From positions 1 to 64,000 of IMG/VR virus record IMGVR_UViG_3300047476_000982: a stretch of DNA of 64,000 nucleotides. One strand, 5' to 3'. Of the stretch, positions 1-64,000 are shown one piece after another. Positions within the stretch are counted from its first letter, which is position 1. The number at the start of each line of letters is the position of its first letter. The position numbers and the translations under genes are program-made. The notes beneath the pieces were generated by a model. The model made no database searches. It was given only the letters and a program-made list of their open reading frames with translations, and was not told the DNA's origin. The stretch is from a virus.

Positions 1-101
1 TTTGGATGGTAATAATCATTTGAAGTAACTACTTGAATAAATGCCTGATCAGACATTTCTAGACGACTCAACTGTTCTTTATCTTCAATAATGAAATACA
101 T
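1..101 (-). CDS. Partial CDS (N-terminus MYFIIEDKEQLSRLE...), runs off the left edge; function not assignable
   Basis: ATG at 99-101 on the minus strand; frame open to the window edge; AT-rich upstream region. Confidence 0.5.
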   Translation of the reverse strand, partial: MYFIIEDKEQLSRLEMSDQAFIQVVTSNDYYHP

Positions 102-155
102 AACCTGTTATTAACTACTAATATACAAAAAATATTTGTATATAAAATAATCTAT

Positions 156-791
156 TTACATAGTAGGTCTTGCAAATTTTGCATAGTCACCTGCAATAAA
201 TTCTACTATACCTAAAAAGTTTTTATTTGTAGATTCTACAAGTCTTTGATTCGTGTCTATAATACCTGGAATAACATTATATTGAGACTTTCTAGTATTT
301 CTTAAAGGACCAGTTAACTTCCAAAGTATTTTTGTTACTTGATATAATCTAATATCATAATCTGCAGTACCATTTACTATTGAATTATATTCTTCATCAG
401 ATATTTCTATTATATATCCGTTATCATTTTCTTTTTTAGTAAAATATCTAATTAGGTATCCTTTTGTATAATCATTTTCATTTGGTTGGGGAAAATAAGA
501 ATTAGGTTTTCCTTTAACTCTATTAATTTTTATATTAGTTTTTTGAGCTAATTCTTCTCTTTGTCTAATAGATAACCCTAAAGAATTTAATAGAACAGAT
601 GATTCTTGATTTATAAAGTTTCTTTTTAATGGAATACCTGGACCTAATTTTGGGCTCACTCCCGAAAAAGCTCTTCCATCATAAGTAAGATAATATTTAC
701 CATTATAAAAAGATCCATCAGGATTTAAAAATTCTGAAGGTTTTGAATTTAAATTGTTTATTACTTTAAATGAAGGATAGTATCTTAGCAC
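156..791 (-). CDS. Hypothetical protein at the distal end of the baseplate module
   Basis: 211-aa ORF starting 11 nt after the hub gene stop; no recognisable motif. Confidence 0.6.
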   Translation of the reverse strand: MLRYYPSFKVINNLNSKPSEFLNPDGSFYNGKYYLTYDGRAFSGVSPKLGPGIPLKRNFINQESSVLLNSLGLSIRQREELAQKTNIKINRVKGKPNSYFPQPNENDYTKGYLIRYFTKKENDNGYIIEISDEEYNSIVNGTADYDIRLYQVTKILWKLTGPLRNTRKSQYNVIPGIIDTNQRLVESTNKNFLGIVEFIAGDYAKFARPTM

Positions 792-802
792 TGTTTAATA
801 AT

Positions 803-3800
803 TTATATTTTATTATATCTAGAAATAGCACTATTAAATATAGCTAATTTTTGAGGAAATACTAAATTATACTTATCTGGATCTTGTTTTTGTAAATTAG
901 AATAAACCCAAGAATTTAAATATCTTTCCGTCCATAAATCACCAGTAGCCGCTGTAAAATTTTTAGCTTTTACTCTATTAGCCATAAATCTTAAAAAATC
1001 ATCATCATTAAGAAACTGGGCAAATTCTCTAAGTCTTCCGGATACATCAACTCTTTCAAATCTTCCAGCTATTACTTTTCCGGCATCACCCCATCTTCCA
1101 GAATCTGTTTGAACACCAGCATAATTATATCCTCCAGCAGATACAAACGCATCTCCTGATTTTGCAGCTTCAGCAAACAATATAGCAAATACAGCTTTTG
1201 CAGTATCTGCATCTGTAATAGATGCCAATTTAGTTTTTGCATCTTTATAAGATAGTTTAGTCGACGGTGGAATTTGTACTAAAGGTAACTCTGGATATGA
1301 ACTTTTAATTTCTCCACTTCCAACTGCAGGAGGAGTTTCTGGTCTGGTTTCTTTTTTAGCTTCTGAAACACTAGAACTATACTCAGCGATATCTTTTAAG
1401 AAAGTCATACTAGCTTTAACTGATGTATTCCATACATTATCAGATATACTATGATTTAATCCAACTACTAAAAATCCTACTTTATTAGTATAATCTTTTC
1501 CTAAACCTTGTGTTTCAACTCCTCTAATATTATATGTATATGGCATTAAAGTAGGAGGTAAAGTAAATGCTTGTCCCATATTTAATCCGCTTATTCCATC
1601 AGTTGTAAAATTTACTGATAGTGGAATCATTGCGGAGGCTCTGGTTGGAAAATCTTTATTTTTTACTTTAGCCATTTTTTCTATGTAGTAGTTAGTAGCT
1701 TGAGATACATTATCTTGAGAAGGAGTATCGCTACTATAATAATCTACTAAAGTACTATTAAATTGGGATGCCGCTGTTATTAAAGTATCTAAATCTTTTG
1801 ATGTATTACTACCTGATATTTCAGTTCTATTTGGAATATATCTATCTACATAAAAAGAATTTATATATCCTACGTTATCTCCATTTCTTGATAGTGTAGA
1901 TTTTGAATCTATAGTTGAATTAGCAGATATAGCAATTAAATTAGATAGTTTAGTACTAACATCAGTTTTAATTTCTAAAGATTTTGCTATAGTATTTTTA
2001 CCAAATAAAGGTAGAGTTAAACTTGCCGCGGCATTACTTTGAGGCTTAGGAGATATAGTTTCTTCTTTAGGTGGCGGTACTAATTGATCATCAACAATTT
2101 GATATGTATTTGCAGTATCATTAAAACTTAATCTAAAAATATTAAAGTTTCCTGTGTACTTATTTATATCATCTAATATTGTATCTAAAAATGGTTTTAA
2201 GTAAACATTATTAGTTTCATCCTTAGTGCTAAATTCTTTTACTAAATTTGTAACATAATCTATATTTAAAAGAATGTGCATAATCTTTCCTCTATATGCT
2301 GATGGATTGCTTATAGAAAGATTTCTTTCATATCTAAAAGGTAAAATAAATCCTGATATAGTATCGTCACCTGAAACTGATTTAAAGATAGGTTGTTTTT
2401 GTTTATTATCTTTTGTTGGTTTTATATAAAATTTATCTTGTATTACTTTTTCATCAAATAATTCTATATAATCTTCAGGACCTCCTTCAGCTGCTATTAA
2501 TACTTTCCAAGGATTAGTAGATAATTGTTTTTTATTTGAAAGGCAAAAATTATGATTTGGATTAAAATCTACATAAACTAAAGGTCTTTGATCAGAAAAA
2601 TCTTTTTTAGAATCATATATAGAACATGAGTGATTTAATAACATCAATAATAATCCAAAAGGTATATAAACAGGATGGTTTGTTTGTGTTCCTTTAATTA
2701 TTTCTTGACTCATTTTATAAGGTACTACATACGCTCTTAATAAATCTTGATAAAATACAGGTTGTAATAAGTCTAAATCTTCTGTGGTAGATATTTTATT
2801 TTTCATTATTGCACAAGCAAATCCATAAATTGCTTGTACTATTAATCTATCTTGTGTGCTTGGATTATCATTTGAAAGATAATTTACTAAAGCCTTATTT
2901 AAAATACTACTTGGGTCAGTTAATTTTTTTTGATCAGATAATTCTTTAATAATCCCAGAAAATATACCGTTACTAAATATTTGTTCTAAAAATCCTAAAT
3001 TTTGAGTTTCAAATAATTTAAGTTCGTAGGTGTTATTAACATCAAGACTAATAGCATTTTTTCCTATTGCACTATTTAATGTTTTTAATTGTATACTTTT
3101 TAAAGCTAATTCTAAAAATGATTGAGATGCTATAGCTTGATCTATTTGTTCAGGAGTTAATGATGGATCAGCAGGCGGAGGAGGTGGCTGATTTTGTGTT
3201 TGATTTTGCGCTACAATTGTTTTTTGTTTATTTACATAATCGTCTGGTTGTTTTACAGTATCGTCTGTTTTTACATCTGTTATAAGATAAGAATCATTAA
3301 ACTCTATTGTAATAGGTAGAATAAATTTAATTTTTAATGATTTATCTTCAAAGGGAGTGTTTCCAGTCAGACCCTTTCCTAGATAATCTACTGTAACATC
3401 TTTTTCAAAACCAAGATTTACTTTAAAACTTCCGATTGCAGGATCAGTTATCCCATCGTAACCCACTCTAAAACTATTAGCTCTTGAAAATGCATATAGA
3501 TTATCAGGATTACTAAAAACAGATTTTAATTTATTAACAATTTCAGTTAAAGAAAATGTTGGATCTTCTTTATAACTTGTTATTGATACTATTTGTTTTT
3601 CATCTAAATATTTTTGCTCAGGTGAAGCACCTGCATATTCTATTTTTATTGTATAATTTAATTTATTTACACTAGAAACATAATTAAATATTATATAATT
3701 TCTATTAGCACCAAAAGGAACAAAAATATCATTCCAATTTTTTTGATTTAATATATAATTTTCAAAATTAGGAGTTATTCCAAAAAACCTATCTTTAGTT

Positions 3801-5029
3801 GTTTTTATTGTAGTTTTAAATTGTGAATCATCAAAATATAAAAATGCTTTTAAATCTCTTAAAGCTAAAACATTTGTAAAACTTGTACCAGCTTTGTCAG
3901 TTTGAAGAGATATTAATAGGTTTGCATTTGCATCAGTTTTCGTTTTATTGGATTGATAATATTTACCTTGAATTGTTTTTTTAGTTTCTGCCTCTTTTAA
4001 ATAATTATCAAATGTTGCTGGGGGTGGCGTTTGCACTCCTGCGTCGTTTACTCCGCCTGTGTTATTTATTCCTTGTTGTACTTGACTTAATATTCTTCTA
4101 GCAGCCGCCTCTTCTGCTGCTTTTGCTGCAGCTAGTTTTGCTTTTTCTATTCTAACTAAAGTATCTGTATAAAGTTTTAATTCTTCTTTTAATAAACCAG
4201 GTAATAATCCAGCATTATTTATTTTTATTGTATCTCCTAATACGCCCAAACTCATTAATTTTATTGTGCAATCAAATCCACCAGATTGATTATAAGTAAA
4301 ATTAAAATTAGTAACTAGTCCTAGCATAGCATCATAGTTACCTTCTGAATTTCTATTATTTTTTGCTATTTGCTCTAGTATTCTTTCTTTAGTTACATTT
4401 TCAGCAAATGGGTCTATAAAATAATCTTCAGAATGATAAAGTTTATCATCTCCTGCTTTAAAATATGTAGTATGCCCCCATTCTAACAACATAGTAAATC
4501 CCAACTTAAAATAAAGAGCATCTATTATATCTAATTGATCTTTATCCCAACATTTAAAATTTATTGTTGCAGACCTAACTGAACCTAATCTACCTTGAGT
4601 TTCTATAGAAGCATCACTAATACCTGGCATTGGAGTATAGCCATATTTTTTTACTTCTTCATTTCCTAAAATTCCATACGCTTTATCTGGACCTATTCCG
4701 GCTCTTAATTGCTGGATAATTTTATTATCTTGTTTTTTATATTTAGAAGTTCCTCCAAATAAAATATACTCTTTTGCTAAATCTTCTGGATTTGATATTG
4801 AAACAGGTATTCCTTTTTCTGCTGAACTAAAAAATTTCATATCAGACTCACTCAAATTTATAGAAGATACTAATCTAACCCAAGCAGTCTTATTTGCTAT
4901 ATACAATAACTCATTAGTAGTTCTAGAAGTAGATGAAGATTTATTAGATCTTTCTTCTAGTTGATTAAATACCCATACAGGAATTCTAGTTCCTATTATA
5001 TTTGTTATCTTATTATCTAATCCAGCCAT
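803..5029 (-). CDS. Baseplate hub / tail-associated cell-wall hydrolase (gp27/gp5-like position) with a lysozyme-like C-terminal domain
   Basis: 1408 aa; follows the LysM wedge gene; Pro-rich linkers; C-terminal ILFAEA...YNYAGVQTD resembles the GH73/FlgJ catalytic region. Confidence 0.5.
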   Translation of the reverse strand: MAGLDNKITNIIGTRIPVWVFNQLEERSNKSSSTSRTTNELLYIANKTAWVRLVSSINLSESDMKFFSSAEKGIPVSISNPEDLAKEYILFGGTSKYKKQDNKIIQQLRAGIGPDKAYGILGNEEVKKYGYTPMPGISDASIETQGRLGSVRSATINFKCWDKDQLDIIDALYFKLGFTMLLEWGHTTYFKAGDDKLYHSEDYFIDPFAENVTKERILEQIAKNNRNSEGNYDAMLGLVTNFNFTYNQSGGFDCTIKLMSLGVLGDTIKINNAGLLPGLLKEELKLYTDTLVRIEKAKLAAAKAAEEAAARRILSQVQQGINNTGGVNDAGVQTPPPATFDNYLKEAETKKTIQGKYYQSNKTKTDANANLLISLQTDKAGTSFTNVLALRDLKAFLYFDDSQFKTTIKTTKDRFFGITPNFENYILNQKNWNDIFVPFGANRNYIIFNYVSSVNKLNYTIKIEYAGASPEQKYLDEKQIVSITSYKEDPTFSLTEIVNKLKSVFSNPDNLYAFSRANSFRVGYDGITDPAIGSFKVNLGFEKDVTVDYLGKGLTGNTPFEDKSLKIKFILPITIEFNDSYLITDVKTDDTVKQPDDYVNKQKTIVAQNQTQNQPPPPPADPSLTPEQIDQAIASQSFLELALKSIQLKTLNSAIGKNAISLDVNNTYELKLFETQNLGFLEQIFSNGIFSGIIKELSDQKKLTDPSSILNKALVNYLSNDNPSTQDRLIVQAIYGFACAIMKNKISTTEDLDLLQPVFYQDLLRAYVVPYKMSQEIIKGTQTNHPVYIPFGLLLMLLNHSCSIYDSKKDFSDQRPLVYVDFNPNHNFCLSNKKQLSTNPWKVLIAAEGGPEDYIELFDEKVIQDKFYIKPTKDNKQKQPIFKSVSGDDTISGFILPFRYERNLSISNPSAYRGKIMHILLNIDYVTNLVKEFSTKDETNNVYLKPFLDTILDDINKYTGNFNIFRLSFNDTANTYQIVDDQLVPPPKEETISPKPQSNAAASLTLPLFGKNTIAKSLEIKTDVSTKLSNLIAISANSTIDSKSTLSRNGDNVGYINSFYVDRYIPNRTEISGSNTSKDLDTLITAASQFNSTLVDYYSSDTPSQDNVSQATNYYIEKMAKVKNKDFPTRASAMIPLSVNFTTDGISGLNMGQAFTLPPTLMPYTYNIRGVETQGLGKDYTNKVGFLVVGLNHSISDNVWNTSVKASMTFLKDIAEYSSSVSEAKKETRPETPPAVGSGEIKSSYPELPLVQIPPSTKLSYKDAKTKLASITDADTAKAVFAILFAEAAKSGDAFVSAGGYNYAGVQTDSGRWGDAGKVIAGRFERVDVSGRLREFAQFLNDDDFLRFMANRVKAKNFTAATGDLWTERYLNSWVYSNLQKQDPDKYNLVFPQKLAIFNSAISRYNKI

Positions 5030-5031
5030 AA

Positions 5032-5334
5032 CTATCTATTAATATTTGCAGACTTATATTCGTTTATTACTCCAGGTACATTTGATGGAATTCTTATTTG
5101 TGCTCCAGGTTCTAAGTATAGTGAATCTCCTGGAAGCGAATTTGCTGATGCTATTATCCACCAAAGACTTTCATCACCATAAAAATTAAAAGCTAAAAGA
5201 TCTAATCTATCTCCTAAAACTGTTATAACATATAAATCAGTTTGAGATGCTGGTATATCAGGATAAATATTATTTCTATAATATCTTTCTCCTGTATTAT
5301 CTTTGGTTTCTAATATGTTTTCGTATCTATACAT
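5032..5334 (-). CDS. LysM-fold baseplate wedge protein (T4 gp53 / P2 gpX-like)
   Basis: GDRLDLLAFNFYGDESLWWIIASAN...GAQIRIP LysM pattern; position after tape measure and tube initiator. Confidence 0.75.
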   Translation of the reverse strand: MYRYENILETKDNTGERYYRNNIYPDIPASQTDLYVITVLGDRLDLLAFNFYGDESLWWIIASANSLPGDSLYLEPGAQIRIPSNVPGVINEYKSANINR

Positions 5335-5340
5335 CTTTAA

Positions 5341-7155
5341 TTAAAAAATTCTTGGATCTACTGGTGGTATGTTGTTTATAAAATCTTTGGTTACTTTCTT
5401 TTGCTCTCTATTATCTTTTCTTTCATTTCTGTTATTAAATCTCTGAATTTGTCTTTCTTGTCTTCTATTTTGTCTAGCTATTTTATTATCTGACCTTGTT
5501 TGTCCACTAGGCAATACTTCTCCCTCGGCTTCAGGTAATGATGTATATTCATTTTGTGTTGGAGTATTAATATAGTTTGTTACTTTATTAGGCCTACCAA
5601 TTATAGTAGCATTTCTACTTGGAAGTTCATTTAATATAGGTTTAAATGTAATATTAACATCAACAACTTGAGGAAGTTGTGCTAAATCTTTTCTTAAATT
5701 AATTTCCCAAGGATAATTATTGTCTACTGTAATATTTACATTTTCTAAAAAACCTGGCATTCTGTATAAATAATCTCCTATTGTAACTTTTACTAATGGA
5801 GCTCTCATAACTCCTGCGGCACTATAATCAGGATATACTTGTTGTACTAAAGCATTTAATTTTTCATGCATATAAGGTAATTCAGAAGGCGATTGTGCCA
5901 CTATTCTAAAACCAAAACTTATATTTCTATCAAATCCTTGATATGTATAAAAATTTTCACCTCTACCTGCGTATCTAAAAGTATTTAAATTAGCAGAGTT
6001 ATTGTCTGTTATTCCTGCTGTTAAAAAAGCTCTAAAAAATAACGCAGTTGATTTAGTAGGGTCATCATTAGATATTGCTTCAAAAACAAATTTAATTATA
6101 TCAGTTGTAGATGCATCTGAATTACTTGTATCATCCCATGGGTTATTATCACTATTAAATTCAAAAGGAGACGACATTCGTGTTGTATATTTAAAATCAC
6201 TTAACATACTGTCTTCTCTCCAACTTTTACCGGTTGTTCCTAACCTAAAATCTTGTATTTTTGTACCAACAGTTCCGTCTACTCTTTTATTTAAATTTTG
6301 AGCAAATAATTGATCATAACCCATAGCAGTTATAGAACCTAATGAATTTTTATATTGTAATTTAGTAGTATCTACGACTCTTTTTACTGTTGTATTTCCT
6401 ACTCCGTAAACTGAACCAGGACCACCTAAATATTGAAATAATATATTTTTATTGAGAGATATTCCTAATGCATTTATTCTTTCTGCACTAGCAAATCCTT
6501 GTGAACTTACTATGGGATTAGTAGATTGATTTAATTTAAGTCTAGAAAGAATAACTAATCTATTTACATTAGTTGCTGCTGCATCACCTTCTATATTTTG
6601 TTGATTTACTGTAGCGTAGTAATTTTTTTGAAAAGGATTAAAAGGTACTGTACCATGCCTAATAGCATGGGCGCCAGAACCCATCGCTCCTACTTGAGCA
6701 AGGGTATTTAATCCCTTATTATAAACCCTTGTATTTTCTAATAATCCAGGTAAAGGAACATCTTGACCTATTCCAAATAGAGTGTTTGCCGTCTCCATTT
6801 TTGGATTAGACAATTGAAGACCTATTTGTTTTTGTATAAAAGACTTTCCTTCAGCAGATTCAAAAAATCTTTTTATTCTAATTTGATCTACTTGACTAGA
6901 TATAGTATATGTTTGAAGTCCTATATTAAAATCAGCATTTCCTCCGCGAATAGGATAATCATAATTGCCTGTAGTTCCTGGCCTATATATTGGAAGAAAC
7001 TCTCCTCTTAAACCTTGAACTGCTGGATTCCTAACAATTAAAGGATCTTTTGGAATGCCAACTTGTATAAATGGAAGACCTGACGATCCATATCCAGGTT
7101 GGTCGTTTCCGAATTTTATATTCTTAAGGTTAGTTTTTAAATCTATTAATGGCAT
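5341..7155 (-). CDS. Baseplate / tail-tube initiator protein (gp48/gp54-like C-terminal domain)
   Basis: 604 aa; YAGRGENFYTYQGFDRNISFGF and PLVKVTIGDYLYRMPGFLENVNIT tube-like motifs; directly downstream of the tape measure gene. Confidence 0.5.
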   Translation of the reverse strand: MPLIDLKTNLKNIKFGNDQPGYGSSGLPFIQVGIPKDPLIVRNPAVQGLRGEFLPIYRPGTTGNYDYPIRGGNADFNIGLQTYTISSQVDQIRIKRFFESAEGKSFIQKQIGLQLSNPKMETANTLFGIGQDVPLPGLLENTRVYNKGLNTLAQVGAMGSGAHAIRHGTVPFNPFQKNYYATVNQQNIEGDAAATNVNRLVILSRLKLNQSTNPIVSSQGFASAERINALGISLNKNILFQYLGGPGSVYGVGNTTVKRVVDTTKLQYKNSLGSITAMGYDQLFAQNLNKRVDGTVGTKIQDFRLGTTGKSWREDSMLSDFKYTTRMSSPFEFNSDNNPWDDTSNSDASTTDIIKFVFEAISNDDPTKSTALFFRAFLTAGITDNNSANLNTFRYAGRGENFYTYQGFDRNISFGFRIVAQSPSELPYMHEKLNALVQQVYPDYSAAGVMRAPLVKVTIGDYLYRMPGFLENVNITVDNNYPWEINLRKDLAQLPQVVDVNITFKPILNELPSRNATIIGRPNKVTNYINTPTQNEYTSLPEAEGEVLPSGQTRSDNKIARQNRRQERQIQRFNNRNERKDNREQKKVTKDFINNIPPVDPRIF

Positions 7156-9903
7156 TTAATTATTTTTAAATTGTCCACCTTGACTTTCATAATATTCTTT
7201 AGTCACTTGTCTTTCCATTTTATTTCCTGTAATAGGATCAACTTGTAGAATATAATATTTAGGATCAGGCATTCTACCTTCGTTTATTTTACGAGACTCA
7301 TTATTTTTTATAACTTCTGCTTCTTTATTTACAGGTTCTATTCCTGCTTCAGGTGTTGGTATCTCACCTCCACCGCCGCCACTCATTCCACCGCCGCCGC
7401 TAACACCAGACATTGCTAATTTAGACATGAAGTATGATAATACGGCGCCTCCTGCTAATAAAGCTAGAGGACCGGCAAAAGATGCAGCAGAAGCTGCAGC
7501 TCCAATTATTCTTGTTCTTGCTAAACCAGTTTCTGCTACTTGTTGTACTTGAGTTTTAGTTAAGCCAATAGTAGACTCTATGTTTTGTGCTTTTTTTACT
7601 AATACAATACCTCTGTTACTAACTAATCTTCTAGCATCAGATTTTTCTTGCATCATTTGAGTAGCCAATAATTGATTAGTTACTAATCTAGATTGAATCT
7701 CTGTAGCTAACATTGCTTTTCTTTGCAAACTCATTCCTATACTAACCCCAGCAATACCACCTATTATTGTAGCTATAGCTGAAAAAGTTTGTTTTAGTTT
7801 TTCTGTATCACTTAAAAAATTTGCAATACTTTCTATTAAAGGTAAGAATCTTGATGTAGCTTCTCCTATCGCATCTTTAATTCTTTCCATAGTAGCAGCC
7901 ATCTTATCTTGAACGGATGCTGATAATGCATCTGAAGCTGCTCTATCACCTATTAATTGCGATATTTCATCATGTGTTTTACCTTGTTTTAATAATAAGT
8001 CATATTGTGTTTTACTTGAAGCACCTGCTTCAGCTCCTAATACAGCTATTAATTGTTGTTTTTTATACATTTCATCAACAGCCTCTTTACTCATTCCCAT
8101 AGCCTCTGCTAAAGACTGTTGTTGTATAACATTCATTTTATTCCACTCTGCTTGAGATCCTAGTTGAGAAGTAATTTCTTCCATCAACTGCTCTGTACTT
8201 CCTGTTAAAGCTAGCTGTCTTGCTCTTGCTAAGTTTATATTTTTTCCTGTTAATAATTGAGCTTCAAATTCTTTACTTATACTAGATTCAAAATCTAATA
8301 ACTGATAACCTGCTTGTTGAACTTGATCTAATGACAAACCTAATTTAGTAGCTTTTACTACTGCCTCTCCTATTTTCTGTACATTGCCTTTAAAATTATT
8401 AAATATAGTAGCAGAAACTTTATTAATTGATTCCATGATCTGTTTTTCAGTCATAGCAATTTTTAATCTAGCTCCTTGTGCTTTTGCACTTCCTATAATA
8501 GAAGAATATCCTTGTGCTAAAGATTTTCCTGTAGCTACTGAGTAGAATTGAAAAGCCTGCATTTCTTCTGCAGTTGCTCCGATTCTTCTCTGTATACCTG
8601 TTGTAGTTGTTAAAAACTCAGCATTTCTTGGACCCATAACACCTAAAGTATTATTTACTTCAGCGTATGTAGCTACTAACTGTCTAGCTGTCATAGCTAG
8701 TTGTCCATTAGATGCGGCGATGCCTTGAAAGTTTTTAAATAATCTTGTTGATTCTGTTACATTTAAGCCCAGGTCTTTTCCAGCTTGGAACATTTTAGCT
8801 TGATATCCAACAGCTGAATCATATATGAACTTTAATCCTTTTATGATTCCTGTAATAATTGTAGTTGGATCTGTTAATGCATCACCTATGGCTTCAAAAG
8901 TAGCTTTTACTCCTATACCTAATATTTTCAATCTACTAGCTCCATCTTGTGCAGCTAATTGCATTTTTTGAGTAACAGCAGCTAAGTTCATAAAAGAACC
9001 TATTCCTAACTTATTTAATAGTCCATAACTACCTTTTATTAGGTTTCCAGTTATGCCCATTCTTTTAGCTATTAAAGCTTCTTGTGCTTGTCTAACTTTT
9101 AAAGCATTATTAGTTTTTTCATTAAGCTCTAAAGATTCTTGTAAAGCCATTATCATGGCTTCTTCAGTACTAAGAGATTCTTTTTTACTTTCAATCTCTC
9201 CTTGTACAATACTTAATTTTTTCTCTCCTTCTCTAACATATTTTTGTAGACTTAGATAACTATTTTCTTCTTGAGTAAATGATTCTTGTTGTAGTTTTAT
9301 TTGATTTTTTAAAACCTCTAAACTTCTTTCAGAATTTTTAATTTCCTCTTGCTTTTTCTTTAATTGCTTACCTCCTAATTCTAAGCTTTGATTCCTCAAT
9401 ATATTTAATTGAGTTTCAATTTCATTTTCCTTAATTATAGTTTTTTGTAGCTCTTCTTTTTTTCTTTGAACTATGTTTATTAATTCAACATCTTTATTTT
9501 CTACTTCTAATAATTGCTGTTTTAAAACATTTAATTCTCCTTGAGCTTGTTTTTCTCTAATTAAAGAACTTTGAATAGAGTCTCTTTTTTCTTTTACTGC
9601 TGATAATAAATCAACGCCTCTTTGTTGACCGTCTGCTTGTATTTTTCCTAATTGAGCTTCAATTTTAACTCTTTCTCTAAGGTTTTTATATATGTCTAGC
9701 TCTAATTCTTTAACGTCTTTTCCTAACTCTTCACTAGCTTTAATTTTTGCATTAATATCATCATGCGCCTTTATTACTTTTTCTAAGTTTTTAAGACGCT
9801 CCTTTAATTGGCCATTTATATCCCCTTCGTTTTTAAGGACTTCTTTGCCGGCTTGCAGTATCTCTCTTGAAGAGTCTGGGGTATTTTGTGGAGTTTCAGC
9901 CAT
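7156..9903 (-). CDS. Tape measure protein
   Basis: 915 aa, helical, A/Q/K/E-rich coiled coil with hydrophobic segments near the C-terminus; canonical position after the chaperone and before the baseplate genes. Confidence 0.75.
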   Translation of the reverse strand: MAETPQNTPDSSREILQAGKEVLKNEGDINGQLKERLKNLEKVIKAHDDINAKIKASEELGKDVKELELDIYKNLRERVKIEAQLGKIQADGQQRGVDLLSAVKEKRDSIQSSLIREKQAQGELNVLKQQLLEVENKDVELINIVQRKKEELQKTIIKENEIETQLNILRNQSLELGGKQLKKKQEEIKNSERSLEVLKNQIKLQQESFTQEENSYLSLQKYVREGEKKLSIVQGEIESKKESLSTEEAMIMALQESLELNEKTNNALKVRQAQEALIAKRMGITGNLIKGSYGLLNKLGIGSFMNLAAVTQKMQLAAQDGASRLKILGIGVKATFEAIGDALTDPTTIITGIIKGLKFIYDSAVGYQAKMFQAGKDLGLNVTESTRLFKNFQGIAASNGQLAMTARQLVATYAEVNNTLGVMGPRNAEFLTTTTGIQRRIGATAEEMQAFQFYSVATGKSLAQGYSSIIGSAKAQGARLKIAMTEKQIMESINKVSATIFNNFKGNVQKIGEAVVKATKLGLSLDQVQQAGYQLLDFESSISKEFEAQLLTGKNINLARARQLALTGSTEQLMEEITSQLGSQAEWNKMNVIQQQSLAEAMGMSKEAVDEMYKKQQLIAVLGAEAGASSKTQYDLLLKQGKTHDEISQLIGDRAASDALSASVQDKMAATMERIKDAIGEATSRFLPLIESIANFLSDTEKLKQTFSAIATIIGGIAGVSIGMSLQRKAMLATEIQSRLVTNQLLATQMMQEKSDARRLVSNRGIVLVKKAQNIESTIGLTKTQVQQVAETGLARTRIIGAAASAASFAGPLALLAGGAVLSYFMSKLAMSGVSGGGGMSGGGGGEIPTPEAGIEPVNKEAEVIKNNESRKINEGRMPDPKYYILQVDPITGNKMERQVTKEYYESQGGQFKNN

Positions 9904-9922
9904 TAAAGTACTTGCTTTTTAT

Positions 9923-9930
9923 ATAAATAT
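9923..9930 (-). promoter_or_regulatory. ATATTTAT motif (putative late promoter) before the tape measure gene
   Basis: Exact motif ~20 nt upstream of the ATG at 9903. Confidence 0.55.
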
Positions 9931-9939
9931 TATAAATGG

Positions 9940-10278
9940 CTATTTTTTAGGTTTTTTAACCGTAGTTACAAAGTCAGGGACATTAACTTTTGGGAGTTTT
10001 TTAGCGCTTTCAGGAATTTTTGAATTCGCGGTTATTTTTTCTTGACCAGAACTTTTTTCAAATTCTTGTTTTTCTTTGGCATAAAATTCATTTATAGAAG
10101 TATAAATATATTTTCTTAACCAAATAGGCATGCTATAGACATCCCAAAAAGTATATCCACCTTTTCCAAAAAATACAATTTCGTGTATTTGACTAAATAA
10201 ATTAGTCCTATAATCAGAGTTTAGGGTAAAAAAAGGAAACGTCAATCGGCAATGATACGCCCTCCTCAACGTATCCAT
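9940..10278 (-). CDS. Tail assembly chaperone C-terminal extension (lambda gpT-like), probably reached by frameshift at 10228-10234
   Basis: Overlaps the 3' end of the gp26-like gene; a T7 run precedes the upstream stop; lies immediately before the tape measure gene. The listed ATG at 10278 is doubtful. Confidence 0.55.
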   Translation of the reverse strand: MDTLRRAYHCRLTFPFFTLNSDYRTNLFSQIHEIVFFGKGGYTFWDVYSMPIWLRKYIYTSINEFYAKEKQEFEKSSGQEKITANSKIPESAKKLPKVNVPDFVTTVKKPKK

Positions 10279-10969
10279 CGGATCCTACAAATGTAAAACT
10301 AAAATCTATTCCTGGAGATACTTCTTTAATGTATTTTCTAAGTTCTATAGAATCTGATGCTAATAATCCATTATCAATAAAATCTCTAATAAACTTCTTA
10401 TCTGAATTACCATTTACAGAAGTAATTTGAGTTTTTAATTTTATTGTAATATCGCTAGATATATTAAGTTTTTTAAGAGACTTTACTTCTTTTTCTATAT
10501 CTAATTCGTCTTTTTGAGTTAATATTTTAAATGTAACTTCATTATTTGTATTTGGTAAAACAAATCTAACTTCATTACTATTATTGAATAAAGAAAAATC
10601 TACTTGTTTATCTTTTAAAGAACTTAAATCAATAACTACTTCTTCAGGCACATCTGTTATAGGATGCTTATATTTTATAGGATAGTTTTTTCCATATCCT
10701 AAAATTCTAGATGCAATCATAATTGCGTCACGGTCTCCTGCTATTAAATCTTCATAATTAATTTTGCTAACTATCATAGATTGAAATAGTTTATCAAAAA
10801 CTATTCCTTGTTGTATATAGTTAGAGTTTGTTAAAATATCCTCTTCTCTTGCAGTCATGTATTTCATTTCAATCTCTCCAGAAGATAGAGGATTTTCTTT
10901 AGGATAAACTAAACCTTTTGAAGGTAACTTAACAATTTCTGTTGGTAAACTAAATTTTTGTTCAGACAT
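10214..10969 (-). CDS. Tail/baseplate assembly chaperone (T4 gp26-like)
   Basis: LPTEIVKLPSKGLVYP...MKYMTAREEDIL...LIAGDRDAIMIASRILGYG gp26-type pattern; lies between the tube and tape measure genes. Confidence 0.75.
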   Translation of the reverse strand: MSEQKFSLPTEIVKLPSKGLVYPKENPLSSGEIEMKYMTAREEDILTNSNYIQQGIVFDKLFQSMIVSKINYEDLIAGDRDAIMIASRILGYGKNYPIKYKHPITDVPEEVVIDLSSLKDKQVDFSLFNNSNEVRFVLPNTNNEVTFKILTQKDELDIEKEVKSLKKLNISSDITIKLKTQITSVNGNSDKKFIRDFIDNGLLASDSIELRKYIKEVSPGIDFSFTFVGSDGYVEEGVSLPIDVSFFYPKL

Positions 10970-10984
10970 AAAACGTATTTATTT

Positions 10985-10992
10985 ATAAATAT
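10985..10992 (-). promoter_or_regulatory. ATATTTAT motif before the chaperone gene
   Basis: ~16 nt upstream of the ATG at 10969, inside the palindrome TATTTATAAATA. Confidence 0.55.
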
Positions 10993-11009
10993 AAGAATAA
11001 AAAGTTTTA

Positions 11010-11040
11010 TAAAACAAAAAAAGCCTCTAGTGATAGAGGC
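11010..11040 (-). terminator. Intrinsic terminator after the tail tube gene
   Basis: GCCTCTA-TCAC-TAGAGGC 7-bp stem followed by TTTTTTTGTTTT on the minus strand. Confidence 0.8.
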
Positions 11041-11064
11041 CTTTCCTTTAAGTATATAATTATT

Positions 11065-11550
11065 TTAGTAATTAAGTACGCAGTAATCCATTCCTATAGA
11101 CAAAGTCAATTCAGTTGGATCAGATGTTGACCAGTCATAGTTTCCAAAAGTAGCTTCTTTAATGAAAGCGCCTTTAACAATCCACTCACTTACAATATCA
11201 CCTACTGGACCTAAAATAGATAAATTAATGTCTTTCTTATAGAAGTCAGAATAACCATCACGTCCAGTTACTGATTCATGGTGAAGACGTACCCATTCCA
11301 TTACAGCTTGTTGACCTGAAGGCGATACTGGGTTGTATAAAGATAAGCTCATATCTCTCCATTCAGCTTTACCTTTGATCTTACGGTAAACGTTGATATG
11401 GTCGAGTTTGATCTCATTTAAAGTTACACCTGGTGCATCTGCCTTCTTAATCATGTAAGAAGGAATACCATCAATGTACATCACAAATCTATTTGATACT
11501 GTTGGTTCAAACGCTGTGAACATTATTTCATTAGGATCCAATACTGGCAT
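11065..11550 (-). CDS. gp19: Tail tube protein (T4 gp19-like)
   Basis: FEPTVSNRF, W.RLHHESVTGRDGY...YKKD and W.VKGAF...GNYDWS patterns; 161 aa; follows the sheath gene. Confidence 0.85.
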   Translation of the reverse strand: MPVLDPNEIMFTAFEPTVSNRFVMYIDGIPSYMIKKADAPGVTLNEIKLDHINVYRKIKGKAEWRDMSLSLYNPVSPSGQQAVMEWVRLHHESVTGRDGYSDFYKKDINLSILGPVGDIVSEWIVKGAFIKEATFGNYDWSTSDPTELTLSIGMDYCVLNY

Positions 11551-11574
11551 TGTATGTTAAGTTTTATTCTACTT

Positions 11575-11582
11575 ATAAATAT
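11575..11582 (-). promoter_or_regulatory. ATATTTAT motif before the tail tube gene
   Basis: ~25 nt upstream of the ATG at 11550. Confidence 0.55.
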
Positions 11583-11594
11583 TCGACAACGAAT

Positions 11595-12011
11595 TTATTT
11601 ATCTTCTTCTTTCTTTTCTTCTTTAGCTTCTTCCATGTTACCACCCATCTTTTTATCGATAGTGCTAGAAGCATCTTTACCTACTTCTTTGTAAGCTCTT
11701 AAAAATCCTTGCATACCTTTAAGATTGTTATCCTTCATGTATCCAACTATTGCTTTTATTACACTTGCAGCTATTCCTAATCCTGCAGCAGCAGCTGGAA
11801 TCCACGCATATTCTACACCTGGTGCTGCTTCTTCTACTTTTTCTTCTTCTACTTTTTTCATTCCGTCTTTAGGAGCTTTCTTTTCTTTCACAACTGTCCA
11901 ATCACCATAGGCTTTACCACCTTTTTGTGCTTCGGTCAATGTTAATTGCTTCTTTACACTCTCGTATAAGTGAGCAGGTACTTTAATTCTTAAAATTGTA
12001 TTATCGTTCAT
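11595..12011 (-). CDS. Hypothetical K/E-rich protein between sheath and tube
   Basis: 138-aa ORF filling the gap; several [LV]xE[AS] motifs. Confidence 0.6.
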   Translation of the reverse strand: MNDNTILRIKVPAHLYESVKKQLTLTEAQKGGKAYGDWTVVKEKKAPKDGMKKVEEEKVEEAAPGVEYAWIPAAAAGLGIAASVIKAIVGYMKDNNLKGMQGFLRAYKEVGKDASSTIDKKMGGNMEEAKEEKKEEDK

Positions 12012-12028
12012 CTTAAGGTTGTTTTATT

Positions 12029-13786
12029 TTATTGACCAAATGTTGTGCCAGTTGGAAGAATGTTGAAGTCAAGTTGAATGAATTCCGCAGTCTTTGTAGG
12101 CTGTAAGTATATTGTACCAACCAATTGGTTACGATCTACTACATCTGGTGTATTATTAGTCTCATCCATTACTACTTGGAATGCATAAAGACCTTGTCTT
12201 TGTTGTACTGATTCTAAGTATGGATTAACTTGATTTAAGAATTTATTTCTTGTTACCTGAGTATTTGGTTCGAATACAATTGTTTCGCCAATTTGACCAA
12301 TATAATCTTTAAGAGCTATTAACAATCTTCTTACATTTACACGATCAAGTGCAGATGGTTTTTGTTGAAGAGTCTTTTGACCATATATTACTGTACCAAC
12401 TCCAGGGAATGTAGCGATTGGGTTAACTTTACCTTGATAAAGTAAGTTCCTATCGTTAACTGTTAATTTTCTTTCTGGTTGAAGTACTGTAGATAGAGCG
12501 CCTCTATTAAGACCTGCAGGTGCAAACCACTCAGCAGCAACTTTATCATTGTATTCGTAAACTGCTGGTACTAATGTAGAAGCAGGAACAAAGTTTATTT
12601 TACCAGTCTCACGGCTTCTAACTTGTACCCATGGCCAATATGTTGCACCATATGAATTATCGTATAAGTTTGCTTGAGTAAGAACTGAGTTTATTTGTTG
12701 ACCATAAGATGCCATATCAATAACTGCTATTGCATCTCCTCTACCTTGAACAAGAGTTAATAAACTACCTACTGTAGTAGCTGCATTTTGGCTATTTAAT
12801 CCTGGTGCATATACTACATTTACATTATAAGAATCTTGATTTTCAAGAAGATTAATTGCAATTGCATAATCAGCAGGATGTACACCTTGAATATTAGTTG
12901 CTGGTGTAGCTACTACTGAGTTTGCAACTGGAATTGATTCAAACATATTCATTGCGGCTTTACCGAATGAACCAAATATAGCACCGCTAGCACCGCCAAA
13001 AGCACCATTAACAGATCCAGATCCTATAGCAGGAAGTGAAGATGTATATTGATTTTGAGGAAGTCCTGTTTGATCAAAATATCCAGGTGTAGGAAGATTA
13101 ACTGATTTAAGTCTTACATAGCGACTCTTATTTTGATAAGATCCGGTTGTTTGTAAGTAATAATCTCCAGTTGAATCTTGGCGAATTGCTTGTGTTTGAT
13201 CACCAATTACATATGCAATATAATTATTTTGGTTTGGATCTAATGAAAGATTATTCCAAGTTTCAAGAATAGTTTTACTATTATTGTAATCGTCACCACG
13301 ACGAATAATCATACTAAATACTCCCGAACCAGTATCAACTCCAGTTATTTCCCAACGAATATTAGCAGAAGATCCTGATGGTAAAGATCCATCTACAGAA
13401 GTTCCACCTACGTTATTCATTAAATTACCAACTGAAAGAGTTTCAAGTTCAAAAGAAGTAGCAGCTCCAATAGACGCTACAGAAGCAGTGGCTGCTGTAT
13501 AAGAACCAGAAGCTACTCTAGTAACAAGAAGAGAATCTCCACCTTGCTCAAAGTAGTTAAGTGCTGCAATTGAAGTTAAATACTCGTAGTTAGCTCCACC
13601 AGAAACAAATGCAGCTCCAAAAAGAGCTTTATATTCTGAATATGAAGTTACTAATGTTGGAATGTTTACAGGTCCAATTACTGTAGGGCCTAAAAGAGCT
13701 GCGCCGGCAGCAATAGGTCCTTGTGTTATTTGGGATAGATCGTTTTCATTTAAGAAAACTCCTGGGCTAATAAGTGTTTCGGCCAT
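12029..13786 (-). CDS. gp18: Tail sheath protein (T4 gp18-like)
   Basis: ISPGVFLNEND N-terminus; WFAPAGLNRG, VNPIATFPG, GQKTL, RVNVRRLL and FEPNT sheath signatures. Confidence 0.95.
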   Translation of the reverse strand: MAETLISPGVFLNENDLSQITQGPIAAGAALLGPTVIGPVNIPTLVTSYSEYKALFGAAFVSGGANYEYLTSIAALNYFEQGGDSLLVTRVASGSYTAATASVASIGAATSFELETLSVGNLMNNVGGTSVDGSLPSGSSANIRWEITGVDTGSGVFSMIIRRGDDYNNSKTILETWNNLSLDPNQNNYIAYVIGDQTQAIRQDSTGDYYLQTTGSYQNKSRYVRLKSVNLPTPGYFDQTGLPQNQYTSSLPAIGSGSVNGAFGGASGAIFGSFGKAAMNMFESIPVANSVVATPATNIQGVHPADYAIAINLLENQDSYNVNVVYAPGLNSQNAATTVGSLLTLVQGRGDAIAVIDMASYGQQINSVLTQANLYDNSYGATYWPWVQVRSRETGKINFVPASTLVPAVYEYNDKVAAEWFAPAGLNRGALSTVLQPERKLTVNDRNLLYQGKVNPIATFPGVGTVIYGQKTLQQKPSALDRVNVRRLLIALKDYIGQIGETIVFEPNTQVTRNKFLNQVNPYLESVQQRQGLYAFQVVMDETNNTPDVVDRNQLVGTIYLQPTKTAEFIQLDFNILPTGTTFGQ

Positions 13787-13807
13787 TTATATTATTTTTA
13801 TCTAGTA

Positions 13808-13815
13808 ATAAATAT
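13808..13815 (-). promoter_or_regulatory. ATATTTAT motif before the sheath gene
   Basis: ~22 nt upstream of the ATG at 13786. Confidence 0.55.
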
Positions 13816-13836
13816 CTATCCTTTATTCAAAACACT

Positions 13837-14073
13837 TTATTGAAATTCTCCAGTTTCGATATTTATGTTGATGTTTCCGTATTTGTCTTTTAGTTCTTCA
13901 AAAAGTGAAGTCTCAGATTTTTTTAAATCTTTGATTTTTTGTTTTTGATCTTCCATCAACAATTCTAAAACTGTCTTTTGATACTGTAGTTCTCCTAATG
14001 CAGATGCGATCTCTAGAGAATCTTTTCTAACTTGATGTAATCTTTCTAATTCGTTTTCTGTAAGCTTTGCCAT
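13837..14073 (-). CDS. Small coiled-coil protein
   Basis: 78 aa with heptad-like L/E/K pattern; has its own upstream motif. Confidence 0.6.
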   Translation of the reverse strand: MAKLTENELERLHQVRKDSLEIASALGELQYQKTVLELLMEDQKQKIKDLKKSETSLFEELKDKYGNININIETGEFQ

Positions 14074-14091
14074 AACGTTCCTTTTTTTATA

Positions 14092-14099
14092 ATAAATAT
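14092..14099 (-). promoter_or_regulatory. ATATTTAT motif
   Basis: ~19 nt upstream of the ATG at 14073. Confidence 0.55.
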
Positions 14100-14116
14100 G
14101 TAAACTATGATGAGAA

Positions 14117-14145
14117 ATAAAATGGCCCTCTGATTATAGAGAGCC
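14117..14145 (-). terminator. Intrinsic terminator, possibly bidirectional
   Basis: GGCUCUCU-AUAAUC-AGAGGGCC 8-bp stem (one G-U pair) followed by AUUUUAUUU; A-tract on the other side. Confidence 0.75.
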
Positions 14146-14176
14146 TATTTTTTTATATTAAAAAAACAAAGTCAAT

Positions 14177-14446
14177 TTATTTAGTTGCTTTCTTTTTTGG
14201 AGCAGCTTTTTTCTTTACTACTTTTTTTACTTCTTTAAGCTCTTCTACTTTTTGCACGCTAACAATTGGTTCAACTTTAACAGGAACTTCTTCTACTGGT
14301 GCTGGAGCAGGAACTACAGGATCTAATGTTGGATTTAAAGGGGCTGGTGTGTCTTTACTAATTTCTTCTACTTTACTTTTTCTAGAAGTAGCAATAAAGT
14401 ATGCAGCAACACAAGCAACTGCAATAACTAAAATAATCTGTAACAT
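14177..14446 (-). CDS. Small membrane-anchored protein with a Pro/Val linker and Lys-rich tail
   Basis: N-terminal hydrophobic helix MLQIILVIAVACVAAYFIA; C-terminal KKVVKKKAAPKKKATK. Confidence 0.65.
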   Translation of the reverse strand: MLQIILVIAVACVAAYFIATSRKSKVEEISKDTPAPLNPTLDPVVPAPAPVEEVPVKVEPIVSVQKVEELKEVKKVVKKKAAPKKKATK

Positions 14447-14463
14447 AAAATAGTTGTTTATTT

Positions 14464-14471
14464 ATAAATAT
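14464..14471 (-). promoter_or_regulatory. ATATTTAT motif in the extended context TTTTCGTATATTTATA
   Basis: ~18 nt upstream of the ATG at 14446. Confidence 0.55.
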
Positions 14472-14496
14472 ACGAAAATAAGAGAAAAATAAATTT

Positions 14497-14676
14497 TTAT
14501 CCAATTTGTGCTACTCTATATTGACGATCAGTAGGATCTGCTATAGAAAGTTCGTCTGCTTTTAATTGAGCTTCTGGCTCATTGTCATACTCATAGATTG
14601 GATCATCTGGATTTAATCTAGCTACCCAAATTTGATCACTTCCTGGTATAAACTGCATTTGTACTTGATAAATCAT
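14497..14676 (-). CDS. Small 59-aa protein missing from the ORF track (MIYQVQMQFIPGSDQIWVARL...)
   Basis: ATG at 14674-14676, TAA at 14497-14499; starts 10 nt after the upstream stop and fills the gap. Confidence 0.65.
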   Translation of the reverse strand: MIYQVQMQFIPGSDQIWVARLNPDDPIYEYDNEPEAQLKADELSIADPTDRQYRVAQIG

Positions 14677-14686
14677 AAACTATATT

Positions 14687-15049
14687 TTATATTACTGTAG
14701 TTGTAGTTGTAGTAGTACTAGTAGTCAACCACGGTGCTTGTTCTATTAATACAGGAGGATCTATTTGATTTTGTATTTGTTGAGCTACGCTAGCTTCGTA
14801 AGATTGCATTTGTTCTATACCCATTGATGCAGTCATCCAATTATAAACTATATCATAAGTAAGTTCATTAAAAGGAGTAAATGCAGATCCTGTTTCATAA
14901 CTAACTGCTTGAGTTCCTATTACTGAGCTTTGATAAGATCCTGTAGATCCATAAAGTTGCCAATGAACTAAAAATACTACATTATCTTCGCCAGAAGCTG
15001 TTGGATACGCTTCTAATGGATTAAAATTCCATGTGTAATTAATTGCCAT
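14687..15049 (-). CDS. Fibre-associated small protein with a C-terminal poly-Thr tail
   Basis: 120 aa; YTWNFNPLEAYP...VHWQLYG; ends TTSTTTTTTTVI. Confidence 0.6.
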   Translation of the reverse strand: MAINYTWNFNPLEAYPTASGEDNVVFLVHWQLYGSTGSYQSSVIGTQAVSYETGSAFTPFNELTYDIVYNWMTASMGIEQMQSYEASVAQQIQNQIDPPVLIEQAPWLTTSTTTTTTTVI

Positions 15050-15068
15050 TTTTTATTTTTTATTTATT

Positions 15069-15076
15069 ATAAATAT
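15069..15076 (-). promoter_or_regulatory. ATATTTAT motif
   Basis: ~20 nt upstream of the ATG at 15049. Confidence 0.55.
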
Positions 15077-15080
15077 CTTA

Positions 15081-16523
15081 TTAAAATGAGTTAAAAAAAT
15101 TGAAAAATTCTGAGTTTTTATTTTTATACCAAATCCTAACTAATCCTTTTGCCCCATCTCCTCCGTCTACATTACTACCACCTCCAATTCCACTCATTCC
15201 GCCGCCGCCACCTCCACCGTATTGACTTCCAGCTAAACCATCTGCTGTTGCTGCTACACCTGCTCCACCAGCGCCGCCATTTTCTTCACCGCCTGTTCCT
15301 GCTGTTTGCCCAGTTGCATTTCCTCCAGGAGATAAACTACCACCAGCTCCACCGCCACCACCACTAAATCCTACTCCAGGATTTCTTGCGCCTGTTCCAC
15401 CAGATCCTCCTGCTATAATTGCGTCTCCTACGCATCCAGTAACAGATGAAGCGCCGCCTCCACCTATATTACCATTTGGACCGCCAGTACCTCCTGCTCC
15501 ACCTGTTGCAATAACAAACGCGCTAACAAATGTACTATTTAATTTTACTTGAGCTGTTCCTCCTTGAGTTTCTTTTACAGTATTAGTAGATGGAGCAGTT
15601 ATATATAAAGTATCTCCACTAGTTACAGATTGCGCTTTTCTAGCATAATTTCCACCAGCACCTCCACCTCCATAACCTCTTTGAAGAGTTGCGCCACTTG
15701 CTCCGCCACCGCCGCCACCTGCACCCCAACATTCTACTAATACTTCTGTAACTCCATCTGGAATAGGAAATGCAAAATCTGTACAATCAACAAATGTAGC
15801 GCTAGAAACATTATCGTCATAATATATAGTTACTTGACCTCTTGCACCTGCGCCTCCTACATAATCGCCAGCTTCAAAAAACTTTACTGCACCACCGCCG
15901 CCTCCGCCACCTGGAATTGATCCAGGATTTCCTACTTGACTAGTACTACCTCCAGAACCACCTGCGCCTCCATTTGGAGTTCCACCAGTTCCGGCACTTT
16001 GACCTGATGCATTTCCTCCTTGTGAATCTATTCCCGCACTTCCGCCACCACCGCCACCTCTTGCTCTTGGATAAAGCTCAGGGATTTCTGTAAATGTTGT
16101 TGCATTTGCTCCATTACCACCAGCTCTTAATAAAGATCCACTAGAACCTATAGTTGTACCTCCACCTGCATTTCCTAATGATTCAGCAAAAGTAACAGCA
16201 AATGCATCATTTCCAGCTGCACCACCCGCTCCTATTACTCTATTACTATTAGAATAAGAAACAGAAGAATTATTTCCAGTAGTTCCTGAATTTGTTTGCT
16301 GTGCACCAACTGCAACTGTAACTTTAGTAAATGAAGTAACAGGAACAACGCCTCTAGCAAAAGCACCACCAGCACCGCCACCGCCGCCTGCTGATAAATT
16401 ATTTGTATCAGAACTAAATGCGCCTCCACCTGCGCCACCGCCGCCAATACAATCTGCTGTAATAGAATCTACATACGGTGGTACATAGAAAATTCCATTT
16501 GAAGTATATAAAATAGTTGCCAT
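15081..16523 (-). CDS. Glycine-rich adhesin with two tandem polyglycine domains (T-even gp38-like architecture)
   Basis: Two ~235-aa units, each starting (D/E)C.G.GGGGG and ending G..G.V.I.Y; directly downstream of the long fibre gene. Confidence 0.6.
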   Translation of the reverse strand: MATILYTSNGIFYVPPYVDSITADCIGGGGAGGGAFSSDTNNLSAGGGGGAGGAFARGVVPVTSFTKVTVAVGAQQTNSGTTGNNSSVSYSNSNRVIGAGGAAGNDAFAVTFAESLGNAGGGTTIGSSGSLLRAGGNGANATTFTEIPELYPRARGGGGGGSAGIDSQGGNASGQSAGTGGTPNGGAGGSGGSTSQVGNPGSIPGGGGGGGAVKFFEAGDYVGGAGARGQVTIYYDDNVSSATFVDCTDFAFPIPDGVTEVLVECWGAGGGGGGASGATLQRGYGGGGAGGNYARKAQSVTSGDTLYITAPSTNTVKETQGGTAQVKLNSTFVSAFVIATGGAGGTGGPNGNIGGGGASSVTGCVGDAIIAGGSGGTGARNPGVGFSGGGGGAGGSLSPGGNATGQTAGTGGEENGGAGGAGVAATADGLAGSQYGGGGGGGMSGIGGGSNVDGGDGAKGLVRIWYKNKNSEFFNFFNSF

Positions 16524-16542
16524 AACTTTTATACTTTACTAA

Positions 16543-19500
16543 TTAGAAATTATTTATTTTTGCTATTAAATCCCAACGATTTGCATCAGAATTATATATA
16601 AATCCTAAATATATTGTTTTTCCTGCTAAAGTAATACTAGGTAAAGGCAAGTCTGTAGAAGCTCTATAAAGATTTCCAAATGTTAAAGATTGCGGAGTTC
16701 CATTATCTTTTATTCTTAGAATAAATCGTTGTCCATTTACTATAGTTCCAGTAGGATTGTTTATAGTTAAAGATTGAGCTTGGGCTGTTACTACAAATAC
16801 ATCTTCTGTATCTATTGTAGGGGTTACTGATGTTGTTGAAGTTGTACTATTAGTTCTAGGTCTGTAAGTTCCTCTTATTCCTGTACCTACTACATCTAAA
16901 GTATATCCTGGTGATGAAGTTCCTATTCCAACACTTGTTCCATTTATAGACATTACTTGTTGAGTACCTATTGCTGTAGAAGTATCAGTTCCTTGTTTCC
17001 ATATATAAAAATCTATTGCATTACCAGCTGCTGCTGATGAATTATGTCTTGTTTTTATTGCATGTCTGTAGGTATCCGTATTTGCATATCCAAAAGTAAT
17101 TTGGTTACTACTAAAATTAGCATTACTATTACCTGATCTTAATTGTAAAGATATTTGTCCAGCTGTATCTTGAGCTCCTTTAATATCTAAATTTGCTGTA
17201 GGAGAAGTTGTTCCAATACCTACATTTCCATTAGAAGGTTGTAATAATAAAGGTCTTGTTGCACCACCCTGTAAAGTAAGACCTGCACCATCACCCCAAA
17301 GCATTAAAGTTTGTACTCCACCTGCTCCGTTAGCTTTTATAGTAAACGCATTTGAATAATTATAATTTGCGCTGATTTCTGCGTAATAGTTTGCAGGAGA
17401 AGTAGCTGATTGTAATTTTAGATTTTGTTGATCTCCTTCAATAGTTAATTGGTGGACAGGATTTGTTGTACCTATACCTACACTACCTCCCATTATAACA
17501 GTTCCACCATTTCCTGTTATACCATCAACAGTATTGATATATAAAGGAGCCCATCCATCTAAAGCATAGTTATGTGCAAATACACCTGCAACTCCTGCAT
17601 ATGTACCAAGAAATGATGACCTATCAGCAGTTAAGTTTTTACTTAATATTCTACCTCTCCAACCAGCACTATTACCATCTTGTCTTGCTATTATATTTTG
17701 ATCAATACCTTGAACTTCTAACTTAGCAGCTGGTGAGGTTGTGCCTATACCAACGCCTGTTGATCTCATAACAGCAGTATTTGTACCATTGCTATAAAAA
17801 TACATAGCATCTCCATCATCATACCCTCTTATGTATGTACCATTTGCATATGTATAAGCTCCAAAAAATATAGATCCTCCATCCGTTAATTGCATATCTC
17901 CTGAGCCTTGTACGTAAAGAGATACTCCAGCTCCATTTGATAATCCATTATTTATATACGTAGTTGCTTCTACATGTAATGGATAGCTAGGAGATAATGT
18001 ACCAATACCCACTCTATTATTAACCCCATCTAAAACCATTACAATATCAGAATTACTTCCTCCAGCTACAAAAAAACGCATTTCATTACCATTAGCTTGA
18101 ATATAACTAGTAGTTGAAGTATTTGTAAGTGCTAAATCTACGTATGATGTATTTGATAAAACTCTAAGTCCAGAACCACCACCTTGAGCGTCTAACGTAA
18201 AACCAGGAGACGTAGTTCCTATACCTACATTACCTCCGCTAAAAACGAGTCCATTACTTCCTGTTACATTAGAGGTACTAGTCCAATAAGCAATTTGTGT
18301 ACTTGCGCCAGTTCCTGTAACTGTACCTGCGGATCCACCTGTTGCTGTTAAAGTTCCACCACTTAAAGATAATCCAGAACCAACAGTAATTGAAGATAAT
18401 AAACCATTAGAATCTGTTCCTACTATTCTATTTCCAGTTCCTGATAAAGAATTTATTGTTATATTTCTAGATCCTTGAGATATTACAAAAGCATCTGTAG
18501 CGGTTCCTGAACTAGCGTCTCTTATTTTAAATTGTCCATTTGAATCCCCAAAATATCCAGCAAACCAAATAGCAGCATCAAATGTTCCATAATATCCAAA
18601 ATCAATATAAGAATTATTTCCACTACCACCAGAAGTTAGGTCTAAAACTGCATTTGTAGATGTGTTTGCATATTGACCGATTCTAGCATTTCCTACTACT
18701 TGTAATGTTGCAGTAGGCGATGTAGTACCTATTCCAATATAGCCATTTGAATGCTTAAATGTCATAAAGGTAGTACTTAATGCATCTGAATACCAATTAA
18801 AATCTGTAGATGTTACTGAAACTTCTACTCTTTTACTTCCTGCATTATCAAAAAAGTGCATATTAGCACCGTTAGTATCTGATGCTCTAGATCTTATAAA
18901 ACCTAATTTACTTATACTAACAAATTCTTTAGCATTTGATCCTTTAAATTTAAAAGAATCTCCTGTAGTATCATCTGATGGAGTTACGATATTTAAAGTT
19001 GCATTAGGTTCTGTAGTTCCTATACCAACATTACCATTATTAATATTAAAATAATCAGTTCCTCCAACAGAGGTGTGGTTAAATCCAGGTGAACATTCGT
19101 GTTCTAATATAGTAGTTGAATAAATTGATCCTGGACTAAACTCTATTATTTCATTTCCATAAGGATAAACATCTACGTATGCTTGTAAAGGTTGTCCAGG
19201 TTCGTGGTTACTTATTTTTGCCTGTACAGTAAAATCTTCTGTAAGAGTAGTAGCTGCTAAAATTTTTATTGTTAATATAGTATAAATTCCTGATTGGGAT
19301 TTTACTACTATATCTTCAGAATGATTTGCTGTTATATCTATAATACTATCAACAACAACTGAATTAACTGTTCCTCTAATTACTACTTTTACTGCTGAAC
19401 TGAGTTGGTCTCCATACACATTAAATAAAGTAGTATAAGATCCAGTTGTAATATTTTCTACTGTTTTGGTATATCTTCTAGCTGCATATTGTAGAGGACC

Positions 19501-22500
19501 TAATTGAAAAGCAGACCCACTAATAACTCCATCAACTTGAAGTTTAGTAGTAGGATTATTAGTTCCTATTCCAACATTACCATTAGGATATTTTATAACA
19601 AATCTTGTGGTAGTTCCTGCTTCATTAATTACAAAATCATCTCCTGAGGCTGCAAGATCATAATAGTAGTTAGTTGCACTACCAATTCTAATAAGTCTAT
19701 TTCCACCTTGAGTAAGACTAATATTTCCTGCTATTTCTAATTTTTGAGAAGGATTAGTCGTACCAATACCTACATTACCATCATCTTGAATTCTCATTCT
19801 TTCAAGAAGACCCGCTCCACCTCCAAGTGCTGGGGTAGTAGAAAAAGTCATATTACTATTACTATTTCCTGGCATTATAACTCTAATAGCAGCCCAAGTT
19901 TCATTGTCTGTACTATCACTTCTCCACGTCCAAGAAATTCCTGTTCCTAATGAAGTATTGCCTTCTGAGGTAGTTAATCTTCTTATTTGAATTGCATCTT
20001 GATTTATAGAACCAAATGTAAGTTGCCTATTTGGAGTTGTTGTTCCTATACCTACATTACCTCCAGTAAAATAAGAATTTCCATTAGAATTAATTCTTGT
20101 AGTTAATGATGCAGCATTATAAAGATCTAATGTTCCACCATTTCCTGAATTTTCATATAGTATTGCTGGGAAATTATCTGTAGAAGTAGCTCTTAATAGT
20201 AATCCTCCAAGATTATTTGCTGCTGATGATTTGATTTCAAATTTTGAAGCAGGACTAGTTGTGCCTATTCCAAGATTACCATTAGTATTAAGAGTTATTT
20301 TTGGAGAAGCTCCGCCTGCTCCAAAATATAGCACATTACCAGAAGTTGAAAATACGGTTGCATATCCTGAGCTCCATGTTAAACCTCCATATGCTGTGGA
20401 ATAATTTCCCCAATATGCTATAGCAGATCCATCAGTCCATAAAGCATTACTAGCAAAAGTTCCATTAACTTGTAATCTAGTCGCAGGAGCAGTAGTGTTA
20501 ATACCGACATTACCAGATCCTGAAAGAATAGTTAATTCAAAAGCTGATCTACGCCAGTTATATAAATAAAAATTGTCTGTTGAATCATTATCACTTCCTA
20601 AAAACCAAGTGCTGCTACCATTAGTTGCCCAATTAATTGCATTTTCATAAGATGCATTATCTGGTCTATTAATTCTAATAGTACTACCTGCTCCATTACC
20701 TGTTTTATTAGTAGTGATATCAAGCATGTGTCCTGGTACAGTGGTACCAATACCAACATTACCATTAGCATCGAATCTTACTTTTTCATTTGATGTACTT
20801 CCTGCTGGATAAAAGGCTAAAAATGCAGATGATCCTGATGTACCTGTAATTGTAGGTACTCCTGCTCCATACGTATTTCCCCAACTAAGATTATATGTGC
20901 TTCTTAAAATAGCACTTCCTACTACATCTAAAATATCTCTAGGTGCTGTAGTACCTATACCAACGCAACCATTACTTCTTAAGCTTATAACATCTGTAAT
21001 AGTATTAGTATCTGTATTTGCTAATCTAATATCTAATTGAGTACGAGCATTTACTGAATCTGCTGACCATCTAGATAAATCAAATGCTGCTAAACCAGCA
21101 TATACTACTCCTGATGTTCCATCTCTCATTAAAGAAAGAACATTTGTTCTTGTAGCAGTATGATCTACTCCAAAAGAAGCTATAACTGCTCCTGTATTAG
21201 TAAATGAATATGTTGAAGTATCAGATATATTAGGACCTGCATGTAATCTAGCTAGAGGAGACGTTGCACCTATACCAACATTAGTTCCATCAAATATAAA
21301 ATTATTTGATCCTACTAATACTCCTGCGCTATTGTAAATAACCTGTGTATTAGATCCAACCGATAATGATCCTGTAAATGATGTTGCTTTAATATTACCT
21401 ACAACATCTAATTTAGCCGTTGGTGTTGATGAGCCTATACCAACATTACCATTTTGAATATTTACATTAGTAAATCCTCCTGCATTTATTGTAAGTAAAG
21501 ATGTACTTGTTGAAGAAAGTATAGTTGAATTATTAAGAAGCCTGTATTCTCCACCTGTTACATTTATATTTCCTGATACATGTAAACGTTCAACTGGAGC
21601 TGTTGTTCCTATACCAACATTAGTACCGCTTCCTGCAATTAATATATTGCCTCCATTAGTAAAATTTAAATATAAAGGACTTCCTGCATTTGCACTAGTT
21701 CTAGCTTGTACTTGATTACCACTTAAAACTAATGAACTACCATCTGAGGTTTCTCTAAGTCTAGTGGAAAATCCTGTTGCATCTATTTGAAAACCCATCG
21801 TTGGAGATATAGTTCCTATACCTACACTACCTGATGGTAATAAGAAATTAGTTTGCGTTCCTGCATTATTACCTGCAAAATGAGCAAATGCAGTATTTGA
21901 ATCATTTTTAAGAGTTAAAGTTTTACCATTAGCAAAATATGTACTATCATAAATTTGTTCAAATGATGTAAGTCCCCAACCTGAAGCTCTGCGTAATATT
22001 AGCATAGCAGTTGTTCCACTAGTTCCTGTAGTTGCAATATCTAATAAAGATCCTGGTGTGTTTGTTCCTATACCAACATTGCCACTAGATCCTGTAATGA
22101 ATATATCATTACTAGTTCCATTTCTACCCAATCTAATTGATCTTGTTGATGTATTTGAACCAAATACAGATATTCCTCCAGTATCATTTATAAATGCCGT
22201 TCCACCTTGAACTTCTGTGGATGCATATATTTTTCCATTTACATCTAATGGATAAGCCGGGCTTATAACTCCTATACCAACATTTCCATTTACAAGAGAT
22301 AAAGTATTAAGAGCAGTTGCTGCAGTTCTATTTCTAAAAAATATACCTGAATTGGTTGTATTATATACGTGTTCTACATAAAGATTACCATCAGCATTAC
22401 CGTATCTTATTTTTGCGCCTGCAGTACCAATACCAGAATCGTCAATAAATCTTATTTCAGGATTAACTGCTGAACTTGCTGCGTTAAGCCAGATATCTCC

Positions 22501-22758
22501 ATTGTAAACTTCAAACTTAGCACCTGGTGCTGATGTGTCAATACCTACATTACCACCTACAATCCAATGATTCCCTGATCCTGTTACTCTTAATGAACCT
22601 GTAAATTGTTGTACATCAGAAGTTAAATTACCAAATCTATTACTTCCTGAACTATATACTATAGAAGAAGTTACCTGCTGCACATTAAGCGATTGCGCTA
22701 TAATTTGACCAGTAACTGTTAATGATCCTGTAACTCCTGTAGTTTGTAATTGAGCCAT
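16543..22758 (-). CDS. Long tail fibre (2071 aa) with 22 G.VGIGT..P shaft motifs
   Basis: Motifs counted in the translation; S/T/G/N-rich beta composition; compact C-terminal domain. Confidence 0.75.
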   Translation of the reverse strand: MAQLQTTGVTGSLTVTGQIIAQSLNVQQVTSSIVYSSGSNRFGNLTSDVQQFTGSLRVTGSGNHWIVGGNVGIDTSAPGAKFEVYNGDIWLNAASSAVNPEIRFIDDSGIGTAGAKIRYGNADGNLYVEHVYNTTNSGIFFRNRTAATALNTLSLVNGNVGIGVISPAYPLDVNGKIYASTEVQGGTAFINDTGGISVFGSNTSTRSIRLGRNGTSNDIFITGSSGNVGIGTNTPGSLLDIATTGTSGTTAMLILRRASGWGLTSFEQIYDSTYFANGKTLTLKNDSNTAFAHFAGNNAGTQTNFLLPSGSVGIGTISPTMGFQIDATGFSTRLRETSDGSSLVLSGNQVQARTSANAGSPLYLNFTNGGNILIAGSGTNVGIGTTAPVERLHVSGNINVTGGEYRLLNNSTILSSTSTSLLTINAGGFTNVNIQNGNVGIGSSTPTAKLDVVGNIKATSFTGSLSVGSNTQVIYNSAGVLVGSNNFIFDGTNVGIGATSPLARLHAGPNISDTSTYSFTNTGAVIASFGVDHTATRTNVLSLMRDGTSGVVYAGLAAFDLSRWSADSVNARTQLDIRLANTDTNTITDVISLRSNGCVGIGTTAPRDILDVVGSAILRSTYNLSWGNTYGAGVPTITGTSGSSAFLAFYPAGSTSNEKVRFDANGNVGIGTTVPGHMLDITTNKTGNGAGSTIRINRPDNASYENAINWATNGSSTWFLGSDNDSTDNFYLYNWRRSAFELTILSGSGNVGINTTAPATRLQVNGTFASNALWTDGSAIAYWGNYSTAYGGLTWSSGYATVFSTSGNVLYFGAGGASPKITLNTNGNLGIGTTSPASKFEIKSSAANNLGGLLLRATSTDNFPAILYENSGNGGTLDLYNAASLTTRINSNGNSYFTGGNVGIGTTTPNRQLTFGSINQDAIQIRRLTTSEGNTSLGTGISWTWRSDSTDNETWAAIRVIMPGNSNSNMTFSTTPALGGGAGLLERMRIQDDGNVGIGTTNPSQKLEIAGNISLTQGGNRLIRIGSATNYYYDLAASGDDFVINEAGTTTRFVIKYPNGNVGIGTNNPTTKLQVDGVISGSAFQLGPLQYAARRYTKTVENITTGSYTTLFNVYGDQLSSAVKVVIRGTVNSVVVDSIIDITANHSEDIVVKSQSGIYTILTIKILAATTLTEDFTVQAKISNHEPGQPLQAYVDVYPYGNEIIEFSPGSIYSTTILEHECSPGFNHTSVGGTDYFNINNGNVGIGTTEPNATLNIVTPSDDTTGDSFKFKGSNAKEFVSISKLGFIRSRASDTNGANMHFFDNAGSKRVEVSVTSTDFNWYSDALSTTFMTFKHSNGYIGIGTTSPTATLQVVGNARIGQYANTSTNAVLDLTSGGSGNNSYIDFGYYGTFDAAIWFAGYFGDSNGQFKIRDASSGTATDAFVISQGSRNITINSLSGTGNRIVGTDSNGLLSSITVGSGLSLSGGTLTATGGSAGTVTGTGASTQIAYWTSTSNVTGSNGLVFSGGNVGIGTTSPGFTLDAQGGGSGLRVLSNTSYVDLALTNTSTTSYIQANGNEMRFFVAGGSNSDIVMVLDGVNNRVGIGTLSPSYPLHVEATTYINNGLSNGAGVSLYVQGSGDMQLTDGGSIFFGAYTYANGTYIRGYDDGDAMYFYSNGTNTAVMRSTGVGIGTTSPAAKLEVQGIDQNIIARQDGNSAGWRGRILSKNLTADRSSFLGTYAGVAGVFAHNYALDGWAPLYINTVDGITGNGGTVIMGGSVGIGTTNPVHQLTIEGDQQNLKLQSATSPANYYAEISANYNYSNAFTIKANGAGGVQTLMLWGDGAGLTLQGGATRPLLLQPSNGNVGIGTTSPTANLDIKGAQDTAGQISLQLRSGNSNANFSSNQITFGYANTDTYRHAIKTRHNSSAAAGNAIDFYIWKQGTDTSTAIGTQQVMSINGTSVGIGTSSPGYTLDVVGTGIRGTYRPRTNSTTSTTSVTPTIDTEDVFVVTAQAQSLTINNPTGTIVNGQRFILRIKDNGTPQSLTFGNLYRASTDLPLPSITLAGKTIYLGFIYNSDANRWDLIAKINNF

Positions 22759-22759
22759 T

Positions 22760-25441
22760 TTACTTAATTAGTTTTTTTACCTGCTTTTCTAATGCTTCTA
22801 TTCTTTCTTGTTGCTCCTTTATTACGTTTATAAATATGGCAGCCAGTTTTCCATAGTGAATACCAACAGGCTTACCATCATCTTTTGACACAAATTCTGG
22901 AAAGACTTTGTTTAGATCTTCTGCTATTAAACCTATATCTTCTTTTTTCGTATCTTTCCAATTAAATGAAACTGGTTTTAATTTTTTAAATTTATTAATA
23001 TCTGTTGAGTAAGGTTGGATATTTTCTTTTAATATCTTTGTAGATGTTTCTATTAGTGTTGTTACTCTTACTGTACCATTTACATCTAATGGGTATGCAG
23101 GTGATACTGAACCTATGCCTACATTGCTTCCATTAAATACTAGATTACTTGACCCAGCTAATACTCCTGAATTGTTATATATAATTTGTGTATTAGAACC
23201 TGCTGCAGCTACTGATCCTGAAAATGATCCCGTAAATGAAGTTGCTCTTACATTGCCTATTATATCTAATGTAGTTCCAGGAGAGGTTGTACCTATACCT
23301 ACAGAACCTGCTTCTGCTATAACATAATTAGATACTCCAGGTGTAAATGTTGTAAGTGTTGTATTTGATGCTAGTGCTGTCCAATTTGAAAATACAGATA
23401 AACATTCTATAGTTGCGCTATAAATAAAATCTTCACCACTATAACCATTTTTAATTCCTATTTTTACTCCCGTAATTTGATTACTTCCGTCAACTACTTT
23501 TTCTAAAACTACATCTAATGTATTAAATCTATCTTGTTGATAAGGAACTCCAGAAACTGTTTTTGAAAGTCCTGCTTGATATCCTATAAAATCAAAAGTT
23601 TTTGTACCAGCATATGAACTTACTCTCACTCTAAAATGATGAGTATATACTGTACCAAAATCAAGTTGTCCTAATGTATAAGTAGTATTAGCAGCAATAT
23701 TACCTAAAGAATAGGATTTAGTAAAAGTTGCTTGGCTATTTACATATCCACCATCTGAATTTATTATCCCTGAGGAATGTAATTTATAAATAGGATTTGT
23801 AGTTCCTATACCTACATTATTACTAGTATTAATAACTACTGTATTGTTGTTATTATATCCTAATGATAAAGGTCTTGAGTTATATGATTGTAATGTAAAG
23901 TAGTTATCGTTACCGTTTGCTAAACCTACTCTAACACCACCAACTTGATATGAAGTTGCTCCACCACCTGTACTACCATTTATTGTTAGGGTTGTTGTAC
24001 TAGCTATATTTTCTAATGTTGAAGTTCCTATACCAACATTATTAGATGAACTAACATAAACTGAGCTACCTATTGAAAATAAATTACCATTTTGAGCTAA
24101 AGCAGTATTAAACGTATTTCCTGAGCTATAAAAATAAAGTGCATTTCCTTGTTGAAATTCTCCAAAAGATAAAAATACAGATGATCCTCCTACAGTAAGG
24201 CCTGTTCCTGCTGTTGAAGTTGTTGCAATACTAGCTCTTCCATCTATATATGTATTTCCTGATACATGTAATCTTGTAATAGGAGTAGAAGTGCCTATAC
24301 CAAAAGAACCAGTAGCATTAACTGCAGAATAAATAGTACCACCACTAGATTGCCAAGTTTGTAAATTAGCGGTTTGATTTGCTACTCCAGCTACTGTAAA
24401 TGATACATAATTAGTTGCATAAGGTCTTACTGTAACACCTGTTGTTTGTCCTTCAAATCTAAGAGTTGCAGGACTCCATACTAAACCTAAAGAAGAGTTT
24501 GTATTAAAAGATAATTCACCGTTAGTAGTAACAGTCAATCTCTTTGTTGTTCCTGTATAAAAAGTAGCTAAATCTCCACTAGAAGCTGATATTGTAAGTT
24601 TAGCATCTGGTATCGTTGTACCTATACCAACATTACCATCAACTAATAATCCAATTGTATTATTAGAAGTAGTACTATTTCCGTTTGAATTTAATAAATG
24701 AAAATAGCTACTAACTATTCCTGAACCTGGTGTTGTCCTTGGTGTTAAATAAATTCTTGGTACTGCTGAATTATACCCTGTATAATATATTTTTACATTA
24801 TCATAAGCTGAATTATCTCCTATACTACCTAATCTTATACCTTCTGTGCCTCCTGCTATTGCTGCGGCTCCAGAAACATCTAATTTAATACCACTTTGTG
24901 GTGTTGTTGTACCTATACCAACATTAGCTCCATTTAAAGACATGACATGTTGACCACCAATTGCCGTTGTAGCACTACCATTTAACCATGTATAAAAATC
25001 AATAGCATTACCAGATGATGCGTCTGAATTATGTCTTGTTTTTATAGCGTGTCTATATAAAGCTGTATTAGCATATCCAAATGTAATTTGGTTACTATTA
25101 AAATTAACAGACGTATTACCAGATCTTAATTGTAAAGATATTTGTCCAGCTGTATCTGAAGCTCCTCTTATGTCTAAATTACTACTAGGAGTTGTAGTGC
25201 CTATACCAACATTAGTGCCATCAAATATAAAGTTACTTGATCCTGCTAATACTCCTGAGCTATTATAAATTATATTTGTATTAGATCCAGGTGCGGCAAT
25301 AGAACCAGAAAATGATCCAGTAAATGAAGCTCCTATATATCTTGAACCAGAAAATATACTTGAGGTTACTGCATTAGCAACAAATAAAGAGGCAAGACTG
25401 GCATCTGAGCCAGAAGTTATGACTTTTTTCCAAGATGGCAT
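22760..25441 (-). CDS. Tail fibre with a C-terminal intramolecular chaperone (Peptidase S74)
   Basis: 8 VGIGT-type motifs; C-terminal STKILKENI...LKPVSFNW...IGLIAED...IHYGKL...KEQQERIEALE S74 pattern. Confidence 0.85.
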   Translation of the reverse strand: MPSWKKVITSGSDASLASLFVANAVTSSIFSGSRYIGASFTGSFSGSIAAPGSNTNIIYNSSGVLAGSSNFIFDGTNVGIGTTTPSSNLDIRGASDTAGQISLQLRSGNTSVNFNSNQITFGYANTALYRHAIKTRHNSDASSGNAIDFYTWLNGSATTAIGGQHVMSLNGANVGIGTTTPQSGIKLDVSGAAAIAGGTEGIRLGSIGDNSAYDNVKIYYTGYNSAVPRIYLTPRTTPGSGIVSSYFHLLNSNGNSTTSNNTIGLLVDGNVGIGTTIPDAKLTISASSGDLATFYTGTTKRLTVTTNGELSFNTNSSLGLVWSPATLRFEGQTTGVTVRPYATNYVSFTVAGVANQTANLQTWQSSGGTIYSAVNATGSFGIGTSTPITRLHVSGNTYIDGRASIATTSTAGTGLTVGGSSVFLSFGEFQQGNALYFYSSGNTFNTALAQNGNLFSIGSSVYVSSSNNVGIGTSTLENIASTTTLTINGSTGGGATSYQVGGVRVGLANGNDNYFTLQSYNSRPLSLGYNNNNTVVINTSNNVGIGTTNPIYKLHSSGIINSDGGYVNSQATFTKSYSLGNIAANTTYTLGQLDFGTVYTHHFRVRVSSYAGTKTFDFIGYQAGLSKTVSGVPYQQDRFNTLDVVLEKVVDGSNQITGVKIGIKNGYSGEDFIYSATIECLSVFSNWTALASNTTLTTFTPGVSNYVIAEAGSVGIGTTSPGTTLDIIGNVRATSFTGSFSGSVAAAGSNTQIIYNNSGVLAGSSNLVFNGSNVGIGSVSPAYPLDVNGTVRVTTLIETSTKILKENIQPYSTDINKFKKLKPVSFNWKDTKKEDIGLIAEDLNKVFPEFVSKDDGKPVGIHYGKLAAIFINVIKEQQERIEALEKQVKKLIK

Positions 25442-25517
25442 TCAACTACGTTTTGTGGTTAGAAACTTAGCACTATACTAAGCCTACTTCCCTTTCGGGC
25501 CTACAAATTATACAATT
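25442..25517 (-). promoter_or_regulatory. Structured 5' leader of the S74 fibre gene
   Basis: CCC-GAAA-GGG hairpin flanked by GTAGGC direct repeats, then a CTTAGTA-TAG-TGCTAAG hairpin; a GC-rich patch in AT-rich intergenic DNA. Confidence 0.45.
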
Positions 25518-25525
25518 ATAAATAT
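25518..25525 (-). promoter_or_regulatory. ATATTTAT motif
   Basis: ~77 nt upstream of the ATG at 25441, just before the structured leader. Confidence 0.5.
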
Positions 25526-25767
25526 CAGGAGTTCTTTTTACCAGTAGACTTTGTCTGCTCGTGTTGAATGATTTGTTGTAGCTCTGTTTGCTTTTTTTCT
25601 TCTTCTTTTCTTTTTAGTGAATCTATTTCTAGAAGCTCTTGTTCTATTTTAACTTGAAGACTAGCAAGGAATTTTGCATCTTTTCCTGAAACTGATACTA
25701 CATCTAGTGCTTGTCTAATAAACACTATTTCATTTTGAGTAAGATCAATAGAAAATATATCTAACAT
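25525..25767 (-). CDS. Small helical protein, possible fibre chaperone
   Basis: 80 aa, helical with a charged C-terminus; inside the fibre operon. Confidence 0.55.
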   Translation of the reverse strand: MLDIFSIDLTQNEIVFIRQALDVVSVSGKDAKFLASLQVKIEQELLEIDSLKRKEEEKKQTELQQIIQHEQTKSTGKKNS

Positions 25768-25773
25768 AACTTA

Positions 25774-25986
25774 TTATTTGTTTACTAAAATATACTGATT
25801 TTGTAATTTAATTATCATTGAATAGAACATCTCTATTTGATGTCCTTTAAGATCTGCGTTCTTAAGAAGAGTTAGCAGATACTCTAATTCATGTTTAGAT
25901 AAATTATCAGATTTTGTGTTTTTCCCTGTTTCTGTTAAAGACGCAGGCTCTCCTGCAACTACAACTTGTTTTAAATTAAAAGCCAT
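25774..25986 (-). CDS. Small helical protein, possible fibre chaperone
   Basis: 70 aa; LSKHELEYLLTLLK...KLQNQY. Confidence 0.55.
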   Translation of the reverse strand: MAFNLKQVVVAGEPASLTETGKNTKSDNLSKHELEYLLTLLKNADLKGHQIEMFYSMIIKLQNQYILVNK

Positions 25987-26002
25987 AACTAATTAGATTA
26001 TT

Positions 26003-27205
26003 TTATGCGTATATAAATATGTCTCCAGATGTATTATTGATCCACATATTACCAGAACCATTATTAGCACCACCCCATACAGGAGCAGCCGATGGATTTG
26101 TTGATGGGGATATTTTTACAGTTACAGCATATTCATCAGCCGCTACAGAAGAAGCAGACGTGTGAACATTATATTGAACTGCAAATCTTCCATAAGTTCC
26201 AGCATCTACAGATTCTAAAAACCAAGCAGAACCTGACATTCCTGCGGCACTTGTAGAAGAAACAACTATAATACCGCCATCTGTTAATGAAGTAGATCCA
26301 GATGCAAATGCAGCAAATCTATCTCCAATTAATAAGTTTTGAGTATTTTGAAAACTAGCAGTACCTGCAACTGTTAAGTCTCCGGCTACTGTTAAATTAT
26401 TATTGAATGTAGAGTTTCCAGTTACTGTTACACCACCAGCAGCTATACTTAAACCAGAAGTAGCACCAGATCCAATTTGTACTTGTGTTCCAGTATCTGA
26501 TATATTAGATCCAGCAAAAGTATTAGTTCCTAATTTTGGAATTTGATTTGTAGTAAGAGAAGATGTAGCTACTTGAACTGCATCAGCTGTAACCGTAATT
26601 AATGCCCCTGCTCCAACATCAAAAGTAGATGCTGCAGAACCATTAAATGTAGTTCCTGTTAAACCATTTCCTGCAGTTAAAGAATTTAAAACTCTATCCG
26701 CATTATTAGCAAAAGAAGAAGTTCCTAATAAAGAACCTGTTAAAGATGAGTTAGCTCCTGAAAGTGTTATTGATGTAGTACCACTTATAGTTGTACCGTT
26801 ATCTGTAAGGGATGAATTAGTAAATTTATTAGCATTATTATCCCACTTAGTTATTATATTAGATGTTAAATCTGCAGCACCACTTACTGATACTGTTTGC
26901 GCAGCTGATCCATTAAAAGTAAAAGTAGAAATACCTTCTCCTGCGGTTAAAGCATTTGAAGTCGTTGCACTCACTCCTGTAAGTCCTGATCCATTACCTT
27001 GAAAAGATCCTGAAAAAGATCCACTTAACACTATATTAGTACCACCGCTTGCAAGTATTGCTCCTGATCCACTAATCACTCTTGTGCTTAGATTTGCAGC
27101 AGATCCACCACCAATAACTGCTTGTCCAGAAGTTAAATTATCTACTTTTAATGCGGCCAGTTCTGCTTGACTACCAGAAACTATGACTTTTTTCCAAGTT
27201 GCCAT
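26003..27205 (-). CDS. Tail fibre/baseplate-associated structural protein
   Basis: 400 aa, S/T/G/A-rich; N-terminus WKKVIVSGS shared with the S74 fibre. Confidence 0.6.
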   Translation of the reverse strand: MATWKKVIVSGSQAELAALKVDNLTSGQAVIGGGSAANLSTRVISGSGAILASGGTNIVLSGSFSGSFQGNGSGLTGVSATTSNALTAGEGISTFTFNGSAAQTVSVSGAADLTSNIITKWDNNANKFTNSSLTDNGTTISGTTSITLSGANSSLTGSLLGTSSFANNADRVLNSLTAGNGLTGTTFNGSAASTFDVGAGALITVTADAVQVATSSLTTNQIPKLGTNTFAGSNISDTGTQVQIGSGATSGLSIAAGGVTVTGNSTFNNNLTVAGDLTVAGTASFQNTQNLLIGDRFAAFASGSTSLTDGGIIVVSSTSAAGMSGSAWFLESVDAGTYGRFAVQYNVHTSASSVAADEYAVTVKISPSTNPSAAPVWGGANNGSGNMWINNTSGDIFIYA

Positions 27206-27225
27206 TTAATATATTTTGTCTGTTT

Positions 27226-27233
27226 ATAAATAT
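27226..27233 (-). promoter_or_regulatory. ATATTTAT motif
   Basis: ~21 nt upstream of the ATG at 27205. Confidence 0.55.
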
Positions 27234-27250
27234 GTTTAGTTCAAATAAGT

Positions 27251-29653
27251 TTATTCTAGTCCTACAAACATAGATGCAGAAGTAAACCAAATAGATCCTG
27301 CTTGTGTTGTTCCTGTAGGATCAAATGATTGAGTAGCTATCTGAACTATGCTTTGACTAACTGTTAAAACTGGTTGTTGTGTATTAAAATTACGAACTAT
27401 AAATAAATTACTATATATGTCCGTATCTCCTGAGCTAGATATATTAAAGTACTGAGTAAATCCTGAGTTAATTAAAAATAAACTTTCAGGAGTTACATTA
27501 ACACTAGCTGATATGCTTCCCGTAGCTATTCTAAATAAATTATTTATATTACTAGAATCTACATAAGATGCAGTAAATGCATAGCTAGAAGTAGCAACAA
27601 ACATTGATCCTGTTTGATTACTTAATACTACTAAACTATCATTTACTTGAAAACTACCTGTTACAGAAGCAGATCCTGTGAATTGATGTGTATTGCTTAA
27701 TTCACTACCAAATATAGTTGATCCAGTTATATATTCAGTACTAGATGTAATTACTTGGGCTACAATTGTTTGAGCAGTTAAAGTACCTCTAACTAAAAAG
27801 TCATCCGCAGATGAAGCCGTTAATGCAAATGATGAAGTTTTTATACTATCAAAACCATATGGCCCAAATACATTTGAAGATGATACAAGAGAAGCAGTAG
27901 CTACAGTAGTTTGAGTGGGAGCCCAAGAAGCAGAAACTGCCCAACTAGATGTTCCAAATAATGATCCTGTAAATGATCCAGAAAATCCAATATTAGTACT
28001 ACCAGAAACTGCTACAAAATTTCCTGCTTGTTCTTTTAATTGTATGTTTCCTAAATATATTGTAGAGCCTGATAAATAAAGATCTTTCCATCTATTACTA
28101 CTAGAACCTAAATTAAACGTATCTGTTGTTCCTGGAATAATATCTCCGCTACTAGTTGTAGGTCCTATTATTGATACACTTCCTGAAATAATTGCGGATC
28201 CTGTTACACTTAATAAACTTGATATATAACTTCTTACTCCATAATAATTAGAAATACGTCTAGTTATATCTCCAACATTATAAAGTGCATCAGCAACTGG
28301 TATTAAATGTCCGGCTCCTAAAGAATTATACGTACCACTAAGTATCCATCTACTAACATTACTTGTATTAAAATACATCTCTCCACCAGGTCCAGATGCA
28401 TCAAGTATCATACCTCTACTTCCACCACCATCACCTGATGTTTGTAACACAGTTGAGTATGGGCTACCTCCTGCTAAAATTGATAGTTTTTGATATCCAG
28501 CATCACCTGGATTATTTACAACAAATATATCTATTTGACCACCTGATCCAGCTGGATTTTTTAAATTTTGTACGTGTAAAGTATTTGTTCTTGAACTACC
28601 GCTTACATCAAGAGAATATGAACCAGTTGTAGTAGTTCCTATTAAAACACGTTGAGCAAAGTAATTACTAATACTAGTTTCCGATTGGTATATACCCCAT
28701 CTACCAGTTGGTATTACTATGCTTCCCATATTCACATAAGCTGCATTACCGCTACCGCCTATTGCAGCCATTGCAATACCTCCTCTATTAGTTCCTGTAT
28801 AGTTAGCTATTCTTATAGCTCTATAAGTACCTATAGTTCCAGTAAGATTACCTCTTTCTAAATAAATTAAATCAGCTTCATCTGTTGTTGTTCCTGTACC
28901 AAAAAATGCCGCTAAATTAAAACATCTTAAATTTTGAAGACTTCCTCCTCCTAATAAATTATTAAATACACTTAATTGAAATGCTCTTGCTACAAGTTGA
29001 TTTGTTGCAGATGACGCACTTATATTGTAAGTAACTTGCATCCCAATATCTGCTGTATCTGTGGCATTTGATTGAGTTTGTAAATGTGATACAATAAATG
29101 TTGATCCTGTTGACTTAGTAGAATTTACAGTAAGACTATAAAAGCTAGAAGTAATAGTTCTATTGCCTGTTAAAGTACCATCAGAATTATAAATGTTTGG
29201 AGCATAAGATGAGCTACTAGCATTAATTGCCCAACTAGCTGTTCCTTCTAAAGATCCAGTAAATCCTTGAGTAGATACAATTGATCCAGTTATTTGAAAA
29301 GTAGAACTACCAGTATCGTAAAAAAGATTAGCGGAAGCAGACGCATTATTAGTACTACCATCAGAAAGTAATACCCTTCCTTGCAAAGCATCTGCTATTG
29401 TATTAAAACCTGTTCCTGAGGTCCCAGACGAGCCAGAGGATCCATTAACTCCAGAAGTACCATTTGCACCAGATGTACCAGAAGATCCGTTTGTCCCTGC
29501 TGTACCCCCTCCGCCTCCTGATCCATAGTAAAAATTCCCTTGTTCGTCTACAACAACTACTCTAGTAGCTAAATTATTTTCATTTAGATTAACTTTTAGA
29601 GTATTAAACCTGGCATTACCATCTTGTTTAGGTGCTTCTATACGAACTCCCAT
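27251..29653 (-). CDS. Tail fibre-like protein with a short Gly-Ser-Ser block
   Basis: 800 aa; GTSGANGTSG block, TGFNTI cap module and NTHQFTGS module shared with the giant fibre. Confidence 0.65.
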   Translation of the reverse strand: MGVRIEAPKQDGNARFNTLKVNLNENNLATRVVVVDEQGNFYYGSGGGGGTAGTNGSSGTSGANGTSGVNGSSGSSGTSGTGFNTIADALQGRVLLSDGSTNNASASANLFYDTGSSTFQITGSIVSTQGFTGSLEGTASWAINASSSSYAPNIYNSDGTLTGNRTITSSFYSLTVNSTKSTGSTFIVSHLQTQSNATDTADIGMQVTYNISASSATNQLVARAFQLSVFNNLLGGGSLQNLRCFNLAAFFGTGTTTDEADLIYLERGNLTGTIGTYRAIRIANYTGTNRGGIAMAAIGGSGNAAYVNMGSIVIPTGRWGIYQSETSISNYFAQRVLIGTTTTGSYSLDVSGSSRTNTLHVQNLKNPAGSGGQIDIFVVNNPGDAGYQKLSILAGGSPYSTVLQTSGDGGGSRGMILDASGPGGEMYFNTSNVSRWILSGTYNSLGAGHLIPVADALYNVGDITRRISNYYGVRSYISSLLSVTGSAIISGSVSIIGPTTSSGDIIPGTTDTFNLGSSSNRWKDLYLSGSTIYLGNIQLKEQAGNFVAVSGSTNIGFSGSFTGSLFGTSSWAVSASWAPTQTTVATASLVSSSNVFGPYGFDSIKTSSFALTASSADDFLVRGTLTAQTIVAQVITSSTEYITGSTIFGSELSNTHQFTGSASVTGSFQVNDSLVVLSNQTGSMFVATSSYAFTASYVDSSNINNLFRIATGSISASVNVTPESLFLINSGFTQYFNISSSGDTDIYSNLFIVRNFNTQQPVLTVSQSIVQIATQSFDPTGTTQAGSIWFTSASMFVGLE

Positions 29654-29670
29654 TTCGGACTATCTTTCTA

Positions 29671-29678
29671 ATACATAT
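29671..29678 (-). promoter_or_regulatory. ATATGTAT, a one-mismatch variant of the motif
   Basis: ~18 nt upstream of the ATG at 29653. Confidence 0.4.
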
Positions 29679-29697
29679 TTGGGATTTATGAATTATA

Positions 29698-31779
29698 CTA
29701 AGAAAGATGTTTCTTAATGGCTTTTATTACTTCTTCTCCTGATATTGTTTTACTGCATTCAAATTGTCTTTGAGTTCCTTTATGTTTTGGACACCAATTC
29801 CAATCTCCTGGATCTAATTGATGTGTATTAAAGCATCCTCTACAAAATCCATCTTTTGTATATATTCTAATGGCGTCTTCAAATTCAGTTATAGGATCAG
29901 AGAATCCAGATATAATACATGTTTTTGTTCCTAGTGCCCAACTAAGCCAACTTAATCCACTACTAATACCAATAAACATTTTTGATTTTTGTAATATTTC
30001 AATAGTAGATTCAATACTTGTATCAGAAAGATATTCAACTCCTTTAGGATTAGAATTGCCCATATATCCATCTTCTTCTTTTGATAAAATTATAACTCTA
30101 TATCCTTTAGATTTTAGATGATCAACTACTTTTTGCCATCCAGTTTTATTATTCCAATATTTAGCTTGAGCTGTACTATGTACTGCTATTGATATGATCT
30201 TTTCTTTCTTTATATTTTTATCAACTGTTATTCTAGGTCTAAGTTCTTTATATTCTAAACCTAAAATATCTGTTGCTGTTTGTTGTAGCGGTATATTTTT
30301 AAAGTCTCTAGGATTTTTATTATGATCAATAGTTCCATTTTGATTATAGAACCATCCTATAGTATACATTGCATAAAGATTATTTACAGGTTCTCCTGGT
30401 TTAGCAAACTCAAATTGTGGATATTCTTTTTCAAAAAAATGATTCCAAAATGTTGATGTTATTATTTTACAATTATGCTTTTTTTGAAACTCTTCTATAT
30501 AAGGAAACCATGCTAGAGTATCACCTAGTGATTTAGAGTCTAATGCAATATAGACTCTTTTATCTTTTAAGTCTAAATTATATTCATATTCATGAATTCC
30601 ATCTAATGCTTTTATTTTCCAATCAACAAAACTTTGCTTGCTAGCTTTAATCCAACAGTTAGAAGATATTTTGCCAGAGTGTAAAACTTGATTTGTTTTA
30701 TTATCTGTAAAAGATACATCATAATCTAATTTTTTTCCTCCTACAATTTCAAAGAATGCACCTTGAATAAAATTAATATTAAATTGAGGAATAGGTTCTT
30801 TTGGTGGGATAGCTAATATTTGTGTACTTTCATAACCTTGTATAAGTTGATCTTTCATAGTATTGGAATATTTTTTTACTAGCTCTTTTGTTCTATTCAT
30901 CCACGATAATTCAGATGCGGTTGTTTTAGCTAATTTAGAATATCTAAGGTATTTTATTGGACTTATTAATTTAGATATAATTTCTGCTATTTGATCTGCA
31001 TTTCTTTCTACTTTAATTAATCCTTTTAATTCATTATTGTCTTCATAAGTTCCTACTACAGGAAGTCCTGATGCCATTGCTTCAAGTAGAGTTAAATTAG
31101 GATGTCCAGCCTCTAATATTGAAGCATGAACAAATATGCTATGTTCTTTATATAAGTCTTTTAATTCGTCTTCAGTTAAATCATAAAGAATAGTAAGTTT
31201 TTTATAATCAGAAGGAAACTTTTCAAAATAGTTTTTATTATTACTAGGCCCAGCTATAGTAATAGGAAGGTCTAATTGTTTAGCGGCTTCAATTGCATAA
31301 CTAAAGCCTTTTCTATCTTCAGATTGATCATGGATAAATCCATTATTAGCTACGCATAAAAGTTTATGCTCTTTAATTCCTGATGGTATAAAGTATTCAG
31401 TATTTACTCCATGTGAAAAGTATTCAGGAATTCCTTCAAAGTAGTCTACTAAAAATTTAGCTGGTACAAATGACTTTTGGGCATTCTTTATAGCCTGTAA
31501 GTTTTCTTTATATACACTAGAATCTTTACCATATAGATAAGCATGGTGATCATGCATAGTGAAATAATATGGAATGCCTCTCTCATGCGCCAGGTTTGCT
31601 AGATTAGCCACGTGTATGTGAACTATATCATAATCATTTACCTCGTCCAGATATGAAATCCTGGCATCGTGGCCTAGTTTTAAAAGACAATTATGTGTCT
31701 CCCATATAATCTTTTCTACAGCACCCCAACCATTAGGTGGGATAGGAATTAAACCTGGAGTGACATTAATTATTTTCAT
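29698..31779 (-). CDS. Two-domain glycosyltransferase: N-terminal GT4 plus C-terminal Aah/TibC (BAHT)-like protein O-glycosyltransferase
   Basis: GT4: PIPPNGWGAVE and E.GHPNLTLLEAMASGLPVV. C-terminal half: SLGDTLAWFPY, FIGISSGLSWLSWA, ISGFS and the Cys cluster CRGC-x13-C-x11-C (WCPKHKGTQRQFEC). Confidence 0.85.
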   Translation of the reverse strand: MKIINVTPGLIPIPPNGWGAVEKIIWETHNCLLKLGHDARISYLDEVNDYDIVHIHVANLANLAHERGIPYYFTMHDHHAYLYGKDSSVYKENLQAIKNAQKSFVPAKFLVDYFEGIPEYFSHGVNTEYFIPSGIKEHKLLCVANNGFIHDQSEDRKGFSYAIEAAKQLDLPITIAGPSNNKNYFEKFPSDYKKLTILYDLTEDELKDLYKEHSIFVHASILEAGHPNLTLLEAMASGLPVVGTYEDNNELKGLIKVERNADQIAEIISKLISPIKYLRYSKLAKTTASELSWMNRTKELVKKYSNTMKDQLIQGYESTQILAIPPKEPIPQFNINFIQGAFFEIVGGKKLDYDVSFTDNKTNQVLHSGKISSNCWIKASKQSFVDWKIKALDGIHEYEYNLDLKDKRVYIALDSKSLGDTLAWFPYIEEFQKKHNCKIITSTFWNHFFEKEYPQFEFAKPGEPVNNLYAMYTIGWFYNQNGTIDHNKNPRDFKNIPLQQTATDILGLEYKELRPRITVDKNIKKEKIISIAVHSTAQAKYWNNKTGWQKVVDHLKSKGYRVIILSKEEDGYMGNSNPKGVEYLSDTSIESTIEILQKSKMFIGISSGLSWLSWALGTKTCIISGFSDPITEFEDAIRIYTKDGFCRGCFNTHQLDPGDWNWCPKHKGTQRQFECSKTISGEEVIKAIKKHLS

Positions 31780-34700
31780 CTAAGAACAAAAATATTATTT
31801 AGTGATTCTATATTATTTTTATTCACTATATAAGATTTAGAATTTTTATCATTCATACTAATTTCTATTTCAATATCTTCACTATCTAAATCAAATATTT
31901 TATAATCATGAGAATTATCTCCTAATACTTTTTGATAAAAAGTTTCTTTTTTGCCATTTTTATTTATAGTAATTTTTGATATATTTTCTTTACTAGAACT
32001 ACAATTCCATGTAACTATTGCAAATAAGTTATTATTTACTTCTGCGTTTCTTTCGTCTTCATATTTTTTATTATCAGAAACTTTAAATACAGAAGAGAAA
32101 AATCCGTCTATTATAGAATCAGATTCTGCAGGCGAAGTTACTGAATTCCAATACGTTTTTGGAAACTCTCTTTCTAAATCTTCAGGGGTTTTAACTATTA
32201 TATCTTCTAAACCTTTCTTTTTTATAATTCTAAGTAAAAAGTCTTCGACTAATATAAAGTCATTATGCTTACTATTTAAATAAAATTTAGTATTTATATA
32301 ATCTTTTTCTGTATTAATTTTTGGCATTATTTTTGTAAAATAATCTAAATCAAAATACCACAATTGGAAAGACAAATACTTTTCTTCATTCACATAAATA
32401 AATCCTTTTTTATTTTTCTCTTCAGTTTCAATAATTAAATTATTTATGTTTTCTATGTTTTTTATTATAGAATCATATTCTATTCTAATAAATTTTGTAT
32501 ATCCTAAAGACTTAGCTAAATTAGTAGTATGATATAAATTAGAAAGTACAGATAGTCCATGTTTTTGAGATGCTTTATTTGAAAAGCAAAAATATTTTTC
32601 GGCATCACCATACCATAATCCAATTAAATCATTTGTATTATATTCTTTTTCAAATAATCTATTATTTTTATCGTACACTAAATAATCAATACTATCTATT
32701 ATAGATTTATCAAAATCACTATTAGTAACTACCATAATAGGTAATCCTAATTTTTTAATATTTAAAATAGATTCTTTAAAAGTAGAAAGGCAATGATCAT
32801 TATGAAAAAAAGCATCTATAATTACTATAGGATTTTGTTTCGCTTTTCTTTTTGCATATATAGTACCTATTACAGAATCTTCATATCTGTGTTTTATACT
32901 ATCATTATTTAATGAGTTTTGATCTCTTATTTGATCTATTTCAAATCCTTTTGAAGATAATTTATTTACTAATTTAGAAACTTTCTTATTTTGATTATCA
33001 TGAAACTCTATTAAAAAGCCATCTATAACATCAAATACTTCATCTTCTAATTCTTCAATAATTTCATATTCGGCTCCTTCAATATCCATTTTAACTAAAG
33101 ATACTCTATCAATATTATTCTGTTTAATAAATGTTTTTAAAGATATTGCTGGAACTACTATTTCTTCTAATGAATTTGAATGTATTTCTAAATGCTCTTT
33201 AGAAAGACTTCCTATAGTAGTATTTGTAGGATCTATATAAAATTTAAGATCTTCATCTTTAGTATAAACTGCTTTATCTAGTATTTCTATATCTAAATTT
33301 TGAGTAACACTTTTTAAGTTAATTAAAGAATCTTGATTTGGTTCAAATGCATAAATCTTTTTAACTCCTTTATTTGCACATAAAAGAGAAAATAATCCAC
33401 TATTAGCTCCAATATCAAAAACTGTATCTAAATTATCTAATTCATAACAGTCGTATTTTTTAGATAAAAACATTTCATTGTAATTATTAAATAGACAATC
33501 AAATGGATTATTTAAATTTAATGCGACATCTTTTTTTACAGTTTCTTTTATAAATAAATCTTTAGAATATAAAAGTTCATTTTCTAAATTATAAAATTCA
33601 ATTACTAAAGTACCAACGACTGGATCTCTTACGAAGTCTAAAGATTGCACAGGAATTGGTACTATCCACCACGCAGAGCCATTAACAAACTCAGCATTAA
33701 ACCAATACATTGGTGCATTAGAATCTTTTTCTTTTATTGATACTTTATATTTACTAGGCTCGTGTTTTTTATATGTAATATGAATTTTATTCTCTGATGG
33801 ATTTATTGATATATCAAATATTTCGTCTATTTTATTTTCTTGCATTCCTAATTTATTTAATATCAATTTTATATTTTGTTCTTTATTATTAAAATCTAGA
33901 TAATTTATATTACTAAATTTATTAAAATAATTTAAATAAACATCTAGATTAAAAATAAGTGATGGTGTTTTCCAACTAATAGCCTCTCTAATTACCAGAG
34001 GCATTGTTTCTTTATCAGTGGCATGGCCTCTAGAAGTAAATAAAAATAGATCAGCCATTTCAAAAAAAGTATCTACATCATCTCGTTCTCCCCACCATTT
34101 ACAATTACTAGGAAATTCTTTCATTAAAGGTTGCCAATAATCTTGAAAATTATCTGCTTGATTTCCTATAAAGTGAAATTGAATAGGATAGTCTTTAAGC
34201 ATTCTAGCATACTCAATAACTTCTGCTTGATTCTTTCTAGGAGTAAATAATCCTACGTTTATAACATGTTTTTTATTAGGATCTAAACCTAATTTATTTA
34301 ATAATTCTTGTCTAGTATAAGTTTTAGTTTTATATTCTATGGGATATTCTACTAATTGTATTGGAATATTTAATGGTTTATAAGTCTCTACTTGATATTG
34401 ACTTACCATCATAAATTTGTCTGGAAAGTATATTTTTCTATTTATGTCAAAACTTGAATCGTGAGATGTTTCAATTATTTTATATGTTCTATTTATTGAA
34501 TAAAATTTATCTGCAATATCACTAGGCATAAACATTTCAGGGATTTCTTGAAGGTGTATTATGTCTGGATTATATTCTTCAATCAATTTAAATAAATGGT
34601 GTTTATCTTGATCTAGTGTTACTAATCTTTTACCTAAAATATTTTTAATTTTATTTCTTTGAACTACAAGATTACCTCCTGTAATGTCATCCCACTCTAA

Positions 34701-34802
34701 ACAATATATAGAATGTTTTTTATGTAAAGCCTCTATTTGTTTATAAAGATATTGAGGCATTCCACCTGTAGAAAGGTGAGGAGCAATAAAAAATATCGTC
34801 AT
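31776..34802 (-). CDS. Multidomain protein: GT4 glycosyltransferase + FkbM-family methyltransferase + uncharacterised C-terminal domain
   Basis: PHLSTGGMPQY, NVGLFTPRKNQ and DLFLFTS..E..PLVIREA (GT4); FDIGANSG, YAFEPN and VKMDIEGAE (FkbM); ATGA overlap with the next gene. Confidence 0.85.
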   Translation of the reverse strand: MTIFFIAPHLSTGGMPQYLYKQIEALHKKHSIYCLEWDDITGGNLVVQRNKIKNILGKRLVTLDQDKHHLFKLIEEYNPDIIHLQEIPEMFMPSDIADKFYSINRTYKIIETSHDSSFDINRKIYFPDKFMMVSQYQVETYKPLNIPIQLVEYPIEYKTKTYTRQELLNKLGLDPNKKHVINVGLFTPRKNQAEVIEYARMLKDYPIQFHFIGNQADNFQDYWQPLMKEFPSNCKWWGERDDVDTFFEMADLFLFTSRGHATDKETMPLVIREAISWKTPSLIFNLDVYLNYFNKFSNINYLDFNNKEQNIKLILNKLGMQENKIDEIFDISINPSENKIHITYKKHEPSKYKVSIKEKDSNAPMYWFNAEFVNGSAWWIVPIPVQSLDFVRDPVVGTLVIEFYNLENELLYSKDLFIKETVKKDVALNLNNPFDCLFNNYNEMFLSKKYDCYELDNLDTVFDIGANSGLFSLLCANKGVKKIYAFEPNQDSLINLKSVTQNLDIEILDKAVYTKDEDLKFYIDPTNTTIGSLSKEHLEIHSNSLEEIVVPAISLKTFIKQNNIDRVSLVKMDIEGAEYEIIEELEDEVFDVIDGFLIEFHDNQNKKVSKLVNKLSSKGFEIDQIRDQNSLNNDSIKHRYEDSVIGTIYAKRKAKQNPIVIIDAFFHNDHCLSTFKESILNIKKLGLPIMVVTNSDFDKSIIDSIDYLVYDKNNRLFEKEYNTNDLIGLWYGDAEKYFCFSNKASQKHGLSVLSNLYHTTNLAKSLGYTKFIRIEYDSIIKNIENINNLIIETEEKNKKGFIYVNEEKYLSFQLWYFDLDYFTKIMPKINTEKDYINTKFYLNSKHNDFILVEDFLLRIIKKKGLEDIIVKTPEDLEREFPKTYWNSVTSPAESDSIIDGFFSSVFKVSDNKKYEDERNAEVNNNLFAIVTWNCSSSKENISKITINKNGKKETFYQKVLGDNSHDYKIFDLDSEDIEIEISMNDKNSKSYIVNKNNIESLNNIFVLR

Positions 34803-34845
34803 AACTAAATATAACTAAAAAATTTAAATAATAAAATTTATCTTA

Positions 34846-35121
34846 TTAGTAACCATTATTATCTAACCAATCTTGTAGTGGTTGTCTATCTCCATTATAT
34901 AATTCTCTTCTAAGATCGTGTTCTATATGTTGTTCAGGAGTTGGTACTTCTCCATTTGTCAACAATTCACCGTGTCTTTGTCCTTTAATAAATTGAATTA
35001 TATTTTCAAAACATCTAACATAATAAAGAAAATTCATATACTCAAAAGTAACAATCTTAGTAGATTCTTCTCCTGTTAATTCTGTTTTAATGTAAATAAA
35101 ATCATTAGTACTATAACTCAT
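34846..35121 (-). CDS. Hypothetical protein
   Basis: 91-aa ORF in operon spacing. Confidence 0.55.
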   Translation of the reverse strand: MSYSTNDFIYIKTELTGEESTKIVTFEYMNFLYYVRCFENIIQFIKGQRHGELLTNGEVPTPEQHIEHDLRRELYNGDRQPLQDWLDNNGY

Positions 35122-35133
35122 ATTAAATTATTT

Positions 35134-36429
35134 TTAAACTATAAAAGCGCCTTCTACAGGTGTAGGTCTAGATCTTTTTATATCTCCAAAAGCTAAATAA
35201 CCATGCCATTCATTTTCAGGACCACCTGCATCGATTTCAACTACTGTTGTAAAGTTATTAAATCCCCAAGCATTCAAATCAAATCTAGCTTGAACACCAC
35301 CAGCAGTACTAGGAAATGCTAATAGGTTATTATATTCTATTACTGTATCTATTTCTGAGGATGCTGTAAGATCCTCATCTAATACTGACATAGTTTGTCT
35401 TGATGCTGTACCTGTAGCCGTTCCAAAACCCATCCTATCCTGTGTTGATGCTGTACCAGCTGCACTTTGAGTTTTCATTGCTCCCATTATACAAATACCT
35501 CTTAAATAAAATGGAAGTCCTGTAACAGCTGCTGTACGGCCAGCATCTTGTCTTATAGTATAAGAACCTACTTGCCAACCTCCACCTTTTATTGCCATAT
35601 AAATGCTTCTTCTATTTGTAGTAGCTCTATTAGTCCAGTTTAATGTAAATTGGTCTGTACCAAAAGATTGTAATACTGCTCTAGCATCTGGGTTACCTCC
35701 TGCTACTACAATCATTGCTAAACAATCTCCTGCTCTAGCATAACCATCAGTATCCATAGTTGCTGAAGCATCGTCTGCATTACCTAGAACAACGATATTA
35801 TTTGCTGCTGCTGTTCCTGTTGTAAATCCAACAAATAGTCCAGAGTCATTAGCTTGTCCTGTGCCTACTGCTGCTGTTGATTGCACTCCAGCTAACATCA
35901 CTACTTGATCATTTACTATATTAGTAGACGTAAATCCTGTAGCTGTATAGTTTTGATTGCCAGTAGCTGCTGGTTCCGCTATATCTCCTATTGTTACGTC
36001 TTGTATATCATCACCACCCCAAACTTCATAAAATATTGTTAAATTAGCAGGTGTAGCATCATCTACTATTAAAGTAAATCCATCAGCATCAAAACTACTT
36101 ATATCAAGTTTTCCATCAATAGCACCTGCTCCAGTAACAGTTACAACAACACAATCACTTGCTGCTACTGATCCACAATCAGAATCTGCTACGTTATCTG
36201 CACTGAATGTGCCTACGCATCTTCTAGTTGTTGCTGATGAAGCAAATCCGATTCCTCTTCTTTCTGATACGGCTTGTGACGCAGCATTAGTTGGAGAGTT
36301 AGATTGTAAACCTACCCAATAAAATCTTATTGCACGAGGAGGAAAACCTAATCCTGAAATAACTTTAGTAGAATTAAGCGCATCAGAAGTTAACCATTGA
36401 ATAGAACCAAACCGGAATAACGCCGCCAT
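35134..36429 (-). CDS. Virion-associated protein with three internal ~140-aa repeats
   Basis: Three TG..F...-type unit starts and three (S/A)(F/W)...FT...Y.. unit ends; starts 1 nt after the upstream fibre stop. Confidence 0.6.
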   Translation of the reverse strand: MAALFRFGSIQWLTSDALNSTKVISGLGFPPRAIRFYWVGLQSNSPTNAASQAVSERRGIGFASSATTRRCVGTFSADNVADSDCGSVAASDCVVVTVTGAGAIDGKLDISSFDADGFTLIVDDATPANLTIFYEVWGGDDIQDVTIGDIAEPAATGNQNYTATGFTSTNIVNDQVVMLAGVQSTAAVGTGQANDSGLFVGFTTGTAAANNIVVLGNADDASATMDTDGYARAGDCLAMIVVAGGNPDARAVLQSFGTDQFTLNWTNRATTNRRSIYMAIKGGGWQVGSYTIRQDAGRTAAVTGLPFYLRGICIMGAMKTQSAAGTASTQDRMGFGTATGTASRQTMSVLDEDLTASSEIDTVIEYNNLLAFPSTAGGVQARFDLNAWGFNNFTTVVEIDAGGPENEWHGYLAFGDIKRSRPTPVEGAFIV

Positions 36430-36430
36430 A

Positions 36431-39391
36431 TTATGCTTTTGTATAAGTTATATGTATAGAAAGCAATTCTGCTGTTGCTGCTAATGTATCACCAGCTGCT
36501 GCAGGGTTTCTATACGCTCTAAATTGAACAAAATTTCCAGCTGCTGGAGTACCACCAATAGTAATTGCTGATGTTGCTGCTGATATATTAACATCATCAT
36601 TAGCTTGGTTTGCGTCTGTTACTTCTTGTGCTGTGCCAAATGCTTGATCTAAAGCATCGCCATCAGCGTAAGCCCGCGCTTGTAGTCCCCAAACTACAGA
36701 GTTTGTTGATGCATTACCTGCAACCCAATAAAATTTTGCAGTAATAGTTCCACCATTATAATCTGATGGCATTGGTATTGCCCAGTTAGCATATAATGTT
36801 GTAGCACCATCTGCAAATCCTAAATAATAAAAATTAACTTGGTTAGTTGTTGTTTGTGTTGTTTGCGGAGGTTGACAACCGTTAGTTAATGAAGGCCATC
36901 CACCTGCTGCTGTAAGTATTATTGTACCAGTAGTTGATCCACCACCTCCTGGTGTAGCAATTGTTAAAATATTACCTGATGAATCAAATGCAAGTACACC
37001 AGCTGCAGTACCAGTAAATGATGTGGTTGTAGTATACTGAGGTAGTTGTATTTGACCAGTATTTTTTAGTATTAATGTGTTTGTACTTGGTGCAAGTCCA
37101 GTAGAAGTTCCATATCCAATCACAAATTGACTTGTCGCATAATAAGTGAAATATGGATTACTACTTGCAAATCCATGTCCTGTAAAAAATCCTCCAGAAG
37201 TTCTTTCTAATGTTATACCAGCTGCATCTCCACCAGTAACTACTTGTAATTTACCAGAAGTAGGACTTGTAGTATTTATACCTAAGTTACCAGCATCTGA
37301 TAGAGTCATTCTTTTTTGAGTACCTTGAGTATAGAAAGTTAAACCCGATGCTTGGTTAGTTCTGATTTGGAGTTCTCCAGCCGCATATAAAATAGAGTTG
37401 GCATTACTTGCTGCTCCAAAATATAAACTGCCTCCTGTAGTTCCATCTCCTATAATAGCAATATTACCACTTCCTGATATATCTAGTGTTGCTCTTGGAG
37501 AAGTTACAACTCCTACACCTACATTACCTCTAAGTACAGTCCGTGTGATACTATTATTACCTAAAGTAGCAGTATTTGAACCGTGTCCAACATTATTAGA
37601 TCCAATTACTATTTCATTTTGTCCATTACTTTGAGAAGCATATGCAGCATATCCTACATATACTGAACTATCTGCTGTTGTATTTTCTGTAACTCCACCT
37701 CCTAGATATCCTCCTGCACCATTTCCTATTGCTACATTTTGAGTTCCATCTGTATTTCCTACTAAAGCACTATTTCCTATAGCTGTATTAAATGAACCTC
37801 CTGTATTAGCAAATAAAGCGCCGTCACCAAGAGCAACATTTTCTGCTCCATTAGTATTATTTCTCATTGCTGTAGCTCCTACAGCCGTATTAGAATATCC
37901 TGTAGTACTTCCTGATAAAGCAAACCATCCTATTGCGGTATTTCTATCAAGAGATCCCGCTGATCTGGCTAATGCTGCAAGACCAAAAGCAGTATTTGAA
38001 GTAGTCGTATCATTTCCTGTACCTATAGTAAGGCCTGCTACTTGTATATTTCCACTACTTGTAATATTACCAGTTACTGTTAAAGTAGTTCCATTAAATG
38101 TTAAATTACTTTCTACAGTTGCATTTGGAGCAGTACCATTAAGAGTTATTACACCATTATCTGTAGTTCCAGTTAAAGTTAGCGTGCCGCTAGTTCCACT
38201 CGATCCAGAAGAACCTGATGATCCTGTATTACCAGAAGTTCCTGAACTACCTGATGAACCTGAACTACCAGAAGATCCAGGAGAGCCAGTTTGACCTGAT
38301 GAACCTGAACTACCAGAAGTTCCTGAACTACCAGGTGAACCAGTTTGACCTGATGAGCCTGAACTACCAGAAGTTCCAGAAGTACCTGGAGCTCCTGTTT
38401 GTCCAGATGAACCTGATGAACCTGAACTACCTGAAGATCCATTAGCGCCTGAAGTACCTGAGCTGCCACTAGATCCAGATGATCCATTTGCTCCAGAGGT
38501 ACCAGAAGATCCTGAATTTCCAGATGAGCCAGAAGAACCGCTAGATCCACTTGAACCGTTAGCACCACTAGTACCTGATGAGCCACTAGATCCATTTGCT
38601 CCGGAAGTTCCTGAGGATCCTGATGACCCTCGAGTACCTGATGTACCAGATGAGCCAGAAGAACCGCTTGATCCGCTAGAGCCGTTTGCTCCACTTGTTC
38701 CACTAGATCCTGCAGTACCGCTAGATCCTGCGCTTCCAGACGAGCCAGAAGATCCATTTGCGCCTGATGTACCTGCGCTACCAGATGAACCACTTGATCC
38801 ATTAGCCCCACTTGTTCCAGAAGAGCCGGCACTACCTGAAGATCCTGAGCTACCAGATGAACCTGACGACCCATTGGCTCCACTTGTTCCAGAAGATCCT
38901 GATGATCCACTAGAACCGGAAGTGCCAGATGAACCAGCTGCAGCTACCCAAGTGCTACCATTATATCTATAAATGTTATTATCTGAAGTATTGTAATATA
39001 TTTGACCTGCAGCAGTACCTGTTGGATTTGATGCAGCTACGGGTATTCTTAATGATCCTGTTAAATTAGTACTACCTGTTACAGTAAAACTACCACTAAT
39101 ATCTAATGTAGCATTTAATAAAGTTTCTTTACCTACACCTACTGTTGATTGAGAAACAAATAAAGCTCTTTGACCAAATTGACCAATACGTACTGTATTG
39201 TCAGAAAAAGCTTCTATAATAGGAAGGCCCGCTGCTGTATTGACTGAGAATAACGAACCAGAAAGAGAGTCATCAATCTGGAATAAACGACCAGATGTTC
39301 CATCTACTGAAAATACTTCTGACCCAGAAGAATTAATGTTGGCTGATCCTGAGACCAGCAGGCCGTTTTTTACTTTAAATTCGTTTGGCAT
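36431..39391 (-). CDS. Collagen-like tail fibre (986 aa) with YadA-like head repeats and a C-terminal beta-sandwich
   Basis: ~250 aa of (S/T-S/T-G)n; NTA(I/V/F)G..A(L/M) 14-mer repeats; W-rich C-terminal domain. Confidence 0.75.
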   Translation of the reverse strand: MPNEFKVKNGLLVSGSANINSSGSEVFSVDGTSGRLFQIDDSLSGSLFSVNTAAGLPIIEAFSDNTVRIGQFGQRALFVSQSTVGVGKETLLNATLDISGSFTVTGSTNLTGSLRIPVAASNPTGTAAGQIYYNTSDNNIYRYNGSTWVAAAGSSGTSGSSGSSGSSGTSGANGSSGSSGSSGSSGSAGSSGTSGANGSSGSSGSAGTSGANGSSGSSGSAGSSGTAGSSGTSGANGSSGSSGSSGSSGTSGTRGSSGSSGTSGANGSSGSSGTSGANGSSGSSGSSGSSGNSGSSGTSGANGSSGSSGSSGTSGANGSSGSSGSSGSSGQTGAPGTSGTSGSSGSSGQTGSPGSSGTSGSSGSSGQTGSPGSSGSSGSSGSSGTSGNTGSSGSSGSSGTSGTLTLTGTTDNGVITLNGTAPNATVESNLTFNGTTLTVTGNITSSGNIQVAGLTIGTGNDTTTSNTAFGLAALARSAGSLDRNTAIGWFALSGSTTGYSNTAVGATAMRNNTNGAENVALGDGALFANTGGSFNTAIGNSALVGNTDGTQNVAIGNGAGGYLGGGVTENTTADSSVYVGYAAYASQSNGQNEIVIGSNNVGHGSNTATLGNNSITRTVLRGNVGVGVVTSPRATLDISGSGNIAIIGDGTTGGSLYFGAASNANSILYAAGELQIRTNQASGLTFYTQGTQKRMTLSDAGNLGINTTSPTSGKLQVVTGGDAAGITLERTSGGFFTGHGFASSNPYFTYYATSQFVIGYGTSTGLAPSTNTLILKNTGQIQLPQYTTTTSFTGTAAGVLAFDSSGNILTIATPGGGGSTTGTIILTAAGGWPSLTNGCQPPQTTQTTTNQVNFYYLGFADGATTLYANWAIPMPSDYNGGTITAKFYWVAGNASTNSVVWGLQARAYADGDALDQAFGTAQEVTDANQANDDVNISAATSAITIGGTPAAGNFVQFRAYRNPAAAGDTLAATAELLSIHITYTKA
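38185..38942 (-). repeat. Gly-X-Y coding repeat (Ser/Thr-rich)
   Basis: Gly at every third codon throughout; synonymous codons scrambled. Confidence 0.9.
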
Positions 39392-39425
39392 AGTCTATAC
39401 TGTTTTCACTTTCCAACAGCTATGA

Positions 39426-39433
39426 ATAAATAT
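39426..39433 (-). promoter_or_regulatory. ATATTTAT motif followed by a hairpin leader
   Basis: ~35 nt upstream of the ATG at 39391. Confidence 0.55.
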
Positions 39434-39434
39434 A

Positions 39435-39692
39435 CTACGGAATTGGATTAGGATTAGTCCATTCGGGAGTTGTTAAAATATTTAGCATTTCATTATAAGT
39501 GTATGGTCCTTCTTTAGTAGTTAATGAATCTACTGATGGTGGAATAGTTGTTCCGTCCCATTTTATAAATGTTTTTGTTTCGTCTACTGATTTTCTTACT
39601 GTGTCAGCTGATGTTTCTAATACTTGATTAAAATCAATTTGTGGCAATTCTGATACATTGAAGATCATGAATTCTCTGTTTTCGTATGACAT
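39435..39692 (-). CDS. Small acidic protein accompanying the LamG genes
   Basis: 85 aa; starts 3 nt after the LamG stop. Confidence 0.6.
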   Translation of the reverse strand: MSYENREFMIFNVSELPQIDFNQVLETSADTVRKSVDETKTFIKWDGTTIPPSVDSLTTKEGPYTYNEMLNILTTPEWTNPNPIP

Positions 39693-39695
39693 AGT

Positions 39696-40367
39696 TTATA
39701 AATTAAATCGTAATTTTTGTGCGTTATAATTTTGTAGGATTTCTATAGCCGAGAGAGCTTTATTATATATTTTAGTAGATGCTATTTTTCCGCTCCAAGC
39801 ATAACCAGCACCTGAACTCCATTGAGCCAATACTATATTACCGGTTCCTGATGATCCAGGGGCGTGAGTGTAACTAGCATCTAATAATCCATTTACGTAT
39901 ATTATAGATGAAGAACCATTCCAAGTCCAAGCCGTATGATACCAGGTGTTTGCAACAACAACGGTATTGCTACTATCAGTAGTAAAAAGCCAACTACTAC
40001 CATTTCCTAAATGAATATTAAATTTATTTGTTGTTGTTATTTCGTATCTTAAAGATGTATTTTGATCTAAAAATATATTTTGTGTACCATCTACAACAGC
40101 TGTATTTAAAAAAAGTTCTATAGTAAAATTACTTAAAGAAGGTATTGAATTTGTTACTGTACAATTATCATCTGCTCCATCAAATACAATTATACCTCCA
40201 TTAGTAGAACTAAAAGTAGGTCCATTAGTTAAAGTACCATTATTTCCATTTCCAGACATATCTCTCCAAGTAGTTCCACTACCAGGATAAGAATTTTTAT
40301 CGGCTGCATCTAATGCTAATACTAATCCGTTTGTTACTATTTTACCAAATGCAAATTGTGTTGCCAT
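39696..40367 (-). CDS. LamG/concanavalin-A-like lectin domain protein
   Basis: GLVLALDAADKNSYPGSGTTW; FDGADD; WYHTAWTWNG..IYVNG; IYNKALS..EILQNYNA. Confidence 0.85.
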   Translation of the reverse strand: MATQFAFGKIVTNGLVLALDAADKNSYPGSGTTWRDMSGNGNNGTLTNGPTFSSTNGGIIVFDGADDNCTVTNSIPSLSNFTIELFLNTAVVDGTQNIFLDQNTSLRYEITTTNKFNIHLGNGSSWLFTTDSSNTVVVANTWYHTAWTWNGSSSIIYVNGLLDASYTHAPGSSGTGNIVLAQWSSGAGYAWSGKIASTKIYNKALSAIEILQNYNAQKLRFNL

Positions 40368-40371
40368 AACT

Positions 40372-40497
40372 TTATAGATTATTTATCCAATTTTGACATT
40401 CTTCATAAGTAACTCCCCAATATACTTGATTATTATTTTCATCAACTACATAAAAAGGAGGAAGTGTTTCTACTGATCCACTTATAAAAATATTCAT
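40372..40497 (-). CDS. Small 41-aa protein missing from the ORF track (MNIFISGSVETLPPFYVVDENNNQVYWGVTYEECQNWINNL)
   Basis: ATG at 40495-40497, TAA at 40372-40374; fills the gap between two LamG genes. Confidence 0.6.
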   Translation of the reverse strand: MNIFISGSVETLPPFYVVDENNNQVYWGVTYEECQNWINNL

Positions 40498-40510
40498 ATT
40501 TTGTTCTATA

Positions 40511-41158
40511 TTATAAGCCATATCTTGATTTATTAGCATTATAATTGTAAATTATTTCATTGTCTGATAATTCTCTATTATAAAAATAGATTTCTTTAAC
40601 TTTACTAGTACCTGCTGCTTCTGGACCATATAATCCTATTGCTGCTGTTGCTGATGTAGTAGGACCTATATTTCCTGTAGTTCCACTTCTTCCTCCTGTT
40701 TTAGCTCCATTTTTCCACATTATTCCTCCTCCACTAGATGTATTAAATTGTAAAACTATATTTGCTATTTCTCCACTAACCATCCAAGCACCACTGCCTG
40801 CTATACCCGTCCAACCATTTCCTGTAGTATACCCATACCAAACTAATAATCCATCTTGATTATTACCTAAATAATTTTCAAAATGATATAATATAAAAGA
40901 AGCATTAACATTATAAGCTGTATTCCATTTTGCAACAGGATGGTTAGCATAACCCGTTCCAGTGCCTGTTTTTTCTAACCATAATTGAACTGTTATTTGA
41001 GAAGCATTATTTGCCCATGATGGATCTCCAGGTGAAGTTCCTCCATTAACTAAACTATACCATGTAGCTCCTGTTCCTAAATATGAATTTTTGTCGATGC
41101 CAGAGTAGGCATCTACTAATCCACTTTCAATTATATTTGGTCCACCTGATATTCCCAT
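40511..41158 (-). CDS. Divergent LamG-like lectin domain protein
   Basis: DKNSYLGTGATW N-terminal motif; FYNRELSDNEIIYNYNA C-terminal motif. Confidence 0.75.
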   Translation of the reverse strand: MGISGGPNIIESGLVDAYSGIDKNSYLGTGATWYSLVNGGTSPGDPSWANNASQITVQLWLEKTGTGTGYANHPVAKWNTAYNVNASFILYHFENYLGNNQDGLLVWYGYTTGNGWTGIAGSGAWMVSGEIANIVLQFNTSSGGGIMWKNGAKTGGRSGTTGNIGPTTSATAAIGLYGPEAAGTSKVKEIYFYNRELSDNEIIYNYNANKSRYGL

Positions 41159-41160
41159 AG

Positions 41161-41829
41161 TTATAAGCCGAAGCGTGATTTTTGTGCGTTATAGTTTTGC
41201 AGTACTTGAGAAACAGATAGTGATTGATTATATACTCTCATTAAAAATGTTGAAAAATTTGAACAATATATAATATCAGATCCTAGTCTAGCCATAGTAG
41301 CCCATGTAAATTGTCCTGATCTAGACCCAGTATTTATTAAAATCCCATTAACATATAAAGAAACTAAATTAGATGAGTCTCTTGTAACAACTGTATGAAA
41401 AATTGTATTTAAAGGAAAATTATAAGATATAGATAAACTATTAACACCACCTGCTTGATTCCACATAAGAAAGCTAGTAGAATTAAAAATCATCATACTA
41501 TTTCCTCCAGAACTACCTAGCCAATGAACTCTTGATAGTGTTTGACTAGCAAAGTTTGGTATTGATAGTATAATTTCAGCAGAGAATGGACTTGCATCTG
41601 CAAAATCTATTGCTGTACCAAAATTTAAAAAATCATTTGTTCCATCAAATGTAATATTCCCTCCATTTACGGAACTAAAAGCTGGGCTATTGTTTAGACT
41701 TGAGTTATTTCTGCTAGTTGATAAATCAGTCCAAGTGGTTCCACTACCAGGATAAGAATTCCTATCAGCAGCATCTAGATTTAATACTAATCCACTAGTA
41801 ACAATTCTTGGTCCATTTCCAAATGCCAT
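41161..41829 (-). CDS. LamG/concanavalin-A-like lectin domain protein
   Basis: GLVLNLDAADRNSYPGSGTTW; FDGTND; LYVNG; VYNQSLS..QVLQNYNAQK. Confidence 0.85.
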   Translation of the reverse strand: MAFGNGPRIVTSGLVLNLDAADRNSYPGSGTTWTDLSTSRNNSSLNNSPAFSSVNGGNITFDGTNDFLNFGTAIDFADASPFSAEIILSIPNFASQTLSRVHWLGSSGGNSMMIFNSTSFLMWNQAGGVNSLSISYNFPLNTIFHTVVTRDSSNLVSLYVNGILINTGSRSGQFTWATMARLGSDIIYCSNFSTFLMRVYNQSLSVSQVLQNYNAQKSRFGL

Positions 41830-41840
41830 ACACCTTTATT

Positions 41841-44800
41841 TTATAATAAGTTAGCAATTGATTTTACTGTCCAAACACCAGATGATGTAAATTGAAGTTG
41901 CACATTTGCTCCTGATATACCTACTGCAAATAAAGCAGAGTTGGTATTTCCTATATCAGTAGTTGTTACTTCAGTAAATCTTACGGTTGTTCCATTCCAA
42001 ACACTCATTACTTGACCTGATCTTGCATTTGATCCAGAAGCTATTGTATAGTTATAGAATGCAGATGTTGCAGAACCTGTGTTTATTGATGATACTACTA
42101 CTGCACCAGTTGTTGTAATAGATGATGTAGAATTAAATTCTGCTATACCTAAATCTAATGGTCCACCATTTATTAATACAGATCCTGTAAATTGGTGAGT
42201 ATTAGTAGTCAGCGTACCAAATCTAGTTGATCCAGTTATAAAGCTTACACTTGATGTTACTGTTTGAACACTAAGTGTCTGAGCAGTTATTGTACCTGTT
42301 GAAGTTACATTACCAGTTACTGTTAATGTGCTACCATCAAATGTTAAGTTTGCTTCTGCGTTTGCAGTATTAGTCGTACCTAGAGATGTTAATACCCTAT
42401 TGTCAACAGGGTTAGTAATTGTATTGAATCCTGTACCTGAAGTTCCTGAGCTGCCAGATGATCCGGAAGATCCACTACTACCATTTGCACCTGAAGTTCC
42501 ACTTGATCCTGATGTACCTGAGCTACCTGAAGTACCTGATGAACCAGAACTACCATTTGCTCCAGACGTGCCTGATGATCCTGAGCTACCTGATGAACCA
42601 TTTGCCCCACTAGTGCCTGATGAACCGCTTGATCCATTTGCACCTGAAGTTCCACTTGATCCAGATGAGCCAGAGCTACCATTAGCTCCAGATGTACCTG
42701 ATGAACCGCTTGATCCATTTGCACCTGAAGTTCCACTTGATCCAGATGAGCCAGAGCTACCATTAGCTCCAGATGTACCTGATGAACCGCTAGATCCGTT
42801 AGCACCTGAAGTTCCTGATGAACCGGAAGAACCGCTAGAACCAGATGATCCATTTGCTCCAGATGTGCCTGATGAACCCGATGTACCTGATGAACCACTT
42901 GAACCATTAGCTCCTGATGTACCTGATGAACCAGAAGATCCCCGAGTACCTGAAGTTCCTGAACTACCACTAGTACCATTTGCTCCAGATGTGCCTGATG
43001 ATCCTGATGTACCGGAACTACCATTTGCACCTGATGTGCCTGAACTACCAGAACTACCATTAGCTCCACTAGTTCCACTTGATCCTGATGTACCTGATGA
43101 TCCTGATGTACCTGATGAACCACTTGAACCATTAGCTCCACTAGTTCCTGATGATCCAGATGTGCCTGAAGATCCAGAAGTTCCAGATGACCCAGAAGTT
43201 CCGCTTGAACCAGCAGCCGCTAACCAAGTAGTACCATTATATCTGTAGATATTATTGTCTGTACTATTATAATATATTTGACCTGCTGATGTACCAACTG
43301 GATTAGTTGTAGATACGGGTATTCTTAAAGATCCTGTTATAGAAACAGATCCTGTGAATTGATGCGTATTAGTTAATAAAGATCCATTAATACTTGAGCC
43401 AGTAACATATTCTCTAGATGAAGTTACTTCTTGTACATTTAAAGTTTGCGCTATAATATTTCCAACTACAGTTAAAGTAGTTCCATCAAAAGTTAAATTA
43501 GCTTCAGCATTTGCTGTATTAGTCGTACCTAGAGATGTAAGTATTCTATTATCTGCTGGGTTAGTAATAGTATTAAAACCAGTACCTGAAGTTCCTGAGC
43601 TACCTGATGATCCACTAGAACCAGAAGAACCACTTACTCCACTTGTTCCACTAGATCCTGCAGTACCGCTAGATCCACTAGTTCCTGAAGAGCCACTTGA
43701 ACCATTTGCGCCAGATGTACCTGAGCTACCTGAAGTACCTGATGAACCAGAACTACCATTTGCACCTGATGTACCAGAAGAACCACTTGAGCCGCTTGAT
43801 CCATTTGCACCTGAAGTTCCACTTGATCCTGACGTACCGCTAGATCCAGAAGTTCCAGATGAGCCAGAAGATCCATTTGCTCCACTTGTTCCAGAAGAAC
43901 CAGATGTACCTGATGAACCACTTGAACCATTAGCTCCACTAGTTCCACTTGTACCAGATGAACCAGCGCCAGATAACCAAGTAGATCCATTATAACGATA
44001 AATGTTATCGTCAGTCGTATTATAATATACTTGACCTTCTTCTGTACCAGTAGGAGTTGAAGCGTATACTGGGAATCTTAGTGAGCCTGAAATAATTGTT
44101 GAACCAGATATTGTTAATCCATTTGTATATCTACCTGAACCAGATACGTCAAAGCTAAATTGAGGATTAGGTTGATTAATACCTATTCTACCATTAGCAG
44201 AGCCAGAGAATGGATTCGCAGTATATGTTGTATAGTTACTATTTACTCCTTGCCAAGCAGATCCTGTAGCAAATATTAAACCTCCTATATTGATGCTATC
44301 TTGAGCATTTGTTGGTAATGAAATATTTGTACCTATTATAATGTTGTTTCTTCCTAGAGTAGAGTTTCTCCCAGAGAATGAACCTATAATTATAGAATTA
44401 GAACCACTAGTTAAAGAATTGCCAGTGCCATTTCCTATTATAATTGATGAAATACTATTATTAGACAAACTAAATGCATCAAACCCAATAGCAATACTAT
44501 AGCTACCTGTTTTTGCAGAATACGCTGTAGAATTTCCTATAAATGTAGATCTAGTTGCTCCTTTAACTCCGTATGCAGCACTCTCTCCTATAGCAACTAT
44601 TTCAGAAGAATTTACTAATCCATTTCCTGAAAGCCATCCAATTAAAACGGATTCTTGGCTATTAATTGTATTTAGTCCTGCATATGCGCCTACTACTACA
44701 TTATAAAAATTATTGTCTGAATTTTTTCCAGCACTAGCTCCTATTAAAACTGCATCTGATGAAGCTGTACTATTAGCTGCTACTGAATCTCCTATTAACA

Positions 44801-47800
44801 CATTATCTCCTGAATTAGAAAATACTACAATAGATCCACTATGTATATTATTTCCTATAGCAACACTTCCATAATTATAAACATCTGTTTTATATGATGT
44901 TCCAACAGTAGAATATATAGTACTACCACTAACAGCTAAAGGATAAGATGAACTAATAGCATTTCTTGCCCAACTAGCAGTTCCGAATAACGAACTTGTT
45001 ATAGAAGTAGCAGAAATATTATCTACATTAGTAATGTCATTTCCATCAAGAGATAAATTTCCTTGCATTGCTCTAGTACCATCAACTAACAAATATTGTT
45101 GATGATCATCTGCATCTAACCCTAATAAGTTTCCATGTAAAGTAACTACGCCTGTTCTAGAAGGCGATGCAAAACCAAGCCTAGGTCTTTCATCAATTAT
45201 AGATTGAATACTAGCACTATCTGGGGTTACTACTATGGAAGCAAATAAAGCAAATTGCTCTGTTACAAAGCTTGGAGGAGTCGGTAAAGAACCTGCTTCA
45301 GCAGCTTCAACATTATCATATAAATCTTGACCATAAACAAGGAAATACCTTGTTGTAGGAAGACCTATCATATATAATGAATGCTTAGTATATTTTCCAG
45401 ATGGTATTGATTGCAAAGTACCAAAACTAGCACTATCGTATAAAGTATTACTTGCAGTAGTTTGACTTGCAACTCTAGTAAATCCAGATCCACCAACACC
45501 TGTACCAGCTGATCCGCTTCTATAAAAAGCATCAAAAGTTATAGGAGACGCACCTGTAGTACTTATTCTATGTTCGGAGAAGAAATATATTGCAGAAGTA
45601 ACGTCTAAACTTCTAGATACAATTCCTTGAGTAGTTGTTGCTCCTGATTGGAATATAGGTCCTAATGCATCTCTAAATAATCTGTCTACATAGTTGCTAT
45701 AGTGGTGAGCATCTAAAGGTGTTCTATCTATATAAACTATAGAAGTTGAATCAGTAATAACTCTTCCTAAAGGAACGTTAAATCTAGAGTTAGGTTCAGT
45801 TGCAGAAGAGGTTAATATACCAGAACCATTATAATAAACATATCTATCAGATGAAGTAGGCATTGTTATTTGCCTAGATTCTGTAGTTGTTCCTCTAGTA
45901 TTAATTTTAAATAAATTATGATTAGCATACCCACCTTGACTCATTACGTATCCTACAGACTCTGCTACTTGAAGAGTTAATGCACTAGCAGTACTTAAAG
46001 CACCGCCATCAATAATACCCATCGTACTAGCAAAAGATATTAGATCACCAATTTCTGTTTTAACAGCAGACGGTTCTCTAACCCAATCAAGTCCTCCATA
46101 AAGTACGATTGATGCAGTATTAATTCCAGCACCACCGCTAGGAATTAAAGTGATATTGCCTCTAGGATTAGCAAATATACTTGCAGAAATAGAACTAGAA
46201 ACAGTTAAAGATCCTGTAATTATTACGTTTCCAGGAATAGTAACATTAGTTCCATCATCAGTAATTTGAGAGTCTCCGATATGTTCTCCGCTCTCTCCTG
46301 AATATCCTTTTGTAAGTCTATTTAAAGTTATTTGAGTTTCATTACCTAAATTATTATAGGTTTCAGGACCCATAATTCCAATAGAACTAGTCGGTGATGA
46401 TCCAGCAGGTTGTTGATGGATCATTATCCATCTATCTTTAGTGGAATCAAATAACCAAGATCCTGATCTTTGAGGGCTTGATCCTGAATCAATAACAGCT
46501 AATCCACCATAACGTACAGATGGAGTATTAGAGTTTACAGTAATTAAATTAGTTCCAATATTAAGTGTAGATTCACTTACATATGTAATAGAAGCAGATC
46601 CTAAAACAGTTAAATTTTGTAATATAGTTAAACTTCCTGATACTGTAGTAATGCTACCAGAAACTGTTAATACTGACGAAGCTGTTGCGGCATTTGTAGT
46701 ACCATCTGATACTAAAACTCTATATAATGCTGGATTATTTATTGTATTAAATCCTGTTCCACTAGAGCCAGATGATCCAGAACTACCTGAAGAACCTGAC
46801 GATCCACTTGAACCAGAAGATCCGTTTGCTCCACTAGTTCCACTAGATCCTGACGAACCTGTGGAACCAGAACTACCAGAAGTACCAGTAGAACCTGAGC
46901 TACCGCTAGTACCTGTTGATCCACTAGAACCACTTGATCCAGATGATCCAGCACTACCTGATGAACCAGATGAACCGTTTGCTCCGCTTGTACCAGAACT
47001 ACCGGAAGATCCAGAACTACCACTAGTACCTGTTGATCCGCTTGATCCAGATGAGCCTGCAGTACCACTAGTACCAGATGAACCTGAGCTACCAGATGAA
47101 CCATTAGCTCCTGATGTTCCACTAGATCCGCTTGTGCCAGTAGATCCACTTGAGCCTGAAGATCCAGAACTACCGCTAGATCCTGCTGTACCAGAAGTAC
47201 CACCACCAACAATTAATGATGCTTCAAACCAAGTTCCGTTTCCTGAAGAATTTATATTTTGAGATGTAGGATTTCCTGTATAAGCAGTAACTTCTACATA
47301 ATCTGTTGAACCATTAAAATAAATTATTGCATCTATTTCTTGTGCATAACCTGAGCCAGATAGAATTTGAGTTTGATGTATGGCAATTTGAGTTGTTCCA
47401 TTTTTTCTAAATTGGATATTGCTTTGGTTATTAGTTACAGAACCGGCATCCCACCAAACTTGGGCATTAGTTATATAATAACCTGCAACAGTTGGTTGAA
47501 TTTTATTAGAAGTTAACCAATTATTAGGATCAAAATCATCGCCAAATGTTACAACAGTATCAACACCATTTGATATAGTTTGCGAACCTCCTTGTTTAGT
47601 ACCTCTAACAATATAGTTAGATGCTACAAGTCCTGTTGGTGAAGTACCTGATGAACCTGCAGTACCTGATGAACCACTAGAACCAGAAGTACCAGAGTTA
47701 CCAGACGTACCACTAGATCCACTCGAGCCATTAGCTCCGCTAGTTCCTGCAGATCCACTTGAACCTGATGTCCCTGAACTTCCAGAAGATCCAGAAGAAC

Positions 47801-50800
47801 CATTAGCACCACTAGTTCCTGCTGATCCAGAACTACCTGATGAACCACTAACACCTGATGATCCAGATGATCCGCTTGATCCAGATGAGCCTGAGGAACC
47901 GCTTACTCCTGACGTACCTGAACTACCGGAAGATCCAGAACTACCATTTGCTCCTGATGTACCTGATGTACCACTAGTTGCTGTAGTAAATGATGTTCCG
48001 TTTATAGTTAATGATCCAGTAATATTTACAGAGCCTGTAAATTGATGAGTATTAGATAATTCACTACCAAATACTGTTGAGCCTGTAATATATTCTTGAG
48101 AAGATGTAATATTCTGTACAATAAGTGTTTGCGCTGTTATTGTTCCAGAACTTACAATACTTCCAGTTATACTAAGAGTATTATTAGAAAAAGATAAATT
48201 AGTTGATGCAGTTGCTGCATTTGTAGTGCCGTCTGATAATATTATTCTATTAGCTCCAGGATTATTGATGGTATTGAATCCTGTACCTGAAGTTCCTGAA
48301 GTACCTGATGATCCAGATGATCCGCTTGAACCATTAGCTCCTGATGTTCCACTACTGCCAGAAGTACCAGTTGATCCACTACTACCGCTTGTACCTGTTG
48401 AACCAGATGTGCCGCTAGAACCAGATGATCCATTTGCTCCGCTTGTTCCAGAAGATCCAGAACTACCTGCAGATCCTGAGCTACCAGATGTTCCACTAGA
48501 TCCGTTTGCTCCAGATGTCCCAGAACTTCCAGATGAACCACTTGAACCAGAAGTACCATTTGAACCATCGGCACCGGAAGTACCTGACGATCCTGAACTA
48601 CCTGAAGTTCCTGATTCTCCACTTGTGCCACTAGATCCTGAGCTGCCAGATGATCCACTAGAACCAGATAAACCTGAAGTACCTGATGAACCACTAGTTC
48701 CACTCTCTCCGCTTGTACCTGAAGACCCTGAACTACCTGATGTACCAGAAACTCCACTACTTCCAGAAGACCCTGATGTTCCCGCACTTCCTGATGAGCC
48801 GCTAGTACCGCTCTCTCCACTAGTTCCTGAGCTTCCTGATGTTCCAGAAGTACCCGATTCTCCAGAACTTCCACTAGATCCACTTGTTCCTGTAGAACCA
48901 GATGAACCAGAACTACCGCTTGAACCAGATGATCCAGTTGTACCAGAACTACCTGATGATCCAGAGCTGCCAGATGAACCATTAGCTCCCGATGTTCCAC
49001 TTGTACCTGAAGTCGCAGCAGTAAATGATGAACCATTTATAGTTAATGATCCAGTAATATTTACAGAACCTGTAAATTGATGAGTATTTGAAAGTTGAGA
49101 TCCAAAAACTGTTGATCCAGTTACATATTCAACACTAGAAGTTATTGTTTGAACAATTAAAGTTTGTGCAGTAATTGTATTTTGGATTAATGCATTTGAT
49201 GCAGTTATTGCTCCATTAATAGAAATATCTCCTAAATTATTTATTGATCCTGTAACTGATAAAATATTATTATCATAAGTTAAATTAGACGATGCAGTCG
49301 CTGCATTTGTTGTACCATCAGACAATATTATTCTGCCTTGACCAGCATTGCTAATAGTATTAAATCCTGTTCCTGAAGATCCTGCTGTACCGCTTGAGCC
49401 TGTAGAACCAGATGAGCCACTAGATCCGCTAGTGCCTGCAGATCCACTTGAACCTGCCGATCCTGAGCTGCCAGATGATCCGCTTTCCCCACTAGTGCCA
49501 GATGAACCAGAACTACCCGAAGTGCCAGATGTTCCAGAGCTTCCGCTAGATCCAGTTGAGCCAGAACTTCCAGATGTTCCTGATTCTCCACTAGTTCCTG
49601 AACTACCTGATGATCCAGAGCTACCAGACGTTCCCGACTCTCCACTAGTGCCAGATGATCCAGAGGAACCTGTACTACCAGATGATCCTGTAGAACCAGA
49701 AGATCCCGATGTACCTGTAGACCCAGAAGATCCTGATGTACCAGAACTTCCAGATGAACCTGAGGATCCAGATGTTCCACTTTCCCCACTAGTACCAGAA
49801 GATCCTGATGTACCTGTACTTCCAGAACTTCCTGATGATCCACTAGATCCAGAAGTACCTGAGCTACCGCTTGAACCTGAACTACCAGATGATCCAGCAG
49901 TTCCAGAAGTTCCTGATGTAGCTGCGGTGAAAGACGATCCATTTATACTTAATGATCCAGTAATATTTACTGAACCAGTAAACTCATGAGTATTAGATAA
50001 TTGAGAGCCGAATATAGTTGACCCAGTTACATATTCAATTGATGATGTAATTGTTTGTGCTACTATAGTTTGTGCAGTTAATGTTCCTCTAACTAAAAAA
50101 TTATCTGCAGAAGATGCTGTATCCGCTAATGTTGCAGATGCTGCTTTATTAGTATATTGAAATAAACCAGTAGATGGATTTACAGCAACTAAAGAGCCTG
50201 ATAATGAATTATTTTGAGCAATAACAGGATTGTAAATACTACCACTTATATTAATTGATCCAGTTAATTCATGTTGATTATTTGGATCTAATCTAAATTT
50301 TCTATTAGATATACTATCTTCTCCTCCAACAAAAAATTCAAGAGGGTAATTAGAAGCATTACCTATATATAAATAATTTCCTGTAGAATATAAATAGGCA
50401 TCACTTCCTAATCCAACCCCTCCAGTAACATTATAATTAGTGCTGTTAATACCTAAATTAATAAAGTTAGTAGTTTCAGTAGCATTGTCATTTTCAGCTA
50501 CTATATCTGAAGAAGCTTCACTTCCTGTTGATCTATTTTGTAAACTAAGTTGAGAGTAATTATCAACATCACCTTTTATTTGAACTAAATTATATGTTTC
50601 TGTACCTTGTATTCCTTCTATCCAAAGAGAAGCAGGATTAAATGAATCATATTGACTTGAGTTAATACTAATAGTACCTTGATTATGAATCCATAATCTA
50701 GCATTTTCAGTAGTATCAAAACCACCATTAAAGAAAATAATTTGTTTACCTGAAACAGCATTACCTATTAGTAAATTTTCACCTGTAGAATATAAATAAG

Positions 50801-51323
50801 CATCTAAAGCACTACCAATATATTGATTAGCATTATATCCAGAACCATTAATACCTAAATTAACATAATTAGCTTCTTCGTTTCCATTATCAGCAGTCGC
50901 TACAATATCTGAAGACGCACTAGGTCCTGAATTAAAATTTTTTATATTTAATTGAACATAACCATCTACATCAGCATGACCTGATATTAAATTATACGAA
51001 TTTGTTAAAGAGTTTACTAAAAAAGTTTCAATAGCTTCAGGATGTAATGATCCTGTTGCGTTTATAGCAGTAAAAGATCCTGATTGATAAATCGTACTAG
51101 AAACTAACGCTTCTGATCCAGAAAATACAGATAAATAAAATGAAGATCCACTAATAAAACCTGAACCTATAGTAACTATTTCTTCACCTGCAGAACCAGA
51201 TCTTTTCATAAACGCTTTACCATCATAGGTATTAAGCGCAATTTCACCAAGTTGTAAAGAAGCTGTATCAGGTATTCTACCTGGTACTGCGCTTCTACGC
51301 AGTTTCAGATACTGGTTTGACAT
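41841..51323 (-). CDS. Giant modular tail fibre (3160 aa): Mtd-N-like N-terminus, six Gly-Ser/Thr collagen-like blocks, YadA-like repeats
   Basis: LRRSAVPGRIP...GEIALNTYDGKAF N-terminus; six G-X-Y blocks; repeated NTHQFTGS and TGFNTI modules. Confidence 0.85.
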   Translation of the reverse strand: MSNQYLKLRRSAVPGRIPDTASLQLGEIALNTYDGKAFMKRSGSAGEEIVTIGSGFISGSSFYLSVFSGSEALVSSTIYQSGSFTAINATGSLHPEAIETFLVNSLTNSYNLISGHADVDGYVQLNIKNFNSGPSASSDIVATADNGNEEANYVNLGINGSGYNANQYIGSALDAYLYSTGENLLIGNAVSGKQIIFFNGGFDTTENARLWIHNQGTISINSSQYDSFNPASLWIEGIQGTETYNLVQIKGDVDNYSQLSLQNRSTGSEASSDIVAENDNATETTNFINLGINSTNYNVTGGVGLGSDAYLYSTGNYLYIGNASNYPLEFFVGGEDSISNRKFRLDPNNQHELTGSINISGSIYNPVIAQNNSLSGSLVAVNPSTGLFQYTNKAASATLADTASSADNFLVRGTLTAQTIVAQTITSSIEYVTGSTIFGSQLSNTHEFTGSVNITGSLSINGSSFTAATSGTSGTAGSSGSSGSSGSSGTSGSSGSSGSSGSTGTSGSSGTSGESGTSGSSGSSGSSGTSGSSGSTGTSGSSGSTGSSGSTGSSGSSGTSGESGTSGSSGSSGSSGTSGESGTSGSSGSTGSSGSSGTSGTSGSSGSSGTSGESGSSGSSGSAGSSGSAGTSGSSGSSGSTGSSGTAGSSGTGFNTISNAGQGRIILSDGTTNAATASSNLTYDNNILSVTGSINNLGDISINGAITASNALIQNTITAQTLIVQTITSSVEYVTGSTVFGSQLSNTHQFTGSVNITGSLTINGSSFTAATSGTSGTSGANGSSGSSGSSGSSGTTGSSGSSGSSGSSGSTGTSGSSGSSGESGTSGTSGSSGTSGESGTSGSSGSAGTSGSSGSSGVSGTSGSSGSSGTSGESGTSGSSGTSGLSGSSGSSGSSGSSGTSGESGTSGSSGSSGTSGADGSNGTSGSSGSSGSSGTSGANGSSGTSGSSGSAGSSGSSGTSGANGSSGSSGTSGSTGTSGSSGSTGTSGSSGTSGANGSSGSSGSSGTSGTSGTGFNTINNPGANRIILSDGTTNAATASTNLSFSNNTLSITGSIVSSGTITAQTLIVQNITSSQEYITGSTVFGSELSNTHQFTGSVNITGSLTINGTSFTTATSGTSGTSGANGSSGSSGSSGTSGVSGSSGSSGSSGSSGSSGVSGSSGSSGSAGTSGANGSSGSSGSSGTSGSSGSAGTSGANGSSGSSGTSGNSGTSGSSGSSGTAGSSGTSPTGLVASNYIVRGTKQGGSQTISNGVDTVVTFGDDFDPNNWLTSNKIQPTVAGYYITNAQVWWDAGSVTNNQSNIQFRKNGTTQIAIHQTQILSGSGYAQEIDAIIYFNGSTDYVEVTAYTGNPTSQNINSSGNGTWFEASLIVGGGTSGTAGSSGSSGSSGSSGSTGTSGSSGTSGANGSSGSSGSSGTSGTAGSSGSSGSTGTSGSSGSSGSSGTSGANGSSGSSGSAGSSGSSGSSGSTGTSGSSGSTGTSGSSGSTGSSGSSGTSGANGSSGSSGSSGSSGSSGSSGSSGTGFNTINNPALYRVLVSDGTTNAATASSVLTVSGSITTVSGSLTILQNLTVLGSASITYVSESTLNIGTNLITVNSNTPSVRYGGLAVIDSGSSPQRSGSWLFDSTKDRWIMIHQQPAGSSPTSSIGIMGPETYNNLGNETQITLNRLTKGYSGESGEHIGDSQITDDGTNVTIPGNVIITGSLTVSSSISASIFANPRGNITLIPSGGAGINTASIVLYGGLDWVREPSAVKTEIGDLISFASTMGIIDGGALSTASALTLQVAESVGYVMSQGGYANHNLFKINTRGTTTESRQITMPTSSDRYVYYNGSGILTSSATEPNSRFNVPLGRVITDSTSIVYIDRTPLDAHHYSNYVDRLFRDALGPIFQSGATTTQGIVSRSLDVTSAIYFFSEHRISTTGASPITFDAFYRSGSAGTGVGGSGFTRVASQTTASNTLYDSASFGTLQSIPSGKYTKHSLYMIGLPTTRYFLVYGQDLYDNVEAAEAGSLPTPPSFVTEQFALFASIVVTPDSASIQSIIDERPRLGFASPSRTGVVTLHGNLLGLDADDHQQYLLVDGTRAMQGNLSLDGNDITNVDNISATSITSSLFGTASWARNAISSSYPLAVSGSTIYSTVGTSYKTDVYNYGSVAIGNNIHSGSIVVFSNSGDNVLIGDSVAANSTASSDAVLIGASAGKNSDNNFYNVVVGAYAGLNTINSQESVLIGWLSGNGLVNSSEIVAIGESAAYGVKGATRSTFIGNSTAYSAKTGSYSIAIGFDAFSLSNNSISSIIIGNGTGNSLTSGSNSIIIGSFSGRNSTLGRNNIIIGTNISLPTNAQDSINIGGLIFATGSAWQGVNSNYTTYTANPFSGSANGRIGINQPNPQFSFDVSGSGRYTNGLTISGSTIISGSLRFPVYASTPTGTEEGQVYYNTTDDNIYRYNGSTWLSGAGSSGTSGTSGANGSSGSSGTSGSSGTSGANGSSGSSGTSGSSGTSGSSGTSGANGSSGSSGSSGTSGANGSSGSSGTSGSSGTSGANGSSGSSGTSGSSGTAGSSGTSGVSGSSGSSGSSGSSGTSGTGFNTITNPADNRILTSLGTTNTANAEANLTFDGTTLTVVGNIIAQTLNVQEVTSSREYVTGSSINGSLLTNTHQFTGSVSITGSLRIPVSTTNPVGTSAGQIYYNSTDNNIYRYNGTTWLAAAGSSGTSGSSGTSGSSGTSGSSGTSGANGSSGSSGTSGSSGTSGSSGTSGANGSSGSSGTSGANGSSGTSGSSGTSGANGTSGSSGTSGTRGSSGSSGTSGANGSSGSSGTSGSSGTSGANGSSGSSGSSGSSGTSGANGSSGSSGTSGANGSSGSSGSSGTSGANGSSGSSGTSGANGSSGSSGSSGTSGANGSSGSSGTSGANGSSGSSGSSGTSGANGSSGSSGTSGSSGTSGSSGTSGANGSSGSSGSSGSSGTSGTGFNTITNPVDNRVLTSLGTTNTANAEANLTFDGSTLTVTGNVTSTGTITAQTLSVQTVTSSVSFITGSTRFGTLTTNTHQFTGSVLINGGPLDLGIAEFNSTSSITTTGAVVVSSINTGSATSAFYNYTIASGSNARSGQVMSVWNGTTVRFTEVTTTDIGNTNSALFAVGISGANVQLQFTSSGVWTVKSIANLL
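42430..49926 (-). repeat. Six Gly-X-Y coding repeat blocks, approx. 42430-43212, 43579-43970, 46752-47206, 47640-47980, 48280-49020 and 49368-49926
   Basis: Gly at every third codon; X/Y almost all Ser/Thr with Ala-Asn, Glu-Ser and Val-Ser variants; ~3.27 kb in total. Confidence 0.9.
42616..42791. repeat. Exact 81-nt tandem duplication (~2.2 copies)
   Basis: 42616-42696 is identical to 42697-42777 and continues for 14 nt. Confidence 0.9.
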
Positions 51324-51374
51324 GTGACGTTATTAGTTAGTATATACTGGTTCAAAGACTATGTAGTCTCATGT

Positions 51375-51382
51375 ATAAATAT
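51375..51382 (-). promoter_or_regulatory. ATATTTAT motif before the giant fibre gene
   Basis: ~52 nt upstream of the ATG at 51323; followed by an AGACT-ACAT-AGTCT hairpin. Confidence 0.55.
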
Positions 51383-51603
51383 TAGTAATCTCCTAAATCC
51401 ATAGTATCAAAGCTGCCAGAATCTCCAAAAGAATCAATATTTTGTATAGTTAATGAACCTGTTTTTTCATTAGTAGAAGCTATATAAACAGAACCTGAAA
51501 TAATAAAATCTGCATTTTGTCCACTGCCACTTAAACTAAGTTGTGAATTAGCTTCATTATATTGAAGATTTGATAATATTTGTTTAAATTTTAACCTTGC
51601 CAT
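51382..51603 (-). CDS. Small hypothetical virion protein
   Basis: 73 aa; starts 1 nt after the upstream stop. Confidence 0.6.
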   Translation of the reverse strand: MARLKFKQILSNLQYNEANSQLSLSGSGQNADFIISGSVYIASTNEKTGSLTIQNIDSFGDSGSFDTMDLGDY

Positions 51604-51604
51604 A

Positions 51605-52867
51605 TTAGTTAAATTTACCTACTCCTATAATAACATCCGAAACTTCTAATTCGTACTGTAAAGCTGTTGTATCTAATACTAAAGTAGAAGATGTTGTATT
51701 ATTAGTAAAGCTTATTATACTTGTAGCTTCTACGTATTGACCATTTACAAAGAATGTAAAGTTATTTACGCTAGTAGCGGGAAGCCCTGTTGGAGCATCT
51801 AAGAAACCATATGGGAACGTTACTGTATTTGCTGATACAAATGTTCCTGTTGCAGTCTTGTTAGTATTTAAATAAGTTATTGCTGCCACATCAGTTCCAG
51901 TATTATTAGTTATATTATTTACAATATTCACAGAATCGTTTAATAGTACAGATTTAGATCCACCAGATTTTCCTTTTTTAACTCTAGCACTAAACTCTTC
52001 AGTGCCTGTAGAAGTTTCTAGTCCAAAAACTACTTTAGAAATCCCATAAGCGTTAGATGGAGTGGCTAATTTTTTATTTAAAGTATCAGGAATTAAATAA
52101 CCGTTTAAAGTAATATTAAAATTTGTTCTAACCGCACGATTGTCACCTATATCATAGGTTATGCTATCATCAAATGATTCAATTGAACTGTAAAAAAGAA
52201 AGCGATTTGGGTCACCCCAATAGCTTCTGGATGCGAAGTTTAGTGATTCAATAAGCTTATCCATTTGCTCAACAAAATAAGTCCAAACTATGCATTCATA
52301 CTCTACAGTTATATAATCTGGAGTAGCTGATACTACATACTTTGTTTCTGGTACTCTATTATTTAGCGCTCCAAAATTACTATAAATATTTCTTTGAGTA
52401 AATGCTTTTTTAAATAGTTGAACATTATAAACTTGATTACCATCTAATTTATATCCTAAATTACGATTTTGTGTTATAGAACTTCTTTTAAACATTAAAA
52501 GAGGCGCCATTAATTTTTCATTCTGATCTCTATAATAACCATCTCTTTGAACACTTTTCCAGTTTTCAGGAGTACCATAAATTACAGGAACAGTTAATTT
52601 AGAATTATTTTGAACTACAGATAATTTAAGATGATTATTAAAATAGTACATTAATGCTTCATCAACATCTTTTATACCAATAGTAAAATCTTTATCTCCA
52701 TTTTTTCTTTCGCTTATTTCATAAGCTCTATTTTGTTCAGGCTGTCCTAATTTAGTTGGTTCAGAAAAAGGTTTTTGCACTGTACCCTCATTTGGTGCAT
52801 AAGCAGGCCCAATGAGTTTACTCATAAATTCTTTTCTATTTTCAGGTCTAACTATTTGTATCGCCAT
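51605..52867 (-). CDS. Tail completion/terminator protein (T4 gp15-like) with a C-terminal beta-rich extension
   Basis: PVIYGTPENW, PDYITVEYECIVWT..QMDKLIE and F...GYLIP patterns; position after the neck genes. Confidence 0.6.
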   Translation of the reverse strand: MAIQIVRPENRKEFMSKLIGPAYAPNEGTVQKPFSEPTKLGQPEQNRAYEISERKNGDKDFTIGIKDVDEALMYYFNNHLKLSVVQNNSKLTVPVIYGTPENWKSVQRDGYYRDQNEKLMAPLLMFKRSSITQNRNLGYKLDGNQVYNVQLFKKAFTQRNIYSNFGALNNRVPETKYVVSATPDYITVEYECIVWTYFVEQMDKLIESLNFASRSYWGDPNRFLFYSSIESFDDSITYDIGDNRAVRTNFNITLNGYLIPDTLNKKLATPSNAYGISKVVFGLETSTGTEEFSARVKKGKSGGSKSVLLNDSVNIVNNITNNTGTDVAAITYLNTNKTATGTFVSANTVTFPYGFLDAPTGLPATSVNNFTFFVNGQYVEATSIISFTNNTTSSTLVLDTTALQYELEVSDVIIGVGKFN

Positions 52868-53358
52868 TATAATCTTTCTTTAGTTATACCAAGTTTATCA
52901 GGATTAACATAGTGTCCAGTTAAAATAATAGAATAAGATTGACCAAATCCTTCAACTGGTGTTGAATAAGAATAATCGGGATCTTTACCTAATATCAACT
53001 GGTTTTCATTTGTATTATTTATCTCATAATAAACTTCATTATACATAACTATATCTCCCATTTCTGGAACTATATTTGCTTCAATTAAATGGTCTTTAAA
53101 AAATCTAAAATCAACAGATCTTTCTGTATCAGGACCATAATCTGTATTTGTTCTACTAAAATCCCCTCTTACAATTAAGCAAGGAATTAAAACAGGTCCT
53201 ATAAAATATTTAGTTAAAGCTTCACCGTACATATTTACAGGAGTATCATTTAGCTTTATTTTATAATAGCCTACTTGTTGAGACACAATATCTTCAACGA
53301 TCTCTTTTGTAAAGATCTTAAATGTAGCTACATCCCTAGTAGATCCAAACATTGCCAT
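52867..53358 (-). CDS. Neck/head-closure protein (T4 gp14-like)
   Basis: 163 aa; NMYGEA, and PEMGDIV.YN..YYEI; position. Confidence 0.6.
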   Translation of the reverse strand: MAMFGSTRDVATFKIFTKEIVEDIVSQQVGYYKIKLNDTPVNMYGEALTKYFIGPVLIPCLIVRGDFSRTNTDYGPDTERSVDFRFFKDHLIEANIVPEMGDIVMYNEVYYEINNTNENQLILGKDPDYSYSTPVEGFGQSYSIILTGHYVNPDKLGITKERL

Positions 53359-53359
53359 A

Positions 53360-54535
53360 TTATCCTATATATATGAACATCGGTACCTCATTTAATGTAC
53401 TCGATATTGATTGATTTTCAGATTGTTTACGCTCTAACTGAGCTCTACGACTCATATCTTCAAAATCCCCTCTAAGTCTTTCTCTAAGAGCTGTTTGTTG
53501 TTCACGACCTTTACTAATTAAGTCTCCAGAATTTAAAGTAACTTCCGAACCAGGTGCAGGGATTTGTGAATATTTTCCTCTAATTAAACCAAGAAGTTCT
53601 GAGGCTAGGGCTAAAGTATATTCATAGATCCATTGTCTACCAGGATGATTAATTTGTTTGTATGTTATAGTTGAATATGGGGCAAGTCCTGGATTTGCTA
53701 TTAAACCTGGATCGGTTCCATAAGGACTATTTCCTGATATACTTTTTAATTCACTTTCTTTTGCATAATCAACCCAAACAACTATACCATCTTGTTCAGG
53801 CCAAGGAAATATAGTTAATTTATTATTTGTTATAGAAAAAGAATACATTGAACGACGAACATTATTTGACATTTCAATTTCTTGTATTCTAGATATATCC
53901 CAATAAATAGGAAATAAAACAAAGTTTAAGCCTGGTGAATAACTTGCCCAACCAAAATTTTCAGTTGCGCCTTGATAATTTATGCTACCTCCAATATATG
54001 GATCATAATACTGATTAATTGCTGGTTGAGCTTCATAATATATTCTATTAATAGAAATTCTATCTCCACTAGATATTAAACTTCCTGATAATGCCCATGC
54101 TTGTAAATCATAAGTCTGTTGACTAGCAGTTAGATATAATGCTGCTTTATATTGATTAACATACCCTCCTACTTGAATAGGCGTGCCATAATTTCCTGCT
54201 ACAGTAATTATAGAATTTAAATTAGGAACAACAACTGTATTATTTAATGATGAACCTGTAGATGCTCCTTCTAAAGAAAGATAGTTATCTTTTATTTTAG
54301 ATTGATAAAGTTCTTCTGCATAAACAGATACAGCTTCCTCAAAACAAGCATAAAAATTTATATCTTGTAATTCTACTTCCATTACAGGATAACCTAATTT
54401 ACGAGCACAATAATTTGCTACTTTAGGACCGTCTGCTTGGAAATTAAGATCTAAATCATAAAAACCAAATGGAGTAGATCCTGAAATAGGACCTGGAGTT
54501 CCATCATATATTACTGTTGTTGCTGTAGATGCCAT
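53360..54535 (-). CDS. Neck/adaptor protein (T4 gp13-like)
   Basis: RKLGYPVMEVELQD; WIYEYTLALA..LLG.IRGKYS.IP.PG..VTLN...L. Confidence 0.7.
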   Translation of the reverse strand: MASTATTVIYDGTPGPISGSTPFGFYDLDLNFQADGPKVANYCARKLGYPVMEVELQDINFYACFEEAVSVYAEELYQSKIKDNYLSLEGASTGSSLNNTVVVPNLNSIITVAGNYGTPIQVGGYVNQYKAALYLTASQQTYDLQAWALSGSLISSGDRISINRIYYEAQPAINQYYDPYIGGSINYQGATENFGWASYSPGLNFVLFPIYWDISRIQEIEMSNNVRRSMYSFSITNNKLTIFPWPEQDGIVVWVDYAKESELKSISGNSPYGTDPGLIANPGLAPYSTITYKQINHPGRQWIYEYTLALASELLGLIRGKYSQIPAPGSEVTLNSGDLISKGREQQTALRERLRGDFEDMSRRAQLERKQSENQSISSTLNEVPMFIYIG

Positions 54536-55200
54536 TAATCGTGTGCTTTATATATTTCAAGAATATGTTCTACTATTGGATCACGATGATTTGTTTTCAA
54601 AGTGACTACTGCAAAACCTGGCACTTCTTTAAAATTAGTGCATATGAAATTAAAACCACTTATTTTTTTATCTTTTAAATCTATCTGAGCAGTATCACCG
54701 CATATAATCATTTTACTGCCTTGACAAATTCTGCCTAATAATAACTCCATTTGTCTATGAGTTATGTTTTGACCTTCATCTACTACTACGCAACAATTAG
54801 TTAAGTTTCTCCCTCTCATAAAAGCTAAAGGTATTACTTCAATATTACCTTCTGCTAATTCTTTATCTATTTTTTCCTTATTATAAAGTCTATACATATT
54901 GTCATATATAGCTGCTGTATAAGGAGCAAGTTTATCATCTTTAGAGCCAGGTAAAAAACCAATATCTTCACCTGATGTAACCGCCGGCCTTGTTAAAATA
55001 ACTTTTTCAACTTCTTTACGAAATAGCAAATCAAGAGCTATTTGAGCTGCGACTAATGATTTACCTGAACCAGCCTGTCCTTTTAAAACTGTTATTTTAT
55101 TATTTAGTATAACTAATTTGGCTTCTTTTTGTTCTTCATTAAGTTGAACTTGAAATCTAATCTCATTTTTGGGTCTACGCTTAGCACTTTTATCAACCAT
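54535..55200 (-). CDS. phoH: PhoH-family ATPase (start reassigned to the ATG at 55200)
   Basis: Walker A GQAGSGKS; RPAV..GEDIGFLPG, LAFMRGR, DEGQN, GD..Q.DL and NHRDPIV; the motif and terminator upstream support the shorter start. Confidence 0.9.
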   Translation of the reverse strand: MVDKSAKRRPKNEIRFQVQLNEEQKEAKLVILNNKITVLKGQAGSGKSLVAAQIALDLLFRKEVEKVILTRPAVTSGEDIGFLPGSKDDKLAPYTAAIYDNMYRLYNKEKIDKELAEGNIEVIPLAFMRGRNLTNCCVVVDEGQNITHRQMELLLGRICQGSKMIICGDTAQIDLKDKKISGFNFICTNFKEVPGFAVVTLKTNHRDPIVEHILEIYKAHD

Positions 55201-55217
55201 GTTATAACGCCTTTCAA

Positions 55218-55225
55218 ATAAATAT
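55218..55225 (-). promoter_or_regulatory. ATATTTAT motif before phoH
   Basis: ~18 nt upstream of the ATG at 55200. Confidence 0.55.
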
Positions 55226-55236
55226 TGATTAACAGT

Positions 55237-55266
55237 AAATAAAAAACCCAACCTTACGGGGTTGGG
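55237..55266 (-). terminator. Intrinsic terminator after the major capsid gene
   Basis: CCCAACC-CCGTAA-GGTTGGG stem followed by TTTTTTATTT. Confidence 0.85.
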
Positions 55267-55292
55267 CTTTTATAATCTATAGTAGAGTTAAA

Positions 55293-56936
55293 TTACACTA
55301 CGTTAAGATCAGCTACTGCTACCAAGCCATAGTATTCAGGACGTACCATAGTCATTGCGTAACGAGTCATAATACCTTTTCTTGGAGTGAAGGTATTTGG
55401 ATCGTACACAAGTGGAGTCATGATCAATGGAACATATGGAGAGTAAACAGCGCCACACTCAAGGAACTGATTGCCACGGAAACCGAGCAAGATAACGTTC
55501 TCAAGCATGTAAGGATTTTTGTAAACCTTGTAACGGCTGTTCAACTGACCGATTTTTTGTACACCGAAAGCATACTTCATTGTATCAGCTGCGCCATCTG
55601 TATCAGCAGCAAATCCTGGGATAGACTCAAGAATTGTAGCTACAGTAGGAGAAACTACCATGAAGTTTGCACCACCGCGCAAAGTACGCTGATGGATAAT
55701 ATTAGATACTTTCTGAAGTTTGATACCCAAAGTCTGGAACCAACTCATTTGAGTATAGTAAACACCGTTAGTGTTGCTATCAAATGTAGTTGCAGCAGCG
55801 TTGATTTGGTTACCAACTTTAGCTGACCAATACTCGATAGTTGGAGCGTTTTGAATCAACATATCTAATACTTCCAAATCAATCTCAAGAGAGATATGCT
55901 CAGAAAGAAGACCAGTCAATTCAGCTTCAGCATCAAGAGAATGGTAAGCATTCAAGTCTTGTGCAAATTCTGGAGTCCATTGTGCTTTCAACTTACGAGT
56001 TTTAGCACTGATTGTTTGAGACTTCATTTGAACGTTGATCTCAGGGATAACGATAGAAGTTGCAGACAATGTATTTGGAACAGATGGGTTACCATTTCTG
56101 TCTTCGAAATCACCACGTGCATTGAAGTCAGTAGCTTTGTTATAAATAACAAAGAATGCATCCAATGTTGGAATTTCAGCTGTAGATGCAGTAACAAAGA
56201 ATTCAATGTTAGCACCATTAACTTTAGTAAACTGCTGCAAGTTATCAGCAACAGATACTGATCCAGAAGTAACGATAAATGCACGTACTCCGTCAAGATT
56301 TGGAGTAGTCAAAGATGAAGTTGCTACAGTAAGCTTCTTGATTTGACCAGCTGCAACTGATGCAGAATATAAATTGTTGAAATCTATATCATTATAAGAT
56401 GCAGTAGCTGCTGTTACAGTTACACCAGAAGCTGAGAATTGGTTCAAAGAATAACCAAAGCGACCAGCACCGTAAAGAGCGCCTTGAGCAAGGTTACCAA
56501 AGTTTGCACTTGGAGTACCGTAGATAGAATCACCAGCAGTGAAAGGACTCTTAGTGTTTCCGTATTGGAAATCAAGATAGAATACTAAACCAGCAGGAAG
56601 ATTCATTGGCTGTACAGAAACGAATTCTTTAGCAGCGATTTGACCAAAGATCTTACGTACTAATGGAAGAGCAACACCAGCCCACTGCTCACCAGTACCA
56701 GGAGTAAAGGTAGCACCGCCAGAGTTTGCGTTACCGTTAGTAGAAGAAGATTCAACTACAAGCTGTTTAGCTTGGTTTTCGAGAATTACGGCCATGTTGT
56801 TGGCGTCGTAATCATGCATGCCCTCGAGAAGGCCAGACTTGCTCCACTTTTTAGCAAGACGCTGAGCAACACCATGTTGATCAGAGAAAGCCGTGTTAGC
56901 GGATTCAGTCAATAAAGATTGTACTAAATTTGCCAT
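55293..56936 (-). CDS. gp23: Major capsid protein (T4 gp23-like)
   Basis: VSVQPMNLP.GL.FY, RKLKAQWTPEFAQDL.AYH..DAEAEL and YSPYVPL..., TRYA signatures. Confidence 0.95.
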   Translation of the reverse strand: MANLVQSLLTESANTAFSDQHGVAQRLAKKWSKSGLLEGMHDYDANNMAVILENQAKQLVVESSSTNGNANSGGATFTPGTGEQWAGVALPLVRKIFGQIAAKEFVSVQPMNLPAGLVFYLDFQYGNTKSPFTAGDSIYGTPSANFGNLAQGALYGAGRFGYSLNQFSASGVTVTAATASYNDIDFNNLYSASVAAGQIKKLTVATSSLTTPNLDGVRAFIVTSGSVSVADNLQQFTKVNGANIEFFVTASTAEIPTLDAFFVIYNKATDFNARGDFEDRNGNPSVPNTLSATSIVIPEINVQMKSQTISAKTRKLKAQWTPEFAQDLNAYHSLDAEAELTGLLSEHISLEIDLEVLDMLIQNAPTIEYWSAKVGNQINAAATTFDSNTNGVYYTQMSWFQTLGIKLQKVSNIIHQRTLRGGANFMVVSPTVATILESIPGFAADTDGAADTMKYAFGVQKIGQLNSRYKVYKNPYMLENVILLGFRGNQFLECGAVYSPYVPLIMTPLVYDPNTFTPRKGIMTRYAMTMVRPEYYGLVAVADLNVV

Positions 56937-56960
56937 TTTGTTATTAATTTTGTTTTTTTG

Positions 56961-58013
56961 TTATTTGATTCCAGCAAGTTTTTGCCATCTACTCATCATA
57001 TTATCTTGTTCGATAATAGGTTGTTTAGGGGCTACACCAGCTGCTTGTGAAGCAAAACCAATTGATTCTTTAAGTTGCTTTTTAGATTCAAAAGATTCTT
57101 TCAAAGTTTCAAAAGTATTCTTAACCTCAGTTACAGATGTAGCACGGTCAAGAGCATTAATTACTTTTACTTTTTGAGATTCAGTCAAAGTCTTAGCTTT
57201 AAACAACTTATTCATGTAAAGATATTTTGCATTAAGAAGATTAACTTCTTGAAGATCTTGGCGAAGTGCCTCTACAGTAGCTTTAGCTTCTTCGAGTTCT
57301 TCTTCCATTTTCTTTTTGTCATCATGGTCTTCTTCTTTTTTCTCTTCAAGTTCAGGCTCAGAATCTTTAGCTTCTTCAATGCCCTCTGCTTCAAGTTCAG
57401 CAAGAATTTCGTCTAATGAAATTTCAGCTTCAGCTTCAGAATCAGCGTCTGCTTCGTCAGAAGCAATGTCTGCACCCATATCTTGAGAGCCAGCCATTAC
57501 AGATTGAAGAACTTGTTTAAGGTCACCAAGAGTGATGTCGATAATTTTAGTTTCGTCATCAACGTCTTCGCCGCCTTCTACTTCTTCTTCTTCTTCCTCT
57601 TCTTCTTCAGCTTCTTCTTCTTCAGCTTCATTTAAACTTTCGTCTTTCATTTCGTCATGCTTAGCCTCTTCCATTTCTGGTTTATCGTGGCCAACTTCAT
57701 CAACGTTAGAAAGTTCTTCAAGTTGAGCAAGAATTTCTTCTAACTCAGCTTCATTAATGTCAAGATTTTCCTCCATTCCATCTTCAGAATAGGTTTCTTC
57801 CATCTTGTCATCGTGCATTTTTTTGTCCATACCTTCTTCAACTTCAGCCTCTTCAAGATCTTCTACTTCATCTAATTCTTCAGATAACTTCAAACGAAGC
57901 ATCTCTTGAATCTTAGGTTCGAAAGCTTCTTCAAGCGCAGCTTTGGCGTTAGCCATTGCAGATGCTCTTAAGGCTTTAGCATCAAGGATAGCGTCTTGAT
58001 ACAATTTGCTCAT
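56961..58013 (-). CDS. Prohead scaffolding/core protein (T4 gp22-like role)
   Basis: Highly acidic coiled coil directly upstream of the capsid gene; many LxE(A/S) motifs; ends RWQKLAGIK. Confidence 0.75.
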   Translation of the reverse strand: MSKLYQDAILDAKALRASAMANAKAALEEAFEPKIQEMLRLKLSEELDEVEDLEEAEVEEGMDKKMHDDKMEETYSEDGMEENLDINEAELEEILAQLEELSNVDEVGHDKPEMEEAKHDEMKDESLNEAEEEEAEEEEEEEEEVEGGEDVDDETKIIDITLGDLKQVLQSVMAGSQDMGADIASDEADADSEAEAEISLDEILAELEAEGIEEAKDSEPELEEKKEEDHDDKKKMEEELEEAKATVEALRQDLQEVNLLNAKYLYMNKLFKAKTLTESQKVKVINALDRATSVTEVKNTFETLKESFESKKQLKESIGFASQAAGVAPKQPIIEQDNMMSRWQKLAGIK

Positions 58014-58107
58014 GATTATAAGATTGTGTCGGGGATTGCTTATTAAATGTAAAGCAATATAAGGATTTTTTTATAGTAGTGCCATATTAGATCATGGCGC
58101 ATATACC

Positions 58108-58115
58108 ATAAATAT
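58108..58115 (-). promoter_or_regulatory. ATATTTAT motif before the scaffold-capsid operon
   Basis: ~95 nt upstream of the ATG at 58013; long hairpin-containing leader. Confidence 0.55.
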
Positions 58116-58154
58116 CTAAGTCTGTAGTAAAATACATAAACTTAGAAATATTTT

Positions 58155-58787
58155 TTATTTACTTATACAACAAACACCAGATTGAGAACAAATAATATCT
58201 GATATTAATTGATGTACTTTATTTTCTTTACGTTGAACTATTGTATGATCTACTGATTCTCTTAAACCTCCCATTGGTTTCATATATGCACCATAAGTTG
58301 ATGGTGTAGATACAAAATCCCAACAAATAAGATCTAGATCATCTTCAACTTGAACAAGACCTTCGCCAATTGGAGTAACAGAACCCATGGCCCTAGATGA
58401 AATACCAACTGTAATATTGTTCTTAAATAGTTCTTTTAATATATTTCCAGAAGGAGTAGGAAGTATTTCAACATCTCCATATAAATCTTTACCTTCCCAA
58501 AATAGTCTTATTATATTATGACTAACATTTTTAAGGTTAATAATAGAAGATTCTGGATGATCTAATTCTCCTAAAGCTCTATTCTCTGCAATTGGTCCGG
58601 CAATATATTTTTGTACTTGCTCAAATAAAGTTTGATAAGGATATATTCTTCTATTTGCATTAGGTTTATCAGTTGCCTGGACAAGTCCAGATACCACCAT
58701 ATTACCATTAGCTAAACGACGACCTTCAGTCAAAGACTGGGCTATAGGTTGGAAAGCGTTGTATTCTATTAAGAGTTGTTTAGACAT
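58155..58787 (-). CDS. gp21: Prohead protease (T4 gp21-like)
   Basis: NANRRIYP, ALGELDHP, VSH, GISSRAMGS and DFVSTPST signatures. Confidence 0.95.
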   Translation of the reverse strand: MSKQLLIEYNAFQPIAQSLTEGRRLANGNMVVSGLVQATDKPNANRRIYPYQTLFEQVQKYIAGPIAENRALGELDHPESSIINLKNVSHNIIRLFWEGKDLYGDVEILPTPSGNILKELFKNNITVGISSRAMGSVTPIGEGLVQVEDDLDLICWDFVSTPSTYGAYMKPMGGLRESVDHTIVQRKENKVHQLISDIICSQSGVCCISK

Positions 58788-60108
58788 TTTGTTCTTGGCC
58801 TGTTTTTAAATTTACAATTTTTAATGGCTCTCCAGTATTTTGTTCTATTCCTTTAGCTTGGTTTTTACCCATACTATCATTTTTTCCTGCTCCAACAACA
58901 GTATTTGAACCAACTGTTTTTATAACATAAGCCTCTTTTAATTTTTTTAAAACCTCTTTAAGTTTTTTCATTTTTTCTTTATCATCCTTATACATTTCCA
59001 TGTATTGTTTGATCTTAGATAAATCTAAAGGCTTTTTAAATTGTTCAGGATCACCAATCATGCCGCTAAAAGGTTTTGCTTGATTTTTGTCCCAGTTTGC
59101 CCACATATCTTTTACAGAAGGTTCTGTTTGTGATCCTTGAGTAGGCTCTTGTTCTTGTGACTTTTGAGTAAAATGATCTACAGTATTAATTTGATAGTCT
59201 TTATGTGTACCGTCTTCCATTTCAACAGTAAATGTACCACCTACTATTTCAATTACTTTACCTTGACCATCAGGAGTGTGAACTTCTGAACCCACATGAT
59301 GTTTCCAGTGGCTATCTTCGTTAACTAACTCTTTTTTTTTAAGATGCGTAGTAAGCTCTTCAATAGCAGACTCTTTCAAGGATTTAACCTTTACTTTCTT
59401 CATCTCATTAGCCTTGTTCTTATGATTAGCTTTTTTAACTTCTTCAGTTTCAAGCTTAGCATCTGCCTTTTCTACATCTTTTGCATTAGCAAACATCTCT
59501 TCATCAAATGCATGGGGATTCTTTTCAAGCATTGATGCAGCTTTGTTTAGAGCTTTAATATATGAATCGTTAGTAAGTTCTTTTTCTTTTGCTAATAGTT
59601 TCTCTACTCCTTTTTTCAAAAAGTATGGATTTACTCTATCAACCGCTGGATCTGTAGGAATGTTATTATCAACTTCATTTAAAGACATTTTTTTAGCAGC
59701 TAATTTAGGATCATTTTTTGATTTATTATCCATAAAAGAACCATCCCCCCACCAAGCTACTACTGCATCAGTATCTGCTGTTGAATTAAAATTAGGTCCT
59801 GCTTTAAATACATCTACATGTTGTAATTTGTCGTTAGTACTTACCAATGACTTAGCAAAAGATATGGCTTGATTTATATCTTTGAACTTCTTAGCTTGTC
59901 TAACTCCATCTGAATAATGCACCTCATAGTTCTCACTAATCTCAGCTTCACTAATCACACCCTTATTCTTAAGGATCTTTACAGCATCATCATAAGAAGT
60001 AACATTAGTTACCCAAGGAAGATTTTTATCACGGCGTACTTCGTAAAGAAACTTCTCACGACTTACTTCACCGGCTTTATGCTTACGATATAATTCAATT
60101 GTTCTCAT
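58780..60108 (-). CDS. Probable internal head protein (charged, with an SH3-like segment)
   Basis: 442 aa; multiple [ILV]xE[ASD] motifs; GSEVHTPDGQGKVIEI...VEMEDG beta segment. Confidence 0.55.
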   Translation of the reverse strand: MRTIELYRKHKAGEVSREKFLYEVRRDKNLPWVTNVTSYDDAVKILKNKGVISEAEISENYEVHYSDGVRQAKKFKDINQAISFAKSLVSTNDKLQHVDVFKAGPNFNSTADTDAVVAWWGDGSFMDNKSKNDPKLAAKKMSLNEVDNNIPTDPAVDRVNPYFLKKGVEKLLAKEKELTNDSYIKALNKAASMLEKNPHAFDEEMFANAKDVEKADAKLETEEVKKANHKNKANEMKKVKVKSLKESAIEELTTHLKKKELVNEDSHWKHHVGSEVHTPDGQGKVIEIVGGTFTVEMEDGTHKDYQINTVDHFTQKSQEQEPTQGSQTEPSVKDMWANWDKNQAKPFSGMIGDPEQFKKPLDLSKIKQYMEMYKDDKEKMKKLKEVLKKLKEAYVIKTVGSNTVVGAGKNDSMGKNQAKGIEQNTGEPLKIVNLKTGQEQNV

Positions 60109-60112
60109 GCTA

Positions 60113-60120
60113 ATAAATAT
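60113..60120 (-). promoter_or_regulatory. ATATTTAT motif
   Basis: ~5 nt upstream of the ATG at 60108. Confidence 0.45.
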
Positions 60121-60249
60121 TTATCTTCCTTGTCCACGATAATTCTTTTCTGAACGGTCGTGTTTGTTAAATGATTTTTGTGCTTTTCCTTTTCTTCTTT
60201 TACCAAATGTAACTTTAGCTGCGCCACCTGAACCTTTTGCTTTTGCCAT
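60121..60249 (-). CDS. Small basic 42-aa protein missing from the ORF track (MAKAKGSGGAAKVTFGKRRKGKAQKSFNKHDRSEKNYRGQGR)
   Basis: ATG overlaps the upstream TAA (TAATG) at 60247-60251; TAA at 60121-60123. Confidence 0.7.
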   Translation of the reverse strand: MAKAKGSGGAAKVTFGKRRKGKAQKSFNKHDRSEKNYRGQGR

Positions 60250-61115
60250 TACTTAAACTTTTTTATGTTTTGATTAAGTTCTGAAACCATTTCCTTGATT
60301 TTTGCAAGGGCTTTTTCTGTATGCATTTTATATTTAAGACCACCTTCACCTTCAGATAATTCTGTTTTTAGGCGGCTTACATATTCAAATAATCTATTAA
60401 TCTCTTGTACTTTCCTTCTCACTTCACGAACAGCTTGGTGGAATTGATCTGATTTACCTCTAGTCTTAGTCTCTGTCTTAAATTTAGAATAGCTTTCATT
60501 TATATTGCTATTAGTAAACCAATCGTAGCTATCTTCATCATCATCTTGTTCTTCAGGTTCATACTCATTTCTGATATCTTCGATAGCTTTTAAAGCATCT
60601 ATTTTAGTTATCCTATCTACTTTTGGATGATTTTCAATCTTTACTTTTAAATCATCAAGAATATTTACAGCAGACATTAAGTCTGTTTGAAATCTTAAAG
60701 ATTCAAGAGCCTTATATAATTCTTCACTATTTTCATCTCTCATCTGTCTAATTGCCTCTCCTACTTTACTAATATAGTAGTTAAAGCTACGAATATCTTT
60801 TATATTGAGTTTGTTCTCTTTAACAAAATCACTTAGTTCTTCAAATAATTGTTTATAGATAAAACCACCTTTTGATGGACGATTAGGAACAGATGGAGCA
60901 TCTTTCCAACCCCATTTGTTTTTCATATATACATTAGCTTTACCCGCAGCCAATTTAGGTTCAACATCTTTTTCTTCTTTTTTTACTTTCTTTTTGAATG
61001 CCTTATTAGTAGCCATTTGTTCACCGGTTCCAGGAGTAAAAGTTGCTCCAGTACCAGTCACAGACATTTCCTGACGTAGTTTTTGAGTAGCAAATTGATT
61101 GTTGAAATTAGACAT
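60249..61115 (-). CDS. Probable internal head protein
   Basis: 288 aa; QE-MS then GATFTPGTGEQ, shared with the capsid protein; C-terminal coiled coil. Confidence 0.55.
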   Translation of the reverse strand: MSNFNNQFATQKLRQEMSVTGTGATFTPGTGEQMATNKAFKKKVKKEEKDVEPKLAAGKANVYMKNKWGWKDAPSVPNRPSKGGFIYKQLFEELSDFVKENKLNIKDIRSFNYYISKVGEAIRQMRDENSEELYKALESLRFQTDLMSAVNILDDLKVKIENHPKVDRITKIDALKAIEDIRNEYEPEEQDDDEDSYDWFTNSNINESYSKFKTETKTRGKSDQFHQAVREVRRKVQEINRLFEYVSRLKTELSEGEGGLKYKMHTEKALAKIKEMVSELNQNIKKFK

Positions 61116-61966
61116 TATTGGTTGTTTTTTAACTCTTCAATCAAATCAAAATATTGTAATATTCCTGTTATGGTCTCGTCTTTAATAGACTGATTATCTT
61201 TAATAGGAGTTACAAATTTTAATACTTCTTCTAATTTGATTTTAACAACCTGGTCTTTTGAAGACTCTTTCAATTCAGTTAATTCTTTTTGTATTTGATC
61301 TAACTGACTATTTAAATATACTTTAAGATTCTTTGTATCAGAAATATTTGTAATATATTCTTTCAATACCTCTTTTTGCTTTTCAGACATATCTTGATAC
61401 TTGTTGTTGAACTTCTCAACCATCAATTTGTATGCTAAAAGTCTGATCTCTTTGTCTTCTTTCATAAGATCCTCTACTATAGACTTAGGAGCTTTTGAGT
61501 CAGAAAGATCTTGTTTTGTTAAGTGTTCAAGAAGATTGATCTTATTTACAATCAACTGTTTAGTATCTGATGTTTTTGAGTTTTGAGACTCAAGAATAGT
61601 ATAAATTGAAGCATAAGGCTTGTAGTTATCTATTTTAGCCTTAAAGAAATTATCTAGGTCGTAATTCTGCTTAATTTCTTTTATCAAATTATATTTTAAC
61701 TTGTTTATCTTTTCATAATCAAGTTTTTTATATTGCTCAATAAGAGTAGAAATTAATATTTCAGCTTTAGATTCTGTTAATTTAGGGCTAGTTGAGAAAG
61801 CGCTATAGAGACCATATTCTTTACCTAGTTCTGTATTTGTAAAATACTTTTTAAGTATCTTAACAGATTTTGAATCTTGATTATTCAAAAGGTCTGAAGT
61901 GGTCTGTCTAACTAGTAGTTCAAATAAAATACCAGTATTGCGATATTTGGAATGTTTTATTGCCAT
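61115..61966 (-). CDS. Head-module helical protein downstream of the portal
   Basis: 283 aa; IKHSKYRNTGILFELL N-terminus; position between portal and protease. Confidence 0.6.
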   Translation of the reverse strand: MAIKHSKYRNTGILFELLVRQTTSDLLNNQDSKSVKILKKYFTNTELGKEYGLYSAFSTSPKLTESKAEILISTLIEQYKKLDYEKINKLKYNLIKEIKQNYDLDNFFKAKIDNYKPYASIYTILESQNSKTSDTKQLIVNKINLLEHLTKQDLSDSKAPKSIVEDLMKEDKEIRLLAYKLMVEKFNNKYQDMSEKQKEVLKEYITNISDTKNLKVYLNSQLDQIQKELTELKESSKDQVVKIKLEEVLKFVTPIKDNQSIKDETITGILQYFDLIEELKNNQ

Positions 61967-61990
61967 AGTTTTTTTACGAGTCCGCTAGTA

Positions 61991-61998
61991 ATAAATAT
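61991..61998 (-). promoter_or_regulatory. ATATTTAT motif
   Basis: ~25 nt upstream of the ATG at 61966. Confidence 0.55.
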
Positions 61999-62006
61999 CT
62001 AAATAT

Positions 62007-63917
62007 TTAATCTAAACCATTAATTATATTGTCTTCACTTAAAAGATCTGGTTGCTCAAACAAATTAACCTTTCTTTGGTGTTTCTTTGTCATTGCATTC
62101 AAAGCATTTTTATTTTTTAAATATTCTGCCATAGTCCCTTCTAATGCTAATGGGCTTCCTCCTTTATAGTTTGGCTTCATATTATTTTCTCCAGTCTCAG
62201 CATCCTTACTATAGGCTGCTTGACCAATTGGATCTCTGCCAAATCTAGAATTATCAGTGCCAATAATAGAAGTTACAGATTTAGGACGCCCTGGCTTATT
62301 TTCATCGTATCCATAAGGTACATTTAACATAGAATCTTCTTTACCTCCATATAGACTAGCTATCTGATGAGGTGTTCCGTATGCCTGACCTGATTCTGCT
62401 GGATCATTACCTTCTTCTTGTATTTGTGCATACCTAAATTCCCTCTTCTTATCTTCAATGATCATATCTTCAAGCTCAGCATATTGATCTTCAGAGAAGT
62501 GGAATATTTTATCATAGATAAAATCTCTAGGTAAGAGTGATCCTTCCATTGCTTGTTTAGCCAAATCAATCTTTTCTTTAAATAGTGCTATCCTTTCTTG
62601 ATCGTAAATAATAGAAGGATTAGTCAATGAAAGGCTAAAGTTAGCAGCAGACTCATTAGTATATCCATGAGCATATAAGTGAACTAAGGCAATCTTAGTC
62701 AACTCACTAATTATAATTCTTTGTAATCTTTCAATAGTTCTAGCAAAACGAATATCTTCTGCAGCAAGTGTAGCTTTACCAGTTAGATCTTTTTCGTATC
62801 CCATGAAAGCTTTAGGTATTTTAAGAGCCGCAAATAACTTCTCACGGAAGTAAGCTACGTCTTCAATACCATTATAATCAAGGCCTTTTGCAGTATCTAT
62901 CTTAGTAGAAGTATCATTACCTCTTACAGGGATAAAGAAGTCTTCTAATAAGTTTTGCTGGTTGTATTTGAGGTTATAATTACCTGTATTTGGATCAATC
63001 AAAGGAGTTTTCTTCATCTTTTGAATCATCTTCTGCATGTAATTATCTACTTCACCTGGAGGAATTGCTCCTACATTTACATAGAAAATTCTTCTTTCAG
63101 GAGCTCTTACTATACGATGAATCAACATTGCATCTTCAATCAACACATACTGCTTAAATAACTTACGAGCAGGCTCTAAATAAGATCTACCATAAGGAAG
63201 ATAGTTAACGTCTCCAGTTAATCTGAAGTGCGCCATTTCAAAGTTGTCAAACCAAATACCGGTATCATTGTTCTTTTGTGAACTATATCCTGTAGATGAA
63301 GCTAGAGTTGCATTTGGATCATACTTAAATCTTACCTCTTGTGGGTTTTCTGGATTGTATCCTTCTTCACGAATAATATTATACGCTGAGAAAGGAATTA
63401 CATTATAAACACCGTAGTTTTCTGCTATCTCTAATTTGAGGTAGAAGTCGCCGTATTTAGCCATGTTACGAACCCAAGACCAAAGATTAAATTCAATATT
63501 AAGTACAGAATAAAATAAATTGTAGAGGAGTTTCTGAATGTTTTCGTCAGAAGATCTAATTTGTAATACTTCACCTTGTTCATTTTTAAGTGTACATTCG
63601 TCTGCTACAATATCCAATGCTGAACAACAAATAGCATCTGTGTCCATAGCATCATAGTCTGCATATATTTGAACCCTTGCGGATTGATAGTTCTGCGCTA
63701 AGTTAAGGTTCACACCATAAGCTGTTGATGTAGTATATACCTTATTGAATCTATCAATTAAAGAGTTAGTTTGAATAACGCCAGATCTTTGTATAGTATC
63801 TGTGTCAATTACTTTAAGCATATCTCCGCCTTCATTACGAATGATAACATCTGTAGAAAACAGACGTCTTAAGGTAGAGAATAAATTGTTTTGTTTTTGC
63901 GGTTGTTGTTCTGCCAT
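62007..63917 (-). CDS. gp20: Portal protein (T4 gp20-like)
   Basis: KYGDFYLKL, EDAMLIHRIVRAPERRIFYVNVG, EDFFIPVRG and YFREKLFAALKIP signatures. Confidence 0.95.
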   Translation of the reverse strand: MAEQQPQKQNNLFSTLRRLFSTDVIIRNEGGDMLKVIDTDTIQRSGVIQTNSLIDRFNKVYTTSTAYGVNLNLAQNYQSARVQIYADYDAMDTDAICCSALDIVADECTLKNEQGEVLQIRSSDENIQKLLYNLFYSVLNIEFNLWSWVRNMAKYGDFYLKLEIAENYGVYNVIPFSAYNIIREEGYNPENPQEVRFKYDPNATLASSTGYSSQKNNDTGIWFDNFEMAHFRLTGDVNYLPYGRSYLEPARKLFKQYVLIEDAMLIHRIVRAPERRIFYVNVGAIPPGEVDNYMQKMIQKMKKTPLIDPNTGNYNLKYNQQNLLEDFFIPVRGNDTSTKIDTAKGLDYNGIEDVAYFREKLFAALKIPKAFMGYEKDLTGKATLAAEDIRFARTIERLQRIIISELTKIALVHLYAHGYTNESAANFSLSLTNPSIIYDQERIALFKEKIDLAKQAMEGSLLPRDFIYDKIFHFSEDQYAELEDMIIEDKKREFRYAQIQEEGNDPAESGQAYGTPHQIASLYGGKEDSMLNVPYGYDENKPGRPKSVTSIIGTDNSRFGRDPIGQAAYSKDAETGENNMKPNYKGGSPLALEGTMAEYLKNKNALNAMTKKHQRKVNLFEQPDLLSEDNIINGLD

Positions 63918-63921
63918 ATTA

Positions 63922-64000
63922 TTAAATTAACCAAGTTAAATCTTGTGTTTCGCCACCCATTGGAGTATTAACATTCATAATCCAAGGATTTTGATTATAT
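63922..64000 (-). CDS. C-terminal end of the upstream gene, probably the terminase large subunit
   Basis: Frame ...YNQNPWIMNVNTPMGGETQDLTWLI* ends 4 nt before the portal ATG; assignment by position only. Confidence 0.4.
   Translation of the reverse strand, partial: YNQNPWIMNVNTPMGGETQDLTWLI

Follow-up and report, generated by a model that had tools for sequence, protein, structure and literature searches.

The window analysed here, a stretch of 64,000 nt, comes from a large T4-like phage, and 12 kb of it found no megablast match in the phage collection. All open reading frames of at least 200 aa lie on the minus strand, except frames nested in the repeat-rich fibre genes. Besides genes for a sheath protein (12029-13786), an S74-chaperone fibre (22760-25441) and the major head protein (55293-56936), the window encodes three fibre proteins with collagen-like Gly-X-Y tracts and, within this fibre cluster, a pair of enzyme genes. 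Three tandem ConA-like lectin/Laminin_G_3 proteins (223, 215 and 222 aa; 39696-41829, minus strand; PF13385, e-values of 4.1e-21, 1.9e-3 and 1.4e-8) lie between two of the collagen-like fibres and also match virion structural PHROGs. No autotransporter with an AIDA-type passenger was found among the Pfam and PHROG profile matches in the window.

Defining a tract as an uninterrupted run of at least five Gly-X-Y triplets, we counted eight tracts with 456 triplets and 1,368 residues, in line with the approximately 1,350 repeat residues in three fibre genes given in a preliminary description of this DNA. The X position is occupied mainly by Ser (261), Thr (134) and Ala (40), and the 456 Y positions by Ser (363), Asn (41) and Thr (19). 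Six Gly-Ser/Thr-Ser tracts are found in the translation of a 3160-aa fibre (41841-51323, minus strand; Pfam Collagen, 3.2e-136), at 42429-43211, 43578-43964, 46752-47201, 47640-47972, 48279-49007 and 49365-49913. They comprise 1,077 residues without a single Pro, Ser and Thr making up 83-93% of X and Y, and this protein is the proposed main acceptor. A second proposed acceptor of 986 aa (36431-39391, minus strand; Collagen, 2.5e-36), which also matches tail-fibre PHROGs, has one tract of 252 aa (38180-38935) followed by YadA-head-like repeats. The translation of an 800-aa fibre protein (27251-29653, minus strand) contains a short tract of 39 aa (29408-29524) with 62% Ser/Thr, and shares the cap motifs which flank the tracts of the 3160-aa fibre. 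One feature of the collagen family PF01391, Gly at each third residue over long tracts, is present (3e-136 and 2.5e-36), but its Pro/Hyp-rich X and Y positions are not: only 3 of the 1,368 tract residues are Pro, and X and Y are Ser, Thr, Ala or Asn. Since four different Ser codons are heavily used, the repeat is maintained at the protein level and does not represent a recent DNA slippage array.

The enzyme genes, at 29698-31779 (693 aa, P0001) and 31776-34802 (1008 aa, P0002) on the minus strand, share the nucleotides ATGA, an overlap which is read directly from the sequence and indicates translational coupling. Together, they encode five sugar-adding or methylating domains. Reading frames, overlap and domain matches agree with the earlier claim of two coupled glycosyltransferase genes inside a fibre cluster. 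P0001 begins with a GT4 domain of the GT-B type (residues 1-320; 30820-31779, minus strand; Pfam Glyco_trans_1_4, 1.1e-11, and Glycos_transf_1, 2.3e-10; PHROG match phrog_33732 glycosyltransferase) and ends with a BAHT protein O-glycosyltransferase domain of the TibC/Aah type (residues 334-693; 29698-30780, minus strand; TIGR04414 and TibC alignment). In most related loci, a GT4 domain is likewise fused to or adjoins the BAHT domain. P0002 starts with another GT4 domain (residues 1-325; 33828-34802, minus strand; Pfam Glycos_transf_1, 4.9e-14), conserved at 35-89% identity among related cassettes, and continues with an FkbM-family methyltransferase domain (residues 436-640; 32883-33497, minus strand). 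The latter exceeds both model cut-offs (TIGR01444, 94.7 bits with a cut-off of 37.7; PF05050, 62.6 bits with a cut-off of 22.7, 6.6e-17); in relatives, it is a separate gene or is fused after the BAHT domain. The C-terminal 368 aa of P0002 (residues 641-1008; 31779-32882, minus strand) had no Pfam match. An AlphaFold2 model built with 13 homologues (pLDDT 77.7, pTM 0.70) predicts a GT-A-like fold plus a beta-sandwich, and Foldseek aligned it to GT-A transferases with E-values of 2e-5 to 5e-4 and a probability of 1.0, at a target TM of only 0.3-0.6. The matches include the PBCV-1 capsid glycosyltransferase and a collagen galactosyltransferase. D71, N74 and D137 are invariant in the alignment of this part, one invariant Asp being within an EYD motif, and we predict a nucleotide-sugar transferase fold of the GT-A-like kind.

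The label “BAHT-like” used in the preliminary description holds on both the curated family model and the active site. Residues 339-690 of P0001 score 301.1 bits against the equivalog TIGR04414 (cut-off 200), and the domain scores 215 bits against the TibC structures 4RAP/4RB4. The catalytic base D110 of TibC corresponds to Asp420, the donor contacts T226, K230 and W305 to Thr536, Lys540 and Trp611, and, according to the alignment, C339/342/358/370 of the iron site (1Fe-0S finger) to Cys646/649/663/675. D110, K230, W305 and the four Cys are invariant among 53 distinct phage homologues, in which Phe368 of TibC is retained as well. TibC itself forms a dodecameric ring and uses ADP-heptose. The position of its stereoselectivity residue P300 is Ser606 in P0001, as in Aah, and the thumb residues Phe265/Val266 are Tyr572/Met573 at positions variable across the family. 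On this alignment, the domain is a true TibC/Aah homologue in which the catalytic base, the residues that bind phosphate and sugar, and the four-Cys iron site are all intact. TibC modifies Ser, not Thr, at S-G sites, and is active on synthetic peptides too (PMC4358343). When a 61-residue tract of the fibre was modelled together with the BAHT domain, the complex scored 0.02, with the mark at 0.32, which counts neither for nor against binding.

One donor contact deviates. R286 of TibC, which contacts the adenine and without which TibC is not fully active, is Thr592 in P0001. Arg is found at this position in 39 of 41 classical enzymes, but in the phage-containing clade in only 26 of 53 phage copies and 12 of 39 bacterial ones (38/92 overall). 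Since this residue is lost in P0001 and often in the clade, the donor may not be ADP-heptose. A search of 20 phage records did not find gmhA and gave no match above cut-off for rfaE domain II. ADP-heptose may still be the donor of the phage BAHT, but heptose is a candidate sugar only, given the exchange of Arg286 and the lack of heptose-pathway matches in these phages. The annotated ORFs of the window include no nucleotide-sugar genes, as had been stated before. In Mel-JY01 and other phages, a cytidylyltransferase-like protein is encoded close to the cassette; it was considered as donor evidence and rejected, as it looks like a NadR/RNA-ligase type protein and not a sugar activator.

The same enzyme set was detected in more than 100 viral contigs, where its domains are fused in shuffled combinations. 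At 80 viral loci, the two GT4 domains, FkbM, the GT-A-like part and BAHT are again present, in many fusion orders, which suggests that these domains work together. Ser/Thr-rich Gly-X-Y tracts lie within 10 kb of the cassette at 46 of the 80 loci, 34 of them with at least 200 tract residues; since many contigs are fragmentary and many loci near-duplicates, such counts do not equal independent events. In the longer contigs G003, G004 and G005, the cassette is remote from the fibres and large G-T/S-S fibres are still present, and the 735-kb phage LR756501 combines the cassette with 72 collagen matches, mostly G-T/S-S. The reverse search, in which contigs were chosen by the DNA pattern (GGN WSN WSN)x7 alone, returned a BAHT in 18 of 43 contigs. 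Among those at least 90% complete, six of nine had one, and the other three were Cys- or GTT-type false matches.

A BAHT is missing from all 17 relatives whose capsid identity is 67-94%, and collagen is absent from 15 of these, three complete genomes among them. One relative without BAHT has collagen of the G-T/I-Q type with just 20-33% Ser/Thr. Flavobacterium phage immuto, LR756508 and RM378 have neither BAHT nor collagen. The capsids of genomes with both cassette and repeat extend from 69% identity down to undetectable similarity, and these genomes are, as judged from these comparisons, independent lineages. Counter-cases exist. G027 (84% complete) has a Ser/Thr tract of 252 aa and no BAHT, and the other cassette parts are absent from it and from the further GT-poor exceptions G045, G058 and G059. 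In LR756504, a BAHT-like gene (36% identity) stands alone and collagen is absent, and in one phage clade the cassette is located beside replication, sheath and terminase genes, away from the fibres.

In a tree calculated with FastTree only, the phage BAHTs and some bacterial BAHTs form a sister clade of the classical enzymes (split support 100). Hosts of these bacterial enzymes include methanotrophs, Burkholderiales and Arenicellales. A G-S/T-S/T tract is encoded within 3 kb of 25 of the 39 bacterial BAHTs in this clade and within the locus of 27, compared with none of 41 classical-clade loci; neighbours in the classical clade are AIDA autotransporters, the proven substrates, in five of seven tested. 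In 12 bacterial loci which were read through, the tracts occur in small secreted proteins or lipoproteins consisting of a signal peptide, the Gly-Ser/Thr-Ser tract, a small domain or acidic tail and little else. From these neighbourhoods, we conclude that the sister-clade BAHTs of phages and bacteria are encoded together with Gly-Ser/Thr-Ser proteins instead of autotransporters. The co-occurrence of BAHT and Ser-rich fibres, proposed earlier as a check, is strongly positive in both directions, in unrelated phages and in bacterial chromosomes. Putative enzyme-substrate pairs are also present in the cultured Microcystis phage Mel-JY01 (PP395634), where Gly-Thr/Ser-Ser ORFs adjoin the cassette gene at 4750-8430, and in cultured methanotrophs. 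In Methylobacter luteus, a BAHT gene neighbours that of a 287-aa secreted Gly-Thr-Ala/Ser protein (8920-9783 and 9824-11122 of locus L316). A literature search found no published description of a phage TibC, of a heptosyltransferase/collagen-like pairing or of the Mel-JY01 system.

We consider it likely, on the strength of these comparisons, that the two-gene cassette O-glycosylates serines of the fibre tracts, extends the glycan and methylates it, with a donor from the host, yielding a densely glycosylated, Pro-free fibre. The five domains would form an assembly line in the cytoplasm of the infected cell, placing short methylated O-linked glycans on fibre serines. The BAHT would attach the initial sugar to a serine, probably the one that occupies Y and precedes Gly; in TibA, too, the two sites mapped by mass spectrometry are Ser-Gly (PMC4358343). 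It would act on the fibre chain while the trimer assembles or earlier. Extension of the glycan would fall to the GT4 and GT-A domains and O-methylation of a sugar to FkbM, the host supplying the sugar donor, and the product would be a collagen-like or mucin-like fibre. That the phage glycosylates its own fibres had been suggested in the preliminary description; BAHT identity and co-occurrence support this in part, the invoked Riftia-type Thr in Y does not, and the attachment of sugar is what we infer by comparison. The purposes proposed there, namely folding of a Pro-free helix, shielding from proteases or a mucin-like coat, would be possible benefits of such glycans.

The cassette might instead remodel the host envelope (LPS core, O-antigen or capsule), for instance blocking superinfection, and merely ride in a hypervariable fibre region. 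This is the reading given to glycosyltransferases in the fibre-region hypervariable islands of pelagimyophages and cyanomyophages (PMC7029224), and it would suit the clade in which the cassette lies away from fibres. GT4/GT9-like folds are characteristic of enzymes of LPS synthesis, and heptosyltransferase I/RfaC was matched weakly; however, the LPS heptosyltransferase models reach 24 bits against cut-offs of 185-437, while the TibC/Aah protein model is passed by 100 bits. Further, P0001 has the iron-finger insertion used by TibC for recognition of its protein substrate, and the presence of the cassette follows that of Ser/Thr Gly-X-Y genes from one genome to the next, including in bacteria without phage context. 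We therefore regard envelope remodelling as improbable.

It is also unlikely that the enzymes glycosylate virion proteins outside the Gly-X-Y tracts, such as beta-helical or YadA-head-like fibre segments, the sheath or the capsid. The bacterial partners offer little beyond the tract as a target, and the association is limited to Ser/Thr-rich tracts, G-T/I-Q collagen occurring without BAHT. Nevertheless, TibC binds the beta-helix of TibA, beta-helix-like repeat blocks are present in both large fibres, and a sheath of 1300 aa is encoded immediately downstream of the cassette in one clade. Capsid and tail tube are glycosylated in mycobacteriophages (PMC12363180).

Fibres and cassette could have been co-transferred as one mobile block without an enzyme-substrate relation, or the enzymes could be inactive relics, as fibre regions are exchanged as modules and many counted loci are close relatives. 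We judge this very unlikely, since the linkage persists where cassette and fibres are 20-170 kb apart and in bacterial chromosomes among housekeeping genes, and the catalytic residues are invariant in the 53 distinct phage copies. Glycosylation of phage DNA bases against restriction, the classical role of phage glycosyltransferases, has next to no probability, as the enzymes showed no resemblance to DNA glucosyltransferases, the model of the family describes a protein O-glycosyltransferase and the cassette sits in a late structural operon.

O-glycosylation of the fibre tracts may extend to a wider picture, which we put forward tentatively and with considerable doubt. The whole sister clade of TibC/Aah might be dedicated “glyco-collagen” enzymes, ring-shaped BAHTs that thread Pro-free Gly-Ser/Thr-Ser chains and add a sugar at nearly each triplet, the glycan replacing Pro/Hyp in folding or stiffening the triple helix. 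This would define an unrecognised filament class of aquatic phages (tail or whisker fibres) and bacteria (surface lipoproteins). Should the main proposal, glycosylation of the phage's own fibres, be correct, many environmental phages of 66 kb to 735 kb would coat their host-recognition fibres with self-made glycans, with effects on adsorption, stability, resistance to grazing and proteases, and recognition by host defences. It would add a second class of BAHT substrates beyond pathogen autotransporters and provide a natural and genetically simple way of making collagen-like materials that carry glycans and lack hydroxyproline.

The closest known systems are TibC-TibA and Aah-AIDA-I of E. coli (PMC4358343), which share with P0001 the beta-barrel, GT-B core, catalytic Asp, Thr/Lys/Trp donor contacts and four-Cys iron finger. 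There, a cytoplasmic enzyme hyper-glycosylates Ser of a long repetitive surface protein encoded nearby, as is proposed here. However, the TibC/Aah partner is an AIDA-type beta-helix autotransporter, whereas that of the phage clade is a Gly-Ser/Thr-Ser collagen-like tract. The phage BAHT is moreover fused or coupled to two GT4, a GT-A-like and an FkbM domain, and the expected product is thus an oligosaccharide and not one heptose. In the mycobacteriophages Che8, Corndog and Myrna, glycosyltransferases encoded by the phage act within the cytoplasm of the host and modify structural proteins of that same phage (Freeman et al., 2023, cited by PMC12363180). As described there, capsid and tail tube are targeted by other enzyme families with chemical proof, whereas here a BAHT and a collagen-like fibre are proposed from genomic association. 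Among giant viruses, A64R of PBCV-1 and the collagen-modifying enzymes of mimivirus are virus-encoded GT-A enzymes glycosylating virion proteins (PMC4691112). The predicted C-terminal fold of P0002 resembles A64R and collagen galactosyltransferase at superfamily level only (TM 0.3-0.6), and these systems belong to eukaryotic viruses and are without BAHT, unlike the phage cassette. BclA of the Bacillus anthracis exosporium is a surface filament with collagen-like Gly-X-Thr repeats and dense O-glycans containing a methylated oligosaccharide. In contrast to the phage fibres, it is non-viral and Pro-rich (GPT), and its Thr is glycosylated by rhamnosyltransferases unrelated to the cassette. The cuticle collagen of Riftia pachyptila is hydroxyproline-poor, and its triple helix is stabilised by O-glycosylated hydroxy-amino acids, with galactosyl-Thr in Y. 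The analogy drawn earlier with this glycosylated Thr fails, since Y is mainly Ser in the phage tracts and Thr lies mostly in X; the Riftia system is, further, eukaryotic and secretory, with unrelated enzymes.

The window comes from a distant T4-like myovirus and covers its late structural region, with genes for a tail sheath (12029-13786) and a major head protein (55293-56936; 54.7% identity to Flavobacterium phage immuto, about 50% to Microcystis phage Mel-JY01), both on the minus strand, as is every ORF of at least 200 aa in the window except frames nested within the repeat-rich fibre genes. Fibre genes span about 16.5 to 51.3 kb and encode a 2071-aa protein, an 893-aa fibre with a C-terminal S74 intramolecular chaperone domain (22760-25441, minus strand), fibres of 800, 986 and 3160 aa, and three small ConA-like lectin-domain proteins. 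The S74 fibre and a 480-aa protein (15081-16523) that has a Gly_rich_2 domain and matches tail fibre assembly proteins are ordinary fibre accessories. The three lectin-fold (Laminin_G_3) genes lie in tandem between both collagen-like fibres (39696-41829), and their products might bind host sugars or a glycan on the neighbouring, putatively glycosylated fibres.

Inside this cluster, two minus-strand genes overlapping by ATGA form a cassette. P0001 (693 aa, 29698-31779) is a GT4 domain fused to a TibC/Aah-type protein O-glycosyltransferase (BAHT) domain, and P0002 (1008 aa, 31776-34802) comprises GT4, a 110-residue linker, FkbM and a 368-residue C-terminal part. A model of the latter, built from 13 homologues (pLDDT 77.7), appears to match GT-A nucleotide-sugar transferases followed by a beta-sandwich. 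By this domain make-up, the cassette comprises four predicted glycosyltransferase domains and one methyltransferase domain.

P0001 scores 301 bits on the BAHT model TIGR04414 (cut-off 200) and only about 24 bits on LPS heptosyltransferase models. Its residues were aligned to TibC and interpreted with the structural paper PMC4358343. The catalytic base of TibC is present as Asp420; Thr536, Lys540, Trp611 and all four iron-finger cysteines are also retained. Across 53 distinct phage homologues the Asp, Lys, Trp and four Cys are invariant, and the Thr226 position is Thr or Ser. The adenine contact of TibC, Arg286, is replaced by Thr in P0001; Arg is retained in 39 of 41 classical enzymes, but within the sister clade that contains the phage enzymes it occurs in just 38 of 92 sequences. 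The heptose stereoselectivity position (Pro300 in TibC, Ser in Aah) is Ser606 in P0001 and variable within the phage-containing clade. Model score and retained residues support the predicted fold and chemistry of a protein Ser-O-glycosyltransferase, but not the identity of the donor; the label "BAHT-like" used in the preliminary description therefore stands.

The same description had placed the enzyme pair amid Ser/Thr-rich collagen-like fibres, which agrees with the eight uninterrupted Gly-X-Y tracts found here (1,368 residues, 456 triplets). Position X is Ser in 261, Thr in 134 and Ala in 40 triplets, and position Y is Ser in 363, Asn in 41 and Thr in 19; consequently, the analogy to Riftia collagen, with its glycosylated Thr at Y, is inexact, as Thr is mainly at X. 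Only three prolines occur across all tract residues. Several Ser codons are mixed in the tracts, which argues that selection acts at the protein level, and identical short cap motifs flank every tract of the giant 3160-aa fibre.

A scan of viral contigs returned 110 relatives, 80 of which were examined as loci. Nearly all 80 contain the same domain set in many fusion orders, with BAHT fused after either GT4 type, FkbM fused after BAHT, or at least four parts joined in proteins of 1,200-1,500 residues. Ser/Thr-rich Gly-X-Y tracts lie within 10 kb in 46 of the 80 loci and reach at least 200 residues in 34 of these. In a more distant phage clade, where the cassette neighbours SbcCD, a giant sheath and terminase, no such tract was found within 10 kb of it; big G-T/S-S fibres are present elsewhere on the three longer contigs of this kind that were searched whole. 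The 735-kb phage LR756501 combines the cassette with 72 collagen hits, mostly G-T/S-S, and the longest of the fibres concerned has about 3,500 residues. In Mel-JY01, Gly-Thr/Ser-Ser ORFs flank the gene for a BAHT fusion protein of 1,227 aa, which carries the annotation methyltransferase FkbM.

Several features of these loci were recorded in passing. In Mel-JY01 (PP395634; locus L002), Gly-Thr/Ser-Ser triplets fill an 805-aa plus-strand ORF (635-3052) that overlaps a "hypothetical protein" placed on the minus strand in the deposited record (739-2298); the repeat has probably been annotated there on the wrong strand. In one phage clade a 1,300-aa tail sheath protein is encoded directly downstream of the cassette (L058, 11140-15069; L068, 11139-15053); sheath models match this protein over no more than about 350 residues at its C-terminal end, which leaves an N-terminal extension of roughly 950 residues. 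On a phage contig without collagen within 10 kb, a ribonucleotide reductase large subunit interrupted by an intein splicing domain (L055, 6691-9903) adjoins an 824-aa BAHT-containing protein. The 636-kb uncultured phage LR756504.1 has a lone BAHT-like gene (457157-458227, 36% identity; L101); its 31-kb locus contains neither a GT4 nor an FkbM partner, and the genome contains no collagen-like gene.

In the converse direction, contigs were selected solely by the DNA pattern (GGN WSN WSN)x7, and 43 were searched whole with the BAHT model. Matches were found in 18 of the 43 (17 above cut-off) and in six of nine contigs at least 90% complete; the other three were rejected as repeat carriers, being false matches of the loose pattern (Gly-Ser-Cys, Gly-Cys-Ser or (GTT)n). 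Just one near-complete contig stands as a credible exception: G027, 84% complete, has a 252-aa tract, and no cassette part was found in it. Among 17 long contigs whose capsid proteins are 67-94% identical to that of the window, BAHT is absent from all and collagen from 15, three complete genomes among them. One of the two with collagen ends within its fibre gene; the other, G059, has collagen of the G-T/I-Q type, with Ser/Thr at only 20-33% and no BAHT. In the G059 fibre (80% capsid identity; L315, 4390-7311), Gly-Thr/Ile-Gln triplets extend over about 850 residues, so this lineage of phages also includes a proline-free collagen of another chemistry. Neither BAHT nor collagen was found in immuto, LR756508 and RM378. 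Both traits are present in a genome with 69% capsid identity, and also where this identity is 33%, about 25% or undetectable; a complete 66-kb phage and one of 548 kb belong to the latter set. Matched negatives and both-trait genomes across capsid distances indicate that BAHT and repeat were gained and lost together in several lineages. Thus, the co-occurrence among relatives proposed earlier as a test of fibre glycosylation is positive both ways (46/80 loci, 18/43 contigs, 0/17 capsid-matched contigs).

A profile scan of bacterial genomes gave 80 loci, 39 with phage-containing-clade BAHTs (about 34-54% identity to the window's enzyme) and 41 of the classical clade. A Gly-Ser/Thr-Ser/Ala tract lies within 3 kb of 25 of the 39 and within the locus of 27, versus none of the 41 classical loci; AIDA-type autotransporters, which are proven substrates, were five of seven classical-clade neighbours tested. 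In a FastTree phylogeny the two groups split with support 100, and the strictly labelled repeat-linked sequences, 50 in number, are all found in the same group. Tract-linked hosts are methanotrophs, Burkholderiales, Arenicellales, Acidiferrobacterales and a Bdellovibrio-like genome. In 12 inspected loci the tract-bearing proteins are small, have a signal peptide or a lipobox and often an acidic tail, and are encoded among ordinary chromosomal genes. The bacterial enzymes are solitary, and it is the phage versions that are elaborated with additional GT4, GT-A-like and FkbM domains. Two-gene pairs among housekeeping genes, as on the Methylobacter luteus chromosome (L316, 8920-11122; also L319-L356), place a solitary BAHT beside a small protein, either secreted or a lipoprotein, that bears Gly-Thr/Ser-Ser/Ala tracts and often ends in a poly-Asp/Glu tail; these proteins seem to form a family not yet described, probably of surface glycoproteins of bacteria. 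At L317 (8604-11137), a BAHT divided between two ORFs (9986-10579, 10718-11137) has a small (Gly-Ser-Ser)11 ORF nearby; this contig bears the label Paceibacteria but may be mis-binned, as the neighbouring transhydrogenase, mnmA, purB and secDF genes look proteobacterial.

TibC is cytoplasmic, is active on peptides and modifies Ser but not Thr, and both mapped TibA sites are Ser-Gly (PMC4358343), a pair which the fibre tracts offer at most triplets. We propose that the BAHT would prime Y-position serines on the nascent or unassembled fibre chain, that the remaining transferases would lengthen the sugar, and that FkbM would methylate the extended sugar. Sec export of the bacterial partners fits BAHT action on unfolded chains. 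On the fibres, such a glycan might either stabilise a triple helix or form a mucin-like brush. Remodelling of the host envelope, the published reading for marine myophage fibre-region glycosyltransferases (PMC7029224), appears improbable here and would leave both the protein-specific family and the genome-by-genome linkage of enzyme and repeat unexplained. That the cassette targets other virion proteins, that fibres and cassette reflect pure co-transfer, or that DNA is modified are less likely explanations than glycosylation of the fibres.

Virion glycosylation as such is already known in phages, namely for mycobacteriophage capsids and tail tubes, as described in PMC12363180. Our literature search found no paper tying BAHT enzymes to phages or collagen-like repeats. 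Glycosylated collagen-like filaments are known in Bacillus and Riftia.

What the first reader, a model, noticed from the sequence alone, without database searches (positions are those of the whole stretch)
42430..49926. Proline-free collagen: ~1,090 residues of Gly-X-Y with Ser/Thr at X and Y in one 3160-aa fibre
Seen: six blocks with Gly at every third residue and essentially no Pro or charge pairs; variant triplets (ANG, ESG, VSG, TRG) keep the register. Established: bacterial and phage collagens usually rely on Pro and charged residues, and Ser-rich triplets are poor triple-helix formers. At ~0.29 nm per residue the blocks would total roughly 300 nm of rod, longer than a tail built on a 915-aa tape measure. 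Inference: either a modification-stabilised triple helix or a flexible, hydrated, polyglycine-II/mucin-like tether.
Basis: partly seen in the sequence, partly recalled or inferred. Interest (0 to 1): 0.75.

Follow-up and report, generated by a model that had tools for sequence, protein, structure and literature searches.

The report
Proline-free collagen-like phage fibre
An uncultured T4-like water phage encodes a 3,160-residue fibre in which six long glycine-serine/threonine "collagen" rods with no proline are strung between trimer-forming knobs. The same gene cluster holds a protein-sugar-adding enzyme, so the fibre is probably a sugar-coated triple helix of a chemistry for which I found no published study.

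Summary
ORF 41841-51323 (-) encodes 3,160 aa with six unbroken Gly-X-Y blocks: 359 triplets, 1,077 aa, no Pro, 1.4% charged X/Y residues, mostly GSS and GTS.

The periodicity is under selection. Gly is invariant while codons vary. Two orthologues keep 305 and 387 unbroken triplets, and their block lengths differ only by whole triplets.

A triple helix is the best reading:
- The domain between blocks 3 and 4 folds as a C1q/TNF trimer knob.
- Homologous knobs elsewhere sit between Pro-rich or Ser/Thr-type collagen blocks.
- A related cultured phage (Mel-JY01) ends a Ser/Thr block with GPPGPPGPPG plus Cys.

The fibre cluster also encodes a GT4 fused to a TibC-type protein heptosyltransferase (E 3e-62). 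The catalytic Asp and the four iron-finger Cys are kept. Such enzymes lie within 10 kb of Ser/Thr collagen blocks in 19 of 33 viral clusters, against 2 of 79 control loci.

Nothing here shows helix formation, glycosylation or presence in the virion.

This scan has noted the same class before in at least 66 other genomes. Phage collagen-like fibres are known; this is a new variant.

The parts
41841..51323 (-). Fibre gene, 3,160 aa
   Evidence: Single open frame. Pfam Collagen PF01391 E 3e-136 and many PHROG tail-fibre families. Orthologues in L001 and L176.
49914..51323 (-). N-terminal domain, aa 1-470, probable virion anchor. Its first ~50 aa are a motif shared with other phage fibres.
   Evidence: More than 120 metagenomic relatives of 1,700-5,000 aa, none with Gly-X-Y blocks. 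Residues 1-50 are 53-60% identical to the starts of cyanophage S-CBS2 and DSL-LC02 collagen-like proteins.
49365..49913 (-). Collagen-like block 1, 61 triplets
   Evidence: The orthologous blocks have 72 triplets (L001) and 78 (L176) between the same flanks.
49008..49364 (-). Connector 1, aa 654-772. Starts GTGFNTI and ends ...THQFTGSVNITGSL.
   Evidence: The same module follows five of the six blocks. A search with the connector after block 5 (aa 2571-2716) gave 1,806 representative proteins at E<=1e-3.
48279..49007 (-). Collagen-like block 2, 81 triplets
   Evidence: Orthologues have 82 and 80 triplets.
47973..48278 (-). Connector 2, aa 1016-1117
47640..47972 (-). Collagen-like block 3, 37 triplets
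47202..47639 (-). C1q/TNF-like jelly-roll knob, aa 1229-1374, between blocks 3 and 4
   Evidence: AlphaFold2 with a 55-sequence alignment: pLDDT 88.3, pTM 0.85. Foldseek top PDB matches are phage knobs (9eul, 9k09) and the C1QL1-3 gC1q and TNF-family trimers, target-normalised TM about 0.8. 346 relatives were found, two with Pfam C1q on record.
46752..47201 (-). Collagen-like block 4, 50 triplets
   Evidence: The counterparts (same downstream flank) have 64 triplets in L001 and 45 in L176.
43965..46751 (-). Central non-collagen region, aa 1525-2453, with beta-rich repeats. Function unknown.
   Evidence: 80% identical to L001 over the first 602 aa. Part of it is 36% identical to uncultured huge phages. 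No PDB sequence match.
43578..43964 (-). Collagen-like block 5, 43 triplets, preceded by a ...YYNxxDxNIYRYNGxxW motif
43212..43577 (-). Connector 3, aa 2583-2704
42429..43211 (-). Collagen-like block 6, 87 triplets. Contains a 97%-identical 81-nt duplication at 42616-42815.
   Evidence: The orthologous block in L176 has 85 triplets.
41844..42428 (-). Last connector and C-terminal domain, aa 2966-3160, probable distal tip
   Evidence: 82% identical to the end of the L176 orthologue. No PDB sequence match.
51374..51381 (-). TATTTATA motif 51 nt upstream of the fibre start codon, a candidate late promoter
   Evidence: The motif recurs 15-76 nt upstream of the starts of six other structural-module ORFs, and has 30 matches against 17 expected.
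36431..39391 (-). Second collagen-like fibre gene, 986 aa. One block of 84 triplets (window 38180-38935), 4% Pro at Y.
29698..31779 (-). GT4 glycosyltransferase fused to a TibC-type (BAHT) protein heptosyltransferase domain. The BAHT part is aa 355-690, window 29710-30717.
   Evidence: Pfam GT1/GT4 and GT9. PDB TibC 4RB4/4RAP at E 3e-62. Asp110, Thr226, Lys230, Trp305 and Cys339/342/358/370 are conserved; Arg286 is Thr and Pro300 is Ser.
31776..34802 (-). GT4 + FkbM methyltransferase + unknown C-terminal domain, 1,008 aa. Overlaps the next glycosyltransferase gene by 4 nt.
   Evidence: Pfam Glycos_transf_1 and Methyltransf_21.

Best explanation
The gene encodes a segmented, homotrimeric fibre of a distant T4-like myovirus. 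Its nearest cultured relatives infect Flavobacterium and Microcystis.

An N-terminal anchor is followed by six Gly-(Ser/Thr)-Ser blocks that each form a collagen-type triple helix 32-75 nm long. The blocks are separated by short beta-rich connectors, one C1q/TNF-type trimer knob and a 930-residue central region, and the protein ends in a tip domain.

The helices contain no proline and no charge pairs. I propose they are held together in three ways:
- the trimeric domains at both ends of every block tether the three chains and set their register;
- the blocks are long, and Ser/Thr hydroxyls provide hydration;
- probably, Ser/Thr residues carry O-linked sugars added in the infected cell by the phage's own enzymes. 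The TibC-type heptosyltransferase domain would add the first sugar, the GT4 domains would extend it and the FkbM domain would methylate it.

The result would be a long, jointed, hydrophilic line that widens the phage's reach for its host.

Shown: the sequence anatomy, selection on the register, the knob fold, conservation of the enzyme's residues, and the gene-neighbourhood link. Inferred: trimer and helix formation, glycosylation and its substrate, position on the virion, and the role in adsorption.
For: 1. Strict register under selection. There are 359 unbroken triplets here, 305 in L001 and 387 in L176. Net length differences between L001 and window blocks bounded by shared flanks are 99, 9, 45 and 126 nt, all multiples of 9. 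Gly codons are invariant at bases 1-2 with four third-base variants, and GSS is coded by 47 different 9-mers.

2. Seventeen Ser/Thr-type relatives have 8 short breaks in 585 triplets. Pro-containing relatives have a similarly low rate, 16 in 2,183.

3. The domain at aa 1229-1374 is a C1q/TNF jelly-roll, the classic trimer head of collagen stalks.

4. Homologues of that knob, 60-83% identical, are flanked in other proteins by Pro/Gln-type or by Ser/Thr-type Gly-X-Y blocks. The two chemistries therefore occupy the same structural slot.

5. In Microcystis phage Mel-JY01 a Ser/Thr block ends in GPPGPPGPPG followed by CCDC. (GPP)n ends act as triple-helix nucleation sites (PMC7824840).

6. The TibC homologue scores E 3e-62 and keeps the catalytic Asp and all four iron-finger Cys.

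7. Ser/Thr-type blocks of at least 15 triplets lie within 10 kb of BAHT homologues in 33 of 50 loci. After dereplication that is 19 of 33 clusters, or 15 of 22 with at least 15 kb. Among sheath-centred control loci of the same phage group it is 2 of 79, and both of those lie on BAHT-bearing contigs.

8. In L018 the GT4-BAHT gene is 33 nt upstream of a 2,567-aa Ser/Thr collagen fibre gene.

9. Mel-JY01 and cyanophage DSL-LC02 also place glycosyl- and FkbM methyl-transferases beside Pro-poor collagen-like genes. Phage immuto has neither a BAHT homologue nor collagen.

10. Glycosylated collagen-like BclA is a published precedent (PMC8968730).
Against: - No experiment shows a triple helix for any Pro-free, uncharged Ser/Thr sequence. 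The published accounts I read attribute the stability of bacterial collagen-like helices to Pro, charged or polar residues, or hydration networks.
- AlphaFold here models single chains only, so the trimer and the helix were not modelled.
- Known BAHT substrates are Ser residues on beta-helical autotransporter passengers, not collagen (PMC4358343). The target could be another fibre part.
- Arg286, one of TibC's sugar-binding residues, is Thr here.
- No sugar-nucleotide synthesis gene was found in the window.
- Fourteen of 33 BAHT clusters show no collagen block within the DNA available. The closest relatives of the N-terminal domain build their shafts without any Gly-X-Y.
- Virion incorporation rests only on gene position and family names.
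Confidence: 0.6

Rival explanations
1. The blocks are flexible, hydrated, non-helical tethers (disordered or single-chain PPII, possibly mucin-like when glycosylated). They only space and loosely link the folded domains.
For: The composition (69% Ser, 17% Thr at X/Y, no Pro, 1.4% charged) resembles designed Gly-Ser linkers and lacks every published stabiliser. Glycosyltransferases nearby would also fit a mucin-like brush.
Against: A floppy linker has no need for Gly at exactly every third residue. Yet 1,051 triplets in three phages have no break, and length changes come only in whole triplets despite heavy synonymous divergence. The break rate equals that of Pro-containing collagen relatives. 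C1q-type knobs and a (GPP)3-Cys cap in relatives are triple-helix accessories.
Confidence: 0.22
2. The blocks form a genuine triple helix that is not glycosylated. The TibC-type enzyme and its partner transferases modify something else, such as another fibre's beta-helical part, the capsid or a host structure.
For: Known BAHT substrates are beta-helical passengers. This fibre and its neighbours contain beta-rich repeat regions. Thirty viral loci (6 clusters at 95% identity) with BAHT homologues below 43% identity to the window's have no collagen nearby. End-tethering by trimer domains might suffice in a cold-water phage.
Against: There is a strong neighbourhood link between the closer BAHT clade and Ser/Thr collagen blocks: 19 of 33 clusters against 2 of 79 control loci. 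The genes are directly adjacent in L018.
Confidence: 0.25
3. Each chain folds back on itself into an intramolecular polyglycine-II bundle, as in snow-flea antifreeze protein or the T-even gp38 glycine-rich sandwich, rather than forming an inter-chain triple helix.
For: Gly at every third residue with small side chains is also the signature of polyglycine-II bundles (my own knowledge, not tested here).
Against: Such bundles need regularly spaced turns. The non-Ser/Thr triplets (GAN, GES, GSA) are spaced irregularly, 1 to 16 triplets apart, and differ between blocks. Block lengths drift freely by 1-14 triplets between orthologues.
Confidence: 0.04

Closest known systems
Collagen-like phage and prophage tail-fibre proteins ('bacteriophage collagen'; EPclA/EPclB of E. 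coli O157:H7, PMC3368898; P-SSM2 orf028, PMC1079782)
   Same: Gly-X-Y shaft inside a phage fibre, flanked by globular trimerising domains and lying in the structural gene module. It matches Pfam Collagen and PHROG tail-fibre families. EPclA was shown to be a trimer with a collagen stalk.
   Different: EPclPs have 48% Pro at X, 36% Asp/Glu at X and 31% Arg/Lys at Y. Viral collagens on average have 22% Pro at X. This fibre has 0% Pro and 1.4% charged residues, 359 triplets split into six rods, and a C1q-type knob in mid-chain.
BclA, the collagen-like exosporium glycoprotein of Bacillus anthracis/cereus (PMC8968730)
   Same: Hydroxy-amino-acid-rich Gly-X-Y repeats next to a C1q/TNF-type trimer domain. 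BclA is O-glycosylated, and glycosylation is thought to aid hydration and stability. Here glycosyltransferases lie in the same cluster.
   Different: BclA repeats are mostly GPT, so Pro is present. Its C1q-like domain is terminal, not internal. Its glycosylation enzymes are unrelated to TibC. It is a spore protein, not a phage fibre. Glycosylation here is only inferred.
C1q/TNF superfamily proteins with collagen stalks (C1q, C1QL1-3, EDA-A1)
   Same: The model of aa 1229-1374 superposes on gC1q and TNF jelly-rolls with target-normalised TM about 0.8, directly after a Gly-X-Y run.
   Different: Sequence identity is only 12-18%. The best structural matches are phage knobs (phi812 central spike, cyanophage A4). 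The domain is followed by a second collagen block.
TibC/AAH bacterial autotransporter heptosyltransferases (BAHT; PDB 4RAP/4RB4; PMC4358343)
   Same: The match over TibC residues 43-385 scores E 3e-62. The catalytic Asp110, Thr226, Lys230, Trp305 and the four iron-finger Cys are conserved.
   Different: It is phage-encoded and fused behind a GT4 domain. The match starts at TibC residue 43, so part of the N-terminal beta-barrel is missing or replaced. Arg286 is Thr. No autotransporter substrate is present; the likely substrate is a Ser-rich fibre.
Pro-poor collagen-like proteins of cultured cyanophages (Synechococcus phage DSL-LC02 OR032571; Microcystis phage Mel-JY01 PP395634)
   Same: Pro-poor, hydroxy-amino-acid-rich Gly-X-Y blocks (DSL-LC02: 1% Pro at X, 3% Asp at Y; Mel-JY01: 3.2% Pro, 8.4% charged) lie beside glycosyl- and FkbM methyl-transferase genes. 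Mel-JY01 also has a BAHT domain 48% identical to this one.
   Different: DSL-LC02 uses Thr/Ala/Gln triplets with frequent 2-residue breaks. Mel-JY01 has (GPP)3 and Cys at one block end. Both proteins are much shorter. Neither has been studied biochemically, as far as my searches show.

Membership tests
Collagen triple-helix repeat proteins (Pfam PF01391) | Gly at every third residue over long uninterrupted runs | tested here: met
   Six runs of 37-87 triplets, 359 in all, with no break. Pfam Collagen E 3e-136 against a cut-off of 27.2 bits.
Collagen triple-helix repeat proteins (Pfam PF01391) | Known stabilisers at X/Y: Pro/Hyp, charge pairs or Gln/Thr hydration patterns | tested here: not met
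   0% Pro, 1.4% charged, no Gln. Thr is 17% and Ser 69% of X/Y, against the published compositions.
Collagen triple-helix repeat proteins (Pfam PF01391) | Three chains forming a triple helix (CD signature, cooperative melt, protease resistance) | not testable with these tools
   Only indirect support: a C1q/TNF trimer knob, register conservation and a (GPP)3-Cys cap in Mel-JY01.
Phage tail-fibre proteins | Gene in the structural module, with homology to fibre families | tested here: met
   The gene lies between neck/head genes and other fibre genes, all on one strand. PHROG tail-fibre families score down to E 1e-147, although most of that score comes from the repeats.
Phage tail-fibre proteins | Presence in the virion and attachment to the baseplate | not testable with these tools
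   No proteomics or imaging is available. Attachment to the neck or head instead of the baseplate is not excluded.
C1q/TNF-like jelly-roll domain | Ten-strand jelly-roll fold superposable on gC1q/TNF | tested here: met
   Model pLDDT 88.3. Foldseek probability 1.00 and target-normalised TM 0.75-0.83 to C1QL1-3.
C1q/TNF-like jelly-roll domain | Sequence membership in Pfam C1q PF00386 | tested here: not met
   No Pfam C1q hit on the window protein at E<=0.01. Two distant relatives carry PF00386 on record.
BAHT heptosyltransferases (TibC/AAH) | Catalytic base Asp110 and the sugar-binding residues Thr226, Lys230, Arg286, Trp305 | tested here: inconclusive
   Asp, Thr, Lys and Trp are conserved; Arg286 is replaced by Thr.
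BAHT heptosyltransferases (TibC/AAH) | Iron-finger of four Cys (339, 342, 358, 370) | tested here: met
   All four Cys align.
BAHT heptosyltransferases (TibC/AAH) | Heptosylation of Ser on a protein substrate; dodecameric ring | not testable with these tools
   No biochemical data. The substrate is inferred from gene neighbourhood only.

The most novel reading that the evidence does not exclude
A phage-encoded TibC-type glycosyltransferase line (BAHT + GT4 + FkbM) hyperglycosylates the Ser/Thr residues of a proline-free, uncharged collagen triple helix. Sugar, rather than hydroxyproline or salt bridges, would then be the main stabiliser. That would be a third chemical solution for the collagen fold, used to build jointed phage fibres hundreds of nanometres long.
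Probability: 0.35. Interest if true: 0.8.

Novelty: new variant of a known kind. Interest (0 to 1): 0.6.

Why it matters
Collagen stability is usually explained by imino acids, hydroxyproline, charge pairs or Gln/Thr hydration. A natural family of long Gly-Ser/Thr-Ser helices with none of the first three would test how far end-tethering, hydration and glycosylation can carry the fold. It could also supply very simple, hydrophilic collagen scaffolds.

The recurring link to a TibC-type enzyme suggests that some phages glycosylate their own fibres with a type of enzyme so far described, in the papers I read, only for bacterial adhesins. That would affect host recognition and how such phages look to defence and immune systems.

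Microcystis phage Mel-JY01 is cultured and carries both features, so the question is directly testable.

Tried and rejected
- Nucleotide alignment inside the repeats gave arbitrary gap sizes. Only the net lengths between conserved flanks are used.
- Single-sequence AlphaFold2 of the knob failed (pLDDT 39.5). It succeeded only with an alignment.
- PDB sequence searches with the N-terminal, central, C-terminal and knob regions found nothing.
- tblastn of connector 3 against 50,697 cultured-phage records found nothing.
- The N-terminal domain search gave more than 120 long relatives, none with Gly-X-Y blocks. That route gave no orthologous blocks. It shows that the collagen rods are swapped-in shaft modules, not an ancestral part of that fibre family.
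- No whole genome is held for the window, so sugar-nucleotide genes elsewhere in the phage could not be sought.
- A polyglycine-II bundle was considered and set aside because the variant triplets are not regularly spaced.
- An assembly artefact was set aside because equivalent genes occur on many independent contigs.
- Literature searches for 'proline-free' collagen-like helices and for glycosylated phage collagen fibres found no study of this chemistry.

Full report
**Observation**

The window is one long run of minus-strand genes from a myovirus. It holds a portal, major capsid protein, PhoH, sheath, tube, baseplate hub and several fibre genes. The capsid protein is 55% identical to Flavobacterium phage vB_FspM_immuto, 50% to Microcystis phage Mel-JY01, and more distantly related to T4-type gp23.

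ORF 41841..51323 (-) encodes 3,160 residues. It contains six uninterrupted Gly-X-Y blocks of 61, 81, 37, 50, 43 and 87 triplets. That is 359 triplets or 1,077 residues, with no proline, ten charged residues, and Ser plus Thr filling 86% of X and Y positions. GSS and GTS make up 78% of the triplets. GAN, GST, GES, GSA, GTA and GVS supply most of the rest.

**Is the pattern selected?**

It is not a young DNA repeat.
- All four Gly codons are used while the two G's never change.
- Ser uses six codons from both codon families.
- GSS is written in 47 different ways.
- Tandem-repeat periods are 9, 18, 27 ... 81 nt, and most copies match only 62-83%.

Two orthologous genes were recovered from IMG/VR.
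- L001 is cut by the contig end and has five blocks of 72, 82, 42, 45 and 64 triplets.
- L176 is complete at 2,789 aa from its Met and has six blocks of 78, 80, 43, 56, 45 and 85 triplets.
- Neither has proline or any break.

Where the flanking sequences are shared, the net length differences between L001 and the window are 99, 9, 45 and 126 nt, all multiples of 9.

In 17 further Ser/Thr-type relatives there are 8 short breaks in 585 triplets. Pro-containing relatives have a similarly low rate, 16 in 2,183.

**Anatomy**

Five of the six blocks end in GTGFNTI followed by a conserved beta-rich connector (...ITAQT..VQ.ITSS...TGST.FG...NTHQFTGSV.ITGSL). Blocks begin either after ...INGxSFTxATS or after a ...YYNxxDxNIYRYNGxxW motif. 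The connector is widespread: 1,806 representative proteins at E<=1e-3. Of the 142 newly listed representatives among the 150 best hits, 34 carry Gly-X-Y runs, mostly proline-free and Ser/Thr-rich but far shorter, at 6-87 triplets.

The N-terminal 465 residues have more than 120 long metagenomic relatives. None of them has collagen blocks. Their shafts are other Ser/Thr/Gly-rich repeats joined by the same connector. The collagen rods are therefore interchangeable shaft modules.

**The knob**

Residues 1229-1374 lie between blocks 3 and 4 and have 346 relatives. With a 55-sequence alignment, AlphaFold2 gives a confident all-beta model (pLDDT 88.3, pTM 0.85). Its best PDB matches are phage knobs (phi812 central spike, cyanophage A4) and the gC1q domains of C1QL1-3, Caprin-2 and C1q, plus TNF-family trimers.

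Homologues 60-83% identical sit between collagen blocks in many other proteins. Those blocks range from Pro/Gln-rich (15-30% Pro) to Ser/Thr-only. The same trimer head thus serves both chemistries. This is the best indirect argument that the Ser/Thr blocks adopt the same triple helix.

A second argument comes from Mel-JY01. Its unannotated collagen-like gene has one Ser/Thr block that ends in GPPGPPGPPG followed by CCDC. (GPP)n ends are known nucleation sites (PMC7824840).

**The glycosylation lead**

About 7.5 kb downstream of the second collagen-like gene's Gly-X-Y block (the 986-aa ORF: 84 triplets, 4% Pro at Y) lie two multi-domain enzymes:
- a GT4 + FkbM methyltransferase protein;
- a GT4 fused to a GT9-like domain.

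The GT9-like domain matches TibC, the autotransporter heptosyltransferase, at E 3e-62. Counting along the alignment against the residues named in PMC4358343 gives this picture:
- the catalytic Asp110, Thr226, Lys230, Trp305 and all four iron-finger cysteines are kept;
- Arg286 is Thr;
- Pro300 is Ser, as in AAH.

I tested it here and it holds.

BAHT homologues occur on at least 110 IMG/VR contigs. Around homologues at least 43% identical, Ser/Thr-type blocks of 15 or more triplets lie within 10 kb in 33 of 50 loci. After clustering at 95% that is 19 of 33 clusters, or 15 of 22 where at least 15 kb is available. Thirty loci with more distant homologues have none. Of 79 sheath-centred control loci covering the same total length, 2 have such blocks, and both lie on BAHT-bearing contigs.

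In L018 the GT4-BAHT gene sits 33 nt upstream of a 2,567-aa fibre gene with 307 proline-free triplets. Mel-JY01 has collagen gene, fibre gene and FkbM-BAHT fusion in a row. Cyanophage DSL-LC02 places a mannosyltransferase and two FkbM genes beside a proline-poor Gly-Thr/Ala-Thr/Gln protein. Phage immuto has neither feature.

**Interpretation**

The most likely reading (0.6) is a homotrimeric, jointed fibre whose six rods are collagen-type helices. At 0.286 nm per residue (established value) the rods would measure 52, 70, 32, 43, 37 and 75 nm, 308 nm in total if collinear. The knob and connectors are probable hinges, so the end-to-end reach is likely shorter.

Stabilisation by end-tethering and hydration is inferred. 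Stabilisation by O-glycosylation has neighbourhood support only (about 0.35-0.4).

The main rivals are a flexible tether (0.22), which fits poorly with the strict register, and a triple helix that is not the enzyme's substrate. A polyglycine-II bundle is unlikely because the variant triplets are irregularly spaced.

**Comparison with known systems and novelty**

Collagen-like phage fibres are known: Smith et al. 1998, as cited in PMC1079782, and EPclA (PMC3368898). Ser/Thr-containing Gly-X-Y was remarked on in P-SSM2 in 2005. Published compositions of viral collagens differ sharply from this one: 22% Pro and 35% Asp/Glu at X, and 38% Arg/Lys at Y.

I found no study of a proline-free, uncharged Ser/Thr triple helix, nor of a phage BAHT.

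Earlier notes of this scan describe the same class in at least 66 other genomes, some with far longer single blocks. Those notes are unchecked leads and were not used as evidence.

What this window adds is the segmented design, the internal C1q/TNF knob shared with Pro-type collagens, and a tested, residue-level TibC homologue with a quantified neighbourhood link. I class it as a new variant of a known kind.

**Limits**

- No trimer modelling, biochemistry or virion data were available.
- The rest of the phage genome is not held.
- The neighbourhood statistics use contigs of uneven length and an imperfect control.

Noticed in passing
L007 (PP395634.1, Microcystis phage Mel-JY01) 2-3052 +: The deposited record annotates two antisense 'hypothetical proteins' (1-651 and 739-2298, minus strand) across what is really a plus-strand Ser/Thr collagen-like gene. 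That gene has at least 1,016 aa and 202 triplets and is cut by the start of the linear record.
   Followed up: partly
window 51374-51381, 9922-9929, 10984-10991, 11574-11581, 15068-15075, 25517-25524, 27225-27232 (motif read on the minus strand): TATTTATA lies 15-76 nt upstream of the start codons of the fibre gene and six other structural-module ORFs. The window has 30 matches against 17 expected. This is a candidate late-promoter motif.
   Followed up: partly
window 39696-40367, 40511-41158, 41161-41829 (-): Three paralogous ORFs of about 220 aa with ConA-like lectin/Laminin_G_3 domains lie directly downstream of the giant fibre gene. They may be fibre-associated sugar-binding or tip proteins.
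   Followed up: no
window 51382-51603 (-): An unlisted 73-codon ORF fills the gap between the 420-aa gene and the fibre gene, just upstream of the TATTTATA motif.
   Followed up: no
window 42616-42815: An 81-nt unit (9 triplets) is repeated 2.5 times at 97% identity inside block 6. It is a recent duplication within an otherwise diverged repeat and shows how the blocks grow.
   Followed up: partly
L067-L096 (IMG/VR contigs): The 30 viral loci whose BAHT homologue is most distant from the window's (most are 34-40% identical) have no collagen-like block within 10 kb, so these enzymes probably have a different substrate.
   Followed up: partly
L007 11243-13162 +: Mel-JY01 encodes a 639-aa 'cytidylyltransferase like protein' about 3 kb from its FkbM-BAHT fusion. 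It might make the activated sugar donor. I did not examine it.
   Followed up: no
window 47202-47639 and proteins P0264-P0334: The C1q/TNF-like knob stays 60-83% identical across proteins whose flanking repeats differ completely (collagen of several chemistries, or none). It behaves as a mobile, strongly conserved module.
   Followed up: partly
window 30001-34000: The glycosyltransferase genes lie in the lowest-GC stretch of the window (23-28%, against about 33% overall), which hints at separate acquisition.
   Followed up: no
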